Of a DNA stretch of 64,000 nucleotides, positions 1-64,000 are shown piece by piece. How positions within the stretch are numbered: position 1 is the first letter of the stretch; every line of letters begins with the position of its first letter. The position numbers were made by a program, and so were the translations under genes. This stretch comes from a virus: IMG/VR virus record IMGVR_UViG_3300036792_000267, positions 1 through 64,000 of that record; one strand, written 5' to 3'. The notes beneath the pieces are model-generated. The model was given only the letters and a program-made list of their open reading frames with translations, ran no database searches and was not told the DNA's origin.

Positions 1-579
1 TGCGCTACGAGCGCTCGCTCATCGGGGACTACCGCCTCGGGCTGCACGTTGCGCAGCCGCCGTCGCTGGTCATCGTTACCGGGATCGGCTGAGTTCCTGC
101 GCGACCGCCGCCGGCTCCGCTAGCCTCGTGCCGCGGGCGCGGTTCATTCGCAGTGGCTGGCGCCCGCGACGGCGGGACGGGGACCAGTCGTTCATTAAAA
201 CGGACGCTCCCCCGGCTCCTGTCCCGCCAAAGGGGTAAAGGGCGCGCAGCCGGGTCCGGCCAGTGTGCGGACGCCCCCGGCTGCGCCAGGGCCCCTGCCC
301 GCGTCCCCAAGGGCGGGCAGGGGCCCTCTGCGCGCTCTAGCCTTGCCTTGTGGGCCCACGCGGGCTGTGGCAGTACGTCGGGCACACCGAACCCGGGACG
401 GGCCTCAGTTGACGTCGCTGCCGCGGCGCGCAGGTCCCTGGAAAATTGGCTTAGCGGCGATGTAACGATTTCGCCGTCAACAGCGGGTACTGATTCCGGA
501 TCACCCCCTGATTCTGCGGGCGACACCCCGTGGTCCGACCCCATGCAGTGGTCTGCTGGTGACGCAGAGTGGTAACGGA

Positions 580-665
580 GATAGCTTGAGGTGCTAGCTG
601 ATATCACCTGGACCCCTGAAAAGATATCAGCTAGCACCTTGTGATAGCTATCAGGGGGTGCTATC
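580..665. promoter_or_regulatory. Operator-like inverted repeats upstream of RHH gene
   Basis: 17-bp perfect IR AGGTGCTAGCTGATATC (589-605) / GATATCAGCTAGCACCT (623-639); palindrome TGATAGCTATCA (642-653). Confidence 0.6.
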
Positions 666-673
666 TTCTGGGT

Positions 674-964
674 GTGGGCAAGGGCGATTTCCTGCTCCGG
701 CTGGACCCGGAAGAACTCGAACGCGTGCACAAGGCTGCCGCGGACGAGGGCATCACCGCGTCCGACTACATCAGGGAGGGAATCGGCTTGAGGCACCAGC
801 AGGCGGGTATCCCCAGGCCAGAGACTCGCGAGAGTATCCTGGCGGAGGTCGCCGACGTTGCCTCCAAGCTGAAGGCGGGCTTCGTCCTGGTGCCGTCGGC
901 GGAGGCGGAATCCTCCGGGGGCCCGGACTCGTGGTCCGGGCTGATGGACCGGGAGGGGCCCTGA
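674..964 (+). CDS. Ribbon-helix-helix (CopG/Arc-like) DNA-binding protein
   Basis: FLLRLDPEELERVHKAAADEGITASDYIREGI fits the RHH beta-alpha-alpha pattern; start may be 641 or 674. Confidence 0.7.
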   Translation: MGKGDFLLRLDPEELERVHKAAADEGITASDYIREGIGLRHQQAGIPRPETRESILAEVADVASKLKAGFVLVPSAEAESSGGPDSWSGLMDREGP

Positions 965-1340
965 TGGACCGCCGGCTAGACCAATTTCGCTTCGCACGTA
1001 TTAAAAGCTTGTCTTTGCCCAAGGGTGAATATTACGCAAGTTCGCGTTGTTTTCCCTGGCTACCAGGCCGGCTGCCTGACACCAGCGGGGAGCTGCACGT
1101 CCCCGTCCCGGTCAACGTCCCCCGCCGACACCTAAGATCCGCGGGACCTGGGCACAGCCCCAGGTGCGCTGCGACGGTTGAGCCTTTGCGAACTCGGGTT
1201 CCTTCCGGCGTATGTGCCTCGGCGCAAGGGTCACCCGACCCGGCTCCTTCCTGTGCACCAGGGGAGCCGGCTCCGGCGTCTCGCCGTAGGGGTCCCTGCC
1301 GGGCAGGCAGCCTACATACTTCGATCAACAGGAGGCACCC

Positions 1341-1610
1341 GTGGCCAGCCGCGTGAGCCCCGGGCAGTCGCTGCTGACGGCCCTGGCCGGCCTGACCGCC
1401 TACGAGGCCGGCGCGTACCCGGGTGACCTGCTGGACACCCGGGCGGAGAAGCCGGAGGAGGCGGAGCAGCTGAGGACCGCCGCCGACGCCTTCGCCGCGG
1501 CGCTGGCCGTGGCCAGCCGGCTGGCGGAGGAGGTGCGCCGGCTCGGGGGCGACCCCGACGCGCTCCGGCTGCGCATCTACGACAAGGCCAGTGAACTCGC
1601 CTACTCCTAA
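1341..1610 (+). CDS. Hypothetical protein
   Basis: AGGAGG RBS, GC3-rich codons. Confidence 0.7.
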   Translation: MASRVSPGQSLLTALAGLTAYEAGAYPGDLLDTRAEKPEEAEQLRTAADAFAAALAVASRLAEEVRRLGGDPDALRLRIYDKASELAYS

Positions 1611-1614
1611 CTTA

Positions 1615-1644
1615 CTTGACTTGAGTTAACCGCCCCGCTACGCT
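1615..1644 (+). promoter_or_regulatory. SigA-type promoter with overlapping operator
   Basis: TTGACT-17-TACGCT; CTTGAC-TTGA-GTTAAC. Confidence 0.65.
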
Positions 1645-1700
1645 GAGACTAGCTAGCGGGGCTTAACCTTTTCCCCGGAACCTAAGCGAAGGGCAGGCAC

Positions 1701-2120
1701 ATGGGACCTGGAAACGACAAGTACGCAGCCGACTGCGGCTCTCCGCCGGCGGAGGCTCCCGGCAGCCTGCTCGGTACCATGCGGAAGGGCATCGCGTCGG
1801 ACCGGCTCGGCCTGAGCTTGTCCGGTCCCCCGATGGTGGACGTCCGGGCAGAGCCGGACCGCGACTACGCGGACGACACCGACCTCATCTACATGCGCGG
1901 GGGTGTCGATTTCCGCACCCGGTTCACCCCGGCTGACGTCGTGAACGTCATCGCCGCGCTCAGCGGTGCGATGCCGACCGCCGGCGAGGTCGTGGCTGGC
2001 TTTCTGAACGAGCGGCTGGAAAAGGCACGGCGGGACGAGAAGCTGGCGTTCGGCGAGATCGGCCCTGGCCCGGAGGTCCGTGCCCTGCAGCGCGTCATCG
2101 CCATGCTGGAGGAGAAGTGA
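1701..2120 (+). CDS. Hypothetical protein
   Basis: Downstream of promoter, coupled to next ORF. Confidence 0.7.
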   Translation: MGPGNDKYAADCGSPPAEAPGSLLGTMRKGIASDRLGLSLSGPPMVDVRAEPDRDYADDTDLIYMRGGVDFRTRFTPADVVNVIAALSGAMPTAGEVVAGFLNERLEKARRDEKLAFGEIGPGPEVRALQRVIAMLEEK

Positions 2121-2797
2121 CGGCGCTGCTCGTTACCGTCGCCGTGGTGCTGGCAGCCGGCTCCCTGACGCTGCTGTTTCACCCGCTGGCGCGGTTCCTG
2201 AAGGCTTCGGAGGTGCCGGCGGCGCTGCTCATCGCGTGCTCGGGCCGGCCTAACCGCCGCCGCCTGCTGTTCGTGCTGCGCTCGCGCCGCGAGGCCTACC
2301 TCGATGACATCGCCGGCCTGCCGCCCGAGTACCTGCGGGTGGTCCTGGCCTGGCAGTGGGCGGTGGCCCGGTTCACTGCCCTGGTGCTCCGCTGCCGTCG
2401 TCGGCTTCGCTTCGCCTGGCGGAATGGCCCGCTGGTCGTTCCGCCGAAGGAGAAGAAGCTGGCCGGGGGGATGGCGGAGTTTGAGCGGGTGGTGGCGGCT
2501 AACGAGGCTGCGGTACGGGAGGCGGGCTGTACCGTTGCGGAGCTGTCCGAGGCCGTCAGCCAGGTAGGCCGGCACGTCGAGAAGCTGTCCTGCAGCGCTT
2601 CGGCGCGCGGCATCGGCGCTAGCCTCATCGCGGCGGGCTCCGTCACCGCCGCCCAGGTCCAGGCGGGCGACGTCACCCTCTTTCCCGCTGCCCGCAACCC
2701 GTGGGCTGCCCAGGTGAACGCCGAGCTGGCTGTGCGCAGGGCTGACGAGGCCGTGTACCAGGCGAACGCCGCGAAGGACCGGAGGGACGCCCGGTGA
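2117..2797 (+). CDS. Hypothetical protein with N-terminal membrane anchor
   Basis: GTGA overlap; hydrophobic N-terminus. Confidence 0.65.
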   Translation: MTALLVTVAVVLAAGSLTLLFHPLARFLKASEVPAALLIACSGRPNRRRLLFVLRSRREAYLDDIAGLPPEYLRVVLAWQWAVARFTALVLRCRRRLRFAWRNGPLVVPPKEKKLAGGMAEFERVVAANEAAVREAGCTVAELSEAVSQVGRHVEKLSCSASARGIGASLIAAGSVTAAQVQAGDVTLFPAARNPWAAQVNAELAVRRADEAVYQANAAKDRRDAR

Positions 2798-3120
2798 GCG
2801 GGACCACTGAGCGCACGGTCGATGGCGTGACGGCCGACCTGCTGCGGCTCGCCCTCGCCGGCATCATCACCCCGGCCCTGCGGGAGAACACCGAAAAGCA
2901 GGTGCGCGAGCTGGCGGACGAGGCGTGCCGGCTGGTGCGCGAGGACGAGAGGGCCAGGAACCGCAAGTCGCTGGCCGCCGCCTGGTCGGCGTGGCTGGAC
3001 CTGGTGATGTCGGTGAGCCTGCCCTCGGCCGGCGGCAAGAGTCTGCTGCAGGACGTCCTTGACCTGGAGCCCGAGCTGCGAGAGCGGTTTGAGGCCGCGT
3101 TCCTGGGAGGCGGGCGGTGA
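2794..3120 (+). CDS. Hypothetical protein
   Basis: GTGA overlaps at both ends. Confidence 0.7.
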   Translation: MSGTTERTVDGVTADLLRLALAGIITPALRENTEKQVRELADEACRLVREDERARNRKSLAAAWSAWLDLVMSVSLPSAGGKSLLQDVLDLEPELRERFEAAFLGGGR

Positions 3121-3464
3121 GCATTTTCACGGTTGTGCGCCACGGTAGCGGCAGGATCGTGCTGGAGACCGACGACTGGGTGGACGCCCAGGCGGCGGCC
3201 ATCGCGTCGACTGGCCGCAACCTGCGGGACGACGACTGGCTCTCGGTGCGCGGCACCCACCCCACCCACGAGTGGGGCCCTCCTCACCCTGACCAGGGCG
3301 ATGCCGCGCCGCACGCCCGCCGCTGCGTTAAGTGCGGCGGCTGGGATAACGGCAGCTACGGCTCCCAGGCCCCGTGCGGCTACGACTTCGACGGCCCCGG
3401 CGGCTCTTCCCTGGTGGCGGCAGTCGAGCGGGAGCTGGCCGCGAGGGAGGCAGCTGGTGGCTGA
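3117..3464 (+). CDS. Hypothetical protein (CxxC)
   Basis: Coupled ORF. Confidence 0.65.
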   Translation: MSIFTVVRHGSGRIVLETDDWVDAQAAAIASTGRNLRDDDWLSVRGTHPTHEWGPPHPDQGDAAPHARRCVKCGGWDNGSYGSQAPCGYDFDGPGGSSLVAAVERELAAREAAGG

Positions 3465-3693
3465 GTACCAGTTCACCGTCCGGCTGAACCGCGAGGTTAC
3501 CGAGGCCGAGGTAGACCTGCTGTACGAGGTCGGCCTGAGTGACGCGGGGATCGAGACAGGCCCGGCCGGCGCGCTGCTCGACGTCACCCGCGAGGCTCCC
3601 TCGCCTGCTGACGCTGTTGAGTCGGTGTGCGCCGACGTGGCGAAGGTGGCGGGCCTGCGCGTCCGCTCAGTCAGCGAGGTGACCCGTGCCTGA
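3457..3693 (+). CDS. Hypothetical protein
   Basis: GGAGG RBS then GTG; AEYQFTVRLNREVTEAEVDLLYEVG. Confidence 0.65.
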   Translation: MAEYQFTVRLNREVTEAEVDLLYEVGLSDAGIETGPAGALLDVTREAPSPADAVESVCADVAKVAGLRVRSVSEVTRA

Positions 3694-4012
3694 CGGCATG
3701 TTCCTGCGGTTCGAGGACCCGTACGGGGGCGGCAAGAGGTACGCGGAGCTGCCGGCCGGCGAGTACGGCTACAGCGACGCCCAGGGCCTGTACGAGTGGC
3801 GGCGGGTGCCGTACGACTACCCGCCGGGCTCGGTACTGCCCGGCCCTGGCACCATGCTGGTGCGGATCGACTACAGCGGCGGGGACCGGCAGGCTAGCGA
3901 CCGCAACGGCCTGTGGACTCACGGCGGCTCGGCCAGTGTCCAGGCCCGGGATGCCGGCTGGCCGGCGGAACTCGGCCTCCAGGCGGCCCTTGACCCGGCG
4001 AGGCTGAACTGA
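3686..4012 (+). CDS. Hypothetical protein
   Basis: GAGG RBS, TGATG junction with next gene. Confidence 0.65.
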   Translation: MPDGMFLRFEDPYGGGKRYAELPAGEYGYSDAQGLYEWRRVPYDYPPGSVLPGPGTMLVRIDYSGGDRQASDRNGLWTHGGSASVQARDAGWPAELGLQAALDPARLN

Positions 4013-4329
4013 TGGCCGTTAAGCTGCTCGCCGGCTTCACCCACGTCAACCGGGGTACAGCCGACTACAAGGGGGTACTGCGCGCCACGCCCAAGTCGGC
4101 GCCCGCCTGGACCTGCACCCACAACCACCTGTCGGCCGAGGCAGCCCGCCGGTGCGCCGACTTCGAGCTGGAAAGCCGCAAGCAGGGCAGCCGCGAGGTC
4201 ATCTCCCTGCGCTGGTGCGAGCCGTGCGGCCGATGGTGGCCGGACGGCGACGCTCCGGCCTGCCCGGTGTGCTCGGTGCCCATGGAGAGGGTGAAACTCG
4301 TTGTACTGGAGCGAACCCGGATGCCTTGA
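4012..4329 (+). CDS. Hypothetical zinc-binding protein
   Basis: CxHxH plus two CxxC motifs. Confidence 0.65.
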   Translation: MAVKLLAGFTHVNRGTADYKGVLRATPKSAPAWTCTHNHLSAEAARRCADFELESRKQGSREVISLRWCEPCGRWWPDGDAPACPVCSVPMERVKLVVLERTRMP

Positions 4330-4363
4330 CCGAGGCAACGGGAAACACTAGACTCCAGTCAAG
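4325..4363 (+). promoter_or_regulatory. SigA-type promoter with operator
   Basis: TTGACC-17-TAGACT; CTAGAC-TCCA-GTCAAG at 4348-4363. Confidence 0.65.
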
Positions 4364-4379
4364 AAAATAGGAGGTTGCC

Positions 4380-4688
4380 TTGAGCAACGACACCGCTGTC
4401 GCGGAGACGGACGGGCGCAGCCGCCCGGAGCCGCCGCACGAGGCACCGCCCGGCCAGCACTGGACGGCGGTCCGTGCGGACCGCAAGTGGGCCCCGGCCG
4501 AGCCCGGCAAGAACTGCCGTTACCGCGGCACGTCCGAGCACGCCTGCGGCGGGCCTGCCGTGGTCGTCGTCACGCGCGGCATCAGCCGGCCCATCCCGTG
4601 GAACTACTGCGCGAGGGACGCCCTGGAGCAGTACGGGGTGTGGCTGGAAGACGGGAAGGTCATGACGTGGGAACTGAAGGACGACTGA
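4380..4688 (+). CDS. Hypothetical protein
   Basis: AGGAGG RBS, TTG start. Confidence 0.65.
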   Translation: MSNDTAVAETDGRSRPEPPHEAPPGQHWTAVRADRKWAPAEPGKNCRYRGTSEHACGGPAVVVVTRGISRPIPWNYCARDALEQYGVWLEDGKVMTWELKDD

Positions 4689-5020
4689 CCGCCCGGCTGC
4701 GCGCCGACGGCGAGGGATTCCGCGAGGAAGCGGGGCACCTGGACCCTGAGCCGTTCATCGGCCGGGTGCTCGAAGTGCTGCCGGAGGTTGTGGTTGAGGA
4801 CTTCGGCGACCCGTACATGCGGCCAGAGGCGCTGCGTACTCCTGAAGCCTGGCGGGAGTGGCTGTGCGAGTACACCGGCAACATGGCGTGGGCCGGCGAT
4901 GAGCAGGCGCCGGAGACCAACTTCATGCGCCGCGCCAGGCCGGGCGACACTACGAACGGCTACACCAAGACGGACCGGACCTGCAATGGCCTGGCAGTAT
5001 GGGAGAAGGTGGCCCGGTGA
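4685..5020 (+). CDS. Hypothetical protein (start uncertain)
   Basis: Coding-like frame filling the gap between coupled genes. Confidence 0.55.
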   Translation: MTARLRADGEGFREEAGHLDPEPFIGRVLEVLPEVVVEDFGDPYMRPEALRTPEAWREWLCEYTGNMAWAGDEQAPETNFMRRARPGDTTNGYTKTDRTCNGLAVWEKVAR

Positions 5021-5616
5021 ACCTGGAAACCCTGGAAATCGGCGCCGAAGAGGCGCGCGAGAAGCTGGACGAGTACTCGCGTGTCCTGCAGGGCGAGCGC
5101 ACGGCTGAGGACGAGGCCATCGCCGCCGGCTACCGCGCCGCGGCGCACGGGCTGCCGGTCATCAGCCTGCCCCGCACCATCGCGGCAGGCGGGTTTCACG
5201 GTAACAGCCTGCCCCGGCTGGCGGTTATCGGCGCGGAGGCGACGGCGTGCTACGCCCGGTGGGACGGCCGGTCCCTGGTTTACGCCGACCGCGACGACCG
5301 GATGGCTAACCGCGGGGCCCTGGTGGGCGCGCACTCGGTGCGGGTTCCCCTCGCTCCTGACGACCTGCCCGGCGACTTCCGCAGGCAGTGGCAGGCCGGC
5401 GTCTCGATGGTCCCGCTCATCCCGCCGCGCCTGCGCCCCGGGCCGCGCCGCCTGCGGCACTGCCACATCCTGTGGGAGGTGGACGAGTGGAAGTGGGTGC
5501 CCGCGTGCGACCCGGCGCTGCTGCGCCACATCCGCGGCGACCTGTGGGCGGTGCTGGCCACCTGGGACCTGACCGACCTGGAGCGCATGGTCCTCACCCA
5601 GCGGAGGCTCGGCTAG
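5017..5616 (+). CDS. Hypothetical phage protein
   Basis: HILWEVDEW..DPALLRHIRGDLWAVLATWDLT pattern; coupled start. Confidence 0.7.
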   Translation: MNLETLEIGAEEAREKLDEYSRVLQGERTAEDEAIAAGYRAAAHGLPVISLPRTIAAGGFHGNSLPRLAVIGAEATACYARWDGRSLVYADRDDRMANRGALVGAHSVRVPLAPDDLPGDFRRQWQAGVSMVPLIPPRLRPGPRRLRHCHILWEVDEWKWVPACDPALLRHIRGDLWAVLATWDLTDLERMVLTQRRLG

Positions 5617-5873
5617 TGAGCGCGTTTGCACCCGTCGTCTTGCCTGCTGACGTCGTGCAGGCTGCAGCCGAGCGGGCGAATACGGAGAACAGGTCGCTGG
5701 TTGATGTCGCCACTACGCTGCTGCGTGAGTACGCAGCCGGGAAGTCGTGGGTTAACTTGCCCGGTTCTTCGGGTGGCCTCGAAGAGGCGATGCGTGACTC
5801 TGGACTCATGGGCCAGATCGAGGAAAGTCGTGCGCACCCAGAGCGCATGGTCCCGTTGGACCTGGATGACTGA
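5616..5873 (+). CDS. Small RHH/antitoxin-like protein
   Basis: VVLPADVVQAAAERANTENRSLVDVATTLLREY. Confidence 0.5.
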   Translation: MSAFAPVVLPADVVQAAAERANTENRSLVDVATTLLREYAAGKSWVNLPGSSGGLEEAMRDSGLMGQIEESRAHPERMVPLDLDD

Positions 5874-6279
5874 GCCGCTGCCCCGCCGTTATAGCCGCCT
5901 GTGGCTGCCTGCCCTGGGGGACCTGGTGGAGTCTTCGCTGCTGGTGTTCCGCCACGGGGTTGCCGGCCCCCGCGGGAAAGCCCGGCTGCGGGCCTGGCAG
6001 GCTGGCGACGGGCATTTCGCCCTGCTGGCTGACAGCGGGCGCGGACTGGACGTCACCGATGCCCAGCCGGGGATGCGCAAGATGCTCGCCGGCCGGTTCG
6101 GCGAGCCGCTGGCCCTGGCCGAGCACTGGCGCGACGGGCGCGTCTACCTGGTGCTCCCGCCGTTCCCCGGCCAGGAGACCGAGCGGCTGCTGCTGAACCC
6201 GGCCAGCCCGGATGACATCCTGCACGACTACGTGGCCGCCTGGTGGGCCGCGCACGGGGATATCATCCTCGCCTTCTGA
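5866..6279 (+). CDS. Hypothetical protein
   Basis: Coupled ORF, GC3 bias. Confidence 0.6.
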   Translation: MTEPLPRRYSRLWLPALGDLVESSLLVFRHGVAGPRGKARLRAWQAGDGHFALLADSGRGLDVTDAQPGMRKMLAGRFGEPLALAEHWRDGRVYLVLPPFPGQETERLLLNPASPDDILHDYVAAWWAAHGDIILAF

Positions 6280-6283
6280 CTGG

Positions 6284-6322
6284 CTTGACATGAGTTAAGC
6301 AACTCCCTAGACTCGGGTTAAG
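6284..6322 (+). promoter_or_regulatory. SigA-type promoter with two operators
   Basis: TTGACA-17-TAGACT; CTTGAC-ATGA-GTTAAG and CTAGAC-TCGG-GTTAAG. Confidence 0.75.
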
Positions 6323-6383
6323 TAGGCAACCGAGTACAGGGGAGAGGCACACTCATGGCGGACAACCAGGCCCGGCGGCAGCC

Positions 6384-8096
6384 GTGACCAGCCTGATGCA
6401 GAAGATGGTCCTTCCCGGCGGCGGGCTCGACCCCGGGAACCCCGGCGCGGCCGGCAGTGGCCAGCTGGGCGTCATCGACAACGCGCTGACCTCCTCCGTG
6501 GCCTCGGCCGGGCGCACCCTGGCCGCCAACGGGGGCGGCTACGCCGTAGCCGTTGGCGCCGGCCTGGGCGTGTGCGCCGCGGCCAGCATCAACCCCATGT
6601 TCGACCTGATGGTGGTGGGCGCGTGCAGCTACCACGTCGGCCAGCGCGTCTTCGACAACCTCACCTGGATGTCGTCGGGCGGCTGGCTCGCCCAGCGCCG
6701 GCGCAGGAAGTACCAGGGCGAGGCCAACCCTATCGAGGTCGCCCAGACGCTGTCGCCCGCGTTCGCGGCGAAGAAGATGCAGCGGCTGGCCCCTGACCTG
6801 CCCGCCGTGCTGTCTTTCCTGCCCCTGGGTGTGACCGTGCACCGGCCGCACCAGCAGGTGGCCATCTCCCGGGCGGAGTCGGTCGCCGTGTTCGGCGTGC
6901 CGCAGTCCCTGAAGACCGCGCTCATCTCCGGCTGGATTCTGGAGGCCCCCGGCCCCGTGCTCGCCACCTCCTCCCGCGCCGACCAGTGGCGGCACACCGT
7001 CACCGAGCGCGAGAAGATGGGCGAGGTGCTGGTGCTGGACGCTGACGGCTACGGCCCCGGCACCAACTTCGCGTGGTCGCCGGTGGCGGGCTGCGAGGAC
7101 TCCGAGGTGGCCCTGCGCCGGGCCGGGGCGCTCATGGACGCCTCGCCGCGGGACCCTGGCGGCAAGGACAAGTGGCACGAGGCACGCGGTGTGGTCTTGC
7201 TGAGCCGCGCGCTGCACGCCGCGGCCCTCGACGGCGGGAACATGTACGACGTGCGCGCCTGGTGCCGCAACCCGGAGGACGAGGCTTTCCTCAAGGTCTT
7301 GCACGGCGGCGGGGCTGCACTGGACTGGGCCGAGGAAATCGAGGGGTACGCCGCGGAGGGGGGAGACTTCCTCAGCTCCGCTACTTCTAGTGCCCTCGCC
7401 GCGCTCGGCTGGATGGACAGCCGTCAGCTGGCGGTGGCGGCCTGCCCGCCCCTTGGCACGGGGCTCGACATCGGGAAGTTCCTGGCGGTCGGCAACGGGA
7501 CCGTTTACCTTATCGGGGCCGAGCGGCCCTACGGTTCGCTCACCCCGTACTTCAGCGCGTTCGTCTCCGAGTTCATGGAGCAGGCCCGCATCCTGGCCGA
7601 GCGCCAGGGCGGTCGGCTGAAGACGCCGATGCTGCTTGCCCTGGACGAGGCCGCGACCACGGCGAAGGTCGACCTCAAGCGGTGGCTCGCCGTCACCGCC
7701 GGCTACAACATCACGGTCGTGACCGGCTTCCAGGCCGTGCAGCAGATCGAGGAGGGCTGGGGCGGCCCCGCCGCGGCTGAGGTCATCCTCGAAATGCTGT
7801 CCACCAAGGTCATCGCGGGCGGCTTCACGTCCACGGCCACCCTGGAGCGGCTGTCCACCATCTGCGGGCACCGCGACACCTGGCGGCGCGAGGGCAGCGT
7901 CAAGGTCCGTGACAAGGAGCTGGTTTTCCCGCCTGAGCGGCTGCGCCAGCTGAAGCAGTTCCGCGCGCTGGTCCTCCAGCGCAACTGCAAGCCGGTGGAA
8001 GTCCGCATCCAGCCTGTCTGGGAGCACCCTGCTCACCAGGAAGTCCGCATCACCGATGCCCCGGAGCCGGAGGCCCCGGAGCCTACCCAGGAGTAA
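6384..8096 (+). CDS. VirD4/TraG/TraD-family conjugative coupling ATPase
   Basis: SVAVFGVPQSLKT (Walker A-like), APGPVLATSSRAD, LLALDEA (Walker B), GFQAVQQIEEGWG...STKVIAGG typical of actinobacterial TraD/G. Confidence 0.75.
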   Translation: MTSLMQKMVLPGGGLDPGNPGAAGSGQLGVIDNALTSSVASAGRTLAANGGGYAVAVGAGLGVCAAASINPMFDLMVVGACSYHVGQRVFDNLTWMSSGGWLAQRRRRKYQGEANPIEVAQTLSPAFAAKKMQRLAPDLPAVLSFLPLGVTVHRPHQQVAISRAESVAVFGVPQSLKTALISGWILEAPGPVLATSSRADQWRHTVTEREKMGEVLVLDADGYGPGTNFAWSPVAGCEDSEVALRRAGALMDASPRDPGGKDKWHEARGVVLLSRALHAAALDGGNMYDVRAWCRNPEDEAFLKVLHGGGAALDWAEEIEGYAAEGGDFLSSATSSALAALGWMDSRQLAVAACPPLGTGLDIGKFLAVGNGTVYLIGAERPYGSLTPYFSAFVSEFMEQARILAERQGGRLKTPMLLALDEAATTAKVDLKRWLAVTAGYNITVVTGFQAVQQIEEGWGGPAAAEVILEMLSTKVIAGGFTSTATLERLSTICGHRDTWRREGSVKVRDKELVFPPERLRQLKQFRALVLQRNCKPVEVRIQPVWEHPAHQEVRITDAPEPEAPEPTQE

Positions 8097-8099
8097 CTT

Positions 8100-8750
8100 T
8101 TGGCTACTTTCGGACAGCCTCACCCGCACCGGCGCAAGCTGCCGCGCCATGCGCGGCATGTCATCAGGCAGATGCTCAAGCTCCGCGTCGCCATGCGGGC
8201 CGGAGTCCTGCAGACGCACGCCAAGCAGCTCGACAGTGCCGTCAACCTGCGCGAGTACCCGGACCGGGTGCACCCTGACCATGACCGGCACGCCCCCGGC
8301 GTCCGCGTCATCGTCGGCCCGGAGACGCGCAGCCTGCTGCGTCAGCTGCGCGACTCCCGCGATCTGCGCACCCAGCAGCAACTGGTCAGGGAGATCATCC
8401 ACCAGATCCAGAAGCGCGTGCTCAGTGCACTCAAGCGCGCCGCGCGCGCGGAGAAGGCCCGGAGGGCTGCGGAGAAGGCTCGCGAGCGGGCCGGCAGGCT
8501 CGCGGACCGCGTGCGCCGCTCGCGCCTGTGGCCCTGGCTGCGCGCCCTGCCCGGCCGGGCTAAGAAGCTGGCCGGCGGCCGGACCGTCCGCGTGGTCGGC
8601 AACCGGACCTCCGCCCCGCGCACCCGGACTGCGGCTCCCGCGCGTACCCGCGCGAAGGCGCCGGCTCCCGCGCGTCCCCGGGCGAAGGCGTCAGCGCCCG
8701 AGCGCACCCGGACCGCAGCTCCCGCGCGTCCCCGGGCGCCGAGGAAGTGA
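8100..8750 (+). CDS. Highly basic protein with Arg/Ala/Pro repeat tail
   Basis: C-terminal RTRTAAPAR(T/P)RA repeats. Confidence 0.6.
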   Translation: MATFGQPHPHRRKLPRHARHVIRQMLKLRVAMRAGVLQTHAKQLDSAVNLREYPDRVHPDHDRHAPGVRVIVGPETRSLLRQLRDSRDLRTQQQLVREIIHQIQKRVLSALKRAARAEKARRAAEKARERAGRLADRVRRSRLWPWLRALPGRAKKLAGGRTVRVVGNRTSAPRTRTAAPARTRAKAPAPARPRAKASAPERTRTAAPARPRAPRK

Positions 8751-8752
8751 TA

Positions 8753-8782
8753 TTGACGATCATTTCGCGGAGGGTCTAACCT
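8753..8782 (+). promoter_or_regulatory. SigA-type promoter
   Basis: TTGACG-18-TAACCT. Confidence 0.55.
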
Positions 8783-8789
8783 CGGCGAA

Positions 8790-9030
8790 GAGCCCGAGAG
8801 GCCCAGTCCGCACCCGGCGCGTTTGACCGGCGGGGGACAGGTGCCCTCCCGGCCTCGCCTCCGCTCGGCAGGAGGCAACTATGAGGCCAGTCGCAGCCCT
8901 TTCGGCAGGGCACCGGCTGGCCTCAGTCGTCCGCCGGTCCGCGCCCGACCGGAATCCCCGGGCTGAGATTGAAAGGCACCCGGTTCCGCGCCGTGCTGGT
9001 GAGGCTGGCGGGAATGGAACCGGGTGCCTG
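8790..9030 (+). ncRNA. Candidate structured ncRNA or leader
   Basis: Nested stems 8791-96/8959-64, 8825-33/8931-39, 8882-93/8914-25, then 14-bp hairpin 8974-87/9016-29. Confidence 0.45.
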
Positions 9031-9088
9031 TCATGTCGATGTGAGCGCCCCGCACCTTGGCGCGCTGTAAATCGCATGCGAGTCCAGT

Positions 9089-9832
9089 GTGCCTTACGAA
9101 CTGCTGTATTCCAACCTCGGGGCGCCCTGGCCGTCGCTCGCGGCGCGCAAGGTGGTCGTGGGCGGGGTTCCCGTGACGTTCGCCGAGGCGCTGCGCGCCG
9201 CCGAGATACTGCGAGATTCCAGGACGTCCGCCATCGCGCCGGTGCTGCGGGCCGCGGGCTCGCCGCTGGCCGGGTGCGATTACTTCGCCGCCGCCGCGCC
9301 CTACCTGGAGGCCGCGAAGGCCGCCCCCAAGACCGGGCGCGCGGGGGCGGCCGGCCGCCACGTCACCAAGAACGCGTTCCTCGAAGCCGTCGCCCTGGCG
9401 CTGACCCTCGCGCGCGCGCAGGACGTGGCCGGCGCCCTGGAGGCGTTCGGGTCGGACGAGAGGTACGCGGTCGCCATCGCGCGCGCCGCCACCGACGCCC
9501 GTGAGCGCGCCTACGTCGCCGGGGTACGGTCGGCTGTCCGCAGCGCCGTTACCCGCGCTGTGGCCGCCTGCGGGGCCGTGGCGGGGCAGTTCTCGTGCTC
9601 GTGCGTCACCGCGTGCGGCACCGGCACCTGCCGGTTCGCCTCGCCCGCCTACCGGGTGGTGGTCGTGGTCGCCGCGCCCGGCCGCTTCACCCGCCCGGCT
9701 AACCACGTGGACGCCGGGAGGCCGTTCACCGAGACCGGTGCAGCGGCCGAGGTCGTCGCGCTCGGGGCCGCCGGGCACAGCGTGCAGGTCTGGGACACTG
9801 ACGCCCTCGCGACCGGAGACAAGGCTGCCTGA
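9089..9832 (+). CDS. Hypothetical Ala-rich protein
   Basis: GC3-rich ORF. Confidence 0.6.
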   Translation: MPYELLYSNLGAPWPSLAARKVVVGGVPVTFAEALRAAEILRDSRTSAIAPVLRAAGSPLAGCDYFAAAAPYLEAAKAAPKTGRAGAAGRHVTKNAFLEAVALALTLARAQDVAGALEAFGSDERYAVAIARAATDARERAYVAGVRSAVRSAVTRAVAACGAVAGQFSCSCVTACGTGTCRFASPAYRVVVVVAAPGRFTRPANHVDAGRPFTETGAAAEVVALGAAGHSVQVWDTDALATGDKAA

Positions 9833-9849
9833 GCGCCGATTGCCCGGTC

Positions 9850-10134
9850 ATGTCCCTGATTACCGACGTCGAGCAGGCTGCCGAGAAGGTCTTCCGCGAG
9901 GTGGAGGCGAAGGTCGAGAACTTCGACGGGCAGGCCCTGGCTGAGGCCCGCCGGCTGCTCGCTGACGCCAAGACCGCCGAGCAGCAGGTCCTTGCCCTCA
10001 TCCTGACCAACAAGTCCCAGATCGTCACGCTGCTGGAGAAGTACGGCCCTGAGGTGGTGGCCGCGGTCGAGGCTGTCCTCAAGGACCTGCTCACCGAGGT
10101 TCAGGGGCTGTTCGGCCTCACGCCGCCTGGGTAA
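9850..10134 (+). CDS. Hypothetical helical protein
   Basis: Coding bias. Confidence 0.7.
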   Translation: MSLITDVEQAAEKVFREVEAKVENFDGQALAEARRLLADAKTAEQQVLALILTNKSQIVTLLEKYGPEVVAAVEAVLKDLLTEVQGLFGLTPPG

Positions 10135-10147
10135 CGGTCGCAGGAGC

Positions 10148-10462
10148 GTGGGCGCAGTCGGCCGGTTCCTGGTCCACTTCTTCGGGTGCGACTACGGGGC
10201 CCCTTACGGGCAGTTCGTCCCCTATGACTTCTGGTCCGGCGTTTCGGGGTCGTTCCTGGTCGGCCTGACCGTGTTCCTGGTCACCTGGTACGCGAGCCAC
10301 ACCTGCCACGCCTCGCGCTGGTGCATGCGGATCGGCCACTACCCGGCGGCGGGCGGCACCTTCCGGCTTTGTCACCGTCACCACCCGGACTTGCGCGGGC
10401 AGCGACCGCACCGCGACCTCATCGAGCGGCTGCACCGCGAGTACAAGGCGGCCGGGACGTAG
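10148..10462 (+). CDS. Hypothetical membrane protein
   Basis: AGGAG RBS; TM segment; Cys/His cluster. Confidence 0.65.
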   Translation: MGAVGRFLVHFFGCDYGAPYGQFVPYDFWSGVSGSFLVGLTVFLVTWYASHTCHASRWCMRIGHYPAAGGTFRLCHRHHPDLRGQRPHRDLIERLHREYKAAGT

Positions 10463-10470
10463 CAACGGGT

Positions 10471-12159
10471 ATGACGCTGGCCTTGCCCGACGCTGCCCTG
10501 ATGTCCCGTGAGGACCGCCGCAAGCGCGCGGACCGCATCCGCGCCCTGGAGGACATCCAGCCTTTCCCTGAGCTGGACTGGTTCAACTCCGAGCCGTGCG
10601 ACCGCCACGAGAGCCTGAACATCCTGTGCCGTCGCTGCGGCATCAGGCTGCGCAAGCACCAGCGGATCGGGGCCTCGTGGATGTACCTGGGGCTGCCCGG
10701 CTTGCTGAGCGACACAATGGGGTCCGGAAAGACGGCTCAGGTGCTCGCCCTGCTCGCGATGTGCAAGCAGAACGGCGAGCTTGGCCTGCACAACCGGGCG
10801 GTCATCGTCTGCAAGGCCGCCGCGGTCTGGGACCCGTGGGGCGGTGAGCTGAAGCGGCTGCTGCCGGGCATCAGTGCTTACGTTGCCGACGGGGACCGCG
10901 ACCAGCGGATGCGCGGCTACATGGGCAACTGGGAAATCGCGGTTGTCTCCGACCGCACGTTTGCCGGCGCGCACGGGAGCAAGCAGAAGCGGGACGGCGA
11001 TGTGGCCCTGCTGGAGAGCTTCCCCGTCGGGACCTTGATCTACGACGACATCGACCCGATGCGCAACCACCTGACCGAGACGTCGGTGGCCATCAACCGG
11101 CTGGCCGCGCAGTGCGCCCGCGTGCACGGGCTGCACGCCACCCCGATGCAGAAGCGGCTGACCGAGCTGTGGTGCTTCCTGCAGCCGGTCGGTGGCCGGG
11201 TGGCGCTCGGGTCCCTGGAGCGGGTGGAGAACCGCTACGTCTCAGTCGGGTCGCGGACGCTCCTCACCCGCGACTCTAACGACAAGACCGCCCGCCGCCG
11301 CGTGCGCAAGCAGGTCCAGGTCGGTACCGGTATCACCTCCAACCCCCGGCTGGTCGCCGAGTTCCAGGGCCGAATCCGCCCGCTGGTGCTGCGGCGCACC
11401 GCCAAGGACATCGAAGGCGACGTCGCGATGCCGGAGGTCCAGTACAACCCGGTTTTCCTTGACCTGAGCCCGCGCCAGCGCCAGCGGTACGAGGAACTGC
11501 GCCGAGGCACGCTGCGGCGGCTGAAGGAGACCGGCGAGGAAGTCACCCAGACCGAGGCCGCTGCCGCGTTCACCCGCGGGTGGCAGATCTGCAGTGGGCT
11601 GGCCACTTTGGATGAGGGCCCGCGGGCGGACGATTCCGTGAAGCTCGACTGGGCGATGGACCTGCTCACCGGGGACCTGGTCGACGAAAAGGCCGTCGTC
11701 TTCGTCTACTTCAAGAACAACGTGGCTGCCCTGGCGAAGCGCCTGAAGGCGGAGGGCATCGGCGGGGTGCTCATGTGGAGCGGGGAGACCGACAAGCGCG
11801 AGCGCGCCCGCCGCCTGGCCCGGTTTCGCGAGGACCCGTCGTGCCGGGTGCTGGCCGGCACCACCACGATCGAGGCAAGTCTCAACCTGCAGGCGGCACG
11901 GCAGATGATCCTTATCGACACGATCCTCAACCCGGCGCGAATGGCCCAGCTGGTCGGCCGGTGCGCCCGGGTGGGCAGCGCCTTCCCGACGGTGTACGTG
12001 CACCACCTGCTGGCCCGCCAGACTCAGGAGGACGCCTACCTGCCGATGCTGCGGCGCGAGGGGGAAATCGCCGACACGGTGTGGGGCGAGAAGGAGAGCC
12101 TGTTCACCGCGCTGAGCCCGCGCCAGATCATGCGCCTGGTCGCTTACGGCAAGCTCTAG
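10471..12159 (+). CDS. SNF2-family (SF2) helicase
   Basis: [46 protein letters not shown]. Confidence 0.85.
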
Positions 12160-12542
12160 CGGACGGTGACGGTGCCCCCGGCACCCTCGATTGTTTCCAG
12201 GGCGCGCTGCGCGGTCTCCCGGTCGACTCGTTCGAGCACGGTGACCGGTGCGCGCTCCACCAGGTCCTTGGCCTCCTTGAGGCCCAGCCTGGTGAAGACC
12301 CGGACCTCCTTGATGACCTGGATCTTCTTGTTTCCGGTGGCTTCGAGGACGACGTCGAACTCTGTCTGCTCATCCTCCTCGGGCTCGGTGTCGTGCAGCG
12401 GGTTAACCGGCGGCTGCCCGTTCAGCGACACGGCGGCGGAGACCCCGAACGTGTCCTCGAAGTCCTTCACGAACTCGGACAGCTCAAGGAGGGTCATCTC
12501 CTTGAACGCGTCCATCAGGTCAGCGCTGCTGAGCTTCGCCAT
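12156..12542 (-). CDS. rplL: 50S ribosomal protein bL12 (L7/L12)
   Basis: [34 protein letters not shown]...[31 protein letters not shown]. Confidence 0.95.
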
Positions 12543-12620
12543 CGGTCCCTCCTTGGCCTGATTGTGACCGTCATCGTAGCGGGTGCGCGCCGTCGGTGAT
12601 GCGTGACGATCACCGGGGAC

Positions 12621-12821
12621 ATGGCATCAACGCGAGTCGAGTGGTTCCTGGCTGCCAAGAAGGCGCTGCGCGCCCACCCGGACTGGGCCGATGAGCAGGT
12701 GGCGCATCACTGCGGCATCCCGCTTGCCGCCACCGACGAGATTATCCGCCCCGCCCGCCAGGAAATTGAGCAGGACCAGGTTGACCCCGCCTCGAAGCAG
12801 GCCCGGCGGGTGATTGAGTGA
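12621..12821 (+). CDS. Small HTH-like hypothetical protein
   Basis: [15 protein letters not shown]. Confidence 0.55.
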
Positions 12822-13510
12822 CCGATGAGGAGATTCGCGCCCGGATCGGGGAGCTGGTCACGGAAATCGTGCCGACGGCGCGGAGTGAGGCCTACCGGGT
12901 GTGGCAGCGCGCCCCGCACGCCCTGGAGATGGACGAACTCGAAGCCCTCGCCTTGTCGGGCCTGGCCGCCGCTGCCGCGCGCTGGGTCACCTACTGCGCC
13001 AAGCACGACCACGACCCGTCGCGGTTCGAGTACTTCTACGCGTACTGCCTGCGAAGGATGCGGGGCAGCATGCTCGACTACCTGCGCTCGCAGGACTGGG
13101 TGACGCGCAGCGCCCGGACCAAGGCGAAGGCGCTGCGCGAGGCCGGCCAGGACCGCGGCCTGTCTGACGCCGAGCTTGCGCGGATCACCGGGATGGGCAT
13201 CGATGAGGTGCGGGCCACCAACGCCGCGGTCTCCGCGCGGCCGGTGTCGATCGACGCCGAGCCCTACGACGTGGCCGGGCAGGATGACGTGGAAGGCCAG
13301 GCGGTGGTGAGCGAGGTGCTGGCCGCGCTGTCCGCCGTCGTCGTCCGGTTGTCTGAGCCTGCTCGTGTCGTGCTCGTTCTGCATTATTACCACTCGATGA
13401 CGGTGCCTGAGCTGGCGCCCTACGCCGGCGTATCAGTAGACGAGGCCGTGAGGCTTCACCAGGGAGCTATCTTCGAGATTCACCGGGCGATGCTGGGAGT
13501 CGTGGCATGA
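12818..13510 (+). CDS. FliA/WhiG-family RNA polymerase sigma factor
   Basis: RMRGSMLDYLRSQDWVTRSARTKAK, PVSID, VLVLHYYHSMT region 4. Confidence 0.85.
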   Translation: MTDEEIRARIGELVTEIVPTARSEAYRVWQRAPHALEMDELEALALSGLAAAAARWVTYCAKHDHDPSRFEYFYAYCLRRMRGSMLDYLRSQDWVTRSARTKAKALREAGQDRGLSDAELARITGMGIDEVRATNAAVSARPVSIDAEPYDVAGQDDVEGQAVVSEVLAALSAVVVRLSEPARVVLVLHYYHSMTVPELAPYAGVSVDEAVRLHQGAIFEIHRAMLGVVA

Positions 13511-13791
13511 GGTACGAGCTGTACGCCGTGGAGGTCCTGACGGATACCAACCCGCTGACGTACGCACTGGCTACGCGGGTCAACGAGGGCGGAGTGGGTT
13601 CCCCGCTGGTCTGGCCGGACCGGGCAGGGGCGGAGAAGTACATCGAGGCGGAGTTCGCCCCGCACTGCGGAGACGAGGTGGACGCTCAGGTGGTGCCGCT
13701 GACCGGGGAGACGGGCAGTGAGAACGATGAGTCCTGGGCTCAGCTGGCTAAGACCTGGCCGCACGCGCGCTCAGGCGACGCCTTCAACTGA
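13507..13791 (+). CDS. Hypothetical protein
   Basis: ATGA coupling. Confidence 0.65.
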   Translation: MRYELYAVEVLTDTNPLTYALATRVNEGGVGSPLVWPDRAGAEKYIEAEFAPHCGDEVDAQVVPLTGETGSENDESWAQLAKTWPHARSGDAFN

Positions 13792-13794
13792 CTG

Positions 13795-14268
13795 ATGCCG
13801 CTGAGCGACGTGGAGAAGAGGGCCGGGCGCGCGTTCCGCGACGCCCGGCAGGCTGTCCTTGACGCCCGCAATGAGCAGGACCCGCCGGGCGTGTTCGTGC
13901 TCCCGCTGTGGCGCGTGGTCCGCCACGAGTGCCCGGCTGCGGGCGGGGCGTCGACCGGTGTCATCCTGCGCGAGGCCTGCGAGCCGAGCCCCGAGTACTG
14001 GGCCTGCTACTGCGGGGCCGTGGCGCCGCTTAGCCCGGAGGTCTTTCCCCACGAGGACTGCGACGGCGGTAAGGTCATCGCCGTGGCCGGCCAGTTCGCG
14101 TTCATATGGAAAGAGGGGAAGTGCTCCGGAGCTGGATGCGGGCTGGCCGCCCGCACCCGACGCGGGCGCTTCGTCATCGCCGCCGATCGTCTGCCCGATC
14201 ACGGAAGGACACTTGGTGAGCGACAAGCCCGGCCACATCATCGAGATCCCCGAATCCCTCGGGCGTGA
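13795..14268 (+). CDS. Hypothetical Cys-rich protein
   Basis: Coding bias. Confidence 0.6.
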   Translation: MPLSDVEKRAGRAFRDARQAVLDARNEQDPPGVFVLPLWRVVRHECPAAGGASTGVILREACEPSPEYWACYCGAVAPLSPEVFPHEDCDGGKVIAVAGQFAFIWKEGKCSGAGCGLAARTRRGRFVIAADRLPDHGRTLGERQARPHHRDPRIPRA

Positions 14269-14860
14269 CGTAGACGCCTTCTACGCGGGCAAGCGCCCTG
14301 CCCCGCCCATGGAAGCGTTCATGTCGGACGGGGCGCTGGAGCAGGTGGCCGAGCAAACCGCCGCCGCTGCCGCGCCGGTGCATGCCGCGGACCTGGTGCC
14401 CATCACCAAGGCGGAAGCCGCCCGGCGCACCACGTTCGACGGGGAGACGCTGCCGAACGTGCCCGCCACGCGCCGCGTCATTCCCGAGCCGTTCCGGCGC
14501 CCGCTGGTCCAGTTGGTCAGCGTAGAGGGCCCCACCCACGGCCGGGCGTGGGTCACCTGTCTGGTCGACAAGATTACCGAGGGCGACATGGTGGTCGACG
14601 TCGGCCGCATCGCCTGCGACGCCGAGACTGTCATCAGGTACGAGACCGTCGCCGGGGTGCCGGACGTAGCAGTAGGCATGAAGGTCATTCTCACCGGAGT
14701 CTCCGGTAACCGGGTGCCGTTCAACCCGGGCACGCGCGTCAGGGCCTTTCGTCTGGCCGAGTTATGGGCCGCCATGGCCGCGGGGGCCGCAAGCGGGTCC
14801 TCGACATCGGCTGCGGGGCAGGGATCTCCTCAGACGGGTACGCCGCCTACTTCGACGTGA
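14216..14860 (+). CDS. Hypothetical protein (effective end probably TTA 14762-14764)
   Basis: GGAAGGA RBS; TTATG junction with next gene. Confidence 0.65.
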   Translation: MSDKPGHIIEIPESLGRDVDAFYAGKRPAPPMEAFMSDGALEQVAEQTAAAAAPVHAADLVPITKAEAARRTTFDGETLPNVPATRRVIPEPFRRPLVQLVSVEGPTHGRAWVTCLVDKITEGDMVVDVGRIACDAETVIRYETVAGVPDVAVGMKVILTGVSGNRVPFNPGTRVRAFRLAELWAAMAAGAASGSSTSAAGQGSPQTGTPPTST

Positions 14861-15486
14861 CAGGAGTCGACAACAACCCGGCGGTGGGCCGGTACTACCC
14901 GTACGAGTTTGTTTGCGGGGACGCTCTCAAGCTGGACTCAGGCGGGCGGCCCGTGTCGGCCCTGGAGCCTGGTTACCTGCGGCAGTTCGACCTCATCCAC
15001 CTGGGCGGCCCGTGCCAGCCCTGGAGCAAGATGATGAACTGCCGCCCGGGGCTGCGCGAGAAGTACACCGACCTCATCGGGCCGCTGCGCCCGGTGCTTG
15101 AGGAGAGCGGCGTGCCCTACGTCATCGAGAACGTGGAGGGCGCCCCGCTCAGGGACCCCGTCTGGCTGTGCGCGGTGGCGTTCGGCGTTCCCGAGCTGCT
15201 CCGGCACCGCGGGTTCGAAACCGGCAACGGCCTGGTCATCCCGCCGTTGTACCACCCTAAGCACCCGCTGAAGGCCAGCAAGGCAGGTCACTGGGTGCCG
15301 GGCACGGCGATGTCCCTGGCCGGCCACTCCGCCCCCATCGCCAAGGTCCGCGAGCTGATGGGCGTCACGCGCTACGTCCCGCGCGAGATGCTGATGGAGG
15401 CTGCCCCCGGCTACATGACCGCTTACGTCGCCGCGCACGCCGTGGCCTACCTGAGCCAGGAGGCGGCGTTATGGCCGATGCGGTAG
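14764..15486 (+). CDS. DNA cytosine-5 methyltransferase-like protein
   Basis: VLDIGCGAG, GGPCQPWS, VIENV, RHRGFE. Confidence 0.8.
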   Translation: MGRHGRGGRKRVLDIGCGAGISSDGYAAYFDVTGVDNNPAVGRYYPYEFVCGDALKLDSGGRPVSALEPGYLRQFDLIHLGGPCQPWSKMMNCRPGLREKYTDLIGPLRPVLEESGVPYVIENVEGAPLRDPVWLCAVAFGVPELLRHRGFETGNGLVIPPLYHPKHPLKASKAGHWVPGTAMSLAGHSAPIAKVRELMGVTRYVPREMLMEAAPGYMTAYVAAHAVAYLSQEAALWPMR

Positions 15487-16934
15487 CTCACGGGAACACG
15501 GTCCTGGCTGCCATCGTGGCCGGCGGCGGGTCGGTGAAGGCGCTGGACCACGCGGCCGAGCGGCTGGTCATGCCCGAGCTGTTCTTCACCGACACCGTTC
15601 AGCTCAAGCTCTTCCTGCTGCTTGAGCGGTACCGCCGCCAGGCCGGCGGCATCATGAGCCGCGAGGTGCTGAGCGACCTGCTGCGCGGGCGCAAGCCCGG
15701 CACCATTCAGATGTACGAGGAGGCCTACGACGGGCTGGCCGCGGCGCTGCCCGAGGAGCATCAGTTCCGCCATGCGGTCGACCAGTTGCGCGAGCTGGCG
15801 GCCAAGCGCTTCACTGGCGAGGCGTTCGCCGTGGGCAGGCAGATCCTTGACGCGAGCGAGGCCGAGCCGGTGAAGCTGGAGGACGGCCGGACGCTGTGGG
15901 GGCACCTGGAGGCGCGCGCGTACGTGCAGGCTGCTCTCGCCGACGCGGAGCAACTGGGGTCGGAGGCGGATACCCCGGCAGGCAATGTCACTGGCGAGGG
16001 GGATGAGGTGATGGCTGCCTACGCCCGCGCCAAGGAGCTGCGCCAGTCCGGTCGCCCGGTTGGCGTCCAGCTCGGCTTCCCCGAGCTGGAGCGCTCTCTG
16101 GGCGGCGGCATCGGCAAGGGGCTGTGCTTGATAATCTCGCCCACCTCGGTCGGCAAGTCCAGCCTCTGCGTGCACGCTGCCTGGCACAACGCGGTCGTCC
16201 ACGGGCGCAACGTGTTTTACTTCACCACCGAGCAGCACTACGACGAGGTGCGGGTGAAGCTGTTCGCCCGGCACTCGCGCCACCCCAAGTTCGGGCTTCC
16301 GCGCGGGCTCGACACCCTGGACATCATGTCCGGCCGCCTGTCCGAGGAGGAGGAGCGGGCGCTGGCCTGGGTCGCCGACGACCTGAAGACCGGCGGCTAC
16401 GGGGAACTCCACGTTGTGCAGATGCCTGAGCACTGCACGGTGGCGGCGTTCTCCGGGCGGGCGGAGTCGATGGCTCGTCGGTGCCTCCCTGAGCTGATGG
16501 TGTTCGACTACCTGCAGTTGTGCGACCCGGCGCAGTTGTCGCGCGACTCTAAGGTGCACGAGAACCAGTCGGGCATCGTCAAGGCGTCGCACCGCTGGGC
16601 GGAGACGGCGTTCCACGGCAAGGGGGTTTCCCTCATCTCCCCCTGGCAGCCCAACCAGGGCGGCGCGCAGGCTCTGCGGGGCAGCGGGCCGTTCTCGGTC
16701 GACACGCACATGAGCCAGTCGTCGGAGGCAGGCAAGACGGCGGGCCTGGTGCTCGCGCTGGCCGCGCCGGAAGAGGACACCTCCCGCGGGCGGGCGGCCC
16801 CGCTGGTGCTGTCGGTCGAGAAGAATCGCAACGGCCGGAAGGGCGCGCGGGCGCAGATTGTCGCCGACTACGCGACCAGCTACTTCACCGACCGGGAGCT
16901 GCCGGACGAGGACCCGATCGACTTCGGGGAGTGA
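15471..16934 (+). CDS. dnaB: DnaB-like replicative helicase
   Basis: GFPELERSLGG, SPTSVGKS, FTTEQ, VFDYLQL, VEKNRNG. Confidence 0.85.
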   Translation: MADAVAHGNTVLAAIVAGGGSVKALDHAAERLVMPELFFTDTVQLKLFLLLERYRRQAGGIMSREVLSDLLRGRKPGTIQMYEEAYDGLAAALPEEHQFRHAVDQLRELAAKRFTGEAFAVGRQILDASEAEPVKLEDGRTLWGHLEARAYVQAALADAEQLGSEADTPAGNVTGEGDEVMAAYARAKELRQSGRPVGVQLGFPELERSLGGGIGKGLCLIISPTSVGKSSLCVHAAWHNAVVHGRNVFYFTTEQHYDEVRVKLFARHSRHPKFGLPRGLDTLDIMSGRLSEEEERALAWVADDLKTGGYGELHVVQMPEHCTVAAFSGRAESMARRCLPELMVFDYLQLCDPAQLSRDSKVHENQSGIVKASHRWAETAFHGKGVSLISPWQPNQGGAQALRGSGPFSVDTHMSQSSEAGKTAGLVLALAAPEEDTSRGRAAPLVLSVEKNRNGRKGARAQIVADYATSYFTDRELPDEDPIDFGE

Positions 16935-16935
16935 C

Positions 16936-17469
16936 GTGCCGCGCAAGAGGACGCTGTACGCCATCGCGAACGAGCGCATCTCGTTCGACAAGGCCATGCA
17001 GTGGGCCGGGCAGGCCGGGGCGGTCGCGCGCGACCGCGGGGTCAAGGTCGCCTGCCCGTCTTGCGGCGAGGACGGCGCGATGCGCGTCTACCCGAACCAC
17101 GGGTGGTGCTTCTCCGAGCAGGCGTACTTCTCCCCCGTCGGCCTGCTGGCCGAGGTCTGGGAGATGGACCGCGACACCGCCGCCAAGCGGGCACTGGACA
17201 TGATCGGCTACGCGCCGCCGGAGTACCCCGAGCTGTGGGAGGCCGCGCAGCGCGACCCTGAGCCTGCGCTCGATGACCTGGCGACCGCGCTGCGCCTGTA
17301 CTGCGCGCGGGTGTGCCCGGACTGGGCTGCCCGGCAGTACGAGGATGCCGTGGCGAGCCGGCTGGCCCGCTGCCTGGGGGCGCTGCGGGCGGTCCGGACG
17401 GAGGAGGACTGCCGGAAGTGGCTCACGGTGGCGAAAACGGTCATGGGGCGCGTGCTGTCTCGGCACTAG
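16936..17469 (+). CDS. Primase-type zinc-finger protein
   Basis: KVACPSCGEDGAMRVYPNHGWCF next to DnaB. Confidence 0.55.
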   Translation: MPRKRTLYAIANERISFDKAMQWAGQAGAVARDRGVKVACPSCGEDGAMRVYPNHGWCFSEQAYFSPVGLLAEVWEMDRDTAAKRALDMIGYAPPEYPELWEAAQRDPEPALDDLATALRLYCARVCPDWAARQYEDAVASRLARCLGALRAVRTEEDCRKWLTVAKTVMGRVLSRH

Positions 17470-17478
17470 CGGAATAGA

Positions 17479-17494
17479 CTTGACTCCGGTTAAG
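17479..17494. promoter_or_regulatory. Operator copy
   Basis: CTTGAC-TCCG-GTTAAG. Confidence 0.6.
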
Positions 17495-17545
17495 CTATAG
17501 TTGAGACAGCAACAACTCCCTTACCGAGGGGCTAGGAGAAGACAC

Positions 17546-17968
17546 ATGAAGAGGGACATTCCCGTTCTTGAGGGCTGGCTGAGCCTGCCGAAGGCAGCGC
17601 GCCTGCTCAGCGTGACCCGGCAGCGGGTCTTTCAGATGGGTGCGGAGGAAGACAAGCTGACCTCGCTGCGCCTCATTCCAGGCGCGGGCGACCGGCCGGC
17701 GGCCTACGTGGTCGGTGAGGCCGAGGTGTGCAAGCTGCGGCGCGAGCAGCTGGAGGCCAAGATCGCCTCTGTCAAGGCGGCGGGCGACCCTGACGGCCTG
17801 GCTGGCGAGCTGGAGACGGAGCTGGTGGAGGTTCAGCTGGACGCGGTTTCCCTGCTGTTCGCCCAGCTCGGGGCAGCGGCGGAGGCCGCGGACGTCGCCG
17901 GTGACGCGGACCTGGCCAGGCTGCTGCGCAAGCGGAGGGCGAATATGCGGGCCCCTGTCGCTGCCTGA
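17546..17968 (+). CDS. Helix-turn-helix DNA-binding protein
   Basis: WLSLPKAARLLSVTRQRVFQM; AGGAG RBS. Confidence 0.75.
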   Translation: MKRDIPVLEGWLSLPKAARLLSVTRQRVFQMGAEEDKLTSLRLIPGAGDRPAAYVVGEAEVCKLRREQLEAKIASVKAAGDPDGLAGELETELVEVQLDAVSLLFAQLGAAAEAADVAGDADLARLLRKRRANMRAPVAA

Positions 17969-17983
17969 GCGTAAGGTGACGGC

Positions 17984-18280
17984 ATGCCCGAGCACGACTA
18001 CCTGGATAAGTCTGTCCCGGCTGCCCTTGACGATGACTTCAAGGCCCCGTGGTTCGACTGGCTGACGGAGCAGTGGCCCGAGCGGGACACCGCCCGGGGC
18101 TGCCTCGCGGCGGTGCACCGCATGGATGTTGAGCGCGCCATGCAGCCGCCGGTCGTCAACGTCACCGTGCCCGGCATCCCCGGGCACTTCACCGGGACGC
18201 TCGGCGGCGGCGAGGTGGCCTACCTGCCCGACCCTGCGCTCACCGGCGCGTTCACGGCCTTGCCGGATTCCCTCGCGTGA
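17984..18280 (+). CDS. Hypothetical protein
   Basis: Coding bias. Confidence 0.6.
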   Translation: MPEHDYLDKSVPAALDDDFKAPWFDWLTEQWPERDTARGCLAAVHRMDVERAMQPPVVNVTVPGIPGHFTGTLGGGEVAYLPDPALTGAFTALPDSLA

Positions 18281-18528
18281 GGGTTTCGGTGCGGGCCGTG
18301 CAGCCGGTGCCGCATCGCGGGGTTCTCGCCCCCGTCTGGGAGATGCCCGTCAGGTCGGCCCGCTACGACGACACGGACTACCTGGTCCGGCTGCTCCTCG
18401 ACGGCACCTGGGCCTGCACCTGCTCGGCCTACAACTACGGGTCGCGGCTTGACGGGGAATGCCGTCACATTGACATCGCCCGGGAGGAGCGCGAGCGCCG
18501 CATGACGCTCGCCTTCCTGCTGTGCTGA
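18277..18528 (+). CDS. SWIM zinc-finger protein
   Basis: WACTC...CRHI. Confidence 0.7.
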   Translation: MRVSVRAVQPVPHRGVLAPVWEMPVRSARYDDTDYLVRLLLDGTWACTCSAYNYGSRLDGECRHIDIAREERERRMTLAFLLC

Positions 18529-18543
18529 GGCGTAGGAAAGGAC

Positions 18544-18888
18544 ATGAGCAATCGCCGGACCTCGGTTTACGAGCGCGACGGCTGGCAGTGCCAGATGCCG
18601 GTGTGCTTGTGCCCGGATGGCCGGGCCATTGACCCGGGCCTGCGCGGTACGGGCAGCTTGTGGGCGCCGAGTATCGACCACGTAGTTCGCCGGTCGATGG
18701 ACGGGCCGAACAGCGAGGATAACGTGCGCGCCGCGCACCGGCGCTGCAACATGGCGGACGCTGAAATCCCGCCAGCCCGCCCGCGGCGGGAAAAGCCGTT
18801 GCGGGAGCCGCACCTCAGCTACCGCATCGGTGACCTGTACGCCGAGCAGGCGCAGTTTTTCGGTGACCAGGGGAGCCGGTGGTCATGA
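18544..18888 (+). CDS. HNH endonuclease
   Basis: VYERDGWQCQ..C, SIDHVV, NVRAAHRRCN. Confidence 0.85.
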   Translation: MSNRRTSVYERDGWQCQMPVCLCPDGRAIDPGLRGTGSLWAPSIDHVVRRSMDGPNSEDNVRAAHRRCNMADAEIPPARPRREKPLREPHLSYRIGDLYAEQAQFFGDQGSRWS

Positions 18889-19154
18889 GAGAGCAGGGAC
18901 GCTGTGCCGGGTGCCAGGAGTCTGGCGAGCTGAAGAAGATCGAGCTTCACGTCATGACGTGCGCCAAATGGGCCGCTCTCTACCGTAGTGACCCGGCTGC
19001 CACGCTCATGCCTGCCCAGGAGCACGATCGCTGGGTGCGCGAGGAGCGCGCCGGCGAGCACAAGGCCGACCTGGACCGCCGGGTCGCCGATACCCAGGGC
19101 CGCAGGGCGGCATCGGTCGCCCGCTTCAAGGTCACCGACCCCCTGGAGGACTGA
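18885..19154 (+). CDS. Hypothetical protein
   Basis: ATGA/TGATG coupling. Confidence 0.65.
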   Translation: MREQGRCAGCQESGELKKIELHVMTCAKWAALYRSDPAATLMPAQEHDRWVREERAGEHKADLDRRVADTQGRRAASVARFKVTDPLED

Positions 19155-19450
19155 TGGCGACCAAGGGCGCATGGGAGGAGCTGTTCGGCGGCGGCCGGAA
19201 GTGGCGCGTGGCCGAGGAGGTGACCGGCGAGCGCACCGAGGCCGGCTACACGGTGAAGTTCTCCCGGGGCCGGTTCGAGCTGCCCGTGGGCGCGGCGTTC
19301 CGGTCCCTGCTGTCGACCAACCTGGGACGGCGCGGCCTGCTGCTCATCGAGACCAGCGCCGACGGGTCGGCCGACATCCCCGGTTCACGCATCGCGGTCG
19401 GCGAGGCGTCGGTCAGCCGTGCCCGCTCCCAGTTCAGCGCCGTGTGGTGA
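19154..19450 (+). CDS. Hypothetical protein
   Basis: GGAGG RBS. Confidence 0.65.
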   Translation: MATKGAWEELFGGGRKWRVAEEVTGERTEAGYTVKFSRGRFELPVGAAFRSLLSTNLGRRGLLLIETSADGSADIPGSRIAVGEASVSRARSQFSAVW

Positions 19451-19462
19451 TTCCGCAGTTAA

Positions 19463-19492
19463 CTTGACGCGAGTCAAGAGAGAGACTAGTCT
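19463..19492 (+). promoter_or_regulatory. SigA-type promoter with operator
   Basis: TTGACG-17-TAGTCT; CTTGAC-GCGA-GTCAAG. Confidence 0.7.
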
Positions 19493-19531
19493 CGACCTAC
19501 TGGTGAGGTTGGTTTCAATGGGGAGTTCCGT

Positions 19532-20680
19532 GTGGCGTCTTCTCGTTCGGCTGTCTGCGTTGCACCTGCAGACTACGGAGAGCTTTTCATCGAGTACGGG
19601 GACGACATCAAGCGCGTGGTCTGGCGGCAGCTAGGAGCTATCGCCAAGCCCGTGGACGTTGATGACGGCGTTTCGTACATCCTGCAGCAGTTCATGGCCG
19701 CTGACGTGATTGCCCAGTACAAGCCGGGCACCATCAGCGAGTTCAACAAGAACCCGGTCACCTTCAAGGCCTTCATCCTGGCCAAGGTGGCCCTCTACTG
19801 CCGCGGCCTGCGCGAGTCGATCGGCCGCCGCGCCGGGCGCGAGCTGCTGCTGGTGGACTCGGGCGAGGACAGCTCGACGTGGCTCGGCCTGCTGAGCGGC
19901 ACGACGGACGAGTACCCGTCGCTTGCCGACACCGACGCCATGGACCAGCTCCGCGACGCGCTGGCGGCGTTCGCGCCGGCGCCGGGCAGTGAGCCCGTGC
20001 TGCCGCTGTTCGACGCGCTGGCCGAGCAGTTCGCCTCGGGCAGGACCGTCTCGGCGGCGGCGGTGCGCAAGAAGCTGGGTAAGAGCCAGGCCGAGACTGA
20101 GGCGTGGCTGGAGGAGCTGCGCGACGCGCTGCGCGAGGTTACCGCCGTCAGCCACCCGCTCCCCGTTCCGGAGCCCGAGCCTGTCTTCGCCCCGGCGGAC
20201 GACAACTGGATGGCCGACCTGCGCGAGGCAGCCTCCGGGGAGGTTACCTTCGAGCTGGGCGGCGTGAAGCTGTCGGCCGCTGAGGTCCGCGCCGCGGTCG
20301 CGGCGCTCAAGGAAGCCAAGGGCAACCGCGTGCTGCCCGCCTTCAAGGACACCGGCCACCGCCTCGCCGAGGCCGGCAAGACCTGGTACCTCGGGTTCGC
20401 CGAGACGGTCATGCAGCAGTACCCGCACCTGCGCACGCCTGCGCGACGGCACGCCGAGGGGCACTTCGGGCGCGTCAAGCAGGCTCTCATCTACGGCCTG
20501 GAGCAGCTGGTCGCCGACAGACCTGTGACTGAAGCTGTGCCCGTTCCTGTGGCTGAGCCTGTGGTTCCGGGCGCGGACCTGTGGGCCGAGCTGGAGTCGG
20601 TGCTCGGCCGGCTTCCCGGGTTTGACGCCGACACGACCGAGGCCGCGCTCGAAGCGGTCCGGCTGCTGGCGGCAGCATGA
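19532..20680 (+). CDS. Hypothetical protein, possibly divergent sigma-like regulator
   Basis: N-terminal ELFIEYGDDIKRVVW..DVDDGVS..FKAFIL loosely resembles sigma region 2. Confidence 0.55.
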   Translation: MASSRSAVCVAPADYGELFIEYGDDIKRVVWRQLGAIAKPVDVDDGVSYILQQFMAADVIAQYKPGTISEFNKNPVTFKAFILAKVALYCRGLRESIGRRAGRELLLVDSGEDSSTWLGLLSGTTDEYPSLADTDAMDQLRDALAAFAPAPGSEPVLPLFDALAEQFASGRTVSAAAVRKKLGKSQAETEAWLEELRDALREVTAVSHPLPVPEPEPVFAPADDNWMADLREAASGEVTFELGGVKLSAAEVRAAVAALKEAKGNRVLPAFKDTGHRLAEAGKTWYLGFAETVMQQYPHLRTPARRHAEGHFGRVKQALIYGLEQLVADRPVTEAVPVPVAEPVVPGADLWAELESVLGRLPGFDADTTEAALEAVRLLAAA

Positions 20681-20895
20681 CGTTCGAAGTGCGTGTCATG
20701 TCCGCAGAAGAGGTGGTCGAGAGCGACGTGCGCTGCGGTGCGCAGCCGTCTCCTCGCTCGACGGCGCGCTGCGAGGATAAGCCGGGGCACTGGAGGCGGA
20801 ATTCTCCTGCGAGTGACTGGCATTCAGGTCGTACTCGGGGCGGCTACTGGAAGTTCTGGCCGGTCACCGACGAGGAGATGAAAAGTGACCCCTGA
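20677..20895 (+). CDS. Hypothetical protein
   Basis: Coupled ORF. Confidence 0.55.
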   Translation: MTFEVRVMSAEEVVESDVRCGAQPSPRSTARCEDKPGHWRRNSPASDWHSGRTRGGYWKFWPVTDEEMKSDP

Positions 20896-21541
20896 GCAGG
20901 TACGCGCCGAGCTGGCGGGCGAGCTGCCCCCGGCTACTCTTGTGCTCGGGCCCGGGTCGTGGCCCCTGGCCGCCCAGGCGGCCGGCCCGGACTGGCTGAC
21001 TGGCTGTGACTTGTCGCCTGCTGACGTGCGCCAGCTTCGTGAGAATGTGTGGCTGTTGCCGGCCCGGGGCGTGCGGGTGGTCGCGCTCTGCCTGGACAAG
21101 GCGTCAGTGCAGGTGCAGAACATGCTGCTCAAGGTGCTCGAAGAGCCGCCGTCAGGCACCCGGTTCGTGCTCACGGGCGAGCGCCGTCCGCTGGATACCG
21201 TCGTCTCGCGCTGCCGGGTGTTGGTTGTCGGCCAGGAGGCGGCCGAGGGCGAGACTGACCCCCGGGATAAGGCTGCGGTCGCTACCGCGCTGCGTGCTGC
21301 GCGCTCCGGTCAGACTGCGCTGCTGGCCCAGGCACTGCGGGGCTGGGTGCCGGCGCAGGCGAAGCTGCTGACGGTGTGGGCGGCCGAGGCTGCTTCCGGC
21401 CAGTGGAAGGCCTTCGGCCCTGACACCGTGCCCGGCGTCAGCACCGACCAGGCGATGCGGCTGCTGACCGAGCTGGCGCGCTACCCGGGCGCGAAGCTGG
21501 GGGCGCTGGTCGCACTGGAGACGGTTTTCTCGCAGGGGTGA
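20885..21541 (+). CDS. holB: Clamp loader delta-prime-like subunit
   Basis: QNMLLKVLEEPPSGTRFVL..LDTVVSRC. Confidence 0.75.
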   Translation: MTPEQVRAELAGELPPATLVLGPGSWPLAAQAAGPDWLTGCDLSPADVRQLRENVWLLPARGVRVVALCLDKASVQVQNMLLKVLEEPPSGTRFVLTGERRPLDTVVSRCRVLVVGQEAAEGETDPRDKAAVATALRAARSGQTALLAQALRGWVPAQAKLLTVWAAEAASGQWKAFGPDTVPGVSTDQAMRLLTELARYPGAKLGALVALETVFSQG

Positions 21542-21607
21542 TTGGCGGAGAGATTCCGGCCGCCCGATTGGACGTGACATTGCCCCCGTCACGTCAGGAG
21601 AGCCCCG

Positions 21608-22099
21608 GTGCCCGGTTCTAACGGCCAGCCCCGCAAGACCAACCGCGCGCAGCAGCGCGACGCCGCCGCACGGGCGCCTCAGCCTCCGCAGGGCCGCCCG
21701 GTTGCCCAGGGCCAGTTCTCGCCAGGTCAGCCGAGTCAGATGGCCCAGCCCCCTGTTCCGCCGTCGCTGGAGGGCGTTCAGGCTGAGTTCGAGCGGATGG
21801 TGGCGGCCAATCAGGTCAAGTTCGCCGAGCTGGCGGCCCGGGGTGACGCGCCGGACCCGTTCTTCATGGTGCATGCCCGGATCAATCACCTGATTGACGC
21901 CATCGCGCAGGCAACCGGGCCCAACGGCCCCCGCTGGGCCGCGATGACCCGGCTCGGGTTCGAGAAGTACATTGCCGCCCAGCTCGATCAGGCGGGCCCG
22001 CAGATGCAGCGCATGCGACTGGCCGAGGGGGGCCGCTACACGCCCGAGATGATCCGTGCCCTGGCCGCGCAGACGGGGACGCTCCGCCGGCCGCAGTAA
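21608..22099 (+). CDS. Hypothetical protein
   Basis: AGGAG RBS. Confidence 0.65.
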   Translation: MPGSNGQPRKTNRAQQRDAAARAPQPPQGRPVAQGQFSPGQPSQMAQPPVPPSLEGVQAEFERMVAANQVKFAELAARGDAPDPFFMVHARINHLIDAIAQATGPNGPRWAAMTRLGFEKYIAAQLDQAGPQMQRMRLAEGGRYTPEMIRALAAQTGTLRRPQ

Positions 22100-22104
22100 G
22101 GAGC

Positions 22105-23043
22105 ATGGCTTCTTTCATCCAGTGGTCGAAGAAGAGACCCATCCGCCGGGTCACCTGGGTATGCGGCCCGGAGGACGTCCTTGTGCGCGAGGTCGTGGCG
22201 GCGCACCGCGAGGGGGCACCCCCTGACCAGTGCGCTGTCCTGTTCGCCGGGGAGGCCCCCGAGCGCTCTGTCTGGGACGTGTTGCTGGCCGACCCGCCGC
22301 CCGGGGGGCGCCGGACGGTCGTCTACGGCGCGGAGAAGCTGAAGGACGCGGGGAACGCGGCCCTGCTGGCCGCTGACCCCGGCCTGGAGGCCGCCTACGC
22401 CGTCTTCGTGTCCGCGGAGCCTGATTTCCCGCGCGACGGCACCGCGCTGGTGCCTGCCCTGGCCGCGCTGCAGGCGTCTAAGGCCGCGCAGCTCATCCGG
22501 TGCTGTGAGCCGTCCAAGACGGAGGACAAGACCGCCCTGGTGGCCTCCTGGTGGCCCGGGGCAACGCTTAACTTCGCCTACGACGTGCTGGCGCGGTGCG
22601 GGAGCCTGGAGCGGGCTTACCAGGCGTGCGAGCAGGCCAGGATGGCCGGGTTGAAGCCGTCGCGGGAGATGGCCGCGGTCGTGTGCCCGGCCGAGCCTGG
22701 CGGGGACTTCGCCGACCTGCTCATGGCGGGGGACAAGCGCCGGGCGTGCACGGCCATTGGCCGGCTCAGCATCTCCGACCTGGGCGCGGCCATCGGCCTG
22801 CTGGCCTCGCGCCTGGTTGTCGCCGAGCAGATCGGTATCGGGGTGCGGCACGGGCTGAGCCCGCGCGAGGCCGCGTCCCGCGAGCACGTCGACCGCTTCG
22901 TGGCCAGCCGGGTCATCCCGCATGCCGGCGCGTACAGCGCCGACCGCATCCGCCGGTGCCGCCGGGCCCTGGCCGTGACCGAATCCGCCTGGCGCGGCGG
23001 CACCCGTGCTGGTGTCGCCGAGTCCCTGATCGCACTCTGGTGA
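22105..23043 (+). CDS. holA: Clamp loader delta-like subunit
   Basis: VTWVCGPEDVLVREVV, GGRRTVVYGAEKL, size and C-terminal helical collar; near holB. Confidence 0.65.
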   Translation: MASFIQWSKKRPIRRVTWVCGPEDVLVREVVAAHREGAPPDQCAVLFAGEAPERSVWDVLLADPPPGGRRTVVYGAEKLKDAGNAALLAADPGLEAAYAVFVSAEPDFPRDGTALVPALAALQASKAAQLIRCCEPSKTEDKTALVASWWPGATLNFAYDVLARCGSLERAYQACEQARMAGLKPSREMAAVVCPAEPGGDFADLLMAGDKRRACTAIGRLSISDLGAAIGLLASRLVVAEQIGIGVRHGLSPREAASREHVDRFVASRVIPHAGAYSADRIRRCRRALAVTESAWRGGTRAGVAESLIALW

Positions 23044-23044
23044 C

Positions 23045-23227
23045 ATGTGCGCTGACTGCAAGGCTGACCTGGCCAAGGCTCAGGATGCCCTCGAAAAGAT
23101 GACTACTGAGCGGAACCAGCTGACGGTCATGCTCGGTGCTGCCATGACCGTCATGACCACCGAGCAGTTCGCCGAGGTGCGCCGTCAGGTTAAGCGGTAC
23201 GACGCCGGCGGAGATAGCGCCGTATAA
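23045..23227 (+). CDS. Hypothetical protein
   Basis: Short ORF in operon. Confidence 0.55.
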   Translation: MCADCKADLAKAQDALEKMTTERNQLTVMLGAAMTVMTTEQFAEVRRQVKRYDAGGDSAV

Positions 23228-23229
23228 GC

Positions 23230-23448
23230 ATGCAGGCTGTCCGCTCCCTCTACGTTCGGTGCTTCGGCTGCCGCCGCTGGGCGGCGCGGGCGTCGTGCGC
23301 TGAGGTGGGCGGCCTGCTGTACGGCCCGGAGTGCTCGGAGAAGGCTCGCCAGGCTTGCATCTACTGGTGCAGCTTGTGCGGGTGCATGTTCGGCGAGGAG
23401 GGGATGTTCTCGATGGACGTCTGCAAGCTCTGCGAGGCCGGGCTGTGA
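23230..23448 (+). CDS. Cys-rich hypothetical protein
   Basis: Multiple CxxC. Confidence 0.55.
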   Translation: MQAVRSLYVRCFGCRRWAARASCAEVGGLLYGPECSEKARQACIYWCSLCGCMFGEEGMFSMDVCKLCEAGL

Positions 23449-25952
23449 CCGCGGTGCTCGACGCTCCCGCGATGCCCAGTTACGACCTGCTGGAAGACCT
23501 GGACGAGATCCGCGAGCGCGCCCGCGCTGTCATCGCGGACAAGAAGCCGTTCGGGTTCGACGTCGAGACCGGTTACCTGGGCGACACGCGCGAGGGCGCG
23601 TCGCTTCACCCGGAGGAGAACTTCATCGTCTCCTTCCAGTTCACGAACTCGCTGAGCTGGTCGCGGATGATCCCCCTCGCCTTCGAGTCGGGGCGCAACG
23701 TCGACAACAAGGCCGTGGCCCCCGTGCTGTGGGAGATGCTGCACGCCGTCGATGACGAGGGGCTGCCGCTCGGGGTGGCGCACGGCGCGGTCGCCGAACT
23801 GCGGTGGATGGCCCGGTGGTTCCTGCGCCACCTGTGGGACCACCCGCTGTTCGGCCGCCAGGTGCGCGAGAGCCACGGCTACTACCCGGTGCGCTCGTGC
23901 ACGATGCTGGAGAGCTACGCCGAGGGCGTCAACAAGAGTCACGCGCTCAAGGCGGCCACGCTGGCGAACTACGGGCACAAGATGCGCGAGCTGGCCGACC
24001 TGCAGGCCGCGCTGCTCGGCCGCCCGCCGACGGAAAAAGAGAAGAACTCCGTCCGGTTCAACGTCTTCAACCCCGCTGACCCCGAGGTCATCGCCTACGC
24101 GTGCGAGGACGCGGTGTGGTGCCTGCGTCACCACCTGGACCGCTATCCCCGGCTACTGGCCAGCCAGCAGGCGTTCATCTACAAGGTGGAGATGGGCGTG
24201 CTGCCCATCGTCTGCGCGATGAGCGATGTCGGTATCCGCTACGACTGGAACCTGATGCGGGCCAAGTCCGCGGAGGTCCGCGAGTTCGCTGAGCGGCTTC
24301 TCGCGGAAATCGTCGCCGACTTCGAGGAGATGATCGGCGAGAAGTTGCCGCCGGACTTCAACTTCAACAGCAGCGCCCAGTTCGGTGACCTGCTTTACAA
24401 CAAGTGCGGGCTGCCGGTGCTGCACAAGACGCCGGGTGGCAAGCCGAGCGTCAGCGCCAAGGACGCCTTGCCCGGCCTGGTGGACAAGTGCCCCGCGGTC
24501 AAGAAGTACATGGGCTGGAAGCGCCTGGTCGACTTGCGGGTGAAGTTCCTCGACACCTACGAGCGCGACTACTCGTGGGCGGCGGACGGCCGGGCGCACC
24601 CGTCGCTACTGCAGCACGGCACCATCGGCGGCCGGTTCTCCTGCGAGAACATGAACTACCAGCAGAGCCCCAAGAAGTACCACTACGAGCTGCGCGACGG
24701 CACGACCTTCGACTTCAACTTCCGCGACGTCCTCGCCGCGACCCTGCCCGGTGCGCGCCCGTGGTGGGACCTGGTGCTGGAGGAGGCCGGGTGCCCGGAC
24801 GTGCCCGAGCCGGAGGAGCTGGGGTACTACTTCCTCGGGTTCGACTACAGTCAGATCGAACTGCGGGTCATGGCGGCGGAGGCTGGCGAGACCGCGCTGC
24901 TGGAGGCGTTCGCTTCCGGTGAGGACGTGCACAGCCGCACCGCCGCGCTGATGCTCAGCATCGTCGTGGAGCAGGTGACTGACGATGACCGTCAGGTGGG
25001 GAAGACGCGTAACTTCGCGTCGGTCTACGGCCAGGGCATCCGGGCGCTGGCTGACCAGCTGGGCCTGACCCTTGACCAGGCCCGCGAGAAGGACGCGCAG
25101 TACAACGCCGCCTACCCGCACATGCAGCCGTACCGGCGCCGGGTCATCGCGCGTGCCCGGCGTGACGGGTACATCATCACCAAGTTCGGCCGCCGCGTCA
25201 CCCTGCACCAGATCCGCGACGAGAACCCCAAGATCCGGGCCAAGGAGGAGATGACCGCCGGCAACGCGGCGGTCCAGGGCCCGGCGACCGGGGACTACGT
25301 GAAAGTCGCCATGGTCCGGGCGGTCCGCGCCCTGGAAAAGGCCGGGCTGGCAGGTAAGGCCCGCCTGATTATGAACGTGCACGACGCCCTGATGCTGGAG
25401 GTGCGCGCGGACGTGCCGCCGATCGAGGTCATCCGGGCGCTGCAGCCCGCGGTCGCCTACCCGGTCACCGGGCCGGGCGAGCCCTGGCCGGAGATGGTCG
25501 CCGAGTGGCACCTGGGCAAGTCGTGGGGCTCGGTGAAGGACATCCACCTTGAGGGCGACCAGATCGCGGTCGGCAAGAAGGACAAGTGCGAGCGCTGCCA
25601 CGTCGTGAAGCCCGCCCCGGTCACGGTTCCGGAGGTGACGTCGGAGGCCCGGCGCGAGGCGAACCGGGGCATTCCCGCGCCTGAGCCGGGACCGCCGCGG
25701 AACGTGGTCGTGGTGGTGCGTGACACGCCGACGCGCGACCAGGTGGTGAAGCTGGCCGAGTTCCTGCGGCAATTGCCCGGACAGAACACGGTTGAGCTGC
25801 AGTTGCCTGACGGCAGTATCCCCGTCAAGTTCCCTTGCGGGCTGTCGCCGGCCTACGAGGCGCATGTCTCGGTCATCCTCGGCAGCGCGGCGGTGCACTA
25901 CGACGTTGACTCCGTGGATACCGGCGAACTCACCGCCGGCCTTGAGCTGTAG
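23445..25952 (+). CDS. polA: Family A DNA polymerase with 3'-5' exonuclease and DnaE-like C-terminal domain
   Basis: FDVETG, YACEDA, GTIGGRFS, DYSQIELRVMA, DVH, RQVGKTRNFASVYG, VHDAL. Confidence 0.92.
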   Translation: MTAVLDAPAMPSYDLLEDLDEIRERARAVIADKKPFGFDVETGYLGDTREGASLHPEENFIVSFQFTNSLSWSRMIPLAFESGRNVDNKAVAPVLWEMLHAVDDEGLPLGVAHGAVAELRWMARWFLRHLWDHPLFGRQVRESHGYYPVRSCTMLESYAEGVNKSHALKAATLANYGHKMRELADLQAALLGRPPTEKEKNSVRFNVFNPADPEVIAYACEDAVWCLRHHLDRYPRLLASQQAFIYKVEMGVLPIVCAMSDVGIRYDWNLMRAKSAEVREFAERLLAEIVADFEEMIGEKLPPDFNFNSSAQFGDLLYNKCGLPVLHKTPGGKPSVSAKDALPGLVDKCPAVKKYMGWKRLVDLRVKFLDTYERDYSWAADGRAHPSLLQHGTIGGRFSCENMNYQQSPKKYHYELRDGTTFDFNFRDVLAATLPGARPWWDLVLEEAGCPDVPEPEELGYYFLGFDYSQIELRVMAAEAGETALLEAFASGEDVHSRTAALMLSIVVEQVTDDDRQVGKTRNFASVYGQGIRALADQLGLTLDQAREKDAQYNAAYPHMQPYRRRVIARARRDGYIITKFGRRVTLHQIRDENPKIRAKEEMTAGNAAVQGPATGDYVKVAMVRAVRALEKAGLAGKARLIMNVHDALMLEVRADVPPIEVIRALQPAVAYPVTGPGEPWPEMVAEWHLGKSWGSVKDIHLEGDQIAVGKKDKCERCHVVKPAPVTVPEVTSEARREANRGIPAPEPGPPRNVVVVVRDTPTRDQVVKLAEFLRQLPGQNTVELQLPDGSIPVKFPCGLSPAYEAHVSVILGSAAVHYDVDSVDTGELTAGLEL

Positions 25953-25960
25953 TAGGGACT

Positions 25961-26260
25961 ATGAGAGTAAAAAGAGGCTGGGCTACCGACTTCGGCAAGA
26001 CCCGGTTCGACGTCGAAGTGGACGAGACGGACCTGCTGGGGATGCTCGCTGAGCGGGGGTGCGACGACCCTGAAGCGGCGCGCAAGGCCATGCCAGGCAA
26101 GCACGCTTACCAGATTATGAACGCCGAGGCGATGACGTTCGTGCACCATTCCCTGGCTAAGCAGGAGGCAGCCCAGGGCGCGCAGCACATGGCCAAGGCG
26201 GCGGAGTTCATCGCTGAGCGGAACGCGCTGCTGGACAAGTACACCGCGTCGGCGTTCTAG
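25961..26260 (+). CDS. Hypothetical protein
   Basis: Coding bias. Confidence 0.65.
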   Translation: MRVKRGWATDFGKTRFDVEVDETDLLGMLAERGCDDPEAARKAMPGKHAYQIMNAEAMTFVHHSLAKQEAAQGAQHMAKAAEFIAERNALLDKYTASAF

Positions 26261-26763
26261 TGGCTGAGCCGTTCGACGGGGAGGCAGCCAAGCAGCGGGT
26301 TACCGCGCTGCTCAACGAGATGGCCGCGCTGCGGGCCATCGAGGTGCCGCCGCACGACGCGGACCCGGCGGAGGTGCACCGGGTGCTGCGCGAGGTGCTG
26401 CGTCCCCGGCTGGACCGCGCTGAGGTCATCATGGCCGAGGTCGCCGGGCACCGGCGCCGGGCGAGGGCCGAGGCGAAGCGCTGCGCCGCCGTCACCAGTG
26501 ACGCCTACGACAAGGCGCTAGCGCCGGTGTCGGGCCGGGCGATGTCGCGGGAGTACGAGAGCATCAAAGACCGTGAGGTGACGGCGCGCGTCAAGTCGTC
26601 ACCTGAGCGCCAGAGGCAGCGGGCTGCTGAGGGCACCGCTGACCTCATCGAGCAGGCTGAGGACGCTGTCAAGGGCATGTTCTTCGGCTTGTCCGGTATC
26701 CGGCGCGAGCTGCTGGCTGACCTGGAGCATTACTTCCCGTGGGGGGCGTCGCTAGATCGGTGA
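26260..26763 (+). CDS. Hypothetical coiled-coil protein
   Basis: TAGTG coupling. Confidence 0.65.
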   Translation: MAEPFDGEAAKQRVTALLNEMAALRAIEVPPHDADPAEVHRVLREVLRPRLDRAEVIMAEVAGHRRRARAEAKRCAAVTSDAYDKALAPVSGRAMSREYESIKDREVTARVKSSPERQRQRAAEGTADLIEQAEDAVKGMFFGLSGIRRELLADLEHYFPWGASLDR

Positions 26764-26776
26764 CGATCGCAGCGGC

Positions 26777-26938
26777 ATGAAAGCCACAGAGGCGCTGGAA
26801 GAGATTGAGCGCATCGTGCACGAGTTCGGGGACTTTGAACTGCAGGTCCCTGACCCGATCGAGCGCTGGCACTACCCGGTGGACCGCATCGAGGTCGTCG
26901 TTGAGGCGCAGGCCATCCGCTTCGTCTCTGACCGCTGA
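26777..26938 (+). CDS. Small hypothetical protein (53 aa)
   Basis: MKATEALEEIERIVHEFGDFELQVPD; below ORF-track cutoff. Confidence 0.55.
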   Translation: MKATEALEEIERIVHEFGDFELQVPDPIERWHYPVDRIEVVVEAQAIRFVSDR

Positions 26939-26992
26939 GGCTGTCGGTCCCTGGGCGTAGTAGGTAAGCACGAGCCGAATCAGGGAGACAAC

Positions 26993-28141
26993 ATGCCGAG
27001 AGCATCGCTTACCGAGGACTACCGCACCAGCGACCGGGTGGACCTGTTCGCCGCGCTGACGCTGGTGACCGGGGAGTACGCCCGCCTCCTCATCCCGGGG
27101 AAGAGGGACGACGTCTGGTACGAGTGGGTTCACACGTTCCGCGGGCCGCGGTTCGAGGACAACGGGCGCCCTGCCATGGAGCAGAAGAAGCGGAAGGACG
27201 GGACCGTTTACAAGGAGGTCTACGCCACGGATTACGTCGGCGGCCAGATCTGCCTGGGTGACCCGTCTATCATCGAGTCGGCCGGCAACGGCCTAGATCC
27301 CGTTCACTGCCCCGCCTGCGCTTCAGCGGAGAAGGGCACCAGGGGAATGGCGCCGGACCGCCGGTGGGCTGTCCCGGTTATCCGCTATAAGTGCACCAGC
27401 AAGGGCAGCACCGAGTTGCAGGACCCGCCGATGGCGGAGATCCTGGTCTGGTCGATGACGCAGCGGCAGTACAACATGCTGCTGGACGTCAGGCCGCACA
27501 TCCGGAACCTGCTGGACCTGCCGGCAGACCAGGAGTTTGAGTGGCAGGCCGCGGACGTCGTCGTCTGGTGCGAGGACGACAACTTCAAGCGGATGGTCTT
27601 CCAGCCGCCGCTCCGGCCCGCTTACCGTAACGCGGACGTCGCCGCGCTGGTCAAGAGGCTGTGGGGCAACAAGGCCAACCGGCCCACCGAGGAGCAGCTG
27701 CGCGCCGCCTGCGGGAAGGCGCCTGACCGCGACTTCATGGCCACCGACGTGGCGACGGTCGAGGCCGGGTGGAAGAAGATCGACCGCTTCGAGAACGGGC
27801 TTCCCCCTGTCGACCCCATTTCCGACACCCAGGTTGCCGGCGGCCAGGACCTGGGCCAGCAGCTGGACGACCTGCTCGGGGACGATGACCCGCTGGCTGA
27901 CCACCCGGGAGGCCTGGAGGAGTTCGGCTCCAAGCCCGCCGCGCCCGTGGATGACGACATCTTCGGCGAGAGTGACCCGGCCGTAGGAGCCGTGCGGGAG
28001 CCGGCCCCCGTTCCGGCGGCGGACGACCCGCTCGCTGACCCGCTGGCCGAGGACACCGCCCCCGCGCCGGTTCCGGCCGCCGCTGCCGCCTCCAACGGCA
28101 ACGGCAAGGTCCAGTCGTTCACTGACATCCTGGCCGACTAG
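26993..28141 (+). CDS. Phage ssDNA-binding protein (gp32-like)
   Basis: WVH..C...CPAC zinc site, long acidic tail ending FTDILAD, upstream of RuvC/RecA. Confidence 0.6.
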   Translation: MPRASLTEDYRTSDRVDLFAALTLVTGEYARLLIPGKRDDVWYEWVHTFRGPRFEDNGRPAMEQKKRKDGTVYKEVYATDYVGGQICLGDPSIIESAGNGLDPVHCPACASAEKGTRGMAPDRRWAVPVIRYKCTSKGSTELQDPPMAEILVWSMTQRQYNMLLDVRPHIRNLLDLPADQEFEWQAADVVVWCEDDNFKRMVFQPPLRPAYRNADVAALVKRLWGNKANRPTEEQLRAACGKAPDRDFMATDVATVEAGWKKIDRFENGLPPVDPISDTQVAGGQDLGQQLDDLLGDDDPLADHPGGLEEFGSKPAAPVDDDIFGESDPAVGAVREPAPVPAADDPLADPLAEDTAPAPVPAAAAASNGNGKVQSFTDILAD

Positions 28142-28144
28142 CCG

Positions 28145-28714
28145 GTGACCTCTGTCCTGGGGCTTGACCAGTCCCTGACCTCCTTCGCCGCCGCCCGTGT
28201 CAGCTCTGACCGCCCGGTTGAGCTGCACAGGTGGCGGCCGGGGGCGCGGCGCGGCCATGACCGCTTGCAGTGGCTGCTTGACCACCTGGAGGCCGCCGCC
28301 GAGGGCTGCGACTTCGGGGTTATCGAGGGGCTGTCGTTCGGGGCCAAGGGCAGCTCCCTGCTGGACCTGGCTGGCCTGTTCGGGGTTGTCACCCATCGGC
28401 TGTGGCAGATCGGCCTTCCGTACGCGGTAGTCCCGCCGAGCAGCCGGATGAAGTACCTGACCGGCAAGGGGCAGGCGGACAAGGACACCTGCCTGCTGGC
28501 TGTGGTCAAGCGCTTTCCGGGTATCGAGGTCGACGGCAATGACCAGGCCGACGCGCTCACCATGGGTGCCATGGGCGCCGACTGGGGCGGCTTCCCGCTG
28601 GTGCAGATGCCCGAGACTCACCGGGCAGCACTGACTGTCAAGAACAGCAAGGGCAAGCCTGCCATCGCCTGGCCAGAACGAACCTGGGAGGTTTCTCGTG
28701 CCGTCACAAGTTAA
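28145..28714 (+). CDS. ruvC: RuvC-like Holliday junction resolvase
   Basis: [30 protein letters not shown]. Confidence 0.85.
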
Positions 28715-29765
28715 GTCCACGGGGAAGGACGCGCTCGAAATCGCGCTCGCGCAGATCAAGCGGCAGTTCGGCCAGGGCGCCATCATGCGCATGGGTGACG
28801 AGGAGCGCGTGCCCGTCGAGGTCATCGACTCGGGCTCGATCGGCCTGAACGCCGCGCTTGGCGTTGGCGGTTACCCGCGTGGCCGGGTCGTCGAGATTTA
28901 CGGCCCGGAGAGCAGCGGCAAGACGACGCTGGCGCTGCACGCGGTCGCCAGCGCGCAGAAGGCCGGCGGGGTCGCCGCCTTCATCGACGCCGAGCACGCC
29001 CTTGACCCCGAGTACGCGCAGAAGATCGGGGTCGACGTCGCGAACTTGCTGCTCTCCCAGCCGGACACCGGCGAGCAGGCGCTGGAGATCGCGGACATGC
29101 TGATCCGCTCCGGAGCCGTGGCCATCGTCGTCATCGACTCGGTGGCCGCGCTGGTGCCCAAGGCCGAGATCGAGGGCGAGATGGGCGACAGCCACGTCGG
29201 CCTGCAGGCTCGCCTCATGTCCCAGGCGCTGCGCAAGATCACCGGCACGCTGGACTCGACTAAGACGACCTGCATCTTCATCAACCAGCTGCGCGAGAAG
29301 ATCGGGGTAATGTTCGGCAGTCCTGAGACGACTACGGGCGGCAAGGCGCTCAAGTTCTACGCGTCGGTCCGGTTGGACATCAGGCGGATCGAGACATTGA
29401 AGGACGGCGCAGAGGCGGTCGGCAACCGGACCCGTGTCAAGGTCGTGAAGAACAAGATGAGCCCGCCGTTCAAGACCGCCGAGTTCGACATCGTGTACGG
29501 CCAGGGCATCTCGCGGGTCCGCGAGGTCATCGACCGCGGCGTGGAGCAGGGCGCGGTCAAGAAGGCCGGCGCCTGGTACAACTACGGGCCGGTGCAGCTT
29601 GGCCAGGGCAAGGACAACGCCGCCCGCTACCTCGCGGAGAACCCGGAGACGATGGCTGAGATCGAGGCGAAGATGGCCGCCGGGGAAGTGGTTCCCGCGC
29701 CGCCGCGCGAGCCTGTGGATGTCCGCGCGCCGTGGGAGATGGACGAGATTCCGGCCAAGGTCTGA
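28698..29765 (+). CDS. recA: Recombinase A
   Basis: [48 protein letters not shown]. Confidence 0.97.
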
Positions 29766-29790
29766 TAAGGAACGCGCCCGGCCGTAGTAG

Positions 29791-31005
29791 GTGGAGTCAG
29801 ACCAACGCGAGGAGGCCAAGGTGGACTTCACCACCGTTCCTTTCACGGAGGCCGGCCAGATGCTCACCGTGGAAGCGGCCCGGGAGCGCCTGGCGGCCAC
29901 TGAGCCGTTCGACTCCACGACCTTCTGGACCGGCGAGCCCGTCGAGGTGACCTACGGGAAAGGCTGGGCGGACGGCGAGCTGACGGCCCCGGCCCCGGTA
30001 TGGCTCACCGTCCCCGACGGCACCGTTTACCAGCTCACCCGGCAGGCGGCCACGCAGATCGGCTCTACCTGCCGCGTCAACCAGAAGTACCAGGAGTGGC
30101 TGCCGCCCGGCATGCTGGCGGTCAACGTCAACTGGGCCCTGGGGGAGGGCCTGCACAAGAAGAACGGCGACGGCCACGAGCTGAAGCTGATCCTCGCCGG
30201 CACCGGGCGCAACGCCGACGACACCGGGGACATCCCGCTGGCCGTGGCGCAGACTCGTGCCACGGTCGAGCCGTTCTCCAACGTCGAGCTGCTGAACGCC
30301 GTGCTGGCGGCAATCCGGGCCAAGCTGGGCAATGAGGCTGCGGACGGGGCGCTGGTGGACTATAAGTTCTACCACGACCTGGAGCACACCAGCTTCCGCG
30401 TCGTCGTCCCGGCGGCCCAGCAGGTCATCACCGGGACGGGTACCGAGGACGACGCCTGGTGCTTCGGCATCGAGGTCCGCAATTCCCTCATCGGCCTCAA
30501 GCAGACCGTGGTCAGCGGTTACCTGTTCCGGTTCGCCACCCTGGCCGGCCTCACCGACGTGGAGCACGGGGCGGGCGGGTTCAACCGCCGCGGGTCTACG
30601 CCGCAGGCCTGCTACAACTGGGCCGGGGAGTCGGCCGAGGAGATCCTTGACGGGATCGGGGGGGCGTTCGCCGGCTTGCGGGTGCTGCCCGACAACATCG
30701 TTGACGGCGAGTACGGCTCGGTGATGGAGCAGTACTTCCGCCTGTCCCCGGTCAGCAGGGACCTGCAGCTGAGGATCGTCACCGACCTGGAAGAGTGCCC
30801 GGTCGGCCAGGTGTCCATGTACGACCTCGCCGCGGTGTCGGCCGAGGCGGCCAACCTGGACGGCTCGACGTGGCGGGACGTGCGGACGGTGCACGACCTG
30901 GCGGGCTTCATCGTCCACCAGGGCGGCGGCATGTGCGACGGCACTATCGAGAACGGGTGCCGCCGCCTGCTGCCCGAGGACTGGGAAGCTCCCGAGGCTT
31001 CCTGA
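29791..31005 (+). CDS. Hypothetical protein (DUF932-like)
   Basis: FGIEVRNSLIG..VSGYLFRFATLAGL pattern. Confidence 0.55.
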   Translation: MESDQREEAKVDFTTVPFTEAGQMLTVEAARERLAATEPFDSTTFWTGEPVEVTYGKGWADGELTAPAPVWLTVPDGTVYQLTRQAATQIGSTCRVNQKYQEWLPPGMLAVNVNWALGEGLHKKNGDGHELKLILAGTGRNADDTGDIPLAVAQTRATVEPFSNVELLNAVLAAIRAKLGNEAADGALVDYKFYHDLEHTSFRVVVPAAQQVITGTGTEDDAWCFGIEVRNSLIGLKQTVVSGYLFRFATLAGLTDVEHGAGGFNRRGSTPQACYNWAGESAEEILDGIGGAFAGLRVLPDNIVDGEYGSVMEQYFRLSPVSRDLQLRIVTDLEECPVGQVSMYDLAAVSAEAANLDGSTWRDVRTVHDLAGFIVHQGGGMCDGTIENGCRRLLPEDWEAPEAS

Positions 31006-31011
31006 CAAGCC

Positions 31012-31049
31012 GGCGGGGCCCTGGCGCCAAGAGCGAACGGGGCCCCGCC
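31012..31049 (+). terminator. Hairpin, probable terminator
   Basis: GGCGGGGCCC / GGGCCCCGCC followed by T-rich tract. Confidence 0.5.
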
Positions 31050-31063
31050 GCGGCCATTTCTTG

Positions 31064-31093
31064 CTTGACTGTAGTTAAGAGAATGGGTACTGT
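31064..31093 (+). promoter_or_regulatory. SigA-type promoter with operator (leaderless)
   Basis: TTGACT-17-TACTGT; CTTGAC-TGTA-GTTAAG; ATG 6 nt after -10. Confidence 0.7.
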
Positions 31094-31099
31094 GGGGTC

Positions 31100-32002
31100 A
31101 TGCCGAGAATCGCTTACGTCTCCAAGGGCTTTAGTGACGGATCACTAGAGGTCATCGCCCAGGCGAACGCCATCTGCGCTGACTACCAGGCGCAGGGTTT
31201 CGACCTGACCCTGCGCCAGCTCTACTACCAGTTCGTGAGCCGCGGCCTCATCGCCAACAGGCAGACCGAGTACAAGCGCCTCGGCGACATCGTGAACAAC
31301 GGGCGACTGGCCGGCCTCATCGACTGGGACTACATCGTGGACCGGACGAGGAACCTCCAGAGTCTCGCGCACTGGCGCACCCCGCAGCAGATCATCGACG
31401 CCGTGTCCCGGCAGTACAGGCACGACCTGTGGGCGCGGCAGCCTTACCGCGTCGAGGTCTGGATCGAGAAGGACGCCCTGGTCGGCGTCATCGCCGGGGC
31501 CTGCGAGCGCAATGACGTCCCCTACTTCTCCTGCCGCGGCTACACCAGCCAGTCCGAGTTGCACGGCGCGGCTATGCGCCTGGTTGGCTACGAGAAGAAC
31601 GGCCAGGACACCGTGGTCATCCACCTGGGCGACCACGACCCCTCGGGTGTGGACATGACGCGGGACATCCAGGACCGGCTCCGGCTGTTCGGCAGCCGGG
31701 CGGAGGTGCACCGTATCGCGCTGACCATGGGGCAGGTTGAGCAGTACGACCCGCCGCCGAACCCGGCTAAGCTGACCGACTCTCGTGCGACCGGCTACAT
31801 GGCTGAGCATGGCGATGAGTCCTGGGAGCTGGACGCGCTGGACCCGGCGACGCTCGACACGCTGGTGGAGGAAGAGATCCTTTCCTGGCGCAGCGACCCG
31901 CTGTGGGACGAGTCCACTGTCCGGCAGGAGCGGCAGCGCCGCCGGCTGGTCGCGGTGCGCGAGCGCTGGGACGACGTGGTTGCGCTGGTAGACGGCGACT
32001 AG
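31100..32002 (+). CDS. Topoisomerase VI-A/Spo11-like Toprim protein
   Basis: TLRQLYY, VWIEKDAL, RGYTS, GDHDPSG. Confidence 0.75.
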   Translation: MPRIAYVSKGFSDGSLEVIAQANAICADYQAQGFDLTLRQLYYQFVSRGLIANRQTEYKRLGDIVNNGRLAGLIDWDYIVDRTRNLQSLAHWRTPQQIIDAVSRQYRHDLWARQPYRVEVWIEKDALVGVIAGACERNDVPYFSCRGYTSQSELHGAAMRLVGYEKNGQDTVVIHLGDHDPSGVDMTRDIQDRLRLFGSRAEVHRIALTMGQVEQYDPPPNPAKLTDSRATGYMAEHGDESWELDALDPATLDTLVEEEILSWRSDPLWDESTVRQERQRRRLVAVRERWDDVVALVDGD

Positions 32003-32004
32003 CA

Positions 32005-33048
32005 GTGACCGCGCCGCGCGAGGTGCTTGACACCCAGCAGTCCCTTTACGCGGCCCTGCAGTACCCGCCGCCCGGCCCGGTCCAGTTCTTCAACGAGCTG
32101 TTCGACGGGCTGAAAGACATGATGGGTCGGCGGGACGCCGGCAGGTGGGTGACGGCGAGCTTCATCTCCATGTTCTTCCCGGCCACCAGCGGGGCGGACT
32201 TCCTCCAGTGCGTGCGCCGCCCCCTTTACGCTGCCCCCGCCTACCAGGTAGCCGGCGACATCGTGGCTGCGGTGACGGGGATGTACGACAAGACGGCCGA
32301 CGAGAGCGGCACCATGCTGCTGGCGGAGGAACTGCCGTCCCCGGCAGGCTTCCTCTGGCTGGATGAGCCGGCTGTCCTGACTGATGCGGGCGGCGTGTCC
32401 CTTGCGACGCGGGCCCTGTCCTGGGGCCCTCAGCCTGCACCGTGGGGGAACGGGGAGACCCTGAAAGACGGTATCCGGCTAACTTCGTGGAGCAGTAACC
32501 CTGGGGACAGCTACTACCCTGCAGCCGCGAGCGGCGAGCTTCCGCTGGTCTTGCAGCATTCGCAGTTCGTGCCGTTCGGCCAGCAGTTGGTCCGCGCCAC
32601 CGGCTCGTTTGAGACGGGCTCGATAACCGTTCACGCCGGCAAGTCCCCGGATGACCTGCTGCACTGGGTGCACACCCTGTGGATGTTCATGGGCACAGAG
32701 GTGGTGGCAGCCGAGAGGCCGCATGTTGAGCGGCCTTACCGGCGCCGGGCGCAGCGGGTGGTCGGCAACGAGACGGTGAACGTGGTGCTGCTGCGCCGGG
32801 TCCGGCACGGGGGCGCTGAGGTGGTGCACCGGGATATCGACTGGGGCTGCCGGTGGGTGGTTCAGTCTCATTTCCGTCACCTGGAGGACTATTCGGCCAC
32901 CGCGGAGCGCCATCACGCGGTATCACTGGGCGGGGACCGCTGCGCTGTCTGCGGTACGCGGATCACGCGGGTGCGGGCGTACGTCAAGGGGCCGGACGGG
33001 CTGCCACTGAAGGCTGTGCCCGAAACTGTTTACAGGGTGGCGAGGTAA
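32005..33048 (+). CDS. Hypothetical phage protein
   Basis: RWVVQSHFR...YVKGPDGLP C-terminal pattern. Confidence 0.7.
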   Translation: MTAPREVLDTQQSLYAALQYPPPGPVQFFNELFDGLKDMMGRRDAGRWVTASFISMFFPATSGADFLQCVRRPLYAAPAYQVAGDIVAAVTGMYDKTADESGTMLLAEELPSPAGFLWLDEPAVLTDAGGVSLATRALSWGPQPAPWGNGETLKDGIRLTSWSSNPGDSYYPAAASGELPLVLQHSQFVPFGQQLVRATGSFETGSITVHAGKSPDDLLHWVHTLWMFMGTEVVAAERPHVERPYRRRAQRVVGNETVNVVLLRRVRHGGAEVVHRDIDWGCRWVVQSHFRHLEDYSATAERHHAVSLGGDRCAVCGTRITRVRAYVKGPDGLPLKAVPETVYRVAR

Positions 33049-33258
33049 ATGTTTCCGCCGGAATTGCAGGTCAAGCAGTTTGTGGCCGAGGTTAACGGGG
33101 CGCATGGCTTCCGCTGGCGCGTGTTTACCACCGGGTCGGATAAGCACTACCTGTTCAGTTGCGTGCAGAACCCTACTTTTTGCCTTCCGGTACTAAAGGC
33201 CGAGCTGAAGCCCGATGTGCGCAGCGCGCTGGCTCACGGGTGGGGTCATGTCGACTGA
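33049..33258 (+). CDS. Hypothetical protein
   Basis: GAGG RBS. Confidence 0.5.
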   Translation: MFPPELQVKQFVAEVNGAHGFRWRVFTTGSDKHYLFSCVQNPTFCLPVLKAELKPDVRSALAHGWGHVD

Positions 33259-33445
33259 GGGCGTGCTCGTCGCCGTCATCGCGTGTCCCAAGGACACGTG
33301 CCCGGCTGAGTTCTACGGCACCTGGAAAACGCCGGATGACCTGGAAGAGGACTCGCCTGAGGAGTCCTTGCAGCTGTGCCCTGAATGCGGGTACAAGTTC
33401 ACGGCCGAATGGCCGGGCTACTCGTTTCACACCGAGGCGGGATAG
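33248..33445 (+). CDS. Small zinc-ribbon protein
   Basis: CPKDTC...CPECG. Confidence 0.55.
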   Translation: MSTEGVLVAVIACPKDTCPAEFYGTWKTPDDLEEDSPEESLQLCPECGYKFTAEWPGYSFHTEAG

Positions 33446-33486
33446 CCGTAGCAGTCACTGAGTAGGCAACGGACGGGAGAAATCGG

Positions 33487-33897
33487 ATGGGAAGCAACGG
33501 GAAGAGAGCGGCCGGGCTGGCTGGCCTTGGCCTGGCCGGGGTGCTCGCGCTTAGCGCGTGCAACGGCAATTCGGGTACGCCGGCCGCCGCGAGGGTGTCA
33601 GCTGACGCCACCGGGTCGGCCGCTGTCGCCGCCAAGGCGAACCTGGCGGTCATCTCGGCCAAGTGCGGGACCGTGACCGCAGCCGGGCAGATCGCCGCAG
33701 CCAAGGACATGACTTCGAAGGCTGGCCGCCAGGCGTTGTGGGCCAAGTGCGGTGTGCCGAAGGCTAAGCGCTCGCAGGTCGAGACGCAGGCACTGGCGGC
33801 GGCCGAGAAAGCACACCTGGTGTCTGGCGGCCACGCCGCGCGGGTCATCTACTTCGACTCCACCCTGCCCAGCATCATTGAGAAGGCCGAGGCATGA
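33487..33897 (+). CDS. Lipoprotein
   Basis: Signal peptide with LSAC lipobox. Confidence 0.75.
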   Translation: MGSNGKRAAGLAGLGLAGVLALSACNGNSGTPAAARVSADATGSAAVAAKANLAVISAKCGTVTAAGQIAAAKDMTSKAGRQALWAKCGVPKAKRSQVETQALAAAEKAHLVSGGHAARVIYFDSTLPSIIEKAEA

Positions 33898-34919
33898 CCG
33901 CGCTGCAGGTGCCCCAGCAGGCGCCTGAGGACGGCCTGCTTTACAAGCTCCGTCATCCGGGCCAGGCCTGGCGCGCTTGGCGCGAGGAGGCGAAGGAGGC
34001 CCGCCAGGCCCTCATCAGGCCCGAGCACAAGCTGCTGACCGGCGAGGACGTCCGGTTCCGGTTCGGGCAGATGACCATCTGGGGCATTGCGGCGGGCTTT
34101 GTCGGCGCGTGTGCCATCGCCGGGGTCTACTTCGCCCTGTTCGAGACTTACTGGCACATGCCGTTCGGCCTGTTCGGCGTTCACGGCGGCGGCTCGCTCA
34201 AGGGCTGGTGGGACAACCTGTTCTCCGGCCCGGTGTGGCCCGCGTTCCGCCATGCCGCGTTCCGCGACATCCCCGAGCCGGTCTTCGCCCTGATGGCGGT
34301 ACAGACCCTGCTGGCCAGGGACAAGTACGAGCCGGTGTCGACGCGGCGGATCATCGTCTCGCCGGTGGTCATCGTCTTCGCTACTTTCGCCCTGGGCGCG
34401 CTGAGCGTCTGGCTGGTCGACTTCGCCTTCCCTGACCTGTGGCACTGGGCAGTGACGGCGCAGGGGCACCCGAGCTGGAGGCTGGACCACACGGCCTGGC
34501 TGGGCCGCTGGAGCCTCGGTGTCCTTATCCCCGGCTTGATCATCAACCGCATCCTGCGGCTGTACTGGGCCCCGGTGGGGGCTACGCTGCAGGGCTACCT
34601 GCTTGACCGGACGATCGACCGCAAGCAGGGCATCGTCCGTGACTGTGGCGTCGAGCCGATGACCGCGGTCGAGTTCGACCGCAAGGGCTGGCACATCATC
34701 CCGTGGATTATCCGGCTGCCGCTGACGCCGCCGGTGATGCGCGAGCGGTTCGCCAAGCTGTGGCGGTCCAACGCCAAGATCAGCGTGCACAACGCTCACG
34801 GGCGGGTCACCGGGTTCATCATTGCCGTGGTGTTCGTGCTGGTTGTCATCGGGTTCATCGGCCACTACCTCATCGGGTCGGCCGGCATCCACGTCCCCTA
34901 CTTCAGCGCGGGAGCCTGA
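33894..34919 (+). CDS. Multi-pass membrane protein
   Basis: Several TM segments. Confidence 0.75.
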   Translation: MTALQVPQQAPEDGLLYKLRHPGQAWRAWREEAKEARQALIRPEHKLLTGEDVRFRFGQMTIWGIAAGFVGACAIAGVYFALFETYWHMPFGLFGVHGGGSLKGWWDNLFSGPVWPAFRHAAFRDIPEPVFALMAVQTLLARDKYEPVSTRRIIVSPVVIVFATFALGALSVWLVDFAFPDLWHWAVTAQGHPSWRLDHTAWLGRWSLGVLIPGLIINRILRLYWAPVGATLQGYLLDRTIDRKQGIVRDCGVEPMTAVEFDRKGWHIIPWIIRLPLTPPVMRERFAKLWRSNAKISVHNAHGRVTGFIIAVVFVLVVIGFIGHYLIGSAGIHVPYFSAGA

Positions 34920-34920
34920 C

Positions 34921-35265
34921 ATGGGCCGGGTTATCGCCGCCCTTGCCGCCCTTGTCATCGTCGTTGGCGGCTTGTACTGGCTCAACAGCGCCGAGACCAC
35001 GAAGAACAACATCACCTGCGTGAAGCAGGCCAGCATCGCGGGCGTCATCAAGTACGAGCTGTGCATCGCCGGGCAGGGCCAGCCGCAGTACGTGCCCTAC
35101 TCGGTGTGGCGCACCGCTAAGGTCGGCGGCTACTACGACGAGGGCACGCACACCGTATACAAGGGCGCCGGCGACGACCCGCATGTCTCGCACGGCATCG
35201 GCGACGACGGTGGTGGTGAGGGTCACGGCGGTGACGGCGGGGGCCACGGAGGCGGCGGGGAGTGA
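34921..35265 (+). CDS. Membrane-anchored protein with Gly/His tail
   Basis: N-terminal TM helix. Confidence 0.65.
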   Translation: MGRVIAALAALVIVVGGLYWLNSAETTKNNITCVKQASIAGVIKYELCIAGQGQPQYVPYSVWRTAKVGGYYDEGTHTVYKGAGDDPHVSHGIGDDGGGEGHGGDGGGHGGGGE

Positions 35266-35447
35266 GCTTCTGGGACCTGAAGACCCGGCTGGCGAAAGCT
35301 GGCCGGGTCTCCCTCTGGTTCGAGCCGAGGGACCTGTGGCTCTTCTACTTCCACGGCGAGGACGCAAGCTACGTGGTCATCGTCCCCATGTTCCCCGTCC
35401 GCATCGAGCGCCGTAGCAGTAAGCATGCTGAACCGCATCGAGGTTAG
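35262..35447 (+). CDS. Hypothetical protein
   Basis: GTGA coupling. Confidence 0.55.
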   Translation: MSFWDLKTRLAKAGRVSLWFEPRDLWLFYFHGEDASYVVIVPMFPVRIERRSSKHAEPHRG

Positions 35448-36387
35448 GAACTACCAGAGCCTGCATAGCGCGGACATCCCGCTGGGCTGGTTCACGGTCA
35501 TCACCGGGCCGACCGGGTCGGGCAAGAGCGGGCTGTTCCGCGCGATGATGATGCTCGCGCGCAACGCCCGGGGCACCTCCTACATCACTCACGGCCAGGC
35601 GTCGTGCTCGGTGGCTGCCGGAGACGGCCGGTTCATTGTCCGCCTCACCAGGTCATCGGCGCGGGGCGGGAAGAACGAGTACCGGGTGGCACGGCTGGTT
35701 CCGACTCCGGTCAGGAACGGCGAGGGCTGGACCGCCTGCACGTACACCAAGCTGAACAGCCAGGTCCCCGCGCCGGTGGAAGACTTGCTGCAGCTGTCCG
35801 AGCTGAACTTCGCCAGGCAGCTCCCGCAGGTCCCGTACCTGCTGAGCCTGCCCGGCACGGAGATTGCACGGCGGCTAGGTGATTTGACGAACGTTTCCCT
35901 GGTGCTTGGGGCCGCCGCCGAGGCCGGGCGCCTCCGCAAGCGGGCGGATCGCGAGCTGGAGGACGCCCGTGCCCGGCGTGACGCCCTCATGGCGGAGGCG
36001 CAGGAGTTCGCGGGCATCAGGGAGCGCCGTGCGGCCTGCACAGCGGCCGAGGAGGCCCTTGCGGCGGTTCAGGCCACGGCGGCGCTGGCCGAGCGGCTGC
36101 GTGCCCTGACGGCCCGCCTGGAGGCCGCGGAGGCTGCCGAGGCCGCTGCCCGTGCCGAGGCTGCCTGCCAGGCTCCGCCGTCCCTGGACCGCCTGAACAA
36201 GCTGGTCACTGACTGGGCCCGGCTGCGGCACCTTTCCGGGCAACTGGAGGTGGCGGAGGGGGCAGCAGCCTGGCATGCCGGGCAGGCACAGGCCGCGCTT
36301 GCCGATGAGCGGGCTGCGGAAGAGGCCATTCACGCTGCCCTGGCCGACGCTGGCCAGTGTCCCCTCTGCGGGCAGGCCGTCGCCTAG
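35425..36387 (+). CDS. SbcC/Rad50-like ATPase, N-terminal half
   Basis: IEVRNYQS, GPTGSGKS, coiled coil, CPLCG hook. Confidence 0.8.
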   Translation: MLNRIEVRNYQSLHSADIPLGWFTVITGPTGSGKSGLFRAMMMLARNARGTSYITHGQASCSVAAGDGRFIVRLTRSSARGGKNEYRVARLVPTPVRNGEGWTACTYTKLNSQVPAPVEDLLQLSELNFARQLPQVPYLLSLPGTEIARRLGDLTNVSLVLGAAAEAGRLRKRADRELEDARARRDALMAEAQEFAGIRERRAACTAAEEALAAVQATAALAERLRALTARLEAAEAAEAAARAEAACQAPPSLDRLNKLVTDWARLRHLSGQLEVAEGAAAWHAGQAQAALADERAAEEAIHAALADAGQCPLCGQAVA

Positions 36388-36428
36388 CCCCCGATAGCTC
36401 CTGCCGAGGCGACAGGCAGGAGATTCCG

Positions 36429-37436
36429 ATGTCCAATGCGGCCGGGGAAGACCGGAGCAGCTTCCAGTCAGTCCAGTCCTGGGGCGGTAACGCGTTCGCG
36501 TTCGCCAAGGCGACTGAGGGAACGTCCTGGTCAGACCCCACGTTCGCGTCCAACTGGGCGAACGCGGCGAACGAGGGCAAGGTACGCGGGGCCTACCACT
36601 TCTTCCACCCGGCTGACAGCGCGGGCGGCCAGGCGCAGTTCTTCATGTCGGTCGTCAAGGCCCATGGCCTACGGGCTGGGGACGTGCTCATCGCGGACGT
36701 GGAGATCTCCGCCGGCGCGGACGGCATGGAGGGCTACGGCACCGAGGGTGCCGCCCGGCGCTCGCACACCGGGCTGAGGGAGCTTCCCCGCGAGTTCACC
36801 GCGGCGGGCGTGGGCTCGGGCGCGCTGGTGTTCCTGAACGCGGTTCAGGCGGCGGCCGGGCCGCAGGTCAAGGTGCTGCTCTACAGCAGCCTGTTCATGG
36901 CGCAGAACCTGCTTATCCCGTGCGCCTCCTACCCGCTGTTCCTGGCCTACTATGCCGGCAGCCCGGCGCAGAGCGTGGCCCCGTGGAGGTCGTGGACTTT
37001 CTGGCAGAACGGGGCCACGGGCGAGGGCGGCGGTGACCTCGACTACTTCAACGGGGACGAGGCGGCGCTGGTTCACTGGGCTAACCCCGCGCCGTCCCCG
37101 CTGCCGCCGAACTGGGCCTACCCGCCGGTGCGGTCCCTGACGGCCTCTGGCGGCCAGACCAGTGTCAAGCTGGAGTGGACCGCGCCCGCGCCGGTGCCCA
37201 ACCAGCAGCCGATGCCCGGCATCGCGGAGTACGAGATCGCTATCGCCAAGGGCACCTCGATCAACGGGCCGGAGGTCGCGTCCTACCCGCGCTACCTGGC
37301 CAAGGGCGCCAACCCCGAGGTGTGGCAGGGCGGCTCGCTGGCGCGTAAGACGCAGTACACCGCCGGGGTGCGCGCTGTCGGTGCGGGCGGCAGCCACGCG
37401 GGCAGCTGGGCCACGGTGACGTTCAGCACGACATGA
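36429..37436 (+). CDS. GH25 muramidase (endolysin) with FN3-like domain
   Basis: FAKATEG, RGAYHF, DVE, WTFWQ, DLD; beta-rich C-terminus. Confidence 0.85.
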   Translation: MSNAAGEDRSSFQSVQSWGGNAFAFAKATEGTSWSDPTFASNWANAANEGKVRGAYHFFHPADSAGGQAQFFMSVVKAHGLRAGDVLIADVEISAGADGMEGYGTEGAARRSHTGLRELPREFTAAGVGSGALVFLNAVQAAAGPQVKVLLYSSLFMAQNLLIPCASYPLFLAYYAGSPAQSVAPWRSWTFWQNGATGEGGGDLDYFNGDEAALVHWANPAPSPLPPNWAYPPVRSLTASGGQTSVKLEWTAPAPVPNQQPMPGIAEYEIAIAKGTSINGPEVASYPRYLAKGANPEVWQGGSLARKTQYTAGVRAVGAGGSHAGSWATVTFSTT

Positions 37437-37451
37437 GCCGTAGTACGTGGT

Positions 37452-38429
37452 GTGGCCCTCTATCTGTGCGTTAACGACATCCACGCTCGGCGCCGCCCGC
37501 CGAGCAGCTGCACGGATACGTACTGGCCTGACCTGCTGAAGCTGCTCTACCAGACCGTGGATGTCGCCCGCGAGCGCGAGGTGGCCGCAGTCGTGTGGGC
37601 GGGCGACGTGTTCGACTTCAAGGCACCGTCGCGGACTGACCACGGGCTGATGCAGGAGATTATCGGGGTAATCCAGTCTTACCCGTGCCCGGCATGGATC
37701 TTGCCGGGCAATCATGACATCCAGTTCGACAGGCTGGAGTCCATCGAGATGACGCAGCCGCTGGGCGTGCTGTTCAAGGCTGGTGCCCGGCGGCTGGACG
37801 GCTGGCGTGAAGACGCCCCGCTATACGGCGTGCCCTGGCAGCAGGAATGGTCCCAGGGGACTGTCCGGGCTGCGCTAGCGGACTGGTACGAGTACACGCC
37901 GTTTGAGGCCGCCGGGCCACACCAGCTCGTCGTCACTCACGCCCCGATCTACCCGCCCGGTCAGGAGCCGCGTTACGAGGGGGCTGAGTTCACCCCGGCG
38001 TCCTGGTGGGCGGATGCCCTGGGCAACGAGGGCTGCCTGCTTTACGGGCACATCCACGAGCCGCACGGCGTGTGGCGGCACGAGGGCGTGACGTTCTGCA
38101 ACTTCGGCGCGCTCAGCCGGGGCAGCCTGGACGAGTACAACCGTAGCCGCCAGGTCGGGTGCGCGCTGTGGGACAGCGCGACCGGCGAGTTCGAGTTCGT
38201 GCCGCTCGATGCGAGGCCGGCCGAGGAGGTGTTCCGCCTGCGGCAGCACGAGGAGGCCCAGGCCTCGCACCGCCGGCTTGACCTCTTCCTGTCGGGGGTG
38301 GACGCCGCTACCCTCGGCCTGCTGAACGTGGAGTCCGTAATTGCCCACATACGCGAGGGCGGCCATGACGCCCGCGTGGTGAGCCTGGCCGAGGAACTGC
38401 TCATGGCCCAGCAGGGGGGAACGCGTTGA
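37452..38429 (+). CDS. SbcD/Mre11-like metallophosphoesterase
   Basis: DIH, GDVFD, GNHD, GHIH. Confidence 0.85.
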   Translation: MALYLCVNDIHARRRPPSSCTDTYWPDLLKLLYQTVDVAREREVAAVVWAGDVFDFKAPSRTDHGLMQEIIGVIQSYPCPAWILPGNHDIQFDRLESIEMTQPLGVLFKAGARRLDGWREDAPLYGVPWQQEWSQGTVRAALADWYEYTPFEAAGPHQLVVTHAPIYPPGQEPRYEGAEFTPASWWADALGNEGCLLYGHIHEPHGVWRHEGVTFCNFGALSRGSLDEYNRSRQVGCALWDSATGEFEFVPLDARPAEEVFRLRQHEEAQASHRRLDLFLSGVDAATLGLLNVESVIAHIREGGHDARVVSLAEELLMAQQGGTR

Positions 38430-38941
38430 ACCGCATGTTCTTGAGGACCGCCGTCGGCTTCGACCTGGACAGCACGCTGTGCGACACGCGGCACCGCTGG
38501 CACCTGTCGCCGATGGCTGACCCGGAGTCAAGCTGGGCCGTGTACTGCGCAGCGCGGACGGGCGACACGCCTATTGCCGGCACCGTGGCTGCGGCCAGGC
38601 TGCATTACCTGTATAACCAGATCCACATCTGGTCAGGCAGTGAGTCGTCATCGGATGCGGTGACCCGCCGGTGGCTGAACCGTCACCGGGTCCCGTTTGA
38701 CGACCTCCGGCAGCGCCCGCTCGGCGACGACCGGCCCAACGCCGAGGTCAAGATCGGCTTCATCGAGGAGCTGCGGGCCCGCGGCATCGAGACGGTGCTG
38801 TACTTCGAGGACATTCCGGACGTGGCCGCGGAGATCCACGAGAAGACCGGCGTTCCCGTCCTGGTCGTCAACCCCTGCTATCCCGAGGACCTGGATAAGT
38901 TCCGGCACGGCGTGCACGACGGCATGGGCGGCGGCTTGTGA
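38426..38941 (+). CDS. HAD-family phosphatase
   Basis: FDLDSTL, K, FED motifs. Confidence 0.75.
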   Translation: MNRMFLRTAVGFDLDSTLCDTRHRWHLSPMADPESSWAVYCAARTGDTPIAGTVAAARLHYLYNQIHIWSGSESSSDAVTRRWLNRHRVPFDDLRQRPLGDDRPNAEVKIGFIEELRARGIETVLYFEDIPDVAAEIHEKTGVPVLVVNPCYPEDLDKFRHGVHDGMGGGL

Positions 38942-39165
38942 GCGAGTGCAAGCACGAGATCGAGGAGGTGACCTGCTCGATGTGCCGTCCCAGGCACGCG
39001 ACGCAGGCGAGAGCCACCCGGTCCCCGGCGTTCGGCCCGTGGATTGTCGCCAGCTATGACGGTGAGTGCGCGGGCGGTTGCGGCCAGGGGGTTCGACGGG
39101 GTGACCAGATCCGGTCCGATGGCGCAGGGAACTGGCTATGCACGATCTGCGGGAACGACCAGTGA
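38938..39165 (+). CDS. Cys-rich hypothetical protein
   Basis: Coupled ORF. Confidence 0.6.
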   Translation: MSECKHEIEEVTCSMCRPRHATQARATRSPAFGPWIVASYDGECAGGCGQGVRRGDQIRSDGAGNWLCTICGNDQ

Positions 39166-39230
39166 GCGACAACGGGACGCTCCGGCTGAGCTGGTCGCCG
39201 TGTACCGTACACTCCTGGTGTGAAGACTTA
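39162..39230 (+). pseudogene. Remnant 5' end of PD-(D/E)XK nuclease gene
   Basis: MSDNGTLRLSWS duplicates GDDGALRLSWS at 39767-39799. Confidence 0.6.
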
Positions 39231-39792
39231 TGTACCAGGAGTGCCCCGAACTTGCAGTCGCTGCCATAAGTCCGACAGTGAAGTTGAGTTCCCGCCATAC
39301 CGTTCGGCTTACTGCGTTGTTTGCCGACCGCTGGCCAAGCAGGACTGGGCTGTCGGCAGCCGGACGACCATCCGTATTCAGGAGAGTGCTCAGCGGCTGG
39401 CCCGTCATCAGCGCGATCCGGACGGGGAGTGGCGTAAGGAACTGGACAAGCACTTGCGGTCTAAGTTCCATATCACGGTTGACGACTATGACCGGATGTA
39501 TGAAGCTCAGCACGGTCTGTGTGGTATTTGCGGGAAACCAGGTCGCGGGTCTGCCAGATTCGATGGCAGCGAAAGGCGTCTTGCTGTTGACCATGACCGA
39601 CGTTGTTGCCCTGGTGACAAGTCCTGCGGGAAGTGTGTTCGCGGCCTTCTCTGTGGGTCGTGTAACCCTAAGCTCGGTTTTTACGAGCTGTTCGAGAATC
39701 AATGTCAGTCCTGGCGGAACCGCCGTGTTCAAGTGGAGGAGGTGGTGCTAGATGTCCGGAAAGATTGGCGACGACGGAGCCCTGCGGCTTAG
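39220..39792 (+). CDS. Endonuclease VII-type HNH homing endonuclease
   Basis: QHGLCGICG, LAVDHD, VRGLLCGSCN; lower GC than flanks. Confidence 0.88.
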   Translation: MKTYVPGVPRTCSRCHKSDSEVEFPPYRSAYCVVCRPLAKQDWAVGSRTTIRIQESAQRLARHQRDPDGEWRKELDKHLRSKFHITVDDYDRMYEAQHGLCGICGKPGRGSARFDGSERRLAVDHDRRCCPGDKSCGKCVRGLLCGSCNPKLGFYELFENQCQSWRNRRVQVEEVVLDVRKDWRRRSPAA

Positions 39793-40589
39793 TTGGTCCC
39801 GCCTCCGGCTTCATTTAGCATGACGAGTGCCCCGCTAAAGGGGACCTGCTGCGCAAGCACAAGTCGCCGGTGCAGGACGCGCGCAACTACTTTCACGGCA
39901 ACGTGGTTGACCTGGCCATGCGCCGCTGGCTGAGCCAGGAGGACCCGGAGGCCGGGTGGATGGCCGCCCAGGTCGACGCGATCTTCGATGAGTCCATCGG
40001 CATCGCCAGGGACTCTGGTGACGGCATCGTCCGGTGGAAAGGCCCCAACGACAAGAACGAGACCCGCGAGTTCTGCCGCGAGCTGGTGAAGCGGCTGGAG
40101 CCTATCCTGTGCAAGTACGCTATCCCGTTTGAGTGGCAGCCCGCGGAGCGGTTCTCTGTGCCCCTCCGGATCGAGGACCTGAACGGGTCGATGCGCGAGA
40201 TCATCCTCATCGGCGAGATGGACTTGCTGGTGCGTGACCGCGAGGGGCGGTACGCGGTCTGGGACCTGAAGGCGACCAGGGACAACAGCTACTACAAGAA
40301 GGTGCTCGGCCAGCTCGCGTTCTACGCCATCGCCGTGAAGGCGATGAAAGGCCAGTTCCCGGTGATGACGGGACTGATTCAGCCGATGTGCGACCAGCGG
40401 GTGCTCCCGGTCACCGTCGACCATGACGCGGTAGCCCAGATGGCTGGCCGCATTACCAAGGCCGCCCGCGACATCTGGGCCGGCAAGCTCGCCCCAAAAG
40501 CTGACAATGCCGGGTGCGCGTACTGCCCGGTGAAGCACGCCTGCCCCAAGTTCAGCTCCGGCGGCCGGGCAGCCCTGGCTGCGGCGTAG
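39752..40589 (+). CDS. Cas4/RecB-like PD-(D/E)XK exonuclease, interrupted by 7 nt at 39815-39821
   Basis: LSWSRLRLH/DECP, GEMDL..DLK, QLAFY, CAYCPVKHACP; GGAGGAGG RBS. Confidence 0.8.
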
Positions 40590-40597
40590 TACCTGAC

Positions 40598-40849
40598 ATG
40601 GGACTTGAGGAGACGGTAGCCAGGCTGCGCGAGGACGTGACTGCCGCCCAGCGCCAGCACGCCAGCGCAGCGGCGCAGGCAGAACAGGCCGGCGCCCGCG
40701 CTGCCACGGTCCGCGAGGACCTGGAATCCGGGTTCGGCGTGACCACTGTGGAAGCAGCCAAGGCTGAGCTAGCCAGGCTGGAGAGCAAGCTCGCGACCGA
40801 GGCAGCCGAGGTACGGCGGCAGCTCGGCCTGGCAGGAGGGGCAGCATGA
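40598..40849 (+). CDS. Small coiled-coil protein
   Basis: Heptad pattern. Confidence 0.65.
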   Translation: MGLEETVARLREDVTAAQRQHASAAAQAEQAGARAATVREDLESGFGVTTVEAAKAELARLESKLATEAAEVRRQLGLAGGAA

Positions 40850-42015
40850 CCAAAGAAGCAGGGGCTGACTACGGCTCCCTGGAGTTCACCGTCCGGCGGG
40901 CCATGTTCGCCCAGCTGGCGGACTGGGTGATGACCGCCGTCCCGAGCAGCGCCACGCTCCCGGTCAACGGCTGCTTCCAGGTCACCGTGAGCCCTGAGAA
41001 CCTGCGGGTGGCTGCCACCGACCAGGCTAAGGCGGTGCTTGCCGAGATCCCCGCCATCTCCTCGCAGTCGTCCGGGCAGGTCTACCTGCCGGCCAAGAAG
41101 CTGCGGTCGATCCTGAGCGAGGCCCGTGAGGGCGATGTCACCGTGTCGGTCAAGGCCGGCACGGCGGCGGTGACCGCGGGCTCGGCCAGCTGGCAGCTTC
41201 GCCTGCCCAGCCCTGACGGCTACACCGGGATGCCTGACCTGGAGTCGGCCGCGTTCGCCCCGGTCAGCCGGGAGGCCCTGCGCTGGGCGCTCGACACCGT
41301 GCGGCACGCGGTCGGCAAGGACGCCGGCCGTCCGGCGTTCACCCAGGTCCGTATCGCCGAGGCTGCCGGGCAGATGCTCGCTTGCGCGGCTGACGCCAGC
41401 CAGTTCGCTTCCGCGCCGGTGAACGGCTTCCCGCGTGACATGCTCATCCCCGGCGGCGTGCTGGATGACCTGCTTAAGCTGCTGTCCAAGATCCCGGTGG
41501 ACGACATCGAGGTGGCCGAGTCCGGCCCCTACGCGGTGTTCCGGGTCGGCACCGTTACCCTGGCGGCGCTGCGGATGGGCGCCCCGTTCCCGAATGTCGA
41601 CCAGCTGTTCCTTGGTCCGGTCAAGGGCAATGACATGAAGCTGGGCGTCGACAAGGACGAGCTGACCGCCGCGCTGCGCCGGGTCAGGGTCAATGTCGAC
41701 GCCAGCACGTCGGCGGTCGCGCTCATCGCCGACACCGCCCCTGGCGGCCGGGGCCGGCTGACCGTCACCGGCCGGGACAAGGGGGGCAACAGCGCTGAGG
41801 AGGTCATCCCAGCGTCCTGGGCGGGCGAGCAGCACCTCATGGTCGTCAACGCGGTGTTCCTGGCCAGCCTGCTGGCTGCCCACCCGGGCGCCACCTGCGA
41901 GTTCATGGTGGGCAAGGATCGCGGCCGGGTGCGCGCGCCCCTCCTGCTCAGGGACGAGGACAAGCAGGTCACCGGGACCTGCCCGCAAATGCCGCCCGCG
42001 CTCGTGGGCTACTAA
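40846..42015 (+). CDS. dnaN: DNA polymerase III beta sliding clamp
   Basis: LRVAATD, VGKDAGRPAFT, FPNVDQL, ALRRV; 389 aa. Confidence 0.85.
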   Translation: MTKEAGADYGSLEFTVRRAMFAQLADWVMTAVPSSATLPVNGCFQVTVSPENLRVAATDQAKAVLAEIPAISSQSSGQVYLPAKKLRSILSEAREGDVTVSVKAGTAAVTAGSASWQLRLPSPDGYTGMPDLESAAFAPVSREALRWALDTVRHAVGKDAGRPAFTQVRIAEAAGQMLACAADASQFASAPVNGFPRDMLIPGGVLDDLLKLLSKIPVDDIEVAESGPYAVFRVGTVTLAALRMGAPFPNVDQLFLGPVKGNDMKLGVDKDELTAALRRVRVNVDASTSAVALIADTAPGGRGRLTVTGRDKGGNSAEEVIPASWAGEQHLMVVNAVFLASLLAAHPGATCEFMVGKDRGRVRAPLLLRDEDKQVTGTCPQMPPALVGY

Positions 42016-42030
42016 CAGAGAGGCACCGAG

Positions 42031-42585
42031 ATGCCCAAGTCACTGAAGCAGATGGAAGACGAGGTAGAGGCGTACTGCCGTCAGAAAGGCTGGTACGACC
42101 AGCCGGTCCGGTTTGAGCAGGCGATGGCCCTGCTGCACGAGGAGACGGCGGAGGCCGGCCACGCGTGGCGTGAGTGGGGGCTGGAAGACCACACTCTCGG
42201 GGTGACGGCGGAGAACCCGCGCGGTGGCGGTTACAGCGCCAAGCCCCAGGGCGTCGGCAGCGAGTTCGCTGACGTGCTCATTCGCATGCTGGACGATGAC
42301 CGTCGCTTCGGCCTGATGCTGGCGGAGTACCTGGAGGATGACCCGGAGATCTTCAAGCTTGACGAGGAGTTCCTGGTCAACATCAACACGCTGCACGGCC
42401 TCATCGCTCAGGTGACGACTGCCTGGGCAACCAGTGGCGAGTGCCAGTTCACGGCTTTCGCCGTGGTGCTGTCGTTCCTGCGCCAGCTGGCCCGGCAGTC
42501 GGGTATCAACCTTGTGGCTGAGTATGAGAGAAAGATGGACTATAACCACACTCGCGAATACCGGCACGGGGGCAGGCGGGCTTGA
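42031..42585 (+). CDS. MazG-like nucleotide pyrophosphohydrolase
   Basis: LLHEETAE, SEFADVLIR, KMDYNHTR. Confidence 0.8.
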   Translation: MPKSLKQMEDEVEAYCRQKGWYDQPVRFEQAMALLHEETAEAGHAWREWGLEDHTLGVTAENPRGGGYSAKPQGVGSEFADVLIRMLDDDRRFGLMLAEYLEDDPEIFKLDEEFLVNINTLHGLIAQVTTAWATSGECQFTAFAVVLSFLRQLARQSGINLVAEYERKMDYNHTREYRHGGRRA

Positions 42586-42767
42586 TGGCGGTCACTGTCG
42601 GAACGTTCCGCTTGTCGAGGCAGAGTGTGGCCGTCACTGACGGCAAGCGCCACATCCAGTTCGATACCCCTGCTGACATGGTGGACTGGCTGAACCGTCA
42701 CCCGGAGGTAGTTGCCGACATCTGCCATTTCGACTGGACGACTCAGGCAGTTCTTGGTGGCCACTGA
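42582..42767 (+). CDS. Hypothetical protein
   Basis: Coupled ORF. Confidence 0.5.
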   Translation: MMAVTVGTFRLSRQSVAVTDGKRHIQFDTPADMVDWLNRHPEVVADICHFDWTTQAVLGGH

Positions 42768-43791
42768 CCTTGCGGCCCTCGCAACGGCGGTCCGGTCCAC
42801 ACGGCGGGACCTGGACCGCCAGGCGGGGCGTGCCCAGCAGGTGGCCAAGGCCGGCCAGCAGGCTGAGGCGGATATCAAGCGCCATCTGGAACGTGCCGAG
42901 TTGTGCGCCTGCACCGCAGCCCTGCTCACGAGGATCGGCGAGGAGGCGCAGGAGAGCGCCCGCGAGATGTTCGATGACCTGGCCACGCGGGCGCTGCGGG
43001 ACATCTTCGGCGACGAGTTTTCGTTCCGCCTGGTGCCCGGGGAGACTGGCGGCCAGGTGACCCTGGAGCCGGTCATCCGGTCGGAGTACGACGGCGAGGT
43101 CATCGAGACGCCCGTGCTCGAAGCGCGCGGCGGCGGCATGGCGGTGGTCGTCGGGTTTGTGCTGCAACTGGTCATGGTTCTGCTCACCCCGGGCGCGCGC
43201 AAGATCCTGTTCCTTGACGAGACGTTCGCGTTCGTGTCGGAGAGCTACACCGACCGGCTGGCGGAGTTCATCGCCAAGGTCGCTAAGAGCAAGGGCGTGC
43301 AGATTGTGATGATTACCCATGACCGGACGTTCGCGCAGTACGCCGACGTCAAGGTGCGCCTGGTGCTCGGCCCCGGCGGGGTAACCCAGGTCTACGAGGG
43401 GGAGAGCGAGTTATGCCAGGCCGTAGTCCTGACTCGATCGAGCGGTGGTTGGACGAGAACCTGTTTCGTTTCGATGGTCCCGCCCAGATGCTGGGGACCG
43501 AGCCCAACGCGACGCGCCGGAAGTGGGACCTCACTGACGTGCGGTGGCTGCTCGCCGCGAGCTGGGATTACAGCCAGGCAGCCGGCAACATGGCGATCCC
43601 CGCCCTGTACGACGCGATCCACAAGGCCGGGGTTTACACGCTGGCCGACCGTTTTTACCTTCCCGCCACCCCGCGCGACATGGACCTGCTGGAGCGCGGC
43701 CAGGTGCCGGTGTTCGGCATCGAGTCCAGGCACCAGGCCCGCGACTTCGACGTGCTGGGAACGTCTATCTCGTACACAGTTCTGTTCATGA
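42757..43791 (+). CDS. SbcC/Rad50-like ATPase, C-terminal half (effective end probably TTA 43411-43413)
   Basis: ARGGG signature, LFLDE Walker B, ITHD H-loop. Confidence 0.8.
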   Translation: MATDLAALATAVRSTRRDLDRQAGRAQQVAKAGQQAEADIKRHLERAELCACTAALLTRIGEEAQESAREMFDDLATRALRDIFGDEFSFRLVPGETGGQVTLEPVIRSEYDGEVIETPVLEARGGGMAVVVGFVLQLVMVLLTPGARKILFLDETFAFVSESYTDRLAEFIAKVAKSKGVQIVMITHDRTFAQYADVKVRLVLGPGGVTQVYEGESELCQAVVLTRSSGGWTRTCFVSMVPPRCWGPSPTRRAGSGTSLTCGGCSPRAGITARQPATWRSPPCTTRSTRPGFTRWPTVFTFPPPRATWTCWSAARCRCSASSPGTRPATSTCWERLSRTQFCS

Positions 43792-46385
43792 ACTTCTGTA
43801 AGTTCCTGACGATGAGCGGCATCCCGCTGCGCTGGAGGGACCGGAGGGAGAACGCTGCCGACTACCCGATGGTCATGGCTGGCGGCCAGGCCTACTGCGC
43901 GCCGGAGTTCATGGCCCCGGTGGTGGACTGCGTGTGGCTGGGGGAGGCCGAGGACGAAGAGGGCAATCCCGGCATCAGCGCGGTCTGCGAGGCTATCCGC
44001 AAGATGAAGGACGCGGGCTTCTGGCAGAGCGACCGCGAGCTGTGTTACCGGGACCTCGCGCGCACGTTCAACTTCCTGTACTTCCCTCGGTATACGGCGG
44101 TGGACTACCACTACGAGGACCGCGGGCTGCCGGAGCCGACGAAGATGGTGTCCGGTTACCGGAGCACGATCGAGGGTGTCGGGACCACCTTCAAGGCCCG
44201 GCGCGTGGCCAACCTCAACAAGGCTGACCTGATGACGTCAGCGCCGCTGCTGTTCGGCGACCCGGGCATGGGCTCGGGCGACGTGGAGATGCAGCGCGGG
44301 TGCCCAGCCTGGTGCGTGTTCTGCCGGATCGGCTGGGTGACCAAGCCTCCCCGGCAGGAGGACGTTGACCGCACTGTGGCCCGTGCGCTGAAGTGGCGCG
44401 ACAGCATGGGGTCGGTTGACATTTCCCTGGTCGCCCCCGACCCGCCTATGCACACCCAGAAGAAGAAGCTGATCGCCGAGCTGCTGGAGAACGTCACCGG
44501 CCGGGTGGACGCCTCCTCGATGCGGATTGACGACTACCTGTCCGACCCCGACTTCGCGCTGCTGCTGCAGGTTTCCGGGGTCACGGCGCTCACCCTCGGC
44601 CTGGAGGGCAACGCCCAGCACACGCGCGACCTGGCTGGCAAGGGCACGTCCGACGCCGACGTGGAGAAGGTCGTTACCCGGGCGATCCGGGCCGGCGTCC
44701 GCAAGATCAAGCTCTACTTCATCACCAACTGGCCCGGTGAGGAACTGGCCGACGTGATGCGGGTGGTGGAGCTGGGCAAGAAGCTGGCTGACATCCGCAA
44801 CGGGTTCGGCGAGGCCGCGGCCGGCGTGCAGATCATCTTCAGCTGGACCCCGTTGCTCATCGAGGCACAAACCCCGTTGCAGTGGTTTGAGGTCACTCCG
44901 CCCGACTACATGCTGCAGGAGGCCCTGACCGAGCTGCGGGACCACCGGATCTGGATCAAGATCGGATCTAAGGCTAGTCCGCCTAAGCTCGCGTTCTTCC
45001 AGGCGTGCCAGCGGGCCAACCGGGGCGCGGGCGAGGCCATCGTAGACGTCATCGAGCACTACGGCACGGCCAGCTGGGGCGGCTTCCCGAAGGACATGCG
45101 GGAAAGACTCGATGAGTCGATGAAAGTTCACGGGTTCCGCAACGGGCTCGATGACATCTTCGGCGAGCGGTTCTTCGAGGACCGGCTCGGCTGGGAGATG
45201 ATCGACACTGGCGTCAAGCCGTCGCTGATGTGGCGAGCTTACCGGGACATGGTGGAGTTCCTTGAAGGCACTGACGCCGGGACCTACGACGCTGATATCC
45301 CCGAGGGATATCACGGCAACGAGTGGGTGTCGCGCTGCGACCAGCATTGCTCGGGCAACTCGTGCGGGGCGTGTGACAAGCACGACCTGGAGCTGCGCCG
45401 CCAGTACGTGCAGGCCGTCGACCGCGACCTGTCCCGTGAGCCGGTCCGGCCCATCGACCAGGCGACCGTGGCTCAGCGGGTGCGGCTGAAGGTGGAGCGG
45501 CCGGCGAAGTTCCGTTTCGTGTCCGGCACCTCGCTGGAGTACATCATCCGCCGGGCTGGCTACCGGGCCCAGGCTGCCATGGCTGCGCTCGGCAGGCCCG
45601 TGCCAGACATGGCGGTGGAATCGGTGCGGCTGGCGTCGTCCGGCACCTCTTACCGCGAGCGCAGCGCCGGGGTCGACTACGCCGAGTTCGGCCTGACCCG
45701 TGTGGCCGACAACTTCGACATCGGCGAATACCTCATCAAGATGGCCGTGCACATGCATCCGCACTTGCACTGGAGCGGGAACTTCGCGGTGCTCCCGGCC
45801 GCGGCGAGGCTCCCTGCGCGCCCGCAGAGCTTGTGGGAGCTGGAGGTCGCTGACGATCCTGCGGTTCTGGTTAAGCGGCTGCAGCGGTGGGACGAGGCTG
45901 AGTCCGTGCCGGTGCTGGTCCGCGCGGACAGCTTCTACGCCGGCGCGACCGCTGTCGAGGGCGACGCTAAGGAGCACGTCTCGGACTTCTGGCTGGCCCG
46001 TGACGGGCAGCGCACCGTGCTGCGCATGCTGCTCAACGGCAAGCTCGGGCCCTACCAGGCGTACGCGGCGCTGGCCGGCAAGGCCAGCTGGATCGAGGCG
46101 GCGCGCTACACCGCGCAGCGCCTGGAGTTCTTCAGCGGCGGCGGGCAGCCGTGCGAGGGGTGCGGCATGCCGGTGCCGGCGTCCCTGCTCGACGTCCCGT
46201 GGAGCGAGCGGTACTGCCCGCGCTGCGGGGACGCGTCCGAAGGGAAGATAATCGCGGCGCTCGCGGGCGCCGGCGTATTACAGGTACCTGCGTTCGCACC
46301 TGGAGGAACCTGTGCAAGCACCCGGATTCAGCAAGCCGGCTCACGGTTACGGCCAGCCGTTCGGCATCAGCCCGGACACCACTGA
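43413..46385 (+). CDS. Radical SAM protein (TIGR03960-like) fused to TIGR03936/DUF2344-like domain (effective end probably TTA 46278-46280)
   Basis: EMQRGCPAWCVFC, DFDVLGTSISY, QRVRLKVERPAKFRFVS. Confidence 0.8.
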   Translation: MPGRSPDSIERWLDENLFRFDGPAQMLGTEPNATRRKWDLTDVRWLLAASWDYSQAAGNMAIPALYDAIHKAGVYTLADRFYLPATPRDMDLLERGQVPVFGIESRHQARDFDVLGTSISYTVLFMNFCKFLTMSGIPLRWRDRRENAADYPMVMAGGQAYCAPEFMAPVVDCVWLGEAEDEEGNPGISAVCEAIRKMKDAGFWQSDRELCYRDLARTFNFLYFPRYTAVDYHYEDRGLPEPTKMVSGYRSTIEGVGTTFKARRVANLNKADLMTSAPLLFGDPGMGSGDVEMQRGCPAWCVFCRIGWVTKPPRQEDVDRTVARALKWRDSMGSVDISLVAPDPPMHTQKKKLIAELLENVTGRVDASSMRIDDYLSDPDFALLLQVSGVTALTLGLEGNAQHTRDLAGKGTSDADVEKVVTRAIRAGVRKIKLYFITNWPGEELADVMRVVELGKKLADIRNGFGEAAAGVQIIFSWTPLLIEAQTPLQWFEVTPPDYMLQEALTELRDHRIWIKIGSKASPPKLAFFQACQRANRGAGEAIVDVIEHYGTASWGGFPKDMRERLDESMKVHGFRNGLDDIFGERFFEDRLGWEMIDTGVKPSLMWRAYRDMVEFLEGTDAGTYDADIPEGYHGNEWVSRCDQHCSGNSCGACDKHDLELRRQYVQAVDRDLSREPVRPIDQATVAQRVRLKVERPAKFRFVSGTSLEYIIRRAGYRAQAAMAALGRPVPDMAVESVRLASSGTSYRERSAGVDYAEFGLTRVADNFDIGEYLIKMAVHMHPHLHWSGNFAVLPAAARLPARPQSLWELEVADDPAVLVKRLQRWDEAESVPVLVRADSFYAGATAVEGDAKEHVSDFWLARDGQRTVLRMLLNGKLGPYQAYAALAGKASWIEAARYTAQRLEFFSGGGQPCEGCGMPVPASLLDVPWSERYCPRCGDASEGKIIAALAGAGVLQVPAFAPGGTCASTRIQQAGSRLRPAVRHQPGHH

Positions 46386-46461
46386 CGACAATTGGGCAGG
46401 TGACAGCTTCGCGGTAGTCCCTCCCCCGGAGGTTCTGGAGCCCGTTGAGCAGCCCGCCTGA
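46312..46461 (+). CDS. Small hypothetical protein (49 aa)
   Basis: GGAGG RBS, GTG start. Confidence 0.45.
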   Translation: MQAPGFSKPAHGYGQPFGISPDTTDDNWAGDSFAVVPPPEVLEPVEQPA

Positions 46462-46678
46462 GCCGCTGGCGGGGGAGAGCGCGCCCTGCCCCTACTGCGG
46501 CGGCACCGCCGAGCTTGAGCAGGATGGCGACGCTACCTACTTCGCCTGCCCGGAGTGCGAGGGCGAGTTCGGCTACCGCAAGGCCGGGAGCGGGGCGTTC
46601 TGCGCAGCGGGCCTGCCTGTCCCCGTTCCCGAGCCGGTGCTCATCGCAACCACCATCACGACGAGGAGGCCTGAATGA
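46445..46678 (+). CDS. Zinc-ribbon protein
   Basis: CPYCG...CPEC. Confidence 0.6.
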   Translation: MSSPPEPLAGESAPCPYCGGTAELEQDGDATYFACPECEGEFGYRKAGSGAFCAAGLPVPVPEPVLIATTITTRRPE

Positions 46679-47829
46679 GCGAGCCCTTGCAGCTGCAGTA
46701 CCGGCCGCGGACATTCGGTGACGTCGCTGGGCAGAAGCCGACTGTGGCCCTGCTGTACCTGATGTGCAAGCGCGGCACGGTGCCCGGCGGGATGCTCTTC
46801 TACGGCAAGTACGGGTCAGGCAAGACGACCATGGCCCGCATCGTGGCCAAGGCGCTCAACTGCGAGGCCCCGCCCGGGTCGGCCGCCAGCTGGCCGTGCG
46901 GCACCTGCGCGAGCTGCGCCGCGGTCGACAACGACACCAGCCCCGACGTGGAGGAGCTGGACGCGGCCGGCAACGGCACGGTGGCGGAGATCCGCGCTAT
47001 CCGCGAGCGGGCCTACTACGGCGCGGTCGGCGGGAAGTACAAGGTCTACATCATCGATGAGGCGCACGGCTTGTCCGGTGCGGCGTTCGAGTCCATCCTG
47101 AAGATCCTTGAGGAGCCGCCGCCGGGCGTGGTGTTCATCCTGGTCACCACCCAGTTCGAGTCCGTCCCCAAGACGGTGCGCAGCCGGTGCAGCCCGTTCC
47201 GGTTCGACCCGCTGACGGTGCCCGTCATCCGCGACCGGCTGGTGCACATCTGCCAGGCCGAGGGGTTCGCGATCGAGCCCGCGCTGCTGACCGCCATCGC
47301 CGAGGCGAGCGGCGGGGCGCTGCGCGACGCCGTGGTGCGGCTCGGCCAGGTGGCCGGCGTTGGCATCGGCTCCCTGGAGATGTGGCGCGAGCTGACCGGG
47401 GAGACTGACTTCGCGCCCGCGTTGCTGACCGCAGCGGCCGACGGCAACTACGCCGCCATGTACGCCTCGATGGCCAGTGCCCTGGCTTCCTACGGCGACG
47501 CGGGCCACGTGGCCCGCGAGGTGGTGAACTGCCTGGCTGAGCTGCTGGTGCTGTCGTGCGGCGGCGAGGTCTCCTCGCAGGGCGAGGCGCTGGCCGCCCG
47601 GCGCGAGCTGGTCACCCGGCTGGGCGCCCCCCGCGTGCAGGCGGCCATGTCGGTGCTGTGGGACCTGCACGCGCGGGTCCGGGTCGATGACCGCGAGACC
47701 GCGCTCAAGCTTGCCCTGGCCAAGCTCGCCCAGAAGCTCGCCCCGCGCGAGCAGGCCGCGCCGATCGTGGCGGCTGGAGGTGAAAGGGCCTCCGCTGAGT
47801 TCATGAGAGAGGCGCTGGGGTCCGTATGA
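46675..47829 (+). CDS. dnaX: DNA polymerase III gamma/tau clamp-loader ATPase
   Basis: YRPRTFGDVAGQ, GKYGSGKTT, PCGTCASC, IIDEAH, LEEPP, SRC. Confidence 0.9.
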   Translation: MSEPLQLQYRPRTFGDVAGQKPTVALLYLMCKRGTVPGGMLFYGKYGSGKTTMARIVAKALNCEAPPGSAASWPCGTCASCAAVDNDTSPDVEELDAAGNGTVAEIRAIRERAYYGAVGGKYKVYIIDEAHGLSGAAFESILKILEEPPPGVVFILVTTQFESVPKTVRSRCSPFRFDPLTVPVIRDRLVHICQAEGFAIEPALLTAIAEASGGALRDAVVRLGQVAGVGIGSLEMWRELTGETDFAPALLTAAADGNYAAMYASMASALASYGDAGHVAREVVNCLAELLVLSCGGEVSSQGEALAARRELVTRLGAPRVQAAMSVLWDLHARVRVDDRETALKLALAKLAQKLAPREQAAPIVAAGGERASAEFMREALGSV

Positions 47830-48059
47830 GAACAGACCTGTCTGACCGGCATCCGTCCACGCAGCAAGTGGGCCAGTGGCTTACGCCGAATCCCAATCTT
47901 CCGGCAGGTGCTCCCGCTACCGTGGCTGCCGTGATGTGCGACACGCGGGACAGGCTGCTTGAATTGTGCGATGACGGGCCGGAGTTTACCGTGGCCCTGC
48001 GTCACCTGGTCGACGCCAAGGACGCGGCGGTTCGCCAGGCCATCGCTGACGCGAGGTAG
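47826..48059 (+). CDS. Small protein, Acb2/Tad1-like candidate
   Basis: DGPEFTVALRHLVDAKDAAVR pattern. Confidence 0.45.
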   Translation: MRTDLSDRHPSTQQVGQWLTPNPNLPAGAPATVAAVMCDTRDRLLELCDDGPEFTVALRHLVDAKDAAVRQAIADAR

Positions 48060-48061
48060 GC

Positions 48062-48616
48062 GTGGCCCTTCGTTTTGACGAGGAGTGGATGGGCCAGGGG
48101 CAGCTCGACGTGCTGGCGGCCCTGGCTCAGTCCACCAGCCGCCTCGACGGCGAGGCCATCGAGATCGGTACCTGGCAGGGCCGCTCGGCCATCCCTATCG
48201 CCAACGCCATCGCGCCCAAGGTCTTGCACGTCGTGGACCACTGGGAGGGCGACGACCCCGCCGCAGTTGCGCAGGGGCTCGGCATCCCGGCTGAGCTGGT
48301 CAAGCGGGACAACTACGGGATCTTCACCGCCAACGTCGCTGAGGCCACCCAGGGCAACGTGAGTGTCTGGAAGATGGGCTGGCGCGAGTTCGCCGGCCAG
48401 TGGGACCGCCCGATCCGGTTTCTGCACCTGGATGCCACGCATACGACGCGGGAGGTGTCGGAGAACATCGCCGCGCTGCTGCCGCACGCCATGCGCGGGG
48501 CGGTCTTCGCCGGCGACGACTGGAACTGGCCGACGGTCGCGGCCGGGGTGCGCGAGCAGTTCTCCGGCGACAAGATCAACGTCCTGTTCGACAAGCTCTG
48601 GTGGGTCCAGTTGTGA
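48062..48616 (+). CDS. Class I SAM-dependent methyltransferase (Methyltransf_24-like)
   Basis: IEIGTWQGRS, VDHW, FLHLDATH, GDDW. Confidence 0.8.
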   Translation: MALRFDEEWMGQGQLDVLAALAQSTSRLDGEAIEIGTWQGRSAIPIANAIAPKVLHVVDHWEGDDPAAVAQGLGIPAELVKRDNYGIFTANVAEATQGNVSVWKMGWREFAGQWDRPIRFLHLDATHTTREVSENIAALLPHAMRGAVFAGDDWNWPTVAAGVREQFSGDKINVLFDKLWWVQL

Positions 48617-49431
48617 AGATCTGGGATACCTTCATGCTCCGCGACGAGCTGGACATCCTCGAATGCCACCTGCGGGAGTACGAGGACACGGATATCTACC
48701 GGCACATCCTGGTAGAGGCCCCGCTGACGTTCACCGGCCAGCCTAAGCCCCTGTACTACGCGGAGAACAGGGAGCGGTTCGCCCCGTGGGCCGACCGCAT
48801 CACCTACCTGGTGGACAACGAGCTGCCCGAGACGAACGACCCCTGGGCACGGGAACGGCACCAGCGGGATTTCGCCCTGCGCGGCCTTGAGGACTCGGAG
48901 CCCGGCGACGTCCTCATTGTCGCCGACGTGGACGAGCTGCTCTTTCACGAGACCCTGCAGCAGCAGCCAGAGCCGTTTCTCGGCTGCAACCTCCAGTTGC
49001 TGTACGGTGCGGTTGACCGGCTCGGCAACCGGCAGGTGATGGCGTCCCTTGCCCGCCGCGGTGCTGTCCACTCCCTCAACTCGGTGCGGGAGCTGCGGGA
49101 GCGCTACCCCAGGATCGAGCACGCCGGCTGGCACCTGAGCTGGCTCGGCGGGCCGGACGTGATCAGGCGGAAAGTCCAGTCGTTCAGCCATACCGAGGCT
49201 GTGCCGAAGATCTGCGGTGACGGCACCCAGCCAGGTATCGCGTACGAGATGTGGGCGTATGGCTGGGTGAACCCCGGCGGCGAGATGTACCCGGGCACCA
49301 CTGACGTGGACCCGGACGAGACCTGGCCGAAGTGGATCTGGGAGTCCTGGGACCCGGTTAACCGCTGCCGCCGCCCGGAGGGCCCGGCCCCTGACATCTG
49401 GTTCCGCCCGAGGAGGGCCCATGCTGAGTGA
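48613..49431 (+). CDS. GT17-family glycosyltransferase
   Basis: IWDTFMLRDELDIL, VEAPLTFTGQPK, RERHQR, DVDE, GWHLSW. Confidence 0.8.
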   Translation: MKIWDTFMLRDELDILECHLREYEDTDIYRHILVEAPLTFTGQPKPLYYAENRERFAPWADRITYLVDNELPETNDPWARERHQRDFALRGLEDSEPGDVLIVADVDELLFHETLQQQPEPFLGCNLQLLYGAVDRLGNRQVMASLARRGAVHSLNSVRELRERYPRIEHAGWHLSWLGGPDVIRRKVQSFSHTEAVPKICGDGTQPGIAYEMWAYGWVNPGGEMYPGTTDVDPDETWPKWIWESWDPVNRCRRPEGPAPDIWFRPRRAHAE

Positions 49432-50218
49432 CACCGCGCTGGTCATCACCGCGCACAAGAGACCCGAGTACCTGCGCCGGACGCTTGCGTCGTGGGCGGC
49501 GGCTGACCGCGTGGCGGAGCTGCGCCTGGTCGCCGTCGCGCTCGGCCCCTCGCACCGGCTGGACGACCAGATGGACGTCATCCGCGAGGCCGAGCAGGCC
49601 CTGGGCCGGAGGATCGTGGTCTTCCGCGACAGCCCGGAGGCTCAGCGCAGCCCCGGCATGCACCGCGCGCTCGGTGAGGCCATCGACCGGGTGACCGAGG
49701 ACTTCGCCCCCGAGTTCGTGCTCTGCGGCGAGGAGGACGTCATCGTCTCTGATGACGTGCTGGCGTACATGGCCTGGGCGCAGGTGCAGTACACCGACAG
49801 CATGCTGTGCATCTGCGCGCACAACCGCGGCGGGGCCGGCTGGGACGGGCTGAGCGCGCCGCGCGCCGACCAGGACGCCGACCAGGAGGCGGTCCGGCTG
49901 CTGCCGTACTTCAACCCCTGGGTGTGGTGCATCTGGCGGAACAACTGGAAGGCCGTGCTCCGCCCGGTGTGGGACTGGGACTGCGACAGCGGCGGATCAA
50001 GCGAGTCGGGTTACGACTGGAACATGCAGCGGCTGGCGTCCGTCGGCCCGTGGCAGAACCTGGTGCCGGACGCCGCGCGCAGCCAGACCATCGGCGAGCA
50101 CGCCGGCGTCTACTCCACCCCGGGCATCTTCCCGCTGCAGCAGGCGCAGTCTTTCCGCGGTCACCGCGAGCGCCCGGTGCGCTACCGGCTGGCGGAGAGC
50201 CCGCTTGGCGCTGGTTAG
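49421..50218 (+). CDS. GT-A fold glycosyltransferase
   Basis: ITAHKRPEYLRRTL, EEDVIVSDD, FNPWVW. Confidence 0.75.
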   Translation: MLSDTALVITAHKRPEYLRRTLASWAAADRVAELRLVAVALGPSHRLDDQMDVIREAEQALGRRIVVFRDSPEAQRSPGMHRALGEAIDRVTEDFAPEFVLCGEEDVIVSDDVLAYMAWAQVQYTDSMLCICAHNRGGAGWDGLSAPRADQDADQEAVRLLPYFNPWVWCIWRNNWKAVLRPVWDWDCDSGGSSESGYDWNMQRLASVGPWQNLVPDAARSQTIGEHAGVYSTPGIFPLQQAQSFRGHRERPVRYRLAESPLGAG

Positions 50219-50399
50219 CGAGAACGACAGCCTGCGGCGGTGGATTGTCTACGTCTACAAGGACGACAGGTGCACGTGCGACTACGCCTGGAAGAGCCTG
50301 GGCAAGGAGTACGGCGTCAGCTACGGCAAAGGCTGGGTCCGCCTGACTACGGCGGCGGACTGCCCACACCACGCCGCCCGATTAAAGGTGCGTGGCTAG
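50205..50399 (+). CDS. Hypothetical protein (TTA at 50382)
   Basis: CTC..CPHH. Confidence 0.55.
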   Translation: MALVSENDSLRRWIVYVYKDDRCTCDYAWKSLGKEYGVSYGKGWVRLTTAADCPHHAARLKVRG

Positions 50400-50832
50400 C
50401 GACTGGGACAAGTTCGACGGGCTGTTCACCTGCCCGAAGAGCGTAGAGGACGGCGACCTGCGCACCGGGTACGAGGAGTTCTACGCGACCGCCCGGCGCG
50501 AGTGCGAGGGCTTGGACATGTCGGTTGCGCAGATCATGCGCACGTCGGTGATGCTCAACTGGTTTTTCAAGCACCAGCAGGTCAGCCGCCGCGGTTACGG
50601 CACTGACGACGGCTACCAGCACCCAGGCCAGGAAAAGGACGCGATTTTGGCCTGGGAGGCCATCGCCAAGACCTGGGACGACGTGCGGATGAAGTCCAAG
50701 CGCGCCGACCCCGGCGGCCTCGCCCCGGAGAAGGTCCGCGATGTCTTCGTGGCCGTGCTGGCGGAGGTGGACGACCCTGGCCTGCGCGCCCTGCTGCAGG
50801 ACAAGTTCGTTGAGGCCCTGAGCGGGGCCTGA
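50392..50832 (+). CDS. Hypothetical protein
   Basis: TGATG coupling. Confidence 0.65.
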   Translation: MASDWDKFDGLFTCPKSVEDGDLRTGYEEFYATARRECEGLDMSVAQIMRTSVMLNWFFKHQQVSRRGYGTDDGYQHPGQEKDAILAWEAIAKTWDDVRMKSKRADPGGLAPEKVRDVFVAVLAEVDDPGLRALLQDKFVEALSGA

Positions 50833-52337
50833 TGGCCGGTGCCCTGGAGTTGCTGGAGGCCGAGCACGATGACCGCGAGGCCCATGACCACCTGCTGCGC
50901 GAGTGCCCGTGGTACCGACACGTGGACAAGGGCGGGCGCGACCACCCTGACCTGCATTGCAGGCCCGGCAACGGTGAGGGCGGCGCGCTAGTCAAGTTCA
51001 CCCCGCGCACGCCGGAGGCGTCCACGGTGGTGAAGCCGACGGTGCCGCCCGGCGGGCCCGGCTTGTTCCACATGAAAGGCCACCACCTGCCGCCGTACAT
51101 CGAGCACCTGTACCCGCACCTGGTGGCCCGCTACGGCAAGCAGGGGGCCTACCGGGTGGCGGTGGGCGTGGTCAAGAAGTGGAAGGAAGGCGTCAACCCG
51201 GGCGGGAAGCATCCGACAAAGACGCACCCGGACGTGCGGGCCGCCGCGCAGAAGAACATTGCTGAGTGGGAGAAGGAGAAGGCCGAGGCGCACCAGCACC
51301 GCGCTGAGCACGTCAAGGCGGCAGCCGGCGGCGTCGTCATCGCGCCGGGCACCCGCCCGCAGTACGGGCTTTACCAGAATCCGGTGCAGTCGATCTCGCC
51401 GAGCCCGCCGCTGCCGCCGGCGGTGGCGCTGCCGACCGCGGCCGAGGTGAAGGCGGTCATCCCGCTGGTGCCCGACTGCAGCCAGAAGGACCTGAGCGAC
51501 ACCGCGAAGAAGTTCCTGGAGCAGGCCGCCTGGAAGCTGAACAAGGACAACCCGCTGGAGGCGCTGAGCGTGATGCGCAGCGCCCAGACGGCCATGTACG
51601 CGGCGCACAAGGCCGACCTGGGGAACATGCTGCCCAGCGCCTACACGGCTAACGTGTTCACCCGCATCCCGCCGGCCGGCCAGTCCTCGGCGACGACGGC
51701 GATGAAGCAGGGCAACGAGCAGACACTCAGGTGGCGGAAAGCGGAGATGGCGCTGGGAGCGCTGTCTGACCGCATCCGCAAGCGCTATTTTCACGGGGTT
51801 TTCAACGGCCCGAGCCAGATGGCCCGGCTAGCGGAGGATGACATGAGCGCACTGGACCGCCTCGCGCTGGCGGTGACCACCGGCAAGGACGTGTCCGAGC
51901 CCACGGAGTCCGACACCTCGGGGGCGACGCCGCTCATCCAGCCGCCGGAGGACCTGCTGAACATTGCCGACCCCGACGCGCAGCGCCAGCTCGCGGCGCT
52001 GCCGGTGCTCGACAAGGACCGGGTGAACGCCTACCTGGCGCGAGCCCGGGACATGCTCCGCACCAACCCGGCGGGGGCAGCGCAGTCGGCGATGCGCGCC
52101 GCCGTGATTGCGAAGGAATCCGGCGCGCACGACCTGGCCCGGCACATCCTGCACCACGTGCGGGCCCTGGCTGACGGCGGCAACGCCACGTCCGCGCCGT
52201 CAGTCGCTGCGCAGATGCGCGCCGGAGGCAAGACGGTCAGCCCGCGTAACAGCCCCGGTCCTGCCAGCGACAACCCGAACGGGCCGGCGAAGCTGTCCGC
52301 GGTGGAGTTCCTGCTGGCCGCGGGGGCGGGCAGGTAG
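50832..52337 (+). CDS. Hypothetical phage protein
   Basis: Long GC3-biased ORF. Confidence 0.75.
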   Translation: MAGALELLEAEHDDREAHDHLLRECPWYRHVDKGGRDHPDLHCRPGNGEGGALVKFTPRTPEASTVVKPTVPPGGPGLFHMKGHHLPPYIEHLYPHLVARYGKQGAYRVAVGVVKKWKEGVNPGGKHPTKTHPDVRAAAQKNIAEWEKEKAEAHQHRAEHVKAAAGGVVIAPGTRPQYGLYQNPVQSISPSPPLPPAVALPTAAEVKAVIPLVPDCSQKDLSDTAKKFLEQAAWKLNKDNPLEALSVMRSAQTAMYAAHKADLGNMLPSAYTANVFTRIPPAGQSSATTAMKQGNEQTLRWRKAEMALGALSDRIRKRYFHGVFNGPSQMARLAEDDMSALDRLALAVTTGKDVSEPTESDTSGATPLIQPPEDLLNIADPDAQRQLAALPVLDKDRVNAYLARARDMLRTNPAGAAQSAMRAAVIAKESGAHDLARHILHHVRALADGGNATSAPSVAAQMRAGGKTVSPRNSPGPASDNPNGPAKLSAVEFLLAAGAGR

Positions 52338-52381
52338 GCCGATTACCCGGGCGGAATCCGCTTGCTCCCGGGAGGCACGCA

Positions 52382-53197
52382 GTGTCGCTGGATAAGATCC
52401 TCGCCCTGTCCGGCACTGGCGCCGGGCTGCCGGACCTGGACGCTGAGCTGCTGCTCGCCGTCCAGGCTGCCTCCCGGGAGCTGGCCTTGCTGCTGGCCTC
52501 CGGTGACGACAGCAGCGATGGCGACAAGGGCGGCGGGAACAAGCCCGGCAAGAACGGCGATGACGACGACAGCGGCGATGGCGGCGAGCACACGGGTCAC
52601 GCTACCTACAAGGCGATGGTGAAGCGGAACATCCCGCCGAAGAGGGCCGCCGCCATGTGCGCCAAGTCGGACAAGAACGTCAAGGCCACCCAGCTGGCCG
52701 AGTCCATCTCGGTCATCCTCGCCGGCAAGCCGGGCCAGGACATCGCGCTGGTGACGCTCACCCCGGCCAGCGAGACCGCCGAGGGGCGCAAGAAGGCGGC
52801 CGAGTCGGGGCACGCGCTGCCGGGCGGCAGTTACCCGATCGAGGACAAGAAGCACCTGCACTCGGCTGCGGTGCTGGCCGCCTCCGGGCACGGCGACACC
52901 GGCGCCGCCAAGGCGCTGATCCGCAAGCGGGCGCGCGAGCTGGGCGTGGACGTCAAGACGCTGCCTGGCTTCGGCGGCTCGGACGAGGACAACGAGAAGG
53001 CCGCCGCCTCGATGGTGGCGCTGGCCAAGCAGGCGGGCGGCGGGGTGGCGATGCACCACGCGCCGATGACCGGCACCCACGCGCACGCGCACGCGGTCGG
53101 GGCCACTCATGAGCACGACCACCAGCATTTCGGTGACAACAACCACAGCGGCGGCCCGCTGCACCGGCCGGGCTCTGAGCCGAGAAGGGACTGGTAA
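52382..53197 (+). CDS. Hypothetical protein with phage head-associated motif and His-rich tail
   Basis: RKKAAESGHALPGGSYPI...IRKRARELG. Confidence 0.65.
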   Translation: MSLDKILALSGTGAGLPDLDAELLLAVQAASRELALLLASGDDSSDGDKGGGNKPGKNGDDDDSGDGGEHTGHATYKAMVKRNIPPKRAAAMCAKSDKNVKATQLAESISVILAGKPGQDIALVTLTPASETAEGRKKAAESGHALPGGSYPIEDKKHLHSAAVLAASGHGDTGAAKALIRKRARELGVDVKTLPGFGGSDEDNEKAAASMVALAKQAGGGVAMHHAPMTGTHAHAHAVGATHEHDHQHFGDNNHSGGPLHRPGSEPRRDW

Positions 53198-53199
53198 CC

Positions 53200-53379
53200 A
53201 TGTTCGCTTGGGTAGGCGCGCTGTTCGCCGCCATCGCCTTCATCCTGTACGCAGCCAAGTCCGGTACCAATGTCCCGTGGACCCCGATGGGCTTCACGAT
53301 CCTCGCCATCCTCTGCCTGCTACTGCACGTGGCGTTCTGGTGGTACCCGGTCGGCCGCCGCCCGGGGCCGCCAGCGTGA
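53200..53379 (+). CDS. Small two-TM membrane protein
   Basis: MFAWVGALFAAIAFILYAAK...FTILAILCLLLHVAFWW. Confidence 0.6.
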   Translation: MFAWVGALFAAIAFILYAAKSGTNVPWTPMGFTILAILCLLLHVAFWWYPVGRRPGPPA

Positions 53380-55343
53380 CCTCGGCCGGCGCTGCCGCCG
53401 CGGCCCTGCTCGGGTCGGCCGGCGGCACGGGGACGTCGGCGGGCGGGACCGGCATCTTCGAGGAGGAGCCGGTCCCGCTCGACGTGTTCGTACGGGACCG
53501 CGACTACCTGGCCAACCCGCCGCTGAGCGAGGTCCAGTACGAGGCGGTGCGGCACGCTGAGCGGGTCTACTACCTGGCCACCTACGACCTGCTCAGCCAG
53601 AGCGCCGACAAGCGGGTGCGGGACTACTGGAGCCAGCCGACGCGGATGGTCAACTTCCTCGAACTCGAATGGGGCAAGGGCGGCGGCAAGGACCACACCT
53701 GCCGGATGATTGCCATGCGGGTGTGCTACCTGCTGCTGTGCCTGAAATCCCCGCAGGACTACTACCAGATGCCTGAGCAGGACAGCATTCACGTTCTCAA
53801 CGTCGCGTCGTCCTCCAAGCAGGCCCAGCGCGCGTTTTTCGCCCCGATGCGCCGCGCCGTGCAGCGGCCCGGCTGCTGGTTTCAGCGCAAGGCGGGAATC
53901 GACATCCTCGACGCCGCCGAGCGGCAGCGCCGCGGTGCCCGCGGCGACCGGACCGTCACCCTGCTGGACACCATCCGGTTCGAGCACAATATTGAGGCCG
54001 TCTCCGGGCACAGCGACGCCGACAGCCAGGAGGGGCTCAACCTGATTCTCGGCATCGCCGACGAGATCGACGCGTTCCGGTCGGCGGCGGAACTGGCGAA
54101 GAACGCGGGCGCCAAGCAGCGCGAGTCCTCCAGCTCGGCCGAGGCGATCCTCGACATGATTCGCACAAGTGCGACCACAAGGTTTCCGGAAACCTTCAAG
54201 AACGTGCACATCTCCTATCCCAGGTATCTGGGCAGCACCATCCAGCAGCTGGTTGCCAGGGGGAAGGCAGACAACGAGGCTCGCGGGAACAAGAGCCGCT
54301 ACTACGTGTCCGGCCCGCTGGCCACCTGGGAGGCGAACCCTCGTATCAAGGGCAAGGAGTCGTTCGCGGAGGACTACCTGAAGGACCCCGCCATGGCGGA
54401 GGCCAAGTACGAGTGCAAGCCGCGGCGCGCGGTCAACCCGTACTTCGCCAACGAGGAAGCCATCCGCGACTGCCTCACCGAGTACGCCCAGCCGCCCCTG
54501 GCAGTGAGCTACATCCGCGAGGGCGCGTCGTGGAAGCCGGTCTACACGTTCAGCTCCGAGTGCTACCCGGTGAAAGGCGCCTTGTACGCCATGCACGCCG
54601 ACCTGGCGGCCACCGGCGACCGGGCCGGCATCACCCTCGCCCACGTCAAGCGCTGGCAGGACCACGCGCTGACCGGGTACGACGAGGACGGGCTGGAGAT
54701 CAAGGTCGCTGAGCGCCGCCCGGTGGTGAAAGTGGACTTCACCATCAGCTACGAGGCCGACGCCGGGGCCCGCCCGCCGATGGAGATCCAGATCCGGTGG
54801 GCCCGCATGCTGTGCCTGGAACTGCGCCGGATGGGATTCCCGGTGACGTTCTTCTCCTTCGACCAGTGGCAGTCGAAAGACTCGATGCAGATCCTGGAAT
54901 CGCACGGCATCGAGACCGACCGCTTCTCCACCGACGTGTCCGAGGAGGGCTGGCGCACCCTGCGCGACGTTATGTACGAGGGGCGCCTGGAGATGCCCGC
55001 CCGCGAGCTGACGGTCATCGAGCTGCTGGGCTTGAGCCGCTTGCCAAATGGCAAGATCGACCACCTGGGCGACAGCTCCAAGGACGAGGCCGACAGCCTG
55101 GCGGGCGCGGTCTCCGGGGCGCTGCGCATCGGCGGCATGGAGGACGCCAGCGGCAAGCGGGCCTACCCTGGCCAGATCTCGTTCTACGGGCCGGCGGCCG
55201 AGATTCCCTTCCCCGCGGGAATGCCGGCGGCCATGTCGGTGCTCGGGCCTGACCAGTTCATGCCGCCCGACCGGCCTGGCATGGAGTACGGCAGCAGCTA
55301 CCTGGACGACTGGGGCTCGGTCAGCGGGGACTACCTGCAGTAA
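53376..55343 (+). CDS. terL: Terminase large subunit
   Basis: WGKGGGKD, QAQRAFF, IADEID, ISYP, HADLA, DQWQS, DH..SSKDEADS. Confidence 0.88.
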   Translation: MTSAGAAAAALLGSAGGTGTSAGGTGIFEEEPVPLDVFVRDRDYLANPPLSEVQYEAVRHAERVYYLATYDLLSQSADKRVRDYWSQPTRMVNFLELEWGKGGGKDHTCRMIAMRVCYLLLCLKSPQDYYQMPEQDSIHVLNVASSSKQAQRAFFAPMRRAVQRPGCWFQRKAGIDILDAAERQRRGARGDRTVTLLDTIRFEHNIEAVSGHSDADSQEGLNLILGIADEIDAFRSAAELAKNAGAKQRESSSSAEAILDMIRTSATTRFPETFKNVHISYPRYLGSTIQQLVARGKADNEARGNKSRYYVSGPLATWEANPRIKGKESFAEDYLKDPAMAEAKYECKPRRAVNPYFANEEAIRDCLTEYAQPPLAVSYIREGASWKPVYTFSSECYPVKGALYAMHADLAATGDRAGITLAHVKRWQDHALTGYDEDGLEIKVAERRPVVKVDFTISYEADAGARPPMEIQIRWARMLCLELRRMGFPVTFFSFDQWQSKDSMQILESHGIETDRFSTDVSEEGWRTLRDVMYEGRLEMPARELTVIELLGLSRLPNGKIDHLGDSSKDEADSLAGAVSGALRIGGMEDASGKRAYPGQISFYGPAAEIPFPAGMPAAMSVLGPDQFMPPDRPGMEYGSSYLDDWGSVSGDYLQ

Positions 55344-55354
55344 GCTGCGGTGGC

Positions 55355-55579
55355 GTGTGGCCGCGCCGTAAGCCGTTCCGTCTCCTGTGCCCGTTCTGCG
55401 GTTCCCCGTTCTTCTGGGTGCGCGCCGGGCTGGTGCGCTACCGTAACAGGCTGCCGGTCATCACCTCGCTGAACGGGGCGGGCCTGGAGTGCGCCGATTG
55501 CGGACTGGTGACCGACTACCAGGATTTCGTGGACCAGCACCGCGGCTGGCTGGTGCCCCGGCGCAAGGTCCGGTCGTGA
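55355..55579 (+). CDS. Zinc-ribbon protein
   Basis: CPFCG...CADCG. Confidence 0.6.
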   Translation: MWPRRKPFRLLCPFCGSPFFWVRAGLVRYRNRLPVITSLNGAGLECADCGLVTDYQDFVDQHRGWLVPRRKVRS

Positions 55580-55836
55580 GCGTCCCGTTCGAGATTTTGA
55601 TGGAGTACGCGGCCAGCCTCACCGAGGACGACCTGAAAGAGCCGATGGGCCAGCTGGCCGCCCGCGCCGGCACGATGCCCGAGCGCCTGGCCGACGCCAT
55701 GGTGGCCGTTAAGGTGGCGCGGGCCACGCCGCTGTCCATCCGGGCGACCATGCACCCGGCGGTGCGCAGGGCGGTGGACGCCGATCGCGGCGGGGTGGCG
55801 AGCGGGGCGCTGACCAGCTTCTTCGAGCCTGAGTAG
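55576..55836 (+). CDS. Hypothetical protein
   Basis: GTGA coupling. Confidence 0.6.
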   Translation: MSVPFEILMEYAASLTEDDLKEPMGQLAARAGTMPERLADAMVAVKVARATPLSIRATMHPAVRRAVDADRGGVASGALTSFFEPE

Positions 55837-55853
55837 GAACCCCGCGGATATGG

Positions 55854-55884
55854 CTTGACACGAGTCAAGCAGAGGTAGTACGAT
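55854..55884 (+). promoter_or_regulatory. Promoter of tRNA array with operator
   Basis: TTGACA-18-TACGAT; CTTGAC-ACGA-GTCAAG. Confidence 0.7.
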
Positions 55885-56006
55885 AGAGATCCAGGTCCCG
55901 GTAGACCTTAAATGCCCGCGAGATGGGACACTCTCCGGGGGGAGCGCAGGCCCCCCACCGATAAAACAGGTTGCGGGCCACAGGGCGCGCAGGCAAGCTA
56001 GGAGTC

Positions 56007-56123
56007 ATGGTGAACAGGTCATCGAGTAAGCAGCAGGCGCGAGGGTGGTACGTCCACCCGTTCGCAGCCATGCCGCTGCCCGAAGACAACTGCACCATCA
56101 CCCGCGAGGTGGTCCCTGGATAG
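56007..56123 (+). CDS. Putative 38-aa leader peptide
   Basis: AGGAG RBS, ATG..TAG before terminator. Confidence 0.4.
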   Translation: MVNRSSSKQQARGWYVHPFAAMPLPEDNCTITREVVPG

Positions 56124-56144
56124 GACTCAGCATCCTGTTGCAGG

Positions 56145-56178
56145 AGCCGCCCCCCGGATACCGGCAGGGGCGGTTTTT
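56145..56178 (+). terminator. Intrinsic terminator/attenuator
   Basis: AGCCGCCCC..GGGGCGGTT then T run. Confidence 0.6.
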
Positions 56179-56196
56179 AGTTGGACAACTCAACAT

Positions 56197-56270
56197 AGGG
56201 GTGTAGCTCAGTAGGTCAGAGCAGCGGTCTCCAAAACCGTGTGCCGCGGGTTCGAATCCCTCCTCCCCTG
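56197..56270 (+). tRNA. tRNA-Trp(CCA)
   Basis: Cloverleaf, loop CTCCAAA. Confidence 0.85.
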
Positions 56271-56282
56271 CGACCGTCAGCA

Positions 56283-56557
56283 ACGGCGAGAGCCTGAGCA
56301 GGCGCATGTCAACCGCATATTGACACTTCCACAGCGTGAGCATCTGCGGCGGGCGCCAACCCGCCGCAAGTTTCGGCGTGGTGAAAGACAATGCAGCTAC
56401 TCCCGGGGAGCAGCAGCCGTTAAAGGCTGGGGTCGCCGCAAGGCGGTCCTGTACCGGGCACCGTGCCAGTTTGAAAGCTTGCCGTGCCGTCATCAGGCGG
56501 AGTACACGGCAGCCAAGCGTGACGGCCGGGGCCGCGTTCACACCGTGGTCTCGCCGT
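56283..56557 (+). ncRNA. Candidate large structured ncRNA (~275 nt)
   Basis: Closing stem ACGGCGAGA/TCTCGCCGT plus several internal hairpins. Confidence 0.55.
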
Positions 56558-56566
56558 CGCGCCTAT

Positions 56567-56639
56567 GGGGTCTTAGCTCAGCTGGAAGAGCATCTGCTCG
56601 GCAGACAGAAGGTCACGGGTTCAAGTCCCGTAGGCTCCA
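56567..56639 (+). tRNA. tRNA-Ala(GGC), C33
   Basis: G3:U70, loop TCGGCAG. Confidence 0.85.
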
Positions 56640-56775
56640 CTGGACCGGATGGCAAGTCTGTCGCCATGTGTAGAGGGCCGTGACGGGTACCTCAGCGGCG
56701 GTTATACCGAAAGCCGGGTGTCTCCGGTGGCAAAGCGGCAGGTTTCGCGGGACATCTCCGTCATCCGGTTCTCCT

Positions 56776-56848
56776 GGGGCTTTAGCGCAGCTGGTAGCGC
56801 GCTGCATTCGCACCGCAGAGGCCGCGGGTTCGACTCCCGCAAGCTCCA
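56776..56848 (+). tRNA. tRNA-Ala(CGC)
   Basis: G3:U70, loop TTCGCAC. Confidence 0.88.
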
Positions 56849-57124
56849 CGTGGCGGACCGTGGCACGGCATCCGCAGCAGGGCCGATCACCCTGTGCACA
56901 GGTAACCGGCCTTGAATGCCCGGCGCGAGTCCAAGCGTCCGGGGCGGAGGCACCCGCCACTCCAATTCCCGGTGAGTAAGCCGTGGCAGGCTGAGGGGCC
57001 GGGGCAATGCGGAACAAGGCACGTGCTGGTCTGCCCCGTCGGTTCCAACCTCCGGGCCTGCTGGCCAAGGTCGCCTCGCCAGGCGGCTGATGCGGCGATG
57101 CAGGACCATGACGACCAGATTCAA

Positions 57125-57198
57125 CTAGCTATGGCGCAGCTTGGTAGCGCATCGCGTTCGGGACGCGAGGGCCGCAGGTTCAAATCCTGCTAGCCAGA
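57125..57198 (+). tRNA. tRNA-Pro(CGG)
   Basis: Loop TTCGGGA. Confidence 0.88.
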
Positions 57199-57199
57199 C

Positions 57200-57274
57200 T
57201 GGGGTGTAGGGAAGATTGGTCATCCCGCCTGCCTTGGGTGCAGGAGATCGCCGGTCCGAGTCCGGTCACCCCGA
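57200..57274 (+). tRNA. tRNA-Pro(TGG), C55
   Basis: Loop CTTGGGT, T-loop TCCGAGT. Confidence 0.85.
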
Positions 57275-57320
57275 CCCGTGTGAGTCAACCGACACACGTA
57301 AATCCCCATCGGTTGAGCCT

Positions 57321-57394
57321 GGGGCCTTAGCTCAGTTGGTAAGAGCGTCTGGTTGAAACCCGGAAGGTCGGTGCGTCGAGTGCACCAGGTCCCA
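57321..57394 (+). tRNA. tRNA-Phe(GAA)
   Basis: Loop TTGAAAC, T-loop GTCGAGT. Confidence 0.82.
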
Positions 57395-57408
57395 CGCAGT
57401 AACACAAT

Positions 57409-57481
57409 GGGGATGTGGCCGAGCGGCTACAGGCTCCTGCCCTCCAAGCAGGCTACGCGGGTTCGATTCCCGTCATCCCCT
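57409..57481 (+). tRNA. tRNA-Gly(TCC), C33
   Basis: Loop CCTCCAA, U73. Confidence 0.82.
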
Positions 57482-57588
57482 CTGGTACGGGCCAGACTCA
57501 TAATCTGGTTGCGTGCAAGCGGCTGTCGCGCCGCGGCCGGGCCGCCTGACGGGGGGCGACACCTTCGTCAGGGGCGCCGGTTGTTTAC

Positions 57589-57661
57589 GTGCCGCTAACT
57601 CAATTGGCAGAGTACCGTCCTCTTAAGTCGGGAGTTGGGGGTTCAAGTCCCTCGCGGCGCA
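57589..57661 (+). tRNA. tRNA-Lys(CTT)
   Basis: Loop CTCTTAA. Confidence 0.88.
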
Positions 57662-57744
57662 CTGGAGGCGGTCCGGAGACCGCGCCCGTGGCTGACAACG
57701 ACGTACAGGTCTCCTGCTGTCAGCGGGCCCGCCTCCAGCTTTTC

Positions 57745-57820
57745 GGGCGAGTAGCAGAACCGGCATATGCGGCGGCCTCAAAACCCGTGTCTCCTGCGGG
57801 TTCAAGTCCCGCCTCGCCCA
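57745..57820 (+). tRNA. tRNA-Leu(CAA)
   Basis: Loop CTCAAAA, short variable arm. Confidence 0.85.
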
Positions 57821-57917
57821 CGCGGCTGGCAAGGCCGTTCTGCGAATCCTTGCCCGGTCCCCTCTGCGGGAGGAACAGGTCCGTCAATCCGGGGTCAGCA
57901 AAGAGCCTCGGCAACTA

Positions 57918-57989
57918 TGGAGTATGGGGTAATCGGCAGCCCGGCAGATTCTGGCTCTGTCAGTCTTGGTTCGAGTCCAGGTACTCCAG
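57918..57989 (+). tRNA. tRNA-Gln(CTG)
   Basis: U1-A72, loop TTCTGGC. Confidence 0.88.
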
Positions 57990-58079
57990 CGAGAGCAGCA
58001 GGTCAAGGTGCATCTCGATCTCGTCATTGGTGATGAGGCTGACAGCCAGGTCGATGAAGTCAAGTTCGTCCATACTCAT
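57960..58079 (-). CDS. Small acidic peptide (39 aa)
   Basis: MSMDELDFIDLAVSLITNDEIEMHLDLLLSLEYLDSNQD, downstream of DinB-family gene. Confidence 0.45.
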   Translation of the reverse strand: MSMDELDFIDLAVSLITNDEIEMHLDLLLSLEYLDSNQD

Positions 58080-58108
58080 TAAGTTCGCGAGCAGGCCGAA
58101 CTGTGAGG

Positions 58109-58654
58109 TCAGTCAGGAACGTAGAGGTGGTGCGGGAGGATGTTCAGCGTGTAAGTCCCGTCGAACCGCGGCATGCTGCCGGCCAGCTCCCCCAGGTGCC
58201 AGTAGACGTGGACCGCTAGGTGCTCCCACACGGCCCCGCCGGTCAGCAGGGACACCGGCACCCCGGCAGGCGCGGGAGCGTCCCACTGGCTGAGGTCGAA
58301 CTCGTCCAGTACCCGCAGCGCCTTGGTGACCGTCTGGCAGAACACGCGCAGCAGGACCACCTTCGGGAACGTCTCCCGGTCGACGCTGGCTGCCTTGCTG
58401 ACGGCACTGGGCTCGGCCAGGTTTGTCTCGTTGAACACCTGGTGGACCGAGCGGCTGAGGACCGTCCGCCGCCCGTCGAGCCACGAGCTGAACAGGTCAG
58501 CCACGCAGGCCAGGTGCCCGATCGTCCAGGCAGCGGAGAACCCGGTCGGGAGTTCTTCGAAGAACTCGTCGTTACTGACCGGCTCCAGGCCGAGTAGCAG
58601 TATGTTGCCGCTGCGGTCGATCTGCCGCGCGACGACTTGCTTAGCAGTAGTCAT
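58109..58654 (-). CDS. DinB/YfiT-superfamily metalloprotein
   Basis: SAAWTIGHL...HLAVHVYWHLGEL. Confidence 0.8.
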   Translation of the reverse strand: MTTAKQVVARQIDRSGNILLLGLEPVSNDEFFEELPTGFSAAWTIGHLACVADLFSSWLDGRRTVLSRSVHQVFNETNLAEPSAVSKAASVDRETFPKVVLLRVFCQTVTKALRVLDEFDLSQWDAPAPAGVPVSLLTGGAVWEHLAVHVYWHLGELAGSMPRFDGTYTLNILPHHLYVPD

Positions 58655-58665
58655 GCTTTTACTAC

Positions 58666-58739
58666 GCCCCGGTAGCTCAGCCGGAAGATGCGCTCGCTTC
58701 GTAAGCGAGAGGTCCCCAGTTCAACTCTGGGTCGGGGCT
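58666..58739 (+). tRNA. tRNA-Thr(CGT)
   Basis: Loop TTCGTAA. Confidence 0.85.
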
Positions 58740-58859
58740 CGGTCAGGCTGAGGCAGGGGAGGCCCTTCACCGGGTCGCACTAGGTTGCCCGCAGCCCAGT
58801 AGCTTGGGCACGGGAGAAGGATGCCGGGCAGCACGGCCCGGGTGTAGGCCTGACAACAA

Positions 58860-58943
58860 GCCCGAATGCTGCAATCGGTAGACTGACCCGCTTGAGGAGT
58901 GGGTGTCCTTCGGGGCGTGCGGGTTCGAGTCCCGCTTCGGGCA
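58860..58943 (+). tRNA. tRNA-Leu(GAG)
   Basis: Loop TTGAGGA, long variable arm. Confidence 0.85.
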
Positions 58944-59040
58944 CCTGGGGGAGATCCGGTGTAGCGCACCGGCTGGGGGCCAGGGCCCCTGGTAGTTCAA
59001 AAGTCGCTGACAGCCCTGGCAGAAAGAACACCCCCTCTAC

Positions 59041-59113
59041 GCCGGCTTAGCTCATCGGGCAGAGCGCCCGCCTTGTAAGCGGAAGGTGACCCGTTCGAGT
59101 CGGGTAGCCGGCT
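59041..59113 (+). tRNA. tRNA-Thr(TGT)
   Basis: Loop CTTGTAA. Confidence 0.88.
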
Positions 59114-59213
59114 CGGAGGCTGCATGCAAGGTACGGCGCGCTAACGCGCGGGACAGCGCAGGAACCCGAGTACCGTCGTAAACCGACTGTCCTTGCAGCC
59201 TCCTTCAGCTCGC

Positions 59214-59287
59214 TCCGGGGTGGGTTGTGCGGCATCCCGTCTTGACTTTGGATCAAGGGCACGCCAGTTCGATTCTGGCCCCCGGAA
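59214..59287 (+). tRNA. tRNA-Gln(TTG)
   Basis: Loop CTTTGGA. Confidence 0.8.
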
Positions 59288-59296
59288 CAAGCACAT

Positions 59297-59370
59297 GCCC
59301 CGGTAGCTCAGTTGGCGAGAGCGTTTCCCTGGTACGGAGGAGGTCCCGCGTTCGATTCGCGGTCGGGGCT
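59297..59370 (+). tRNA. tRNA-Thr(GGT)
   Basis: Loop CTGGTAC. Confidence 0.85.
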
Positions 59371-59381
59371 CGCAAGATCAT

Positions 59382-59454
59382 GCCGACGTGGTGCAGCTGG
59401 TGGCACATCGCCTTGCCAAGGCGGAGGTCGCGGGTTCGAATCCCGTCGTCGGCT
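59382..59454 (+). tRNA. tRNA-Gly(GCC)
   Basis: Loop TTGCCAA. Confidence 0.88.
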
Positions 59455-59590
59455 CGTGTACCCCGCCGTGGCCACCGGGTAAGGGGGTTCAGCACATGCC
59501 CGGGTCGCGCCCGGCACGGTGGCACGGCTGCCCTGGCAGCCTGCTCTCCTGACGACAGGGGACAAGGGGGCTCAGCCCTCCCAGGGACGC

Positions 59591-59674
59591 GGGCGGGTGG
59601 CGGAATAGGCAGACGCGCACGGTCCAGGCCCGTGTATCCCGCAGGATGTGAGGGTTCAAGTCCCTCCTCGCCCA
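59591..59674 (+). tRNA. tRNA-Leu(CAG), C33
   Basis: Loop TCCAGGC, long variable arm. Confidence 0.85.
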
Positions 59675-59765
59675 CTTTCGGGTCCGCTCCCGTGGCCCGG
59701 GGGCGTCGCGCATCGCGCCGCGGCGGTTCCAGTCCTCCTGCTAGCGGAGGGCGAACGGGAGGCCC

Positions 59766-59856
59766 GGAGGGATGGCACGAGTGGCTTAAGGCGCTGTCCT
59801 GCTAAGGCAGAGGGTCTGCGAGAGCGGCCCCGCGGGTTCGAATCCCGCTCCCTCCG
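59766..59856 (+). tRNA. tRNA-Ser(GCT)
   Basis: Loop CTGCTAA, long variable arm. Confidence 0.88.
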
Positions 59857-59941
59857 CTTCTGTACCGGATACCAGCCAAGTCCGTTAGGTGGTGACGCAG
59901 GTACAGCGCCCGCGGGAGACGGCAATCCTTGGCGGGCACCT

Positions 59942-60027
59942 GGAGGGTTCGCCTAGTCCGGCCTATGGCGCTGCGTCGGAAGCGCAGTTGGTTAACAGCC
60001 TCGCGAGTTCGAATCTCGCACCCTCTG
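59942..60027 (+). tRNA. tRNA-Ser(GGA), C33
   Basis: Loop TCGGAAG. Confidence 0.85.
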
Positions 60028-60030
60028 CCC

Positions 60031-60122
60031 CGGAGAGGTAAATCGAGTTGGCCTACCGATCGCGGTCCCGAAAACCGTCAGGGGGTTCGTCCCCCGTGTG
60101 AGTTCGAGTCTCACCCTCTCTG
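60031..60122 (+). tRNA. tRNA-Ser(CGA), C33
   Basis: Loop CCCGAAA. Confidence 0.82.
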
Positions 60123-60315
60123 CGCATGGCTTGAGGCGGTACCCGCGGGCCGCTGCAGGTACCGCCTCCGTAATCGCCAGGCGAATGAATCTGCTCGGAT
60201 TCAGCTTCGAGACCAGACTCGGTGCCTTGCAGGCGGCTGTTACCGCCTGCACCCGAAAGCATACATACGGTTACGATCTTGAGCAAGCGGCGAAATAGCT
60301 CAAGATGTCTGGCAC

Positions 60316-60388
60316 GGGCGGGCAGCTCGATGGTTCGAGCAGCTTCCTGATACGGAGAAGGTTGGAGGTTCAAGTCCTCCTCCGCCCA
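60316..60388 (+). tRNA. tRNA-Ile(GAT), C8
   Basis: Loop CTGATAC. Confidence 0.82.
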
Positions 60389-60399
60389 CGTACGACCGG

Positions 60400-60473
60400 A
60401 GGCCGGTAGCTCAGCTGGTCAGAGCGACACGCTTATAACGTGTGCGTCAGGAGTTCAAGCCTCCTCCGGCCTA
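60400..60473 (+). tRNA. tRNA-Ile(TAT)
   Basis: Perfect stems, loop CTTATAA. Confidence 0.85.
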
Positions 60474-60476
60474 CGA

Positions 60477-60552
60477 CGCGGGGTAGCTCAGTTGGCAGAG
60501 CAGCCGGCCCATAACCGGAAGGTCGCGGGTCCGAGTCCCGTCCTCGCTACCA
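60477..60552 (+). tRNA. tRNA-Met(CAT), initiator-like, C33 C55
   Basis: C1 mismatch, loop CCCATAA, encoded CCA. Confidence 0.85.
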
Positions 60553-60553
60553 C

Positions 60554-60627
60554 GGGCCGCTAGCTCAACAGCGAAGAGCAGTTGCCTTTTAAGCTTCAGG
60601 TTCCGGGTTCGAGCCCCGGGCGGCCCA
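60554..60627 (+). tRNA. tRNA-Lys(TTT)
   Basis: Loop CTTTTAA. Confidence 0.8.
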
Positions 60628-60641
60628 CTAGCCTGGTTCCT

Positions 60642-60788
60642 GTGAAGACTCTGGCCTGGCTCCTCGATGAAGCCCTGGACCGGCTCCCGTGCCGCGAGGA
60701 CGGCCGGTGGCGCTGGTACGGCGAGTGGGGCTGCCGACTGGAGAACAGGTTTCCTGTCCTGCGCGAGTGGATGTACGAGCGCCGGTAG
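60642..60788 (+). CDS. Small Trp/Arg-rich hypothetical protein
   Basis: MKTLAWLLDEALDRLPC..; stop lies inside next tRNA. Confidence 0.45.
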   Translation: MKTLAWLLDEALDRLPCREDGRWRWYGEWGCRLENRFPVLREWMYERR

Positions 60789-60852
60789 CTCAGCCGGATA
60801 GAGCGGCTTCCTTCTAAGAAGACGGCCGGGGGTTCGAATCCCTCCCGGCGCG
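60779..60852 (+). tRNA. tRNA-Arg(TCT)
   Basis: Loop CTTCTAA. Confidence 0.88.
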
Positions 60853-60863
60853 CGCATGAACAT

Positions 60864-60941
60864 GGTCTTGCAGAGCAGTCCGGAGTGCTCGCCTGCCCCT
60901 CAAGCAGGAGATCGTCGGTTCGAATCCGTCCAGGACCACCA
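60864..60941 (+). tRNA. tRNA-Glu(CTC), C8 C33
   Basis: Loop CCCTCAA, encoded CCA. Confidence 0.82.
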
Positions 60942-60942
60942 A

Positions 60943-61016
60943 GCCCCCGTCGACTAGCGGCCTAAGTTACCGCCCCTTCAAGGCGGCGGACACCGGTTCG
61001 AATCCGGTTGGGGGCA
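60943..61016 (+). tRNA. tRNA-Glu(TTC), C33
   Basis: Loop CCTTCAA. Confidence 0.85.
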
Positions 61017-61050
61017 CGTGGGCATCAGGATTTATCCTGGTGTCCTTCGA

Positions 61051-61126
61051 CGCGGAGTAGGGGAGTTCGGTCGTCCCCGCGGCGCCCATAACGCCGAGAT
61101 CGCGGGTCCGAATCCCGCCTCCGCCA
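61051..61126 (+). tRNA. tRNA-Met(CAT), initiator-like, C33 C55
   Basis: C1:C72 mismatch, loop CCCATAA. Confidence 0.82.
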
Positions 61127-61230
61127 CGGGAAGGAACTGCCCAGCTCCCTTGCATCCGGATGCATCGGCACGCGCGGCTGGCGTTCCGGCACAGCGGCCC
61201 GGCCCCGGTCGTTCCCAAACGGGGCCTCTA

Positions 61231-61303
61231 TCCGGTGTGGCGCAATCGGCAGCGCAACTGACTGTTAATCAGAGGGTTCCCGGTCCGAGTCCGGGCACCG
61301 GAG
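61231..61303 (+). tRNA. tRNA-Asn(GTT), C55
   Basis: Loop CTGTTAA. Confidence 0.88.
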
Positions 61304-61412
61304 CGCGTGGGCCTGGGGCCTGCGGGATACAGCCTGGTCCGCGGCCGGGCCCGGGTCCCGTTGGGCGGAGAAGCAGCCATACCCAGGGAAGCGGGGGTGC
61401 CCCGCACATCAT

Positions 61413-61487
61413 GGTGACGTAACTCAGCATGGCCAGAGTGCTGCCTTGTCACGGCAGAAGTCGCGGGTTCAAATCCCGTCGTTACCG
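61413..61487 (+). tRNA. tRNA-Asp(GTC)
   Basis: Loop TTGTCAC, G73. Confidence 0.88.
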
Positions 61488-61637
61488 CGTGCCCCGTCGT
61501 CGCACGATGACCGTGCAGGCCAGGGCGAACAGCGCTAGCAGGCCGATGACTGGCCATGTTAGCCAGTGCAGCCCGGCCGCCTTCAGCAGGTCATCAAGGA
61601 TGAAGCCGAGCGCGACGCCGACCAGGATGAACAGCAT
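61482..61637 (-). CDS. Small two-TM membrane protein (51 aa)
   Basis: MLFILVGVALGFILDDLLKAAGLHWLTWPVIGLLALFALAC. Confidence 0.55.
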   Translation of the reverse strand: MLFILVGVALGFILDDLLKAAGLHWLTWPVIGLLALFALACTVIVRRRGTR

Positions 61638-61639
61638 CG

Positions 61640-61777
61640 TTAGCCGAGCCCGGCGCGACGCCGCCGCTCGGCGTGCTCGAAGTCACGGATGCGCCGGATG
61701 GCGAGGTGGCCGCCGAACTTGAGGCCGGTCGCGATGCCAGCGCCGAAGACGGCTAGCAGCAAGATGAAAGTGCCCAC
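61640..61777 (-). CDS. Small membrane protein (45 aa)
   Basis: MGTFILLLAVFGAGIATGLKFG..RRRR. Confidence 0.55.
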   Translation of the reverse strand: MGTFILLLAVFGAGIATGLKFGGHLAIRRIRDFEHAERRRRAGLG

Positions 61778-61831
61778 GTGATTAAACGGTACGTCACCCC
61801 CTGGTCTCTTTACCAGGGGCAAGCAAGACAT

Positions 61832-61905
61832 GGCCGTGTAGCTCAGCAGGCTAGAGCGTTTCCATGACACGGAAGAGGTCCCTGGTTCAAGTCCAGGTAC
61901 GGCCA
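61832..61905 (+). tRNA. tRNA-Val(GAC)
   Basis: Loop ATGACAC. Confidence 0.88.
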
Positions 61906-61906
61906 C

Positions 61907-61979
61907 GCGCGCGTAGCTCAACGGATAGAGCTGCAGTCTACGGAACTGTGTGTTGGAGGTTCGAGTCCTCTCGTGCGCA
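61907..61979 (+). tRNA. tRNA-Arg(ACG)
   Basis: Loop CTACGGA. Confidence 0.88.
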
Positions 61980-62039
61980 CTGGACGGCAGGTGAGCAGGC
62001 TGACACCGCCTTCGGGCTCAGCCCCCTGCCGTCTTTCAA

Positions 62040-62113
62040 GTCCGGTTAGCTCAGCCTGGGAGAGCGCTGCCTCCACACGGCAGGCGTCGGGGGTTCAAAT
62101 CCCTCACTGGACA
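62040..62113 (+). tRNA. tRNA-Val(CAC), C33
   Basis: Loop TCCACAC. Confidence 0.85.
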
Positions 62114-62114
62114 C

Positions 62115-62190
62115 GGTGGGATTTGCCGTCGAGGGAAGGCGCAGGGTTGTGGTCCCTGCAAGGCGGGTCCGACTCCCGTATCTCACCCCA
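62115..62190 (+). tRNA. tRNA-His(GTG), C55
   Basis: G-1:C73, loop TTGTGGT, encoded CCA. Confidence 0.82.
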
Positions 62191-62191
62191 A

Positions 62192-62271
62192 AGCGACAGT
62201 GGGCGGCGGCACGCCCAGCGGCCTGTAAAGCCGTGGCCTTGGCAGACCTGGGTCGGCACCAGGTGTCGCTA
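62192..62271 (+). tRNA. Divergent tRNA-Tyr(GTA)
   Basis: Loop CTGTAAA; atypical T-loop GTCGGCA. Confidence 0.65.
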
Positions 62272-62364
62272 CGTTAAGGTTTTCCCGAGAAAAGGAGAGC
62301 CTATGCCCAGGTACACGATTCCCTGCGTCGCCCACTGTGAAAGCGGGGCATTAACGCAGGTCTT

Positions 62365-62438
62365 GCGCTCGTAGCTCAGTGGACAGAGCACCGGCTTCCG
62401 GAGCCGGGTTGTCGGAGGTTCGAGTCCTCTCGGGCGCG
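62365..62438 (+). tRNA. tRNA-Arg(CCG)
   Basis: Loop TTCCGGA. Confidence 0.88.
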
Positions 62439-62442
62439 CTAT

Positions 62443-62519
62443 GGCGGTATGGCCGAGTGCGGTTCAGGCACACGTCTGCAAAACGTGGTACCCGGGTTCG
62501 ACCCCCGGTACCGCCTCCA
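62443..62519 (+). tRNA. tRNA-Cys(GCA)
   Basis: Loop CTGCAAA, U73, encoded CCA. Confidence 0.88.
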
Positions 62520-62520
62520 T

Positions 62521-62594
62521 GACCCTGTAGCTCAGCTGGACAGAGCTGCTTCCCCCTAAGGAGCGAGTCGCTGGTTCGAGTCCAGCCAGGGCCA
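62521..62594 (+). tRNA. tRNA-Arg(CCT), C33
   Basis: Loop CCCCTAA. Confidence 0.82.
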
Positions 62595-62638
62595 CGTACG
62601 CCGGTGCTCACGCTGTGGCAGTTCCGAGGTCCAATTAC

Positions 62639-62675
62639 TCCCCGTCGTCCCCTGGGACTGGCGGGGATTTTCCTT
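62639..62675 (+). terminator. Probable terminator closing tRNA array
   Basis: TCCCCGTC-GTCCC..GGGAC-TGGCGGGGA then TTTT. Confidence 0.55.
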
Positions 62676-62903
62676 GTGCTTATGGTGTAAGGCAGGAGGC
62701 CGGGTACGTGACTCGGCTTCGCGGATCGAGAACGGAACCGGCCTCCTGCCCCATCAGAGTACATTCGCCTCATTGTCCCGGTTCATCCCGTAGCCCGGGT
62801 TTGGTCACGGTTCAGTTAACTTGTGGCAAGAAACACGGTTCCTGCGCCATAGTGGACTGTTTCCCCGCGGTCAGCGCGGGGGTTGGAGTGAGGGGAACGC
62901 TCT

Positions 62904-63848
62904 ATGAAGTTTGGCAGGCGGCTTGCTGCCGCCGTAGTTGTGCCTTTTCTCGCGCTGGGGGGCGGCCTGGCCGCTGCCGGGGTCGCGAGCGCCGCGCCCG
63001 TCCCGACCGGCTACACGGCCTGGATCGGCCATGACCAGGTTGAGGTTTCCAGCCTCGGGGTGAACGCCGCCGCTGCCGTCAACGCCGCCGGCACGCTGAG
63101 CCTGACGGTGGGCTCGCCGAGCGCGAGCACCTACGCCCAGGCCGTGGTTGACCTTCCGGCAGGTAGCGTCCTGTCGCACTTCGCGCCGGAGTTCGTGACC
63201 GACAACTACAACGCGGGCTCCCCGCGGTGGGTCATCGAGTTGGCCAACGGCAAGAACCTGTTCGGCTACCCGGCGCAGGAGGGCGGCCAGTGGGAGGAGA
63301 GCTGGAGCGGCGCCCCGCACCTTTACACCAGCTACAACCAGGCGGTGACTGACGCCGGCGGGTACGGCCAGGTGGTGAAGAGCGCGTTCATCGTGGCGGA
63401 CGGCGACCAGGCGCCGGGCACAACCGACACCATCTCGCATGTCAGCTACGGCGGCACGGACCTGACGGTGAAGCCGGTTTACGCGCCGGTGCCGCGCCTG
63501 TCCCACGGCCACGCGGTGGCCACTGCGGCGACGAGCGAGGAAGTGCTGTTCACCCTGTCCGGGGCCCCGAGCTGGGTCCGGTTCTACATCGTGGGGCCGG
63601 GAGCCATCAACGGTCACGTCGGCTGGGTGAACGCCCAGCTCGGGGTGAACATCGGCTACTACTTCGGCCTTGAGGCGCACCACGGCTACGCGGTCTACTA
63701 CCAGCCGGTGGTTGCCCAGGGCAGCGCGGTGCCGGTCCCCGGTTCGCACATGGGCTACGTGTACTTCGTCAGCGGCGCCAACGTCGGCGCGACTGCGGCT
63801 TACACCGGCCCGTCCTCGATCGCCGGGATGTACCGCCTGGCTGCGTAG
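62904..63848 (+). CDS. Secreted/surface protein
   Basis: Sec signal peptide ending ASA; beta-rich. Confidence 0.75.
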   Translation: MKFGRRLAAAVVVPFLALGGGLAAAGVASAAPVPTGYTAWIGHDQVEVSSLGVNAAAAVNAAGTLSLTVGSPSASTYAQAVVDLPAGSVLSHFAPEFVTDNYNAGSPRWVIELANGKNLFGYPAQEGGQWEESWSGAPHLYTSYNQAVTDAGGYGQVVKSAFIVADGDQAPGTTDTISHVSYGGTDLTVKPVYAPVPRLSHGHAVATAATSEEVLFTLSGAPSWVRFYIVGPGAINGHVGWVNAQLGVNIGYYFGLEAHHGYAVYYQPVVAQGSAVPVPGSHMGYVYFVSGANVGATAAYTGPSSIAGMYRLAA

Positions 63849-63877
63849 CAGGAGACCCACAACCGCATAAACAACCA

Positions 63878-63915
63878 GCAGAGCCCCCGGCCCACCCCCG
63901 GGGGCTCTGCGTTTT
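63878..63915 (+). terminator. Intrinsic terminator
   Basis: 13-bp stem GCAGAGCCCCCGG/CCGGGGGCTCTGC then GTTTT. Confidence 0.75.
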
Positions 63916-64000
63916 CCGATTGCCCGTGCATGCGCCTTCAGGGAATGTGGCACGAGTTCATGGCCGACGCCGGCAATGCGCCGGGCCAGCAGCAGGGAGA

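Follow-up and report, generated by a model that had tools for sequence, protein, structure and literature searches.

Codon TTA as a Probable Fourth Stop and Candidate Hop Signal in an Uncultured Soil Phage

In an uncultured soil phage, the codon UUA is probably not decoded as leucine during infection, so that translation would end there or, where the preceding codon recurs downstream, would hop. The source genome is complete, with 151,377 bp and 68% GC, and the stretch of DNA analyzed here (the window) is its first 64 kb; all window features given below lie on the plus strand. The comparisons cover six genomes (G000-G005), namely the phage under study and five related IMG/VR genomes.

Rarity and Position of In-Frame TTA

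Counted genome-wide and by position in the gene, TTA is the rarest codon and is clustered near gene 3' ends, to a degree far in excess of chance. It was found in frame 7 times in about 42,600 codons (the next rarest codon, 25 times), and the coding signal stops at all seven sites. The last 15% of the standard-code ORFs holds 86% of the TTAs, compared with 8-37% for other rare codons. The same pattern is present in the five relatives: each of the six genomes has 5 to 11 in-frame TTAs in 34,000 to 44,000 codons, clustered at the 3' ends, and TTA has the lowest in-frame count everywhere but in G003, where it comes second. Third-position A/G ratios lead to an expectation of 12 to 48 sense TTAs, while two doubtful ones were seen in the six genomes. 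In this set, neither TTA at an interior conserved Leu, nor systematic pairing with CTG or CTC, nor conserved extensions behind TTA were found. No TTA lies upstream of any gene's functional end in G000, G002, G003 and G004, and the only two pre-end cases belong to G001 and G005, at a doubtful recoding site.

The tRNA array (56197..62595; ARAGORN and Rfam) comprises 37 genes for all 20 amino acids. The original prediction counted 38 tRNAs, with three for Leu and none for UUA; the Leu part stands, and the array size according to ARAGORN is 37. For Leu, ARAGORN gives the anticodons CAA, GAG, and CAG only, and an Rfam search added none. The array has readers of AUA (UAU) and AGA (UCU) but no reader of UUA, and a search of the rest of the genome and of the relatives found no tRNA with the anticodon UAA in any of the six phage genomes, which carry 33 to 37 tRNAs each. 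Likewise, no release factor (RF-1 and PCRF domains), ArfB-type domain, Pth, or tmRNA was found to be encoded by the phage. Weak hints point to a host among the Actinomycetota; a WhiB domain was looked for and none was found.

Genes Ending in TTA

Ends at TTA are confined to 3-6% of genes. Of these ends, 45% are TTATG, whereas TGATG makes up 12% of TGA ends, and 115 TGATG sites are read normally. The original prediction listed eight in-frame TTAs in the window, of which those at 14762, 15469, 43411, 46278, and 50382 lie at the ends of coding signal. Three of them were described as TTATG junctions (14762, 15469, and 43411), and in each the ATG indeed opens the next gene, parallel to the TGATG junctions at 4012, 19154, and 50832. 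A gene of an unlabelled family (14216..14764), delimited by its coding signal, ends with GAG TTA TG (TTA at 14762-14764). Its standard stop is located 32 codons downstream (14858-14860), within the following gene, and the same column holds TTA in G001, G002, and G004 and TAG in G003 and G005. The methyltransferase-like gene (14764..15471; Pfam) ends with GCG TTA TG (TTA at 15469-15471), and the ATG at 15471 is the start of a DnaB-like helicase gene. G001, G002, and G003 retain this TTA, and the tails behind it are 5 to 21 codons long. A small gene (50205..50384), recognized by coding signal and orthologues, ends with CGA TTA AAG (TTA at 50382-50384) just before the next gene, as had been noticed, with its TTA 7 nt upstream of the GTG at 50392; CGA TTA is found in G001 and G003, and the same bases are TAG in G002.

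TTA also closes a gene of the tail region (88225) and a gene for a sigma factor (127436), and the earlier idea that UUA couples replication genes is therefore too narrow. At 127436, overlap with a promoter-like -10 element could independently account for the conservation of TTA. The TTA at 62351-62353 is in frame and shortly before a tRNA, as had been stated (11 nt upstream of tRNA-Arg), but only within a candidate mini-ORF of 16 codons with an RBS (62303..62353; read from the sequence), which is conserved in no relative. The TTA at 39228-39230, inside a TTATG, was rejected as an in-frame site and is not part of the phenomenon: according to the coding-signal profile and the translations, there is no coding signal in any frame, and it lies outside the EndoVII frame.

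The SbcC-Like and Radical SAM Junction

The C-terminal half of an SbcC-like ATPase (42757..43413, with the start uncertain between 42712 and 42757; coding signal and homologues) ends with GAG TTA TG (TTA at 43411-43413). Under the standard code, the ORF continues for 126 codons past TTA, to 43791, into the radical SAM gene, which confirms the predicted overrun of about 126 codons, and the coding signal switches frame exactly at GAG TTA TG. The C-termini of SbcC-like homologues read ...E-x-E followed by a stop, or by L plus C or W plus junk. At the DNA level, the end is TTA in the window and in the loci L014, L016, and L008 (which belongs to G003); the remaining loci have TGA or TAG.

The radical SAM protein (43413..46280; Radical_SAM_N2 and Radical_SAM in Pfam) ends with GTA TTA CAG (TTA at 46278-46280), and the standard stop of its ORF is at 46383-46385. 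By lineage, the end is TTA in 12 of 13 (all six genomes, L004, L016, and L018 among them) and TAA in one (L017). The spacers behind this TTA are 20, 21, 25, and 27 nt long, with differences not divisible by three. Extensions past the family C-terminus are carried by about 26 SbcC-like homologues among the matches listed and by about 35 of 69 radical SAM homologues, which show L plus junk after ...GV (or ...V) where others stop. The first residue of the extensions in both families is L in all but one, and the tails are unrelated. As predicted, the radical SAM gene ends just before an RBS and a GTG start: a small gene of 49 codons with a GGAGGA RBS begins with GTG at 46312 (46312..46461; read from the sequence), and the junk tail would overlap it. 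The product of this small gene is seen in frame in some radical SAM homologue tails. The junk tail contains an extra in-frame TTA at 46347, which is out of frame for the small gene. The persistence of TTA at the radical SAM end, without drift to TGA or TAG, hints at a role beyond plain termination.

Exchange of TTA With Standard Stops

Alignment of homologues at the TTA positions revealed standard stops there in at least eight gene families, which toggle between TTA and TGA, TAG, or TAA in orthologous columns. No single tree explains the toggle patterns across families. In the giant gene, for example, G000 has ATG GTC TGA TGG and G001 has ATG ATC TTA TGG. Among pairwise orthologues, TTA occupies 43 of 1,174 columns facing a standard stop, while any other sense codon occupies at most 6, and TTA ends are paired with TTA (63), TAG (15), and TGA (9). 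The tails behind TTA are 1 to 526 codons long and unconserved, their indels are not divisible by three, and the coding signal collapses downstream of TTA. Identical TTA sites are present in separate assemblies from different samples and sources. In these comparisons, TTA is shown to be treated by selection as a stop. Toggling, unconserved tails, the lack of interior TTA, and the lack of a cognate tRNA together support the original proposal that translation would terminate or stall at UUA, whether through reassignment from sense to stop or through gating by tRNA-Leu(UAA).

Frame-Breaking Inserts Marked by TTA

TTA is also found at inserts that break the frame of the exonuclease, capsid, and tape-measure genes. 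Eleven frame breaks between orthologues were found. In four, a radical SAM ORF continues beyond its TTA into the following gene, and the other seven are recoding candidates, with TTA at every one and a standard stop at none. The PD-(D/E)XK exonuclease has a leader of 21 codons from the ATG at 39753 (39753..39821; read from the sequence), which includes the 7-nt insert in CAT TTA G CAT (39812-39821). The body resumes in the +1 frame, extends to 40589, and is matched by PDDEXK_1 (Pfam). In the five relatives, the insert is missing and the protein reads uninterrupted through ...S-W-S-R-L-x-x-H-D-E-C-P. The TTA at 39815 is thus in frame, as first listed, but it is not a gene end, since the insert breaks the exonuclease and is absent in the orthologues; it is a candidate UUA-triggered hop and may be a switch rather than a stop. 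The 7-nt insert of the capsid gene, GTT TTA A GTT (71692-71701), is missing from all five relatives. In the tape-measure gene, G000 has GGT TTA N7 GGT, G002 has GGT TTA CCCA GGT, and G005 is continuous. In G001 and G005, a 2-nt insert lies near the start of a conserved gene, without a matching landing codon, and the TTA there could be Leu, read from an internal ATG.

UUA-triggered bypassing has been proposed for the terminase of Streptomyces phage Hau3 and two prophages (Smith et al., 2013, in Antonov et al., 2023, PMC10732093). As outlined in that account, a rare UUA and a non-coding insert of 7 or 10 nt lie in a conserved phage gene with a landing codon and uninterrupted orthologues. The exonuclease and capsid inserts, seen here at the DNA level, share this layout, and the tape-measure gene has it too: TTA, a short insert, and the pre-TTA codon repeated at the landing site. 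In contrast, the Hau3 work as presented there concerns one gene family in temperate Streptomyces phages and describes no UUA in place of a stop at gene ends, while here several essential genes are affected, in a phage whose host is not known to be Streptomyces.

Proposed Mechanism

The comparisons show TTA as a stop in evolution, with no sense use, no cognate tRNA in the phage, and inserts absent from orthologues; from this pattern we infer the non-decoding of UUA itself and a release route. [quoted passage not shown] At gene ends, the finished protein would be released, making TTA a fourth stop, and at TTATG this end would be coupled to the start of the next gene as in TGATG. Inside genes in which the pre-UUA codon is repeated 7 to 14 nt further downstream, the peptidyl-tRNA may re-pair with that repeat and the insert would be hopped. 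The protein might be freed by drop-off of the peptidyl-tRNA and subsequent Pth action, by a rescue factor, or by weak activity of a release factor. Because tmRNA rescue normally tags the protein for degradation, an untagged route must be assumed, and since the start codon of the next gene would be hidden under a ribosome that stalls on UUAUG, release must be fast. In the high-GC bacterium Micrococcus luteus, codons lacking a tRNA reportedly halt translation and are simply unused; unlike these unassigned codons, the phage TTA serves as a signal in particular places.

Alternative Explanations

A true change of code, in which UUA is recognized by a release factor (e.g., a host RF2 of altered specificity) and is a real fourth stop shared by a lineage of high-GC soil bacteria and the phages of that lineage, appears unlikely. 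UUA would then also be the take-off signal for hops in the capsid, tape-measure, and nuclease genes, as in T4 gene 60, where the UAG after the take-off codon serves the hop. The comparative signature would be identical to that of an undecoded UUA, and the TTATG enrichment (45% vs. 12%) fits termination and re-initiation, which requires prompt release. In the literature found, a sense codon as terminator is described only for mitochondria and plastids: UUA in labyrinthulean (Thraustochytrium) mitochondria (NCBI table 23) and peDinoflagellate plastids (PMC12574857), and UUA and UUG in Marsupiomonadales mitochondria (PMC12574857). As in the phage, the Leu codon is absent from sense positions there and stands at the stop positions of homologues, and the conclusion was drawn from the same kind of C-terminal alignment. 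However, the organellar codes are tied to mutations of their own RF2 or RF1, with a substitution of Ser204 of RF2 accompanying the UUA stop (PMC12574857), whereas neither an RF-1 nor a PCRF domain is encoded in this virus of bacteria. Unlike the organelles, the phage uses the TTA end in merely 3-6% of genes, and the same codon marks frame-breaking inserts; no bacterial sense-to-stop code was found in the literature. The recoding candidates, all with TTA and none with a standard stop, fit an unread codon better than one competed for by a release factor.

It is more improbable still that the host reads TTA as Leu with a scarce bldA-like tRNA, with the tails made at least late and either tolerated or used as a timing device. 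UUA-dependent regulation by bldA, the tRNA-Leu(UAA) of Streptomyces, is established, recoding at UUA in phages has been proposed and partly tested (PMC10732093), and high GC, very rare UUA, and limiting decoding are common to both systems. That TTA is conserved at the end of the radical SAM gene points to regulation, and the site in G001 and G005 is readable as M-A-L-L-L. In bldA targets, however, TTA lies within the ORF and is decoded as Leu when the tRNA becomes active, while in the phage it stands at no conserved Leu and is followed by junk or the next gene, and interior TTA was not found in the six genomes. If TTA occurred at ends only since stop-to-TTA mutations are nearly neutral there, then CGA, GGA, TGG, TCA, CAA, and others should also face stops, but none exceeds 6 columns against the 43 of TTA. 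Tails of 126 to 526 codons would fuse unrelated genes, and reading the capsid TTA would truncate the capsid gene 2 codons later.

That the sites are TGA or TAA misread in sequencing or assembly, perhaps owing to modified bases, or TTAs that fell by chance into long overlaps of a GC-rich genome, is scarcely credible: non-coding-like tails without TTA exist (e.g., 13795-14268 and 74187-74765) and out-of-frame TTA is about 16-fold commoner than in-frame TTA, but the sites recur in independent assemblies, TAG to TTA takes two substitutions, TGATG is read normally at 115 sites, and TTA falls exactly on the stop column rather than randomly within tails.

Implications

If UUA ends translation, this may be a new natural code variant in a virus of bacteria, and if UUA were truly a fourth stop read by a release factor, it would be the first genetic code of the sense-to-stop kind beyond organelles. 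Surveys of the Codetta type assign each codon an amino acid via profile alignments and are therefore expected to miss a sense-to-stop change. Gene callers using table 11 would produce false C-terminal tails and false fusions in these phages; one such fusion is a 1,449-residue "DNA polymerase III gamma/tau" made of the radical SAM gene and a clamp-loader gene. The recoding of stops in crAss-like, Lak, and other gut phages (TAG or TGA to an amino acid) is likewise a departure from table 11 that causes mis-annotation; there, stop becomes sense with phage suppressor tRNAs, while here the direction is the reverse and no phage-encoded factor was found. The finding also links termination to the little-studied UUA bypassing of actinophages, and one unreadable codon could underlie both. 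It may show how a phage with a nearly complete tRNA set of its own detects or makes use of the state its host is in.

Genome Features and Relatives

The window covers the initial 64 kb of a one-contig IMG/VR record (G000; 151,377 bp), which carries direct terminal repeats and is rated complete. The genome has 68% GC with a third-position GC near 90%, and nearly every gene lies on the plus strand. In the cultured-phage collection, a nucleotide search found no close relative, and the top match of a protein search was Microbacterium phage Magritte at 38% identity. Many relatives were found in soil metagenomes, with contigs up to about 155 kb, and five related IMG/VR genomes (G001–G005; 124 to 152 kb, 69–72% GC) were taken in full. 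A genome-contig scan for the host gave no match, no WhiB domain was found in the phage, and a search for sigma-factor look-alikes in Atlas weakly hints at a host in the Actinomycetota. A 570-residue protein (window 6384–8096) carries TraG/TraD-type coupling-protein domains (TraG-D_C and T4SS-DNA_transf), which are unusual for a lytic-type phage genome.

Rarity and Position of TTA Codons

Genes were called by codon log-likelihood, with long high-GC3 ORFs as the training set. Under the standard code, the 226 genes of G000 (about 42,600 codons) hold seven in-frame TTAs, at 14762, 15469, 46278, 46347, 50382, 88225, and 127436, making TTA the rarest codon, followed by ATA (25), AGA (27), and TGT (28). 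The last 15% of the ORF holds 86% of the TTAs, compared with 8–37% for other rare codons; TTA is the only one of them with such a 3′ concentration. In each of the five relatives, TTA ranks lowest or second lowest in frequency among in-frame codons (5 to 11 per 34,000 to 44,000 codons), and its occurrences cluster at the ends of ORFs, many of them as TTATG. The TTG count, taken together with the A/G ratios at the third position in other codon pairs, predicts 12 to 48 TTAs at sense positions for the six genomes; two were seen, both at one doubtful site. An initial test of interior TTAs, based on the interiors of alignment segments, was confounded by overlapping conserved genes, and codon-level alignment was used instead.

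When TTA is taken as a stop, 3–6% of the genes in each genome end with it, and TTATG accounts for 45% of TTA ends, while TGATG accounts for 12% of TGA ends. The TTA-ended genes of G000 are 14216–14764, 14764–15471, 42757–43413 (SbcC-like), 43449–46280 (radical SAM, as called; its start was placed at ATG 43413), and 50205–50384, together with 87547–88227 and 126851–127438 outside the window. Under the standard code, the caller left out the SbcC-like ORF with TTA 43411 on account of its 379-nt overlap with the neighboring gene. A possible eighth TTA-ended gene, missed by the caller, is an ORF of weak coding signal and acidic C-terminus (67620–68016, outside the window); its signal ends at 68014, where an in-frame TTA precedes the standard stop by 65 codons. 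The TTATG junctions at 14762, 15469, and 43411 and the TGATG junctions at 4012, 19154, and 50832 are as originally described. Eight TTA sites had been proposed within the window, and three of them do not stand as described: 39228 is outside the EndoVII frame, in sequence that shows no coding signal, 62351 sits in a 16-codon mini-ORF kept in no relative, and 39815 is indeed in frame but belongs to the short leader of a broken exonuclease gene rather than to a gene end.

TTA and Stop Codons at Orthologous Gene Ends

For the forward comparison, every in-frame TTA was located in the other genomes by aligning the 50 residues upstream of it, and the codon standing in its place was recorded. As the original prediction would require, TGA, TAG, or TAA was found at the TTA position in several families. 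The 14762 family has TTA in G000, G001, G002, and G004 and TAG in G003 and G005. The SbcC-like gene ends with TTA in G000, G003, and two loci from relatives (L014 and L016), and with TGA or TAG in six other lineages. A giant tail gene ends with TTA in G001 and G003 and with TGA in the other four genomes; the TTA form differs from G000 by single-base changes in an otherwise identical context, and in G003 69 junk codons follow the TTA. In four more families, one or two genomes toggle between TTA and a stop. The distribution over all these families fits no single tree, indicating that the changes between TTA and stop arose repeatedly. The radical SAM end (46278) has TTA in 12 lineages, including all six genomes and the loci L004, L016, and L018, and TAA in the locus L017; this TTA is conserved and not interchangeable with a stop.

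In the reverse comparison, the C-terminal 45 residues of all genes in the six genomes were aligned, and the codon opposite the stop was read in the others. TTA stands opposite a standard stop in 43 of 1,174 pairwise comparisons and any other sense codon in at most six, despite a TTA share of about 0.02% of codons. TTA ends themselves face TTA (63), TAG (15), TGA (9), and five other codons, the last representing genes that are merely two codons longer.

Sequence Behind the TTA Codons

In the SbcC-like ORF, a frame-by-frame profile gives coding signal up to 43410 and a frame switch exactly at GAG TTA TG, and past 43411 the log-likelihood of the old frame is strongly negative over 126 codons. Most homologues of this family end directly after a conserved ...E-x-E, while about 26 of the 120 homologues listed go on with L, then C or W (corresponding to TTA TGx), and then unrelated tails. 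About 35 of 69 radical SAM homologues likewise go on past ...GV (a few past ...V) with L and unrelated tails of 5 to 526 residues; more distant homologues end at that point. The spacer from the radical SAM TTA to the next RBS is 20, 21, 25, or 27 nt depending on the genome, differences that are not multiples of three. The longest case is found in G003 (92439–96788, P0157), where the ORF under the standard code runs 526 codons past TTA, through the clamp-loader gene, and is annotated by IMG as a 1,449-residue fusion named DNA polymerase III gamma/tau. Judged from these features, the sequence after TTA is predicted not to be protein. Non-coding-like tails also occur without TTA: in a control gene (window 13795–14268) the signal is already fading some 48 codons ahead of the stop, with no TTA and a 52-nt overlap with the next gene (GTG 14216).

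The TTA at 127436 was considered as a counter-example, with coding resuming behind it in the same frame, and was rejected, as it sits in a dip of coding signal. The dip follows an ECF-type sigma gene, in which regions 2 and 4 are complete well upstream of this TTA, and precedes a separate small ORF with its own RBS and start (ATG 127484). G001 and G002 also keep this TTA, and what follows it there is unrelated. The small ORF has a promoter-like element as well (TTGACA, 18 nt, TAGACT; 127411–127441, outside the window), whose −10 part overlaps the sigma-gene TTA.

TTA at Frame-Breaking Inserts

A second use of TTA was found inside genes. The exonuclease gene reads ...S-W-S-R-L-R-L-H, followed by CAT TTA G CAT and then D-E-C-P... 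in the +1 frame, and all five relatives have the same motif without the 7-nt insert. The major capsid gene contains GTT TTA A GTT at 71692–71701 and is continuous in all five relatives; the first profile position covered by its Pfam match is 32, as would be the case if the N-terminus were coded upstream of the break. The tape-measure leader (88220–88300, outside the window) carries two serial TTA inserts (TGG TTA ... TGG and GGT TTA ... GGT), with other spacer lengths in G002 and G004 and a continuous frame in G005. This layout matches that of the 7- or 10-nt inserts for which UUA-triggered bypassing has been proposed, in the terminase of Streptomyces phage Hau3 and in two prophages (PMC10732093).

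A scan for codon X, a stop or TTA, a spacer, and codon X again picked up mainly ordinary gene junctions and had no discriminating power, and a scan for frame breaks between orthologues was used instead. It returned 11 sites. Four are radical SAM ORFs reading past TTA into the next gene. The other seven are recoding candidates: tape-measure leaders of G002 and G004 account for three, orthologues (in G001 and G004) of a G002 gene of 532 residues for two, and further genes for the remaining two. TTA stands at the break in all seven and a standard stop in none. A 2-nt insert (...TAY TAC TTA GC AAC...) occurs near codon 8 of a conserved gene of ~300 residues in G001 (at about 117060) and in G005 (minus strand, at about 11975). 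The gene is the orthologue of G000 97512–98426 and is continuous in the other four genomes. This insert has no matching landing codon, and with a start at an internal ATG the product would begin M-A-L-L-L, TTA being read as Leu; it is either another kind of shift or a TTA read from the internal ATG.

Decoding of UUA and Possible Mechanisms

ARAGORN predicts 37 tRNAs in G000, to which Rfam adds none. The Leu anticodons are CAA, GAG, and CAG, so the earlier account of three Leu tRNAs, none for UUA, holds, and its count of 38 tRNAs becomes 37. The relatives carry 33 to 37 tRNAs each, covering all amino acids, and neither anticodon UAA nor a tmRNA occurs in any of G001–G005. In the tRNA array of G002 (91931–92009, locus L033), ARAGORN finds a tRNA with anticodon UCA, labeled SeC, which would read UGA; it is a possible opal suppressor, and the clade to which G002 belongs also has genes ending in TTA.

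Searches for phage-encoded RF-1, PCRF, and Pth domains and for tmRNA found none, and a phage-encoded terminator factor was dropped on these grounds. A release factor with widened specificity that reads UUA, as in organelles with UUA stops (PMC12574857), is still a live rival. That TTA is simply read as Leu, with the tails tolerated, is unlikely, because among the one-step derivatives of stop codons TTA alone appears in the stop column. It is very unlikely that the TTA sites are artefacts, as they are found again in independent assemblies, and reading is normal at 115 TGATG sites. A +1 or −1 shift at TTA onto a stop was rejected as a general route: a +1-frame stop exists only at 50382 and 127436, and the common TTATG and TTAC contexts give none. 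Hopping at TTATG junctions was rejected as well, at 14762 with no matching codon nearby, and at 43411 with a GAG 32 nt downstream of 43408 that is probably chance, given the plain stops of the orthologues at this end.

Our literature search found no phage or bacterial case of sense-to-stop reassignment; what it returned was limited to UUA stops in organelles and the proposal of UUA bypassing in Streptomyces. Most likely, both uses of TTA share a common cause, with UUA left undecoded during infection. At a gene end, the ribosome stalled on UUA would let the finished chain go; where a copy of the P-site codon follows within a few bases, it would hop. The inserts carry TTA only, never TGA or TAG, so a codon that nothing reads fits them better than one contested by a release factor, and this is the reading we infer for the inserts. 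Bypassing in an abundant capsid protein would need UUA to be rarely read as Leu.

Follow-up and report, generated by a model that had tools for sequence, protein, structure and literature searches.

A UUA-bearing 7-base insert at the edge of a mobile endonuclease VII cassette and its probable translational bypass in a Cas4/RecB-like nuclease gene of soil phages

The DNA analyzed here (the window) is a stretch of 64,000 nt, positions 1 to 64,000 of the IMG/VR virus record IMGVR_UViG_3300036792_000267; all features described below lie on its plus strand. A gene for a 190-aa protein of the endonuclease VII family (39220–39792; Pfam PF02945, 1.5e-13; PHROG endonuclease VII families), presumed to be a homing endonuclease, precedes a nuclease gene that is interrupted close to its start. 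The 3′ end of the endonuclease gene encodes the ribosome-binding site of the nuclease and overlaps its new start codon, ATG 39752, which is served by the Shine-Dalgarno sequence GGAGGAGG (39735–39742); the form GAGGAGGTGGTGC is kept in all carriers of the interruption and in the HNH variant L006. From this start, a first segment of 21 codons (MSGKIGDDGALRLSWSRLRLH; 39752–39814), which contains the family-invariant residues S, W, S, and R, leads to CAT (39812–39814), the putative take-off codon. In frame 0, it is followed by TTA (39815–39817), GCA (39818–39820), and TGA (39821–39823). The candidate coding gap, TTAG (39815–39818), thus comprises a rare leucine codon in frame 0 and a stop codon, TAG, in frame +1. 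The predicted landing codon, a second CAT (39819–39821), is the histidine codon of the resident gene itself, and the second segment (39822–40589) resumes at GAC (DECPAKG…) and terminates with TAG (40587–40589); counted from CAT 39819, this +1 frame (HDECPAKG…) comprises 256 codons. 5′ of the break, it is shut by TAG 39816–39818, and neither ATG, GTG, nor TTG occurs in it before GTG 39870, so any frame change is confined to 39815–39823. A sequence-only reading of the window had placed a start with a strong ribosome-binding site at 39752 and had followed it into TTA GCA TGA; every coordinate was borne out when the window was read again. It had also proposed that the second CAT opens a frame running through the nuclease, and it is this +1 frame that matches Pfam PF12705 (PDDEXK_1; 1.6e-16).

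The body of the nuclease belongs to the RecB/Cas4-like PD-(D/E)XK proteins, as judged from its core, its QxxxY motif, and four predicted Fe-S cysteines. Family invariants are D, E, D-L-K, and Q..FY, together with C20, C249, C252, and C258, the first cysteine lying in the DEC motif and the others in a C-x2-C-x5-C arrangement near the C-terminus. The suggestion that a hop restores the motif with the first of four Fe-S cysteines agrees with this pattern of one N-terminal and three C-terminal predicted ligands, all of them family-invariant. The AlphaFold model of an intact sister protein (94% identical) has a pLDDT of 91.8, and among solved structures it comes closest to the AdnA nuclease domain, ACE1/Cas4, RecE, and AddAB (E values of 1e-10 to 1e-6 for AdnA, ACE1/Cas4, and AddAB); a sequence search of the PDB gave no match.

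No gap is present in the intact relatives (…R-x-H-D-E-C-P) L003, L033, L006, L030, and L034, nor in gp244 of Microbacterium phage Magritte, so the window exceeds them by exactly 7 bases, located between the codons for the conserved His and for Asp-Glu-Cys. Aligning the locus with such homologues had been suggested as a check; it returned an excess of precisely this size, and a 7-base hop would restore the family sequence. Two supposedly shortened homologues, P0058 and P0022, turned out to be intact, their short lengths being gene-caller start artefacts. The break itself, CAT TTA GC, was found in seven diverged lineages, spread over at least 10 different assemblies (JGI, NCBI, ENA, and Logan), which is far more than expected by chance; it is invariant among these lineages, the nucleases of which are 58–82% identical. 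Carriers are uncultivated phages of ∼150 kb, and the samples are soil metagenomes. A metagenome scan for the junction yielded one new carrier, L023, the remaining 13 matches being due to chance; pattern scans of IMG/VR for the nuclease junction yielded no additional carriers, and a scan of bacterial and archaeal genomes gave six chance matches, none in a nuclease. Among isolated phages, no near-identical DNA was found, and at the protein level only Microbacterium phage Magritte matched. A search for WhiB, aimed at identifying the host, found no such gene.

The endonuclease VII gene lies directly upstream of the break in six of the seven carriers, with an intact reading frame and a dN/dS of 0.1–0.2; the seventh, L008, has lost the endonuclease and kept both the break and the open nuclease body. 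In the window, the endonuclease gene stands out by its composition (57.6% GC, 59% GC3, versus ∼90% GC3 in neighboring genes). In the nuclease tree, carriers of the break lie dispersed between intact sisters, which takes seven changes, at least six of them forced, and the endonuclease VII proteins of L031 and L010 are 85% identical while their nucleases share only 58%. Scatter and mismatch together argue for a mobile cassette, as is the case for mobA and gene 60 of T4. The cassette would be old, because endonucleases from different cassettes are only 65–85% identical, and in its 5′ piece of the nuclease gene beyond the endonuclease stop, changes among cassettes are synonymous only. Its arrival in the window lineage, in contrast, appears recent: a remnant of the native nuclease 5′ end (VSDNGTLRLSWS; 39162–39197; 12 codons), truncated by the endonuclease gene, agrees in its residues with the intact sister P0002/L033 at the N-terminus, its GTG overlapping the stop codon of a small upstream ORF, and no such remnant was found in the other carriers. 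Homology to the intact allele begins exactly at the landing codon, both in the comparison with L033 and at the loose end (39819) of a contig carrying the intact allele. As read from these comparisons, the cassette replaced the start and the first 21 codons of the nuclease gene, with the 7-base insert as its distal edge. By analogy to T4 mobA/gene 60, the position at this edge suggests that the primary role of the insert is likely protection against self-cleavage, that is, shielding the cassette-bearing DNA from its own endonuclease, instead of or besides the regulation proposed in the sequence-only reading, in which the nuclease would appear solely where UUA goes undecoded.

A cassette might simply inactivate the gene that it invades. 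If the nuclease were dispensable and the invasions recent, carriers could be lost or repaired before decay shows, and no recoding would be needed. The scattered occurrence of the break, intact sisters with up to 94% identity, and the persisting native remnant fit such a course, and the nuclease is not obviously essential. Yet, the bodies are open (250–259 codons) in all seven carriers, as found by searches that began from open reading frames and would thus miss decayed copies. They retain 44–45 of 45 family-invariant residues (45 in the window), and the terminal branches of carriers in the nuclease tree are not longer than those of their sisters. Decay of the downstream frame, named beforehand as an observation that would speak against bypassing, is thus not what these genes display. 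The dN/dS of carriers (0.52) does not differ from that of intact genes (0.51), and that of the window versus its intact sister is 0.11; because NG86 values at high divergence are inflated by GC3 bias (0.5–0.8), they were used solely for comparing carriers with intact genes. Given a mobile cassette and mostly recent-looking insertions, intact bodies and normal dN/dS may partly reflect too little time for decay, a caveat that weighs most on the window lineage with its native remnant. What renders simple inactivation unlikely is that a cassette of such age has always kept CAT TTA GC together with a 5′ piece changing only synonymously, that L008 has retained break and open body in the absence of the endonuclease, and that inserts of the same design reside in genes that cannot be dispensable.

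The major capsid gene (PF03864) of the same genome contains a 7-base insert of the same X-TTA-R-X design, GTT TTA A GTT. In the relative G001, the capsid gene is contiguous (LRGVVEKF) and corresponds exactly to the product of a hop. The tape-measure gene of this genome has two longer gaps of the type X-TTA-gap-X, both conserved in G001, and the short piece between them differs from that of G001 by synonymous changes only. A pattern scan of IMG/VR for the capsid junction returned chance matches only, in low-GC contigs. As capsid and tape-measure proteins are essential and must be expressed, recoding at X-TTA-gap-X sites apparently works in this phage. Comparative evidence strongly supports programmed recoding at the 7-base insert of the nuclease gene.

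The codons at the break are unusual for this phage. TTA accounts for ∼11 of 40,414 codons in confident genes (about 0.03%), CAT, CTT, and TTA are all minor codons, and none of the 37 phage-encoded tRNAs reads UUA. Elsewhere in the window, TTA stands in frame only where genes end in the ordinary way or where the extension of an ORF is doubtful. Matched codons at the putative take-off and landing sites, as the sequence-only reading assumed, occur in the window (CAT/CAT) and, allowing CAT or CAC, in four lineages; the other three differ. The landing codon is CAT in two lineages, CAC in two, and CGC in three. All of them are able to pair with anticodon GUG (Watson–Crick or G·U), CGC doing so only through a central G·U; at the same position, the intact sister L034 has CAC and the carrier L031 CGC. 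Histidine is at least 90% conserved there in intact genes, and the occurrence of CGC in three of seven carriers therefore suggests that the codon is not translated in carriers. The assumption of a stop or hungry codon next to the take-off site likewise stands in one part only: TTA is invariant in all seven lineages, but the frame-0 stop follows it after 2, 3, 10–11, or more than 30 codons, depending on the lineage, so that TTA rather than the stop is the shared feature. RNA structure around the break was not significant (z −0.7), and the consensus fold has a weak hairpin of 6 bp on the 5′ side and another at CP..KG, which coding could account for in either case. No Shine-Dalgarno-like stimulator was seen 5′ of the take-off codon, where the mRNA reads CCUCC.

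From the sharing of the break by at least seven diverged soil phages and from its traveling with a mobile endonuclease gene, we infer that ribosomes most likely hop over 7 bases, across the UUA-bearing insert at the distal edge of the cassette; we consider this reading probable. Translation would initiate at ATG 39752 and bring CAU into the P site with UUA in the A site. With no phage tRNA for UUA and the host tRNA-Leu(UAA) presumed scarce, as assumed from codon usage, decoding would stall. Peptidyl-tRNA-His could then unpair, the mRNA slide by 7 bases, and pairing be re-established on CAU 39819–39821 (CAC or CGC in other lineages), upon which decoding would restart at GAC and give …SWSRLRLH-DECPAKG…, the normal family sequence. 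Ribosomes decoding UUA would stop two codons later, and those slipping by +1 would meet UAG.

The downstream frame being +1, a +1 frameshift could take the place of the hop, either by tRNA-Leu moving from UUA to UAG (RLHL-H/R-DECP) or by tRNA-Ala at GCA/GCG (RLHLA-DECP). In frame 0, GCN is invariably followed by UGA or by the rare CGA, which would place a slow YGA codon in the A site, and sequence alone has not fully cleared the phiHau3 sites of +1 shifting (Antonov et al, PMC10732093). In addition, GCA and GCG after TTA are synonyms in frame 0, which is what slippage at the Ala codon would lead one to expect. Either shift, however, would insert two residues into SWSxxRxHxEC, the spacing of which is without exception among ∼100 intact homologues and is reproduced only by a 7-base skip. 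Re-pairing would be poor as well (anticodon UAA would be mismatched centrally on UAG, and UGC would pair badly with CAU), a leucine codon that is translated has no reason to remain TTA in all seven lineages, gap 1 of the tape-measure gene shifts the frame by +2 and is not repairable by a +1 shift, and the capsid hop product is exactly the sequence of the relative. Nor was an RF2/antizyme-type signature detected at the break, the stop position varying by lineage and a slippery codon of the CUU-U type being absent. Thus, +1 shifting is quite improbable, more so than inactivation.

Initiation downstream of the break, at GTG 39870 or at the methionine of DLMR in other lineages, is the choice made by gene callers, which cut the carriers' nucleases to 239–251 residues in public databases, and AAGGG does lie a few bases upstream in lineages with ATG. 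This start is not conserved, however (the window has CTG), GTG 39870 lacks a Shine-Dalgarno sequence, and the product would be devoid of the invariant S, W, S, R, and E and of the first predicted Fe-S cysteine, residues lying in a well-ordered part of the fold (pLDDT 90–95). Moreover, DECPAKG, upstream of any such start, is conserved in all carriers. The unconserved start and the loss of invariant residues lead us to reject an N-terminally truncated nuclease as very improbable. A sequencing or assembly error as the source of the 7 bases, a concern because the window derives from a metagenome assembly and the comparison was made on contigs, with the likely source run hardly covering the site, is practically negligible given their recurrence across assemblies and lineages and a 151-nt contig from another soil sample that is identical to 39805–39955.

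A bypass of 7 bases thus accounts best for the nuclease gene, and its sister sites allow for a wider, more tentative reading, for which we see somewhat less than an even chance. The ∼150-kb soil phages may bear a whole family of endonuclease VII homing cassettes, each ending in a portable element of take-off codon, UUA-R, and landing codon that is hopped efficiently, so that capsid, tape-measure, and nuclease genes survive the invasion while the insert confers immunity to the endonuclease. Efficient short hopping would then be a general feature of translation, open to exploitation, wherever the host has little tRNA-Leu(UAA), and the phiHau3 and T4 gene 60 paradigms would be united. To our knowledge, natural cases of bypassing are very few: T4 gene 60 and its homologues, the byps of yeast mitochondria, and three terminase genes of Streptomyces phages. 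The present locus would add a new gene family and, with seven lineages, a set of natural replicates in which landing codon and frame-0 stop position vary informatively. It would also connect short hopping of the UUA type with a cassette for a homing endonuclease, in the manner of T4, and the capsid and tape-measure sites suggest that bypassing can be efficient enough to serve even the virion's most abundant protein. For annotation, it follows that nucleases with the break are cut short by gene callers. The element is compact (13 nt) and directly testable in Streptomyces with and without bldA, the system that limits tRNA-Leu(UAA) there.

The closest precedent is the UUA-linked bypass of 7–10 nt reported for terminase genes of Streptomyces phages, where the junction peptide was identified by mass spectrometry (PMC10732093); the set comprises phiHau3 g6/g7/g8 and the prophages StrepC.1 and of S. 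catenulae (Smith et al, 2013; Antonov et al, 2023, PMC10732093). In both systems, a rare in-frame UUA directly follows the take-off codon, the frame is shifted by a non-coding gap of 7–10 nt, gapless homologues show high conservation at the junction, and the genomes are of high G+C content with UUA nearly absent. They differ in the gene (a Cas4/RecB-like nuclease versus a terminase), in the phages (uncultivated soil phages of ∼150 kb here), and in spread (seven lineages versus three in 100 terminase genes). Here, the break is tied to a mobile endonuclease VII cassette, something not reported for phiHau3. Unlike the phiHau3 type, the present sites had no detectable 5′ stem-loop and Shine-Dalgarno signal, their landing codons vary naturally (CAU, CAC, CGC), and each UUA overlaps with a stop codon of the +1 frame (UUAR).

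In E. coli reporters, short hops past stop codons or hungry codons were reportedly described by Weiss and colleagues in 1987 and by Gallant and Lindsley in 1998, and are said to be artificial events of low efficiency. There, as proposed here, the peptidyl-tRNA leaves its codon beside a slow A-site codon and re-pairs a few bases downstream on a matching or near-matching codon; the present design, in contrast, is natural and conserved, and is found in the major capsid gene as well.

With the 50-nt bypass of T4 gene 60 and the associated cassette of the homing endonuclease gene mobA (Bonocora et al, 2011, cited through PMC5009743; see also Manning & Atkins, 2022, bioRxiv 10.1101/2022.08.31.505936), the locus shares its architecture. 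In either case, a free-standing endonuclease gene has entered a conserved gene of the phage and brought along a new start with an N-terminal piece, the gap follows after ∼20 codons of the downstream piece, at the border of the imported DNA, and a poorly decoded codon follows the take-off codon. Distribution is scattered, with recent insertions beside intact sisters, and some elements keep the gap without the endonuclease (L008 here). The gap is 4 nt here (7-nt displacement) versus 50 nt in gene 60, the take-off stem-loop and in-gap Shine-Dalgarno sequence of the latter are absent, the endonuclease is of the endonuclease VII family rather than a MobA HNH enzyme, and of the gene part upstream, only a dead remnant of 12 codons is left, in contrast to a split subunit that functions. 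Considering the 4-nt gap and the lack of a significant fold and of a Shine-Dalgarno sequence, the element would work like that of T4 gene 60 rather than be its homologue.

The organization that the sequence-only reading had ascribed to this nuclease gene, with all its coordinates, was borne out on the window sequence. A Shine-Dalgarno motif (GGAGGAGG; 39735-42) precedes the start codon ATG 39752, from which the frame encodes MSGKIGDDGALRLSWSRLRLH up to CAT 39812-14, followed in frame 0 by TTA 39815-17, GCA, and the stop codon TGA 39821-23. From a second CAT (39819-21), the +1 frame reads HDECPAKG..., comprises 256 codons, ends at TAG 40587-89, and matches PF12705, PD-(D/E)XK nuclease (1.6e-16; Pfam search). 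As this frame is shut upstream of the junction by TAG 39816-18, and as no start codon was present in it ahead of GTG 39870 in the window sequence, the change of frame is possible only within 39815-39823.

When homologues without the break were compared, the window gene was found to contain 7 extra bases. An 82%-identical relative from a 152-kb IMG/VR genome (L003) has one uninterrupted ORF (...RISWSRIRNHDECPAKG); the 94%-identical intact sister L033 reads ...SWSRLRNHDECP, and the likewise intact gp244 of Microbacterium phage Magritte LRLSWSQLRVHEECK. In the alignment, both window pieces meet on one His column. The spacing SWSxxRxHxEC is without exception in ∼100 intact homologues; 42 of these, once aligned, show no variation at S, W, S, R, E, or C, with His conserved to at least 90%. 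Judged from these alignments, the 7 bases in the window gene are an insert.

Several homologues called at 239-251 residues turned out to have the same break. The junction reads CTT CAT TTAG CAT GAC in the window genome (IMG/VR; G000), CTG CAT TTAG CAT GAC in L008/L009 (two NCBI assemblies), CTT CAT TTAG CAC GAT in L010 (Logan and a 56-kb ENA contig), CTT CAT TTAG CAC GAC in L011-13 (three Logan runs), and CTT CAT TTAG CGC GAC in L005 (Logan), L023 (JGI), and L031/L032 (two Logan runs). Thus, CAT TTA GC is identical in all seven carrier lineages, even though CAT, CTT, and TTA each rank among the minor codons of this genome (CAC 776 vs CAT 117; CTG 2233 vs CTT 226; TTA ∼11 of 40,414 codons). The frame-0 stop lies 2, 3, 10-11, or >30 codons downstream, depending on the lineage, and is therefore not a shared signal. 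In public databases, the broken nucleases P0003, P0017, P0023, P0044, P0050, P0074, and P0077 are annotated at 239-251 residues; their gene-caller starts are internal Met or Val codons, and the invariant N-terminal motif and first cysteine are missing. P0058 and P0022 were rejected as carriers because their genes are intact and only their starts mis-called.

The break belongs to a mobile endonuclease VII (EndoVII) cassette. An intact EndoVII-family ORF (PF02945) lies directly upstream of the nuclease gene in six of the seven carriers, its 3′ end containing the nuclease Shine-Dalgarno motif and overlapping the nuclease start; in L008/L009 it is not found upstream, the endonuclease of L008 having been lost while the break was retained. 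The window EndoVII gene has a GC3 of 59% vs ∼90% in its neighbors (window GC, ∼68%). Upstream of it, a 12-codon piece of the native nuclease start remains (39162-39197; VSDNGTLRLSWS), matching the N-terminus of the intact sister, and homology with intact alleles starts exactly at the landing codon 39819. On the nuclease tree, seven state changes are needed for the seven carriers, at least six of them forced, and four carriers have intact sisters at starred nodes (at least 98% support). EndoVII similarity conflicts with nuclease similarity: L031 and L010 are 85% identical in EndoVII but only 58% in the nuclease. The dN/dS of EndoVII is 0.1-0.2. At the same site, L006 (2229-2978; also L007) has a different, HNH-type endonuclease upstream of an intact nuclease gene with an in-frame 6-base insert containing TTA (TTC TTC TTA TTC CAC; L006:3040-3054, also L007); its nuclease reads SFFLFHGN where relatives read SFFHGN, and the insert may be an in-frame immunity insert. 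A 75-residue ORF with CxxC pairs (window 38938-39165), flanked by the genes for the HAD phosphatase and the nuclease, is present in L005, L006, L011, and L034 and absent from L003, L008, and L033.

The complete virus record (G000; 151,377 bp, with terminal repeats), of which the window represents the first 64 kb, has three genes with PF02945 matches (39448-39684, plus strand; 70802-71071, minus; 87883-88146, plus). The second EndoVII gene (G000 70763-71500, minus strand) lies ∼570 bases upstream of the major capsid gene, which is broken (G000 71638-72883 = L035:1239-2484, beyond the window; PF03864, 9.6e-23). This gene reads ...LRGVV (GTC GTT), then TTA AGT TGA, and its body, VEKFVTPE..., lies in the +1 frame from GTT 71699. 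Because the capsid gene of the relative G001 is uninterrupted (GTC GTC GAG AAG = LRGVVEKF), GTT TTA A GTT is, by this comparison, an insert of exactly 7 bases, of the type X-TTA-R-X. The third (G000 87469-88230, plus strand) directly precedes two gaps, nine codons apart, at the 5′ end of the tape-measure gene (G000 88220-88300 = L036:921-1001, beyond the window): TGG TTA GATCGCTT TGG and GGT TTA ACATTCA GGT, both ahead of an ORF of 2764 codons. G001 keeps both gaps, and the nine-codon piece between them changes only synonymously. As a complete phage genome needs capsid and tape-measure proteins, recoding at this X-TTA-gap-X design must, on this reasoning, work, which makes recoding at the nuclease site considerably more likely a priori. 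A genome scan yielded a further candidate of this form, CAC TTAC CAC, at G000 66346.

That the cassette simply knocks the nuclease out is unlikely. The bodies of all seven carriers are open (250-259 codons), and the predicted hop products retain 45 of 45 family-invariant residues (44 in L023). The dN/dS is 0.52 among carriers, 0.51 among intact genes, 0.49 between the two groups, and 0.11 between the window and its intact sister; on the tree, carriers do not have longer end branches than their sisters. Since insertions are in many cases recent, however, intactness by itself is weak evidence in the window lineage. All differences between cassettes in the cassette-borne codons that follow the EndoVII stop (S-W-S-R-L-R-L-H) are synonymous (AGT/AGC, TCC/TCG/TCT, CGC/CGA/CGT/AGA, CTC/CTT, CTT/CTG), a pattern implying that this 5′ piece is translated and functionally relevant.

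How the frames are joined is probably a 7-base hop, in which peptidyl-tRNA-His would leave CAU and re-pair with the triplet 7 bases downstream. A hop would account for the invariance of TTA and CAT, for the restriction of the landing triplet to CAU, CAC, and CGC (with which anticodon GUG can pair by Watson-Crick or G·U), and for the nearly invariant His codon having turned CGC in three carriers. CAC in the intact sister L034, where carrier L031 has CGC, fits a codon that is re-paired, not translated. A +1 frameshift appears still less probable than a dead gene, whether tRNA-Leu decodes UUA and slips onto UAG, or tRNA-Ala occupies GCR, YGA being in the A site, and reading resumes out of frame at GAC; the GCA/GCG variation, synonymous in frame 0, is compatible with the latter. 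Both versions add two residues inside the motif, re-pair poorly, and leave the first tape-measure gap, a +2 shift, unexplained, whereas the hop alone of the three yields the family spacing of the nuclease and the relative's exact capsid sequence. At all four sites (nuclease, capsid, and both tape-measure gaps), UUA is followed by a purine, and UAR shuts the +1 frame. Neither significant RNA structure at the nuclease junction nor a Shine-Dalgarno-like element upstream of the take-off codon was found. A truncated nuclease from an internal start is very improbable; residues 8-29 of the intact sister lie in well-ordered elements of its AlphaFold model (pLDDT 91.8). In fold, the protein matches nucleases of the Fe-S RecB/Cas4 type (AdnA, ACE1, AddAB, and Cas4). 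An assembly artefact can practically be dismissed, because the break recurs in seven lineages from IMG/VR, Logan, NCBI, ENA, and JGI; a real and conserved break is thereby confirmed at the level of sequence.

The trigger of the hop would be UUA, as suggested by the scarcity of the codon and the lack of a phage tRNA reading it. In the sequence-only reading, production of the nuclease would be confined to conditions in which UUA cannot be decoded. The array of 37 tRNA genes (window 56197-62595) covers most codon families, but its Leu anticodons are CAA, GAG, and CAG; none reads UUA or CUA, the two Leu codons that the genome uses least. The few other in-frame TTA codons (window 15466-15473, 50382-50399) are in the last few codons of genes, one overlapping the start of the following gene as TTATG.

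The nuclease break is relevant to both the recoding and the mobile-element fields. No paper found in our literature search connects gaps of this kind with endonuclease cassettes or with the present Cas4/RecB-like nuclease family. UUA-linked bypass of 7-10 nt has been proposed for the terminases of phiHau3 and of two prophages, only 3 of 100 terminase genes, supported by full-length product in Streptomyces coelicolor and by a junction peptide in Escherichia coli with UAA substituted for UUA (PMC10732093). For T4 mobA/gene 60, a scattered distribution of recent insertions has been described, along with a gap that borders the imported DNA and persists where the endonuclease is gone, and an insert that prevents self-cleavage (bioRxiv 10.1101/2022.08.31.505936; PMC5009743). 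The nuclease cassette described here shares this pattern: it is scattered, with the gap at the cassette edge and, in L008, retained after the endonuclease was lost.

Follow-up and report, generated by a model that had tools for sequence, protein, structure and literature searches.

The DNA analysed here (the window) is a stretch of 64 kb that forms the first part of a complete phage genome of 151,377 bp with a GC-content of 68%. ARAGORN finds 37 tRNA genes in it at the default setting and a further gene, Ser-CGA, at a lower threshold; the resulting 38 genes are packed into 6.4 kb, every one on the plus strand, and serve all 20 amino acids (without Leu-TAA and Leu-TAG). The gathering score of the Rfam tRNA family RF00005 is exceeded by 32-34 of the 38; Ser-GGA, Ser-CGA, His and Tyr lie under it. 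All the features by which phage and plasmid tRNA arrays are recognised are present: at least 20 dense genes on one strand, tRNAs for most amino acids, and constrained cloverleaves.

The array lies between the terminase and portal genes (Table 1). A gene of the DinB_2 family, no part of the tRNA feature, is inserted on the opposite strand in a gap of 675 nt, which in most relatives measures 8-136 nt. Searches of the flanking genes against Pfam and PHROGs identified terminase, portal, a Zn-ribbon protein and DinB_2, with no RNA-related match. A promoter-like site precedes the first tRNA by 342 nt, and the motif is kept at -270 to -342 in the source phage and five of six close relatives; a terminator-like hairpin follows 55 nt past the last tRNA. 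Judging from these consensus motifs, the array looks like a separate transcription unit. The host is probably an actinobacterium. The nearest relative in culture is a phage of Microbacterium, its capsid identity being only 47.6%, and a clamp-loader search of genome contigs for the host gave distant matches only (30-45% identity, many phyla).

Table 1. Features of the array and its surroundings (window coordinates unless stated; labels beginning with L denote other arrays)
Feature	Position	Strand	Remarks
Terminase large subunit	53109..55343	+	Left neighbour of array; Pfam/PHROGs
Promoter-like TTGACA-18-TACGAT in TTGAC/GTCAA palindrome	55855..55884	+	Consensus match only
tRNA array, 38 genes	56197..62595	+	ARAGORN; Rfam RF00005
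tRNA-Ala(GGC)	56567..56640	+	C33, loop tcGGCag (also in L001, L004, L152); C31·A39 mismatch; G3:U70 kept
tRNA-Pro(TGG)	57200..57276	+	C55, T-loop tccgagt; C55 also in L002, L005
tRNA-Gly(TCC)	57409..57482	+	C33; also in L004, L008
DinB_2-family gene	58109..58654	-	Inserted within array
tRNA-Leu(CAG)	59591..59675	+	C33 unique to source phage (0/8 relatives)
tRNA-Ser(GGA)	59941..60030	+	C33; under Rfam gathering score
tRNA-Ser(CGA)	60032..60123	+	C33 and A8; weak Rfam match only
tRNA-Ile(GAT)	60316..60389	+	C8, also in L005, L006; A8 in L008
tRNA-Met(CAT) no. 1	60477..60552	+	C33, C55; 1:72 mismatch (initiator-like); CCA encoded
tRNA-Glu(CTC)	60864..60941	+	C33 and C8
tRNA-Glu(TTC)	60943..61017	+	C33
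tRNA-Met(CAT) no. 2	61051..61127	+	C33, C55; 1:72 mismatch
tRNA-Asn(GTT)	61231..61304	+	C55; own base T33, relatives C33 in 6/7
tRNA-Val(CAC)	62040..62114	+	C33
tRNA-His(GTG)	62116..62190	+	C55; under Rfam gathering score; C73 kept
tRNA-Arg(CCT)	62521..62595	+	C33; A2·C71 mismatch
Terminator-like hairpin with T-run	62650..62666	+	Consensus match only
Portal gene	64249-65853 of genome		Right of array, just past window end

Cloverleaf parsing returned exactly the genes that the initial annotation had listed as carrying C in place of an invariant U: 11 of the 38 at position 33, five at position 55 (T-loop TCCGA) and two at position 8, together 15 of 38 genes. Position 8 is also occupied by A in Ser-CGA and by G in Tyr, so there is no C-specific pattern at this site.

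Syntenic arrays are present in nine related phages, and tabulating the same positions in them, as had been proposed, showed that both C33 and C55 recur in the clade. Position 33 is T in 188, C in 62, A in one and G in none of the tRNAs of seven syntenic arrays; two further arrays have C33 in 7/37 and 6/15, giving 75/303 over all nine. The non-U residues at position 55 comprise 15 C (of 303) and no purine, while those at position 8 are G (14), A (7) and C (6). The frequency of C falls from 24.7% at position 33 through 6% at 55 and 2.4% at 8 to 1.6% at 54, a gradation that is expected if constraint differs among the sites. Position 33 behaves like any other two-state site: orthologues compared in pairs differ there by 0.276 on average, close to R57 (0.255) and Y32 (0.268), and 19 of the 33 orthologue groups with at least six members are polymorphic there. 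Turnover runs in both directions, with C33 in 10 tRNAs of the source phage for which relatives mostly have T, and T33 in four (Thr-GGT, Asn, Asp, Val-GAC) for which relatives mostly have C. The suggestion of a systematic U-to-C replacement at three positions thus holds as a pyrimidine-limited enrichment at 33 and 55, but not as a single process, given the two-way turnover of C33 and the prevalence of G and A among the non-U8 residues of the clade.

In Ser-CGA, C33 is kept in all seven close relatives that retain the gene, at a sequence divergence of about 30%; the wider array family has T33. The C at this position looks to be under selection, which counts against relaxation.

Comparison with other tRNAs shows how unusual the frequency is. 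Against 11/38 in the source phage, four cultured actinophages have C33 in 1/83 (Fisher p = 9e-6), and a bacterial sample, to be read as a generic control since it is a 'phylum' sample around one clamp-loader match (GC 31-61%), has none in 58 chromosomal tRNAs, all 58 being T33; the single Val-GAC gene read in a Nonomuraea record is likewise T33. For C55 the contrast is 15/303 in the clade versus 0/152 in the controls (p = 0.004). C33 does occur elsewhere, in 7/69 tRNAs of two actinobacterial plasmid arrays and in 3-8% of those in unrelated viral arrays; accessory tRNA arrays in general tolerate some C33. Phages of similar GC-content can be devoid of it (Kela 0/10, Magritte 0/25), and in the wider array family the share of C33 lies anywhere between 7% and 40% with no relation to GC, a comparison that is confounded in that the high-GC arrays of the IMG/VR sample all belong to one array family. 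On the basis of Kela, Magritte and the wider family, GC pressure alone fails to explain the lineage's richness in C33, an excess that counts against the relaxation favoured below. Nor does C33 correlate with codon usage (Spearman rho 0.02).

Apart from these sites the genes are strongly constrained. Where both sides of a stem pair have changed, 2,985 of 3,094 changes (96.5%) remain paired; C56 is invariant in 250/250 tRNAs and G53, A58 and C61 are 97% conserved. Discriminator bases and the G3:U70 pair of Ala obey bacterial identity rules, and gene order and the promoter-like motif are kept among phages with a terminase identity of 70-93%. Judged by their sequence, the array genes are functional in form and constrained as tRNAs. 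The five A·C mismatches named in the initial annotation (Ala-GGC 31, Ala-CGC 39, Pro-CGG 70, Thr-TGT 27 and Arg-CCT 71) are all present, and so are the other types it had mentioned: the 21 mismatches in acceptor, anticodon and T-stems comprise seven A·C, five U·U, three C·U, three A·G, two C·C and one A·A. In the clade A·C makes up 62 of 158 stem mismatches (39%), which is what transition bias alone would give (33-43% for a transition:transversion bias of 2-3, as calculated for this analysis).

The composition of the genome provides a measure of selection on position 33. C/(C+T) is 0.25-0.29 at this position, whereas four-fold sites have 0.85 and the spacers of the array 0.65; T33 is therefore commoner than neutral composition predicts, which indicates weak selection for U (scaled coefficient about 2-3). 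The explanation we prefer, with confidence about evenly balanced, is that any pyrimidine has become acceptable at position 33, with U still weakly favoured by selection. The array would be a functioning tRNA operon in an uncultured phage of high GC-content, in whose lineage the requirement for U33 would have loosened, and the C33 tRNAs would probably be used unedited, as transcribed. Strong GC-biased mutation pressure would continually supply U-to-C transitions, and C33, being weakly counter-selected, would be found in about a quarter of tRNAs at any time, the set varying by phage. C55, which is rarer, may have arisen likewise at a site under tighter constraint; C8 and the A·C mismatches in stems would be ordinary mutational noise in fast-evolving genes still selected to fold. 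In this we infer expression, unedited function and a balance between mutation and selection. Full function of the C33 tRNAs is an assumption, because in elongator tRNAs U33 is described as the base that makes the anticodon U-turn, as almost invariant and as important for structure (PMC5041475).

It is possible, though we are doubtful, that C33 and perhaps C55 have instead been selected because they conceal the tRNAs of the phage from an enzyme of the host for which U33 or the T-loop is the site of recognition or cleavage. Tentatively, that enzyme might be an anticodon nuclease or a modifying toxin, and the shifting C33 set might reflect arms races with different hosts; such protection would amount to a counter-defence that is both simple and new. 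The fixed C33 of Ser-CGA points this way, and C33 is also common in Thr-GGT, in Asn and in Val-GAC, where 6 of 7-8 relatives have it. Further support comes from C33 alleles that persist even between distant arrays of the family (one is the tcGGCag loop of Ala-GGC), from the reading of heavily used codons (GCC, CTG, GAG) by C33 tRNAs, and from the excess that GC content alone does not explain. To our knowledge, however, no nuclease requires U33; moreover, C33 is limited to about a quarter of the tRNAs, in a set that differs even among close relatives, four common C33 sites have reverted to T in the source phage, and U33 is commoner than expected from neutral composition. A near-complete tRNA set would fit independence from an attacked host tRNA pool (PMC10264068), and experiments have demonstrated that point changes let T5 tRNAs escape a nuclease (PMC12409363). 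The T5 tRNA-Lys, -Thr and -Asn that are insensitive to the PARIS nuclease AriB (PMC12409363; hypothesis in PMC10264068) resemble the present case in being non-canonical in or near the anticodon loop and still functional, but the proven changes lie at the recognition and cleavage sites of the nuclease, positions 39 and 41, rather than at U33, whereas in the source clade the changed position varies among close relatives. In addition, U33C does not prevent cleavage by gamma-toxin (PMC2275089).

We regard as improbable the proposal of multi-site tRNA editing, by which C33, C55 and the A·C mismatches would be converted after transcription to U or pseudouridine, making C and T equivalent in the DNA. 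The activity would have to be an unrecognised one, residing either in the host or in a phage protein without a detectable deaminase fold. The replacements are almost exclusively pyrimidine at 33 and exclusively so at 55, and orthologues exchange T and C freely, both in favour of editing. Precedents exist in which the genome has C where the mature tRNA needs U: CDAT8 edits C8 to U in Methanopyrus kandleri tRNAs, and TrcP edits tRNA C32 to pseudouridine in Vibrio cholerae. Trypanosomatids similarly edit C to U at position 32 (PMC2175311). The source phage differs from these in the sites concerned (33 and 55, not 8 or 32), in having C8 in just 2/38 tRNAs and in belonging to a clade where G8 and A8 are commoner than C8. 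The initial annotation saw no deaminase in the window, and this absence extends to the complete genome: in six frames PF00383 and PF14437 had no match at E<=1, and PF00849 and PF01509 none, so that neither a CDA-fold deaminase, nor an RluA/TruB-type pseudouridine synthase, nor a TrcP-type fusion of deaminase and RluA-type synthase was found; PF00383 was likewise not found in four relatives or in Magritte. The zinc-motif pair HxE..PCxxC occurs in 0/209 predicted reading frames, and a Pfam search of 50 of the largest non-structural proteins revealed no RNA-modifying domain. A six-frame scan for the deaminase motif gave eight matches, none in a predicted coding frame; one of them, HAE..PCWSC (genome 111798-111965), is intergenic and has no PF00383 support. 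Were C made neutral by editing, GC pressure would drive C33 to 65-85% rather than 25%; nor could a C-to-U change repair 61% of the stem mismatches. We know of no tRNA editing at position 33 or 55, and genomic C standing for T at two such sites would be without described precedent.

That the deviant genes are pseudogenes drifting to GC in a decaying array, as the 21 stem mismatches, the odd T-loops of Phe (gtcgagt) and Tyr (gtcggca) and the four genes under the Rfam score might suggest, is scarcely credible and was rejected on covariation: pairing, invariant tertiary bases and identity elements, the loss of which marks tRNA pseudogenes, are retained in the array, as are gene order and the promoter-like motif among relatives, and purines are essentially absent from position 33.

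Returning to relaxation of position 33, the array can be set beside known systems. Like the arrays of actinobacterial phages and plasmids (cluster C1 mycobacteriophages carry about 33 tRNAs; PMC10264068), it comprises dozens of same-strand tRNAs for nearly all amino acids, clustered together in a large mobile genome of high GC-content, with structural constraint and a tRNA content that codon usage does not explain. It differs from them in its placement between terminase and portal genes, in C33 at 25-29% and in C55. A natural, functional C33 is found in the eukaryotic cytoplasmic initiator tRNA-Met (PMC5041475), and both initiator-like Met tRNAs of the source phage have C33; here, however, C33 is mostly in elongators, and the Met tRNAs of related phages have U33. 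A whole phage lineage appears to read position 33 as any pyrimidine despite strong structural selection elsewhere in the tRNA. If its C33 tRNAs decode unedited, the need for U33 would be much softer than the textbook view, at least in the translation system of the host. The clade itself supplies natural U33/C33 pairs of the same tRNA.

Cloverleaf parsing of the 38 tRNA genes bore out the substitutions listed in the initial annotation. C at position 33 (C33), where U (T in DNA) is near-universal, occurs in 11 genes (Ala-GGC, Gly-TCC, Leu-CAG, Ser-GGA, Ser-CGA, both Met, Glu-CTC, Glu-TTC, Val-CAC and Arg-CCT); C55, within the T-loop TCCGA, occurs in five (Pro-TGG, both Met, Asn and His) and C8 in two (Ile-GAT and Glu-CTC). 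At least one of the three is found in 15 of the 38 genes. The five A·C stem mismatches reported at the same time are all present, and A·C accounts for 7 of the 21 mismatches in the acceptor stem, anticodon stem and T-stem of the array. ARAGORN at its default finds 37 of the genes, Ser-CGA being gained with a lowered threshold; Ser-GGA, Ser-CGA, His and Tyr do not reach the Rfam tRNA gathering score, and all four are syntenic in relatives.

Relatives were found by a terminase search of IMG/VR (terminase identity 70-93%), and their arrays are syntenic. Base counts for seven arrays are given below. Two further arrays have C33 in 7/37 and 6/15 tRNAs and no C55, bringing the clade total for C33 to 75/303. 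On these counts, C33 richness is a trait of the lineage. C55 is at its highest in this phage (5 genes; p = 0.03 against the rest of the clade). The same gene order recurs in four arrays from high-GC IMG/VR contigs of 74-162 kb (L152, L163, L191 and L212) that the terminase search did not reach, so the array family is wider than the terminase clade; across this wider family C33 ranges from 7 to 33%.

Bases at four tRNA positions in seven syntenic arrays (251 tRNAs)
Position	T	C	G	A	C frequency
33	188	62	0	1	24.7%
55	235	15	0	0	6%
8	224	6	14	7	2.4%
54	240	4	4	2	1.6%

Control sets contain far less C33; the 11/38 of this phage compares with 1/83 in four cultured actinophages (p = 9e-6).

C33 in control sets
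Set	C33
Streptomyces phage Kela	0/10
Streptomyces phage Francob	0/21
Microbacterium phage Pumpernickel	1/27
Microbacterium phage Magritte	0/25
Two actinobacterial plasmid arrays	3/37 and 4/32
Chromosomal tRNAs, bacterial sample	0/58
Viral arrays outside this array family, GC 0.59-0.64	4/52
Viral arrays outside this array family, GC < 0.5	3/79
Viral tRNAs outside arrays	2/70

Orthologous tRNAs share about 73% identity, and mean pairwise difference among them is 0.276 at position 33, 0.255 at R57 and 0.268 at Y32; by this measure position 33 varies like an ordinary two-state site. Across 33 orthologue groups with at least six members, position 33 is polymorphic in 19, always T in 13 and always C in one, Ser-CGA; with two more arrays added C33 is seen even in tRNAs that had always been T, such as Pro-TGG and Cys. 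Changes at position 33 go both ways: ten tRNAs of this phage have C33 where relatives mostly have T (Leu-CAG and both Met being unique to this phage), whereas Thr-GGT, Asn, Asp and Val-GAC have T33 where relatives mostly have C. Part of this toggling may be exchange of old alleles, since some loop alleles that differ at several positions together (tcGGCag and atGGCat in Ala-GGC, for example) recur in distant phages. The C33 rate also varies with base 36 (G 11%, A 25%, T 27%, C 36%, in this phage and related arrays L001-L008, L136 and L137; Y36 against R36 per tRNA, Mann-Whitney p = 0.03), which hints weakly at structural tolerance.

The reading we favor, to which we give roughly an even chance, is that the requirement for U at position 33 has loosened in this phage lineage, so that any pyrimidine is accepted. 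Mutation biased toward GC would supply the U-to-C changes, and weak selection, with a scaled coefficient of roughly 2-3 from odds ratios, would keep U in the majority. C frequency falls in steps from position 33 through 55 and 8 to 54, consistent with sites of rising constraint. Phage tRNA arrays are a known kind of element; no description of C33-rich arrays was found in the literature searched. What this case adds is a nine-array clade displaying two-way turnover, a quantitative case that U is still favored at position 33, and an explicit test of multi-site editing.

An adaptive escape from host anticodon nucleases through loop change is possible but doubtful. The idea that phage tRNAs escape in this way is already published (PMC10264068). 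C33 is fixed in Ser-CGA in 7/7 close relatives and frequent in Thr-GGT, Asn and Val-GAC, the codons read by C33 tRNAs are abundant ones, and the C33 excess is more than GC content can explain by itself. However, the C33 set is partial and changeable between phages, this phage has reversions to T33, and a residual preference for U persists. Escape has been demonstrated for T5 against the nuclease AriB, with protection mapping to positions 39 and 41 (PMC12409363); U33C is without effect on gamma-toxin (PMC2275089). Ser-CGA has T33 in the L152, L163, L191 and L212 arrays. All close relatives that keep Ser-CGA have C33 in it; relatives L004 and L136 instead carry Ser-AGA (T33, A34) in that slot.

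Conversion of genomic C after transcription by an editing activity, including a host-encoded or unrecognisable enzyme, is improbable. Of the U-to-C replacement initially claimed for positions 33, 55 and 8, the C enrichment holds at 33 and 55, where substitutions are nearly all C, but one systematic process at three positions does not, since G (14) and A (7) exceed C (6) at 8; C-to-U repair thus cannot account for the tolerance at position 8. Searching the complete genome in six frames gave no dCMP_cyt_deam_1, MafB19-deam, PseudoU_synth_2 or TruB_N domain, and the HxE..PCxxC pair is in 0/209 predicted reading frames, so that the lack of a visible deaminase, first remarked for the window, holds for the complete genome. 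Nor was dCMP_cyt_deam_1 found in four relatives or in Magritte, and 50 large non-structural proteins matched only replication, recombination, lysis and regulatory domains in Pfam. A·C makes up 39% of clade mismatches, as a 2-3-fold transition bias would by reasoning predict, because A·C alone is one transition from a Watson-Crick pair. Editing would also make C33 neutral, and neutral composition should then prevail at position 33; the observed C/(C+T) of 0.25-0.29 is far below that of array spacers (0.65) and four-fold sites (0.85).

That the array is decaying is highly improbable; the tRNA genes look functional. Among orthologue pairs, 2,985/3,094 double-sided stem changes (96.5%) and 740/906 one-sided changes are still paired, and in seven arrays G53, C56, A58 and C61 are 97-100% conserved, C56 being invariant. 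Discriminator bases are those that bacterial identity rules call for (C73 in His; U73 in Cys, Gly and Thr; G73 in Ser, Asn, Asp and Trp), and both Ala tRNAs keep G3:U70. CCA is encoded by only 4/38 genes, so a host CCA-adding enzyme would be needed. A palindromic promoter-like motif, TTGACAC(C/G)AGTCAAGCAG..TA...T, is found 270-342 nt ahead of the first tRNA in this phage and 5/6 close relatives (same position in L001, L002, L004, L006 and L008), and a terminator-like hairpin lies 3' of the last tRNA, both by consensus match only. Most relatives also conserve a motif, GCTCACGCTGTGGCAG, immediately 3' of the last tRNA.

The source record (151,377 bp, 68.4% GC, 127-bp terminal repeat; window, initial 64 kb) is 100% complete by CheckV, and all its tRNA genes lie in a single block, inserted between terminase and portal genes. 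These two are adjacent in the nearest cultured phage, Magritte (capsid identity 47.6%), whose 25-tRNA array lies elsewhere, at 68-74 kb, without C33. Pfam matches (DivIVA, DUF2637 and GntR among them) and GC content would fit an actinobacterial host.

Locations of the tRNA block and other features (window coordinates unless marked genome)
Feature	Coordinates	Strand	Remark
Terminase large subunit	53109-55343		left flank of tRNA block
Promoter-like motif	55855-55884
tRNA block	56197-62595	+
tRNA-Phe	57321-57395		G54, T-loop gtcgagt
DinB_2-family gene	58109-58654	-	opposite strand to array; insertion specific to this phage
tRNA-Ser(CGA)	60032-60123
tRNA-Met	60477-60552		1:72 mismatch (initiator-like)
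tRNA-Met	61051-61127		1:72 mismatch (initiator-like)
tRNA-Tyr	62192-62272		G54, T-loop gtcggca; G8; very short D-loop
Portal gene	genome 64249-65853		right flank of tRNA block
TraG/TrwB-like, KfrA_N-like, DivIVA, DUF932 and radical SAM group (listed jointly)	6384-8096, 19532-20680, 43413-46385; genome 105174-105815, 144035-145165

The two Met tRNAs also share C33, C55 and near-identical T arms, which suggests partial gene conversion between them. The phage encodes a PolA, RecA and DnaB of its own, together with a sliding clamp and a clamp loader; its other genes include one with a TraG/TrwB-like coupling-protein domain and ones for a KfrA_N-like protein, DivIVA, DUF932 and a 990-aa radical SAM protein. 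The gap between Gln-CTG and Thr-CGT, which holds the DinB_2-family insertion, is 675 nt, against 8-136 nt in most relatives. The array has no tRNA-Leu(TAA) or tRNA-Leu(TAG), and TTA makes up 10 of the 32,789 codons of predicted genes; tRNA-Ile(TAT) is present in this phage alone.
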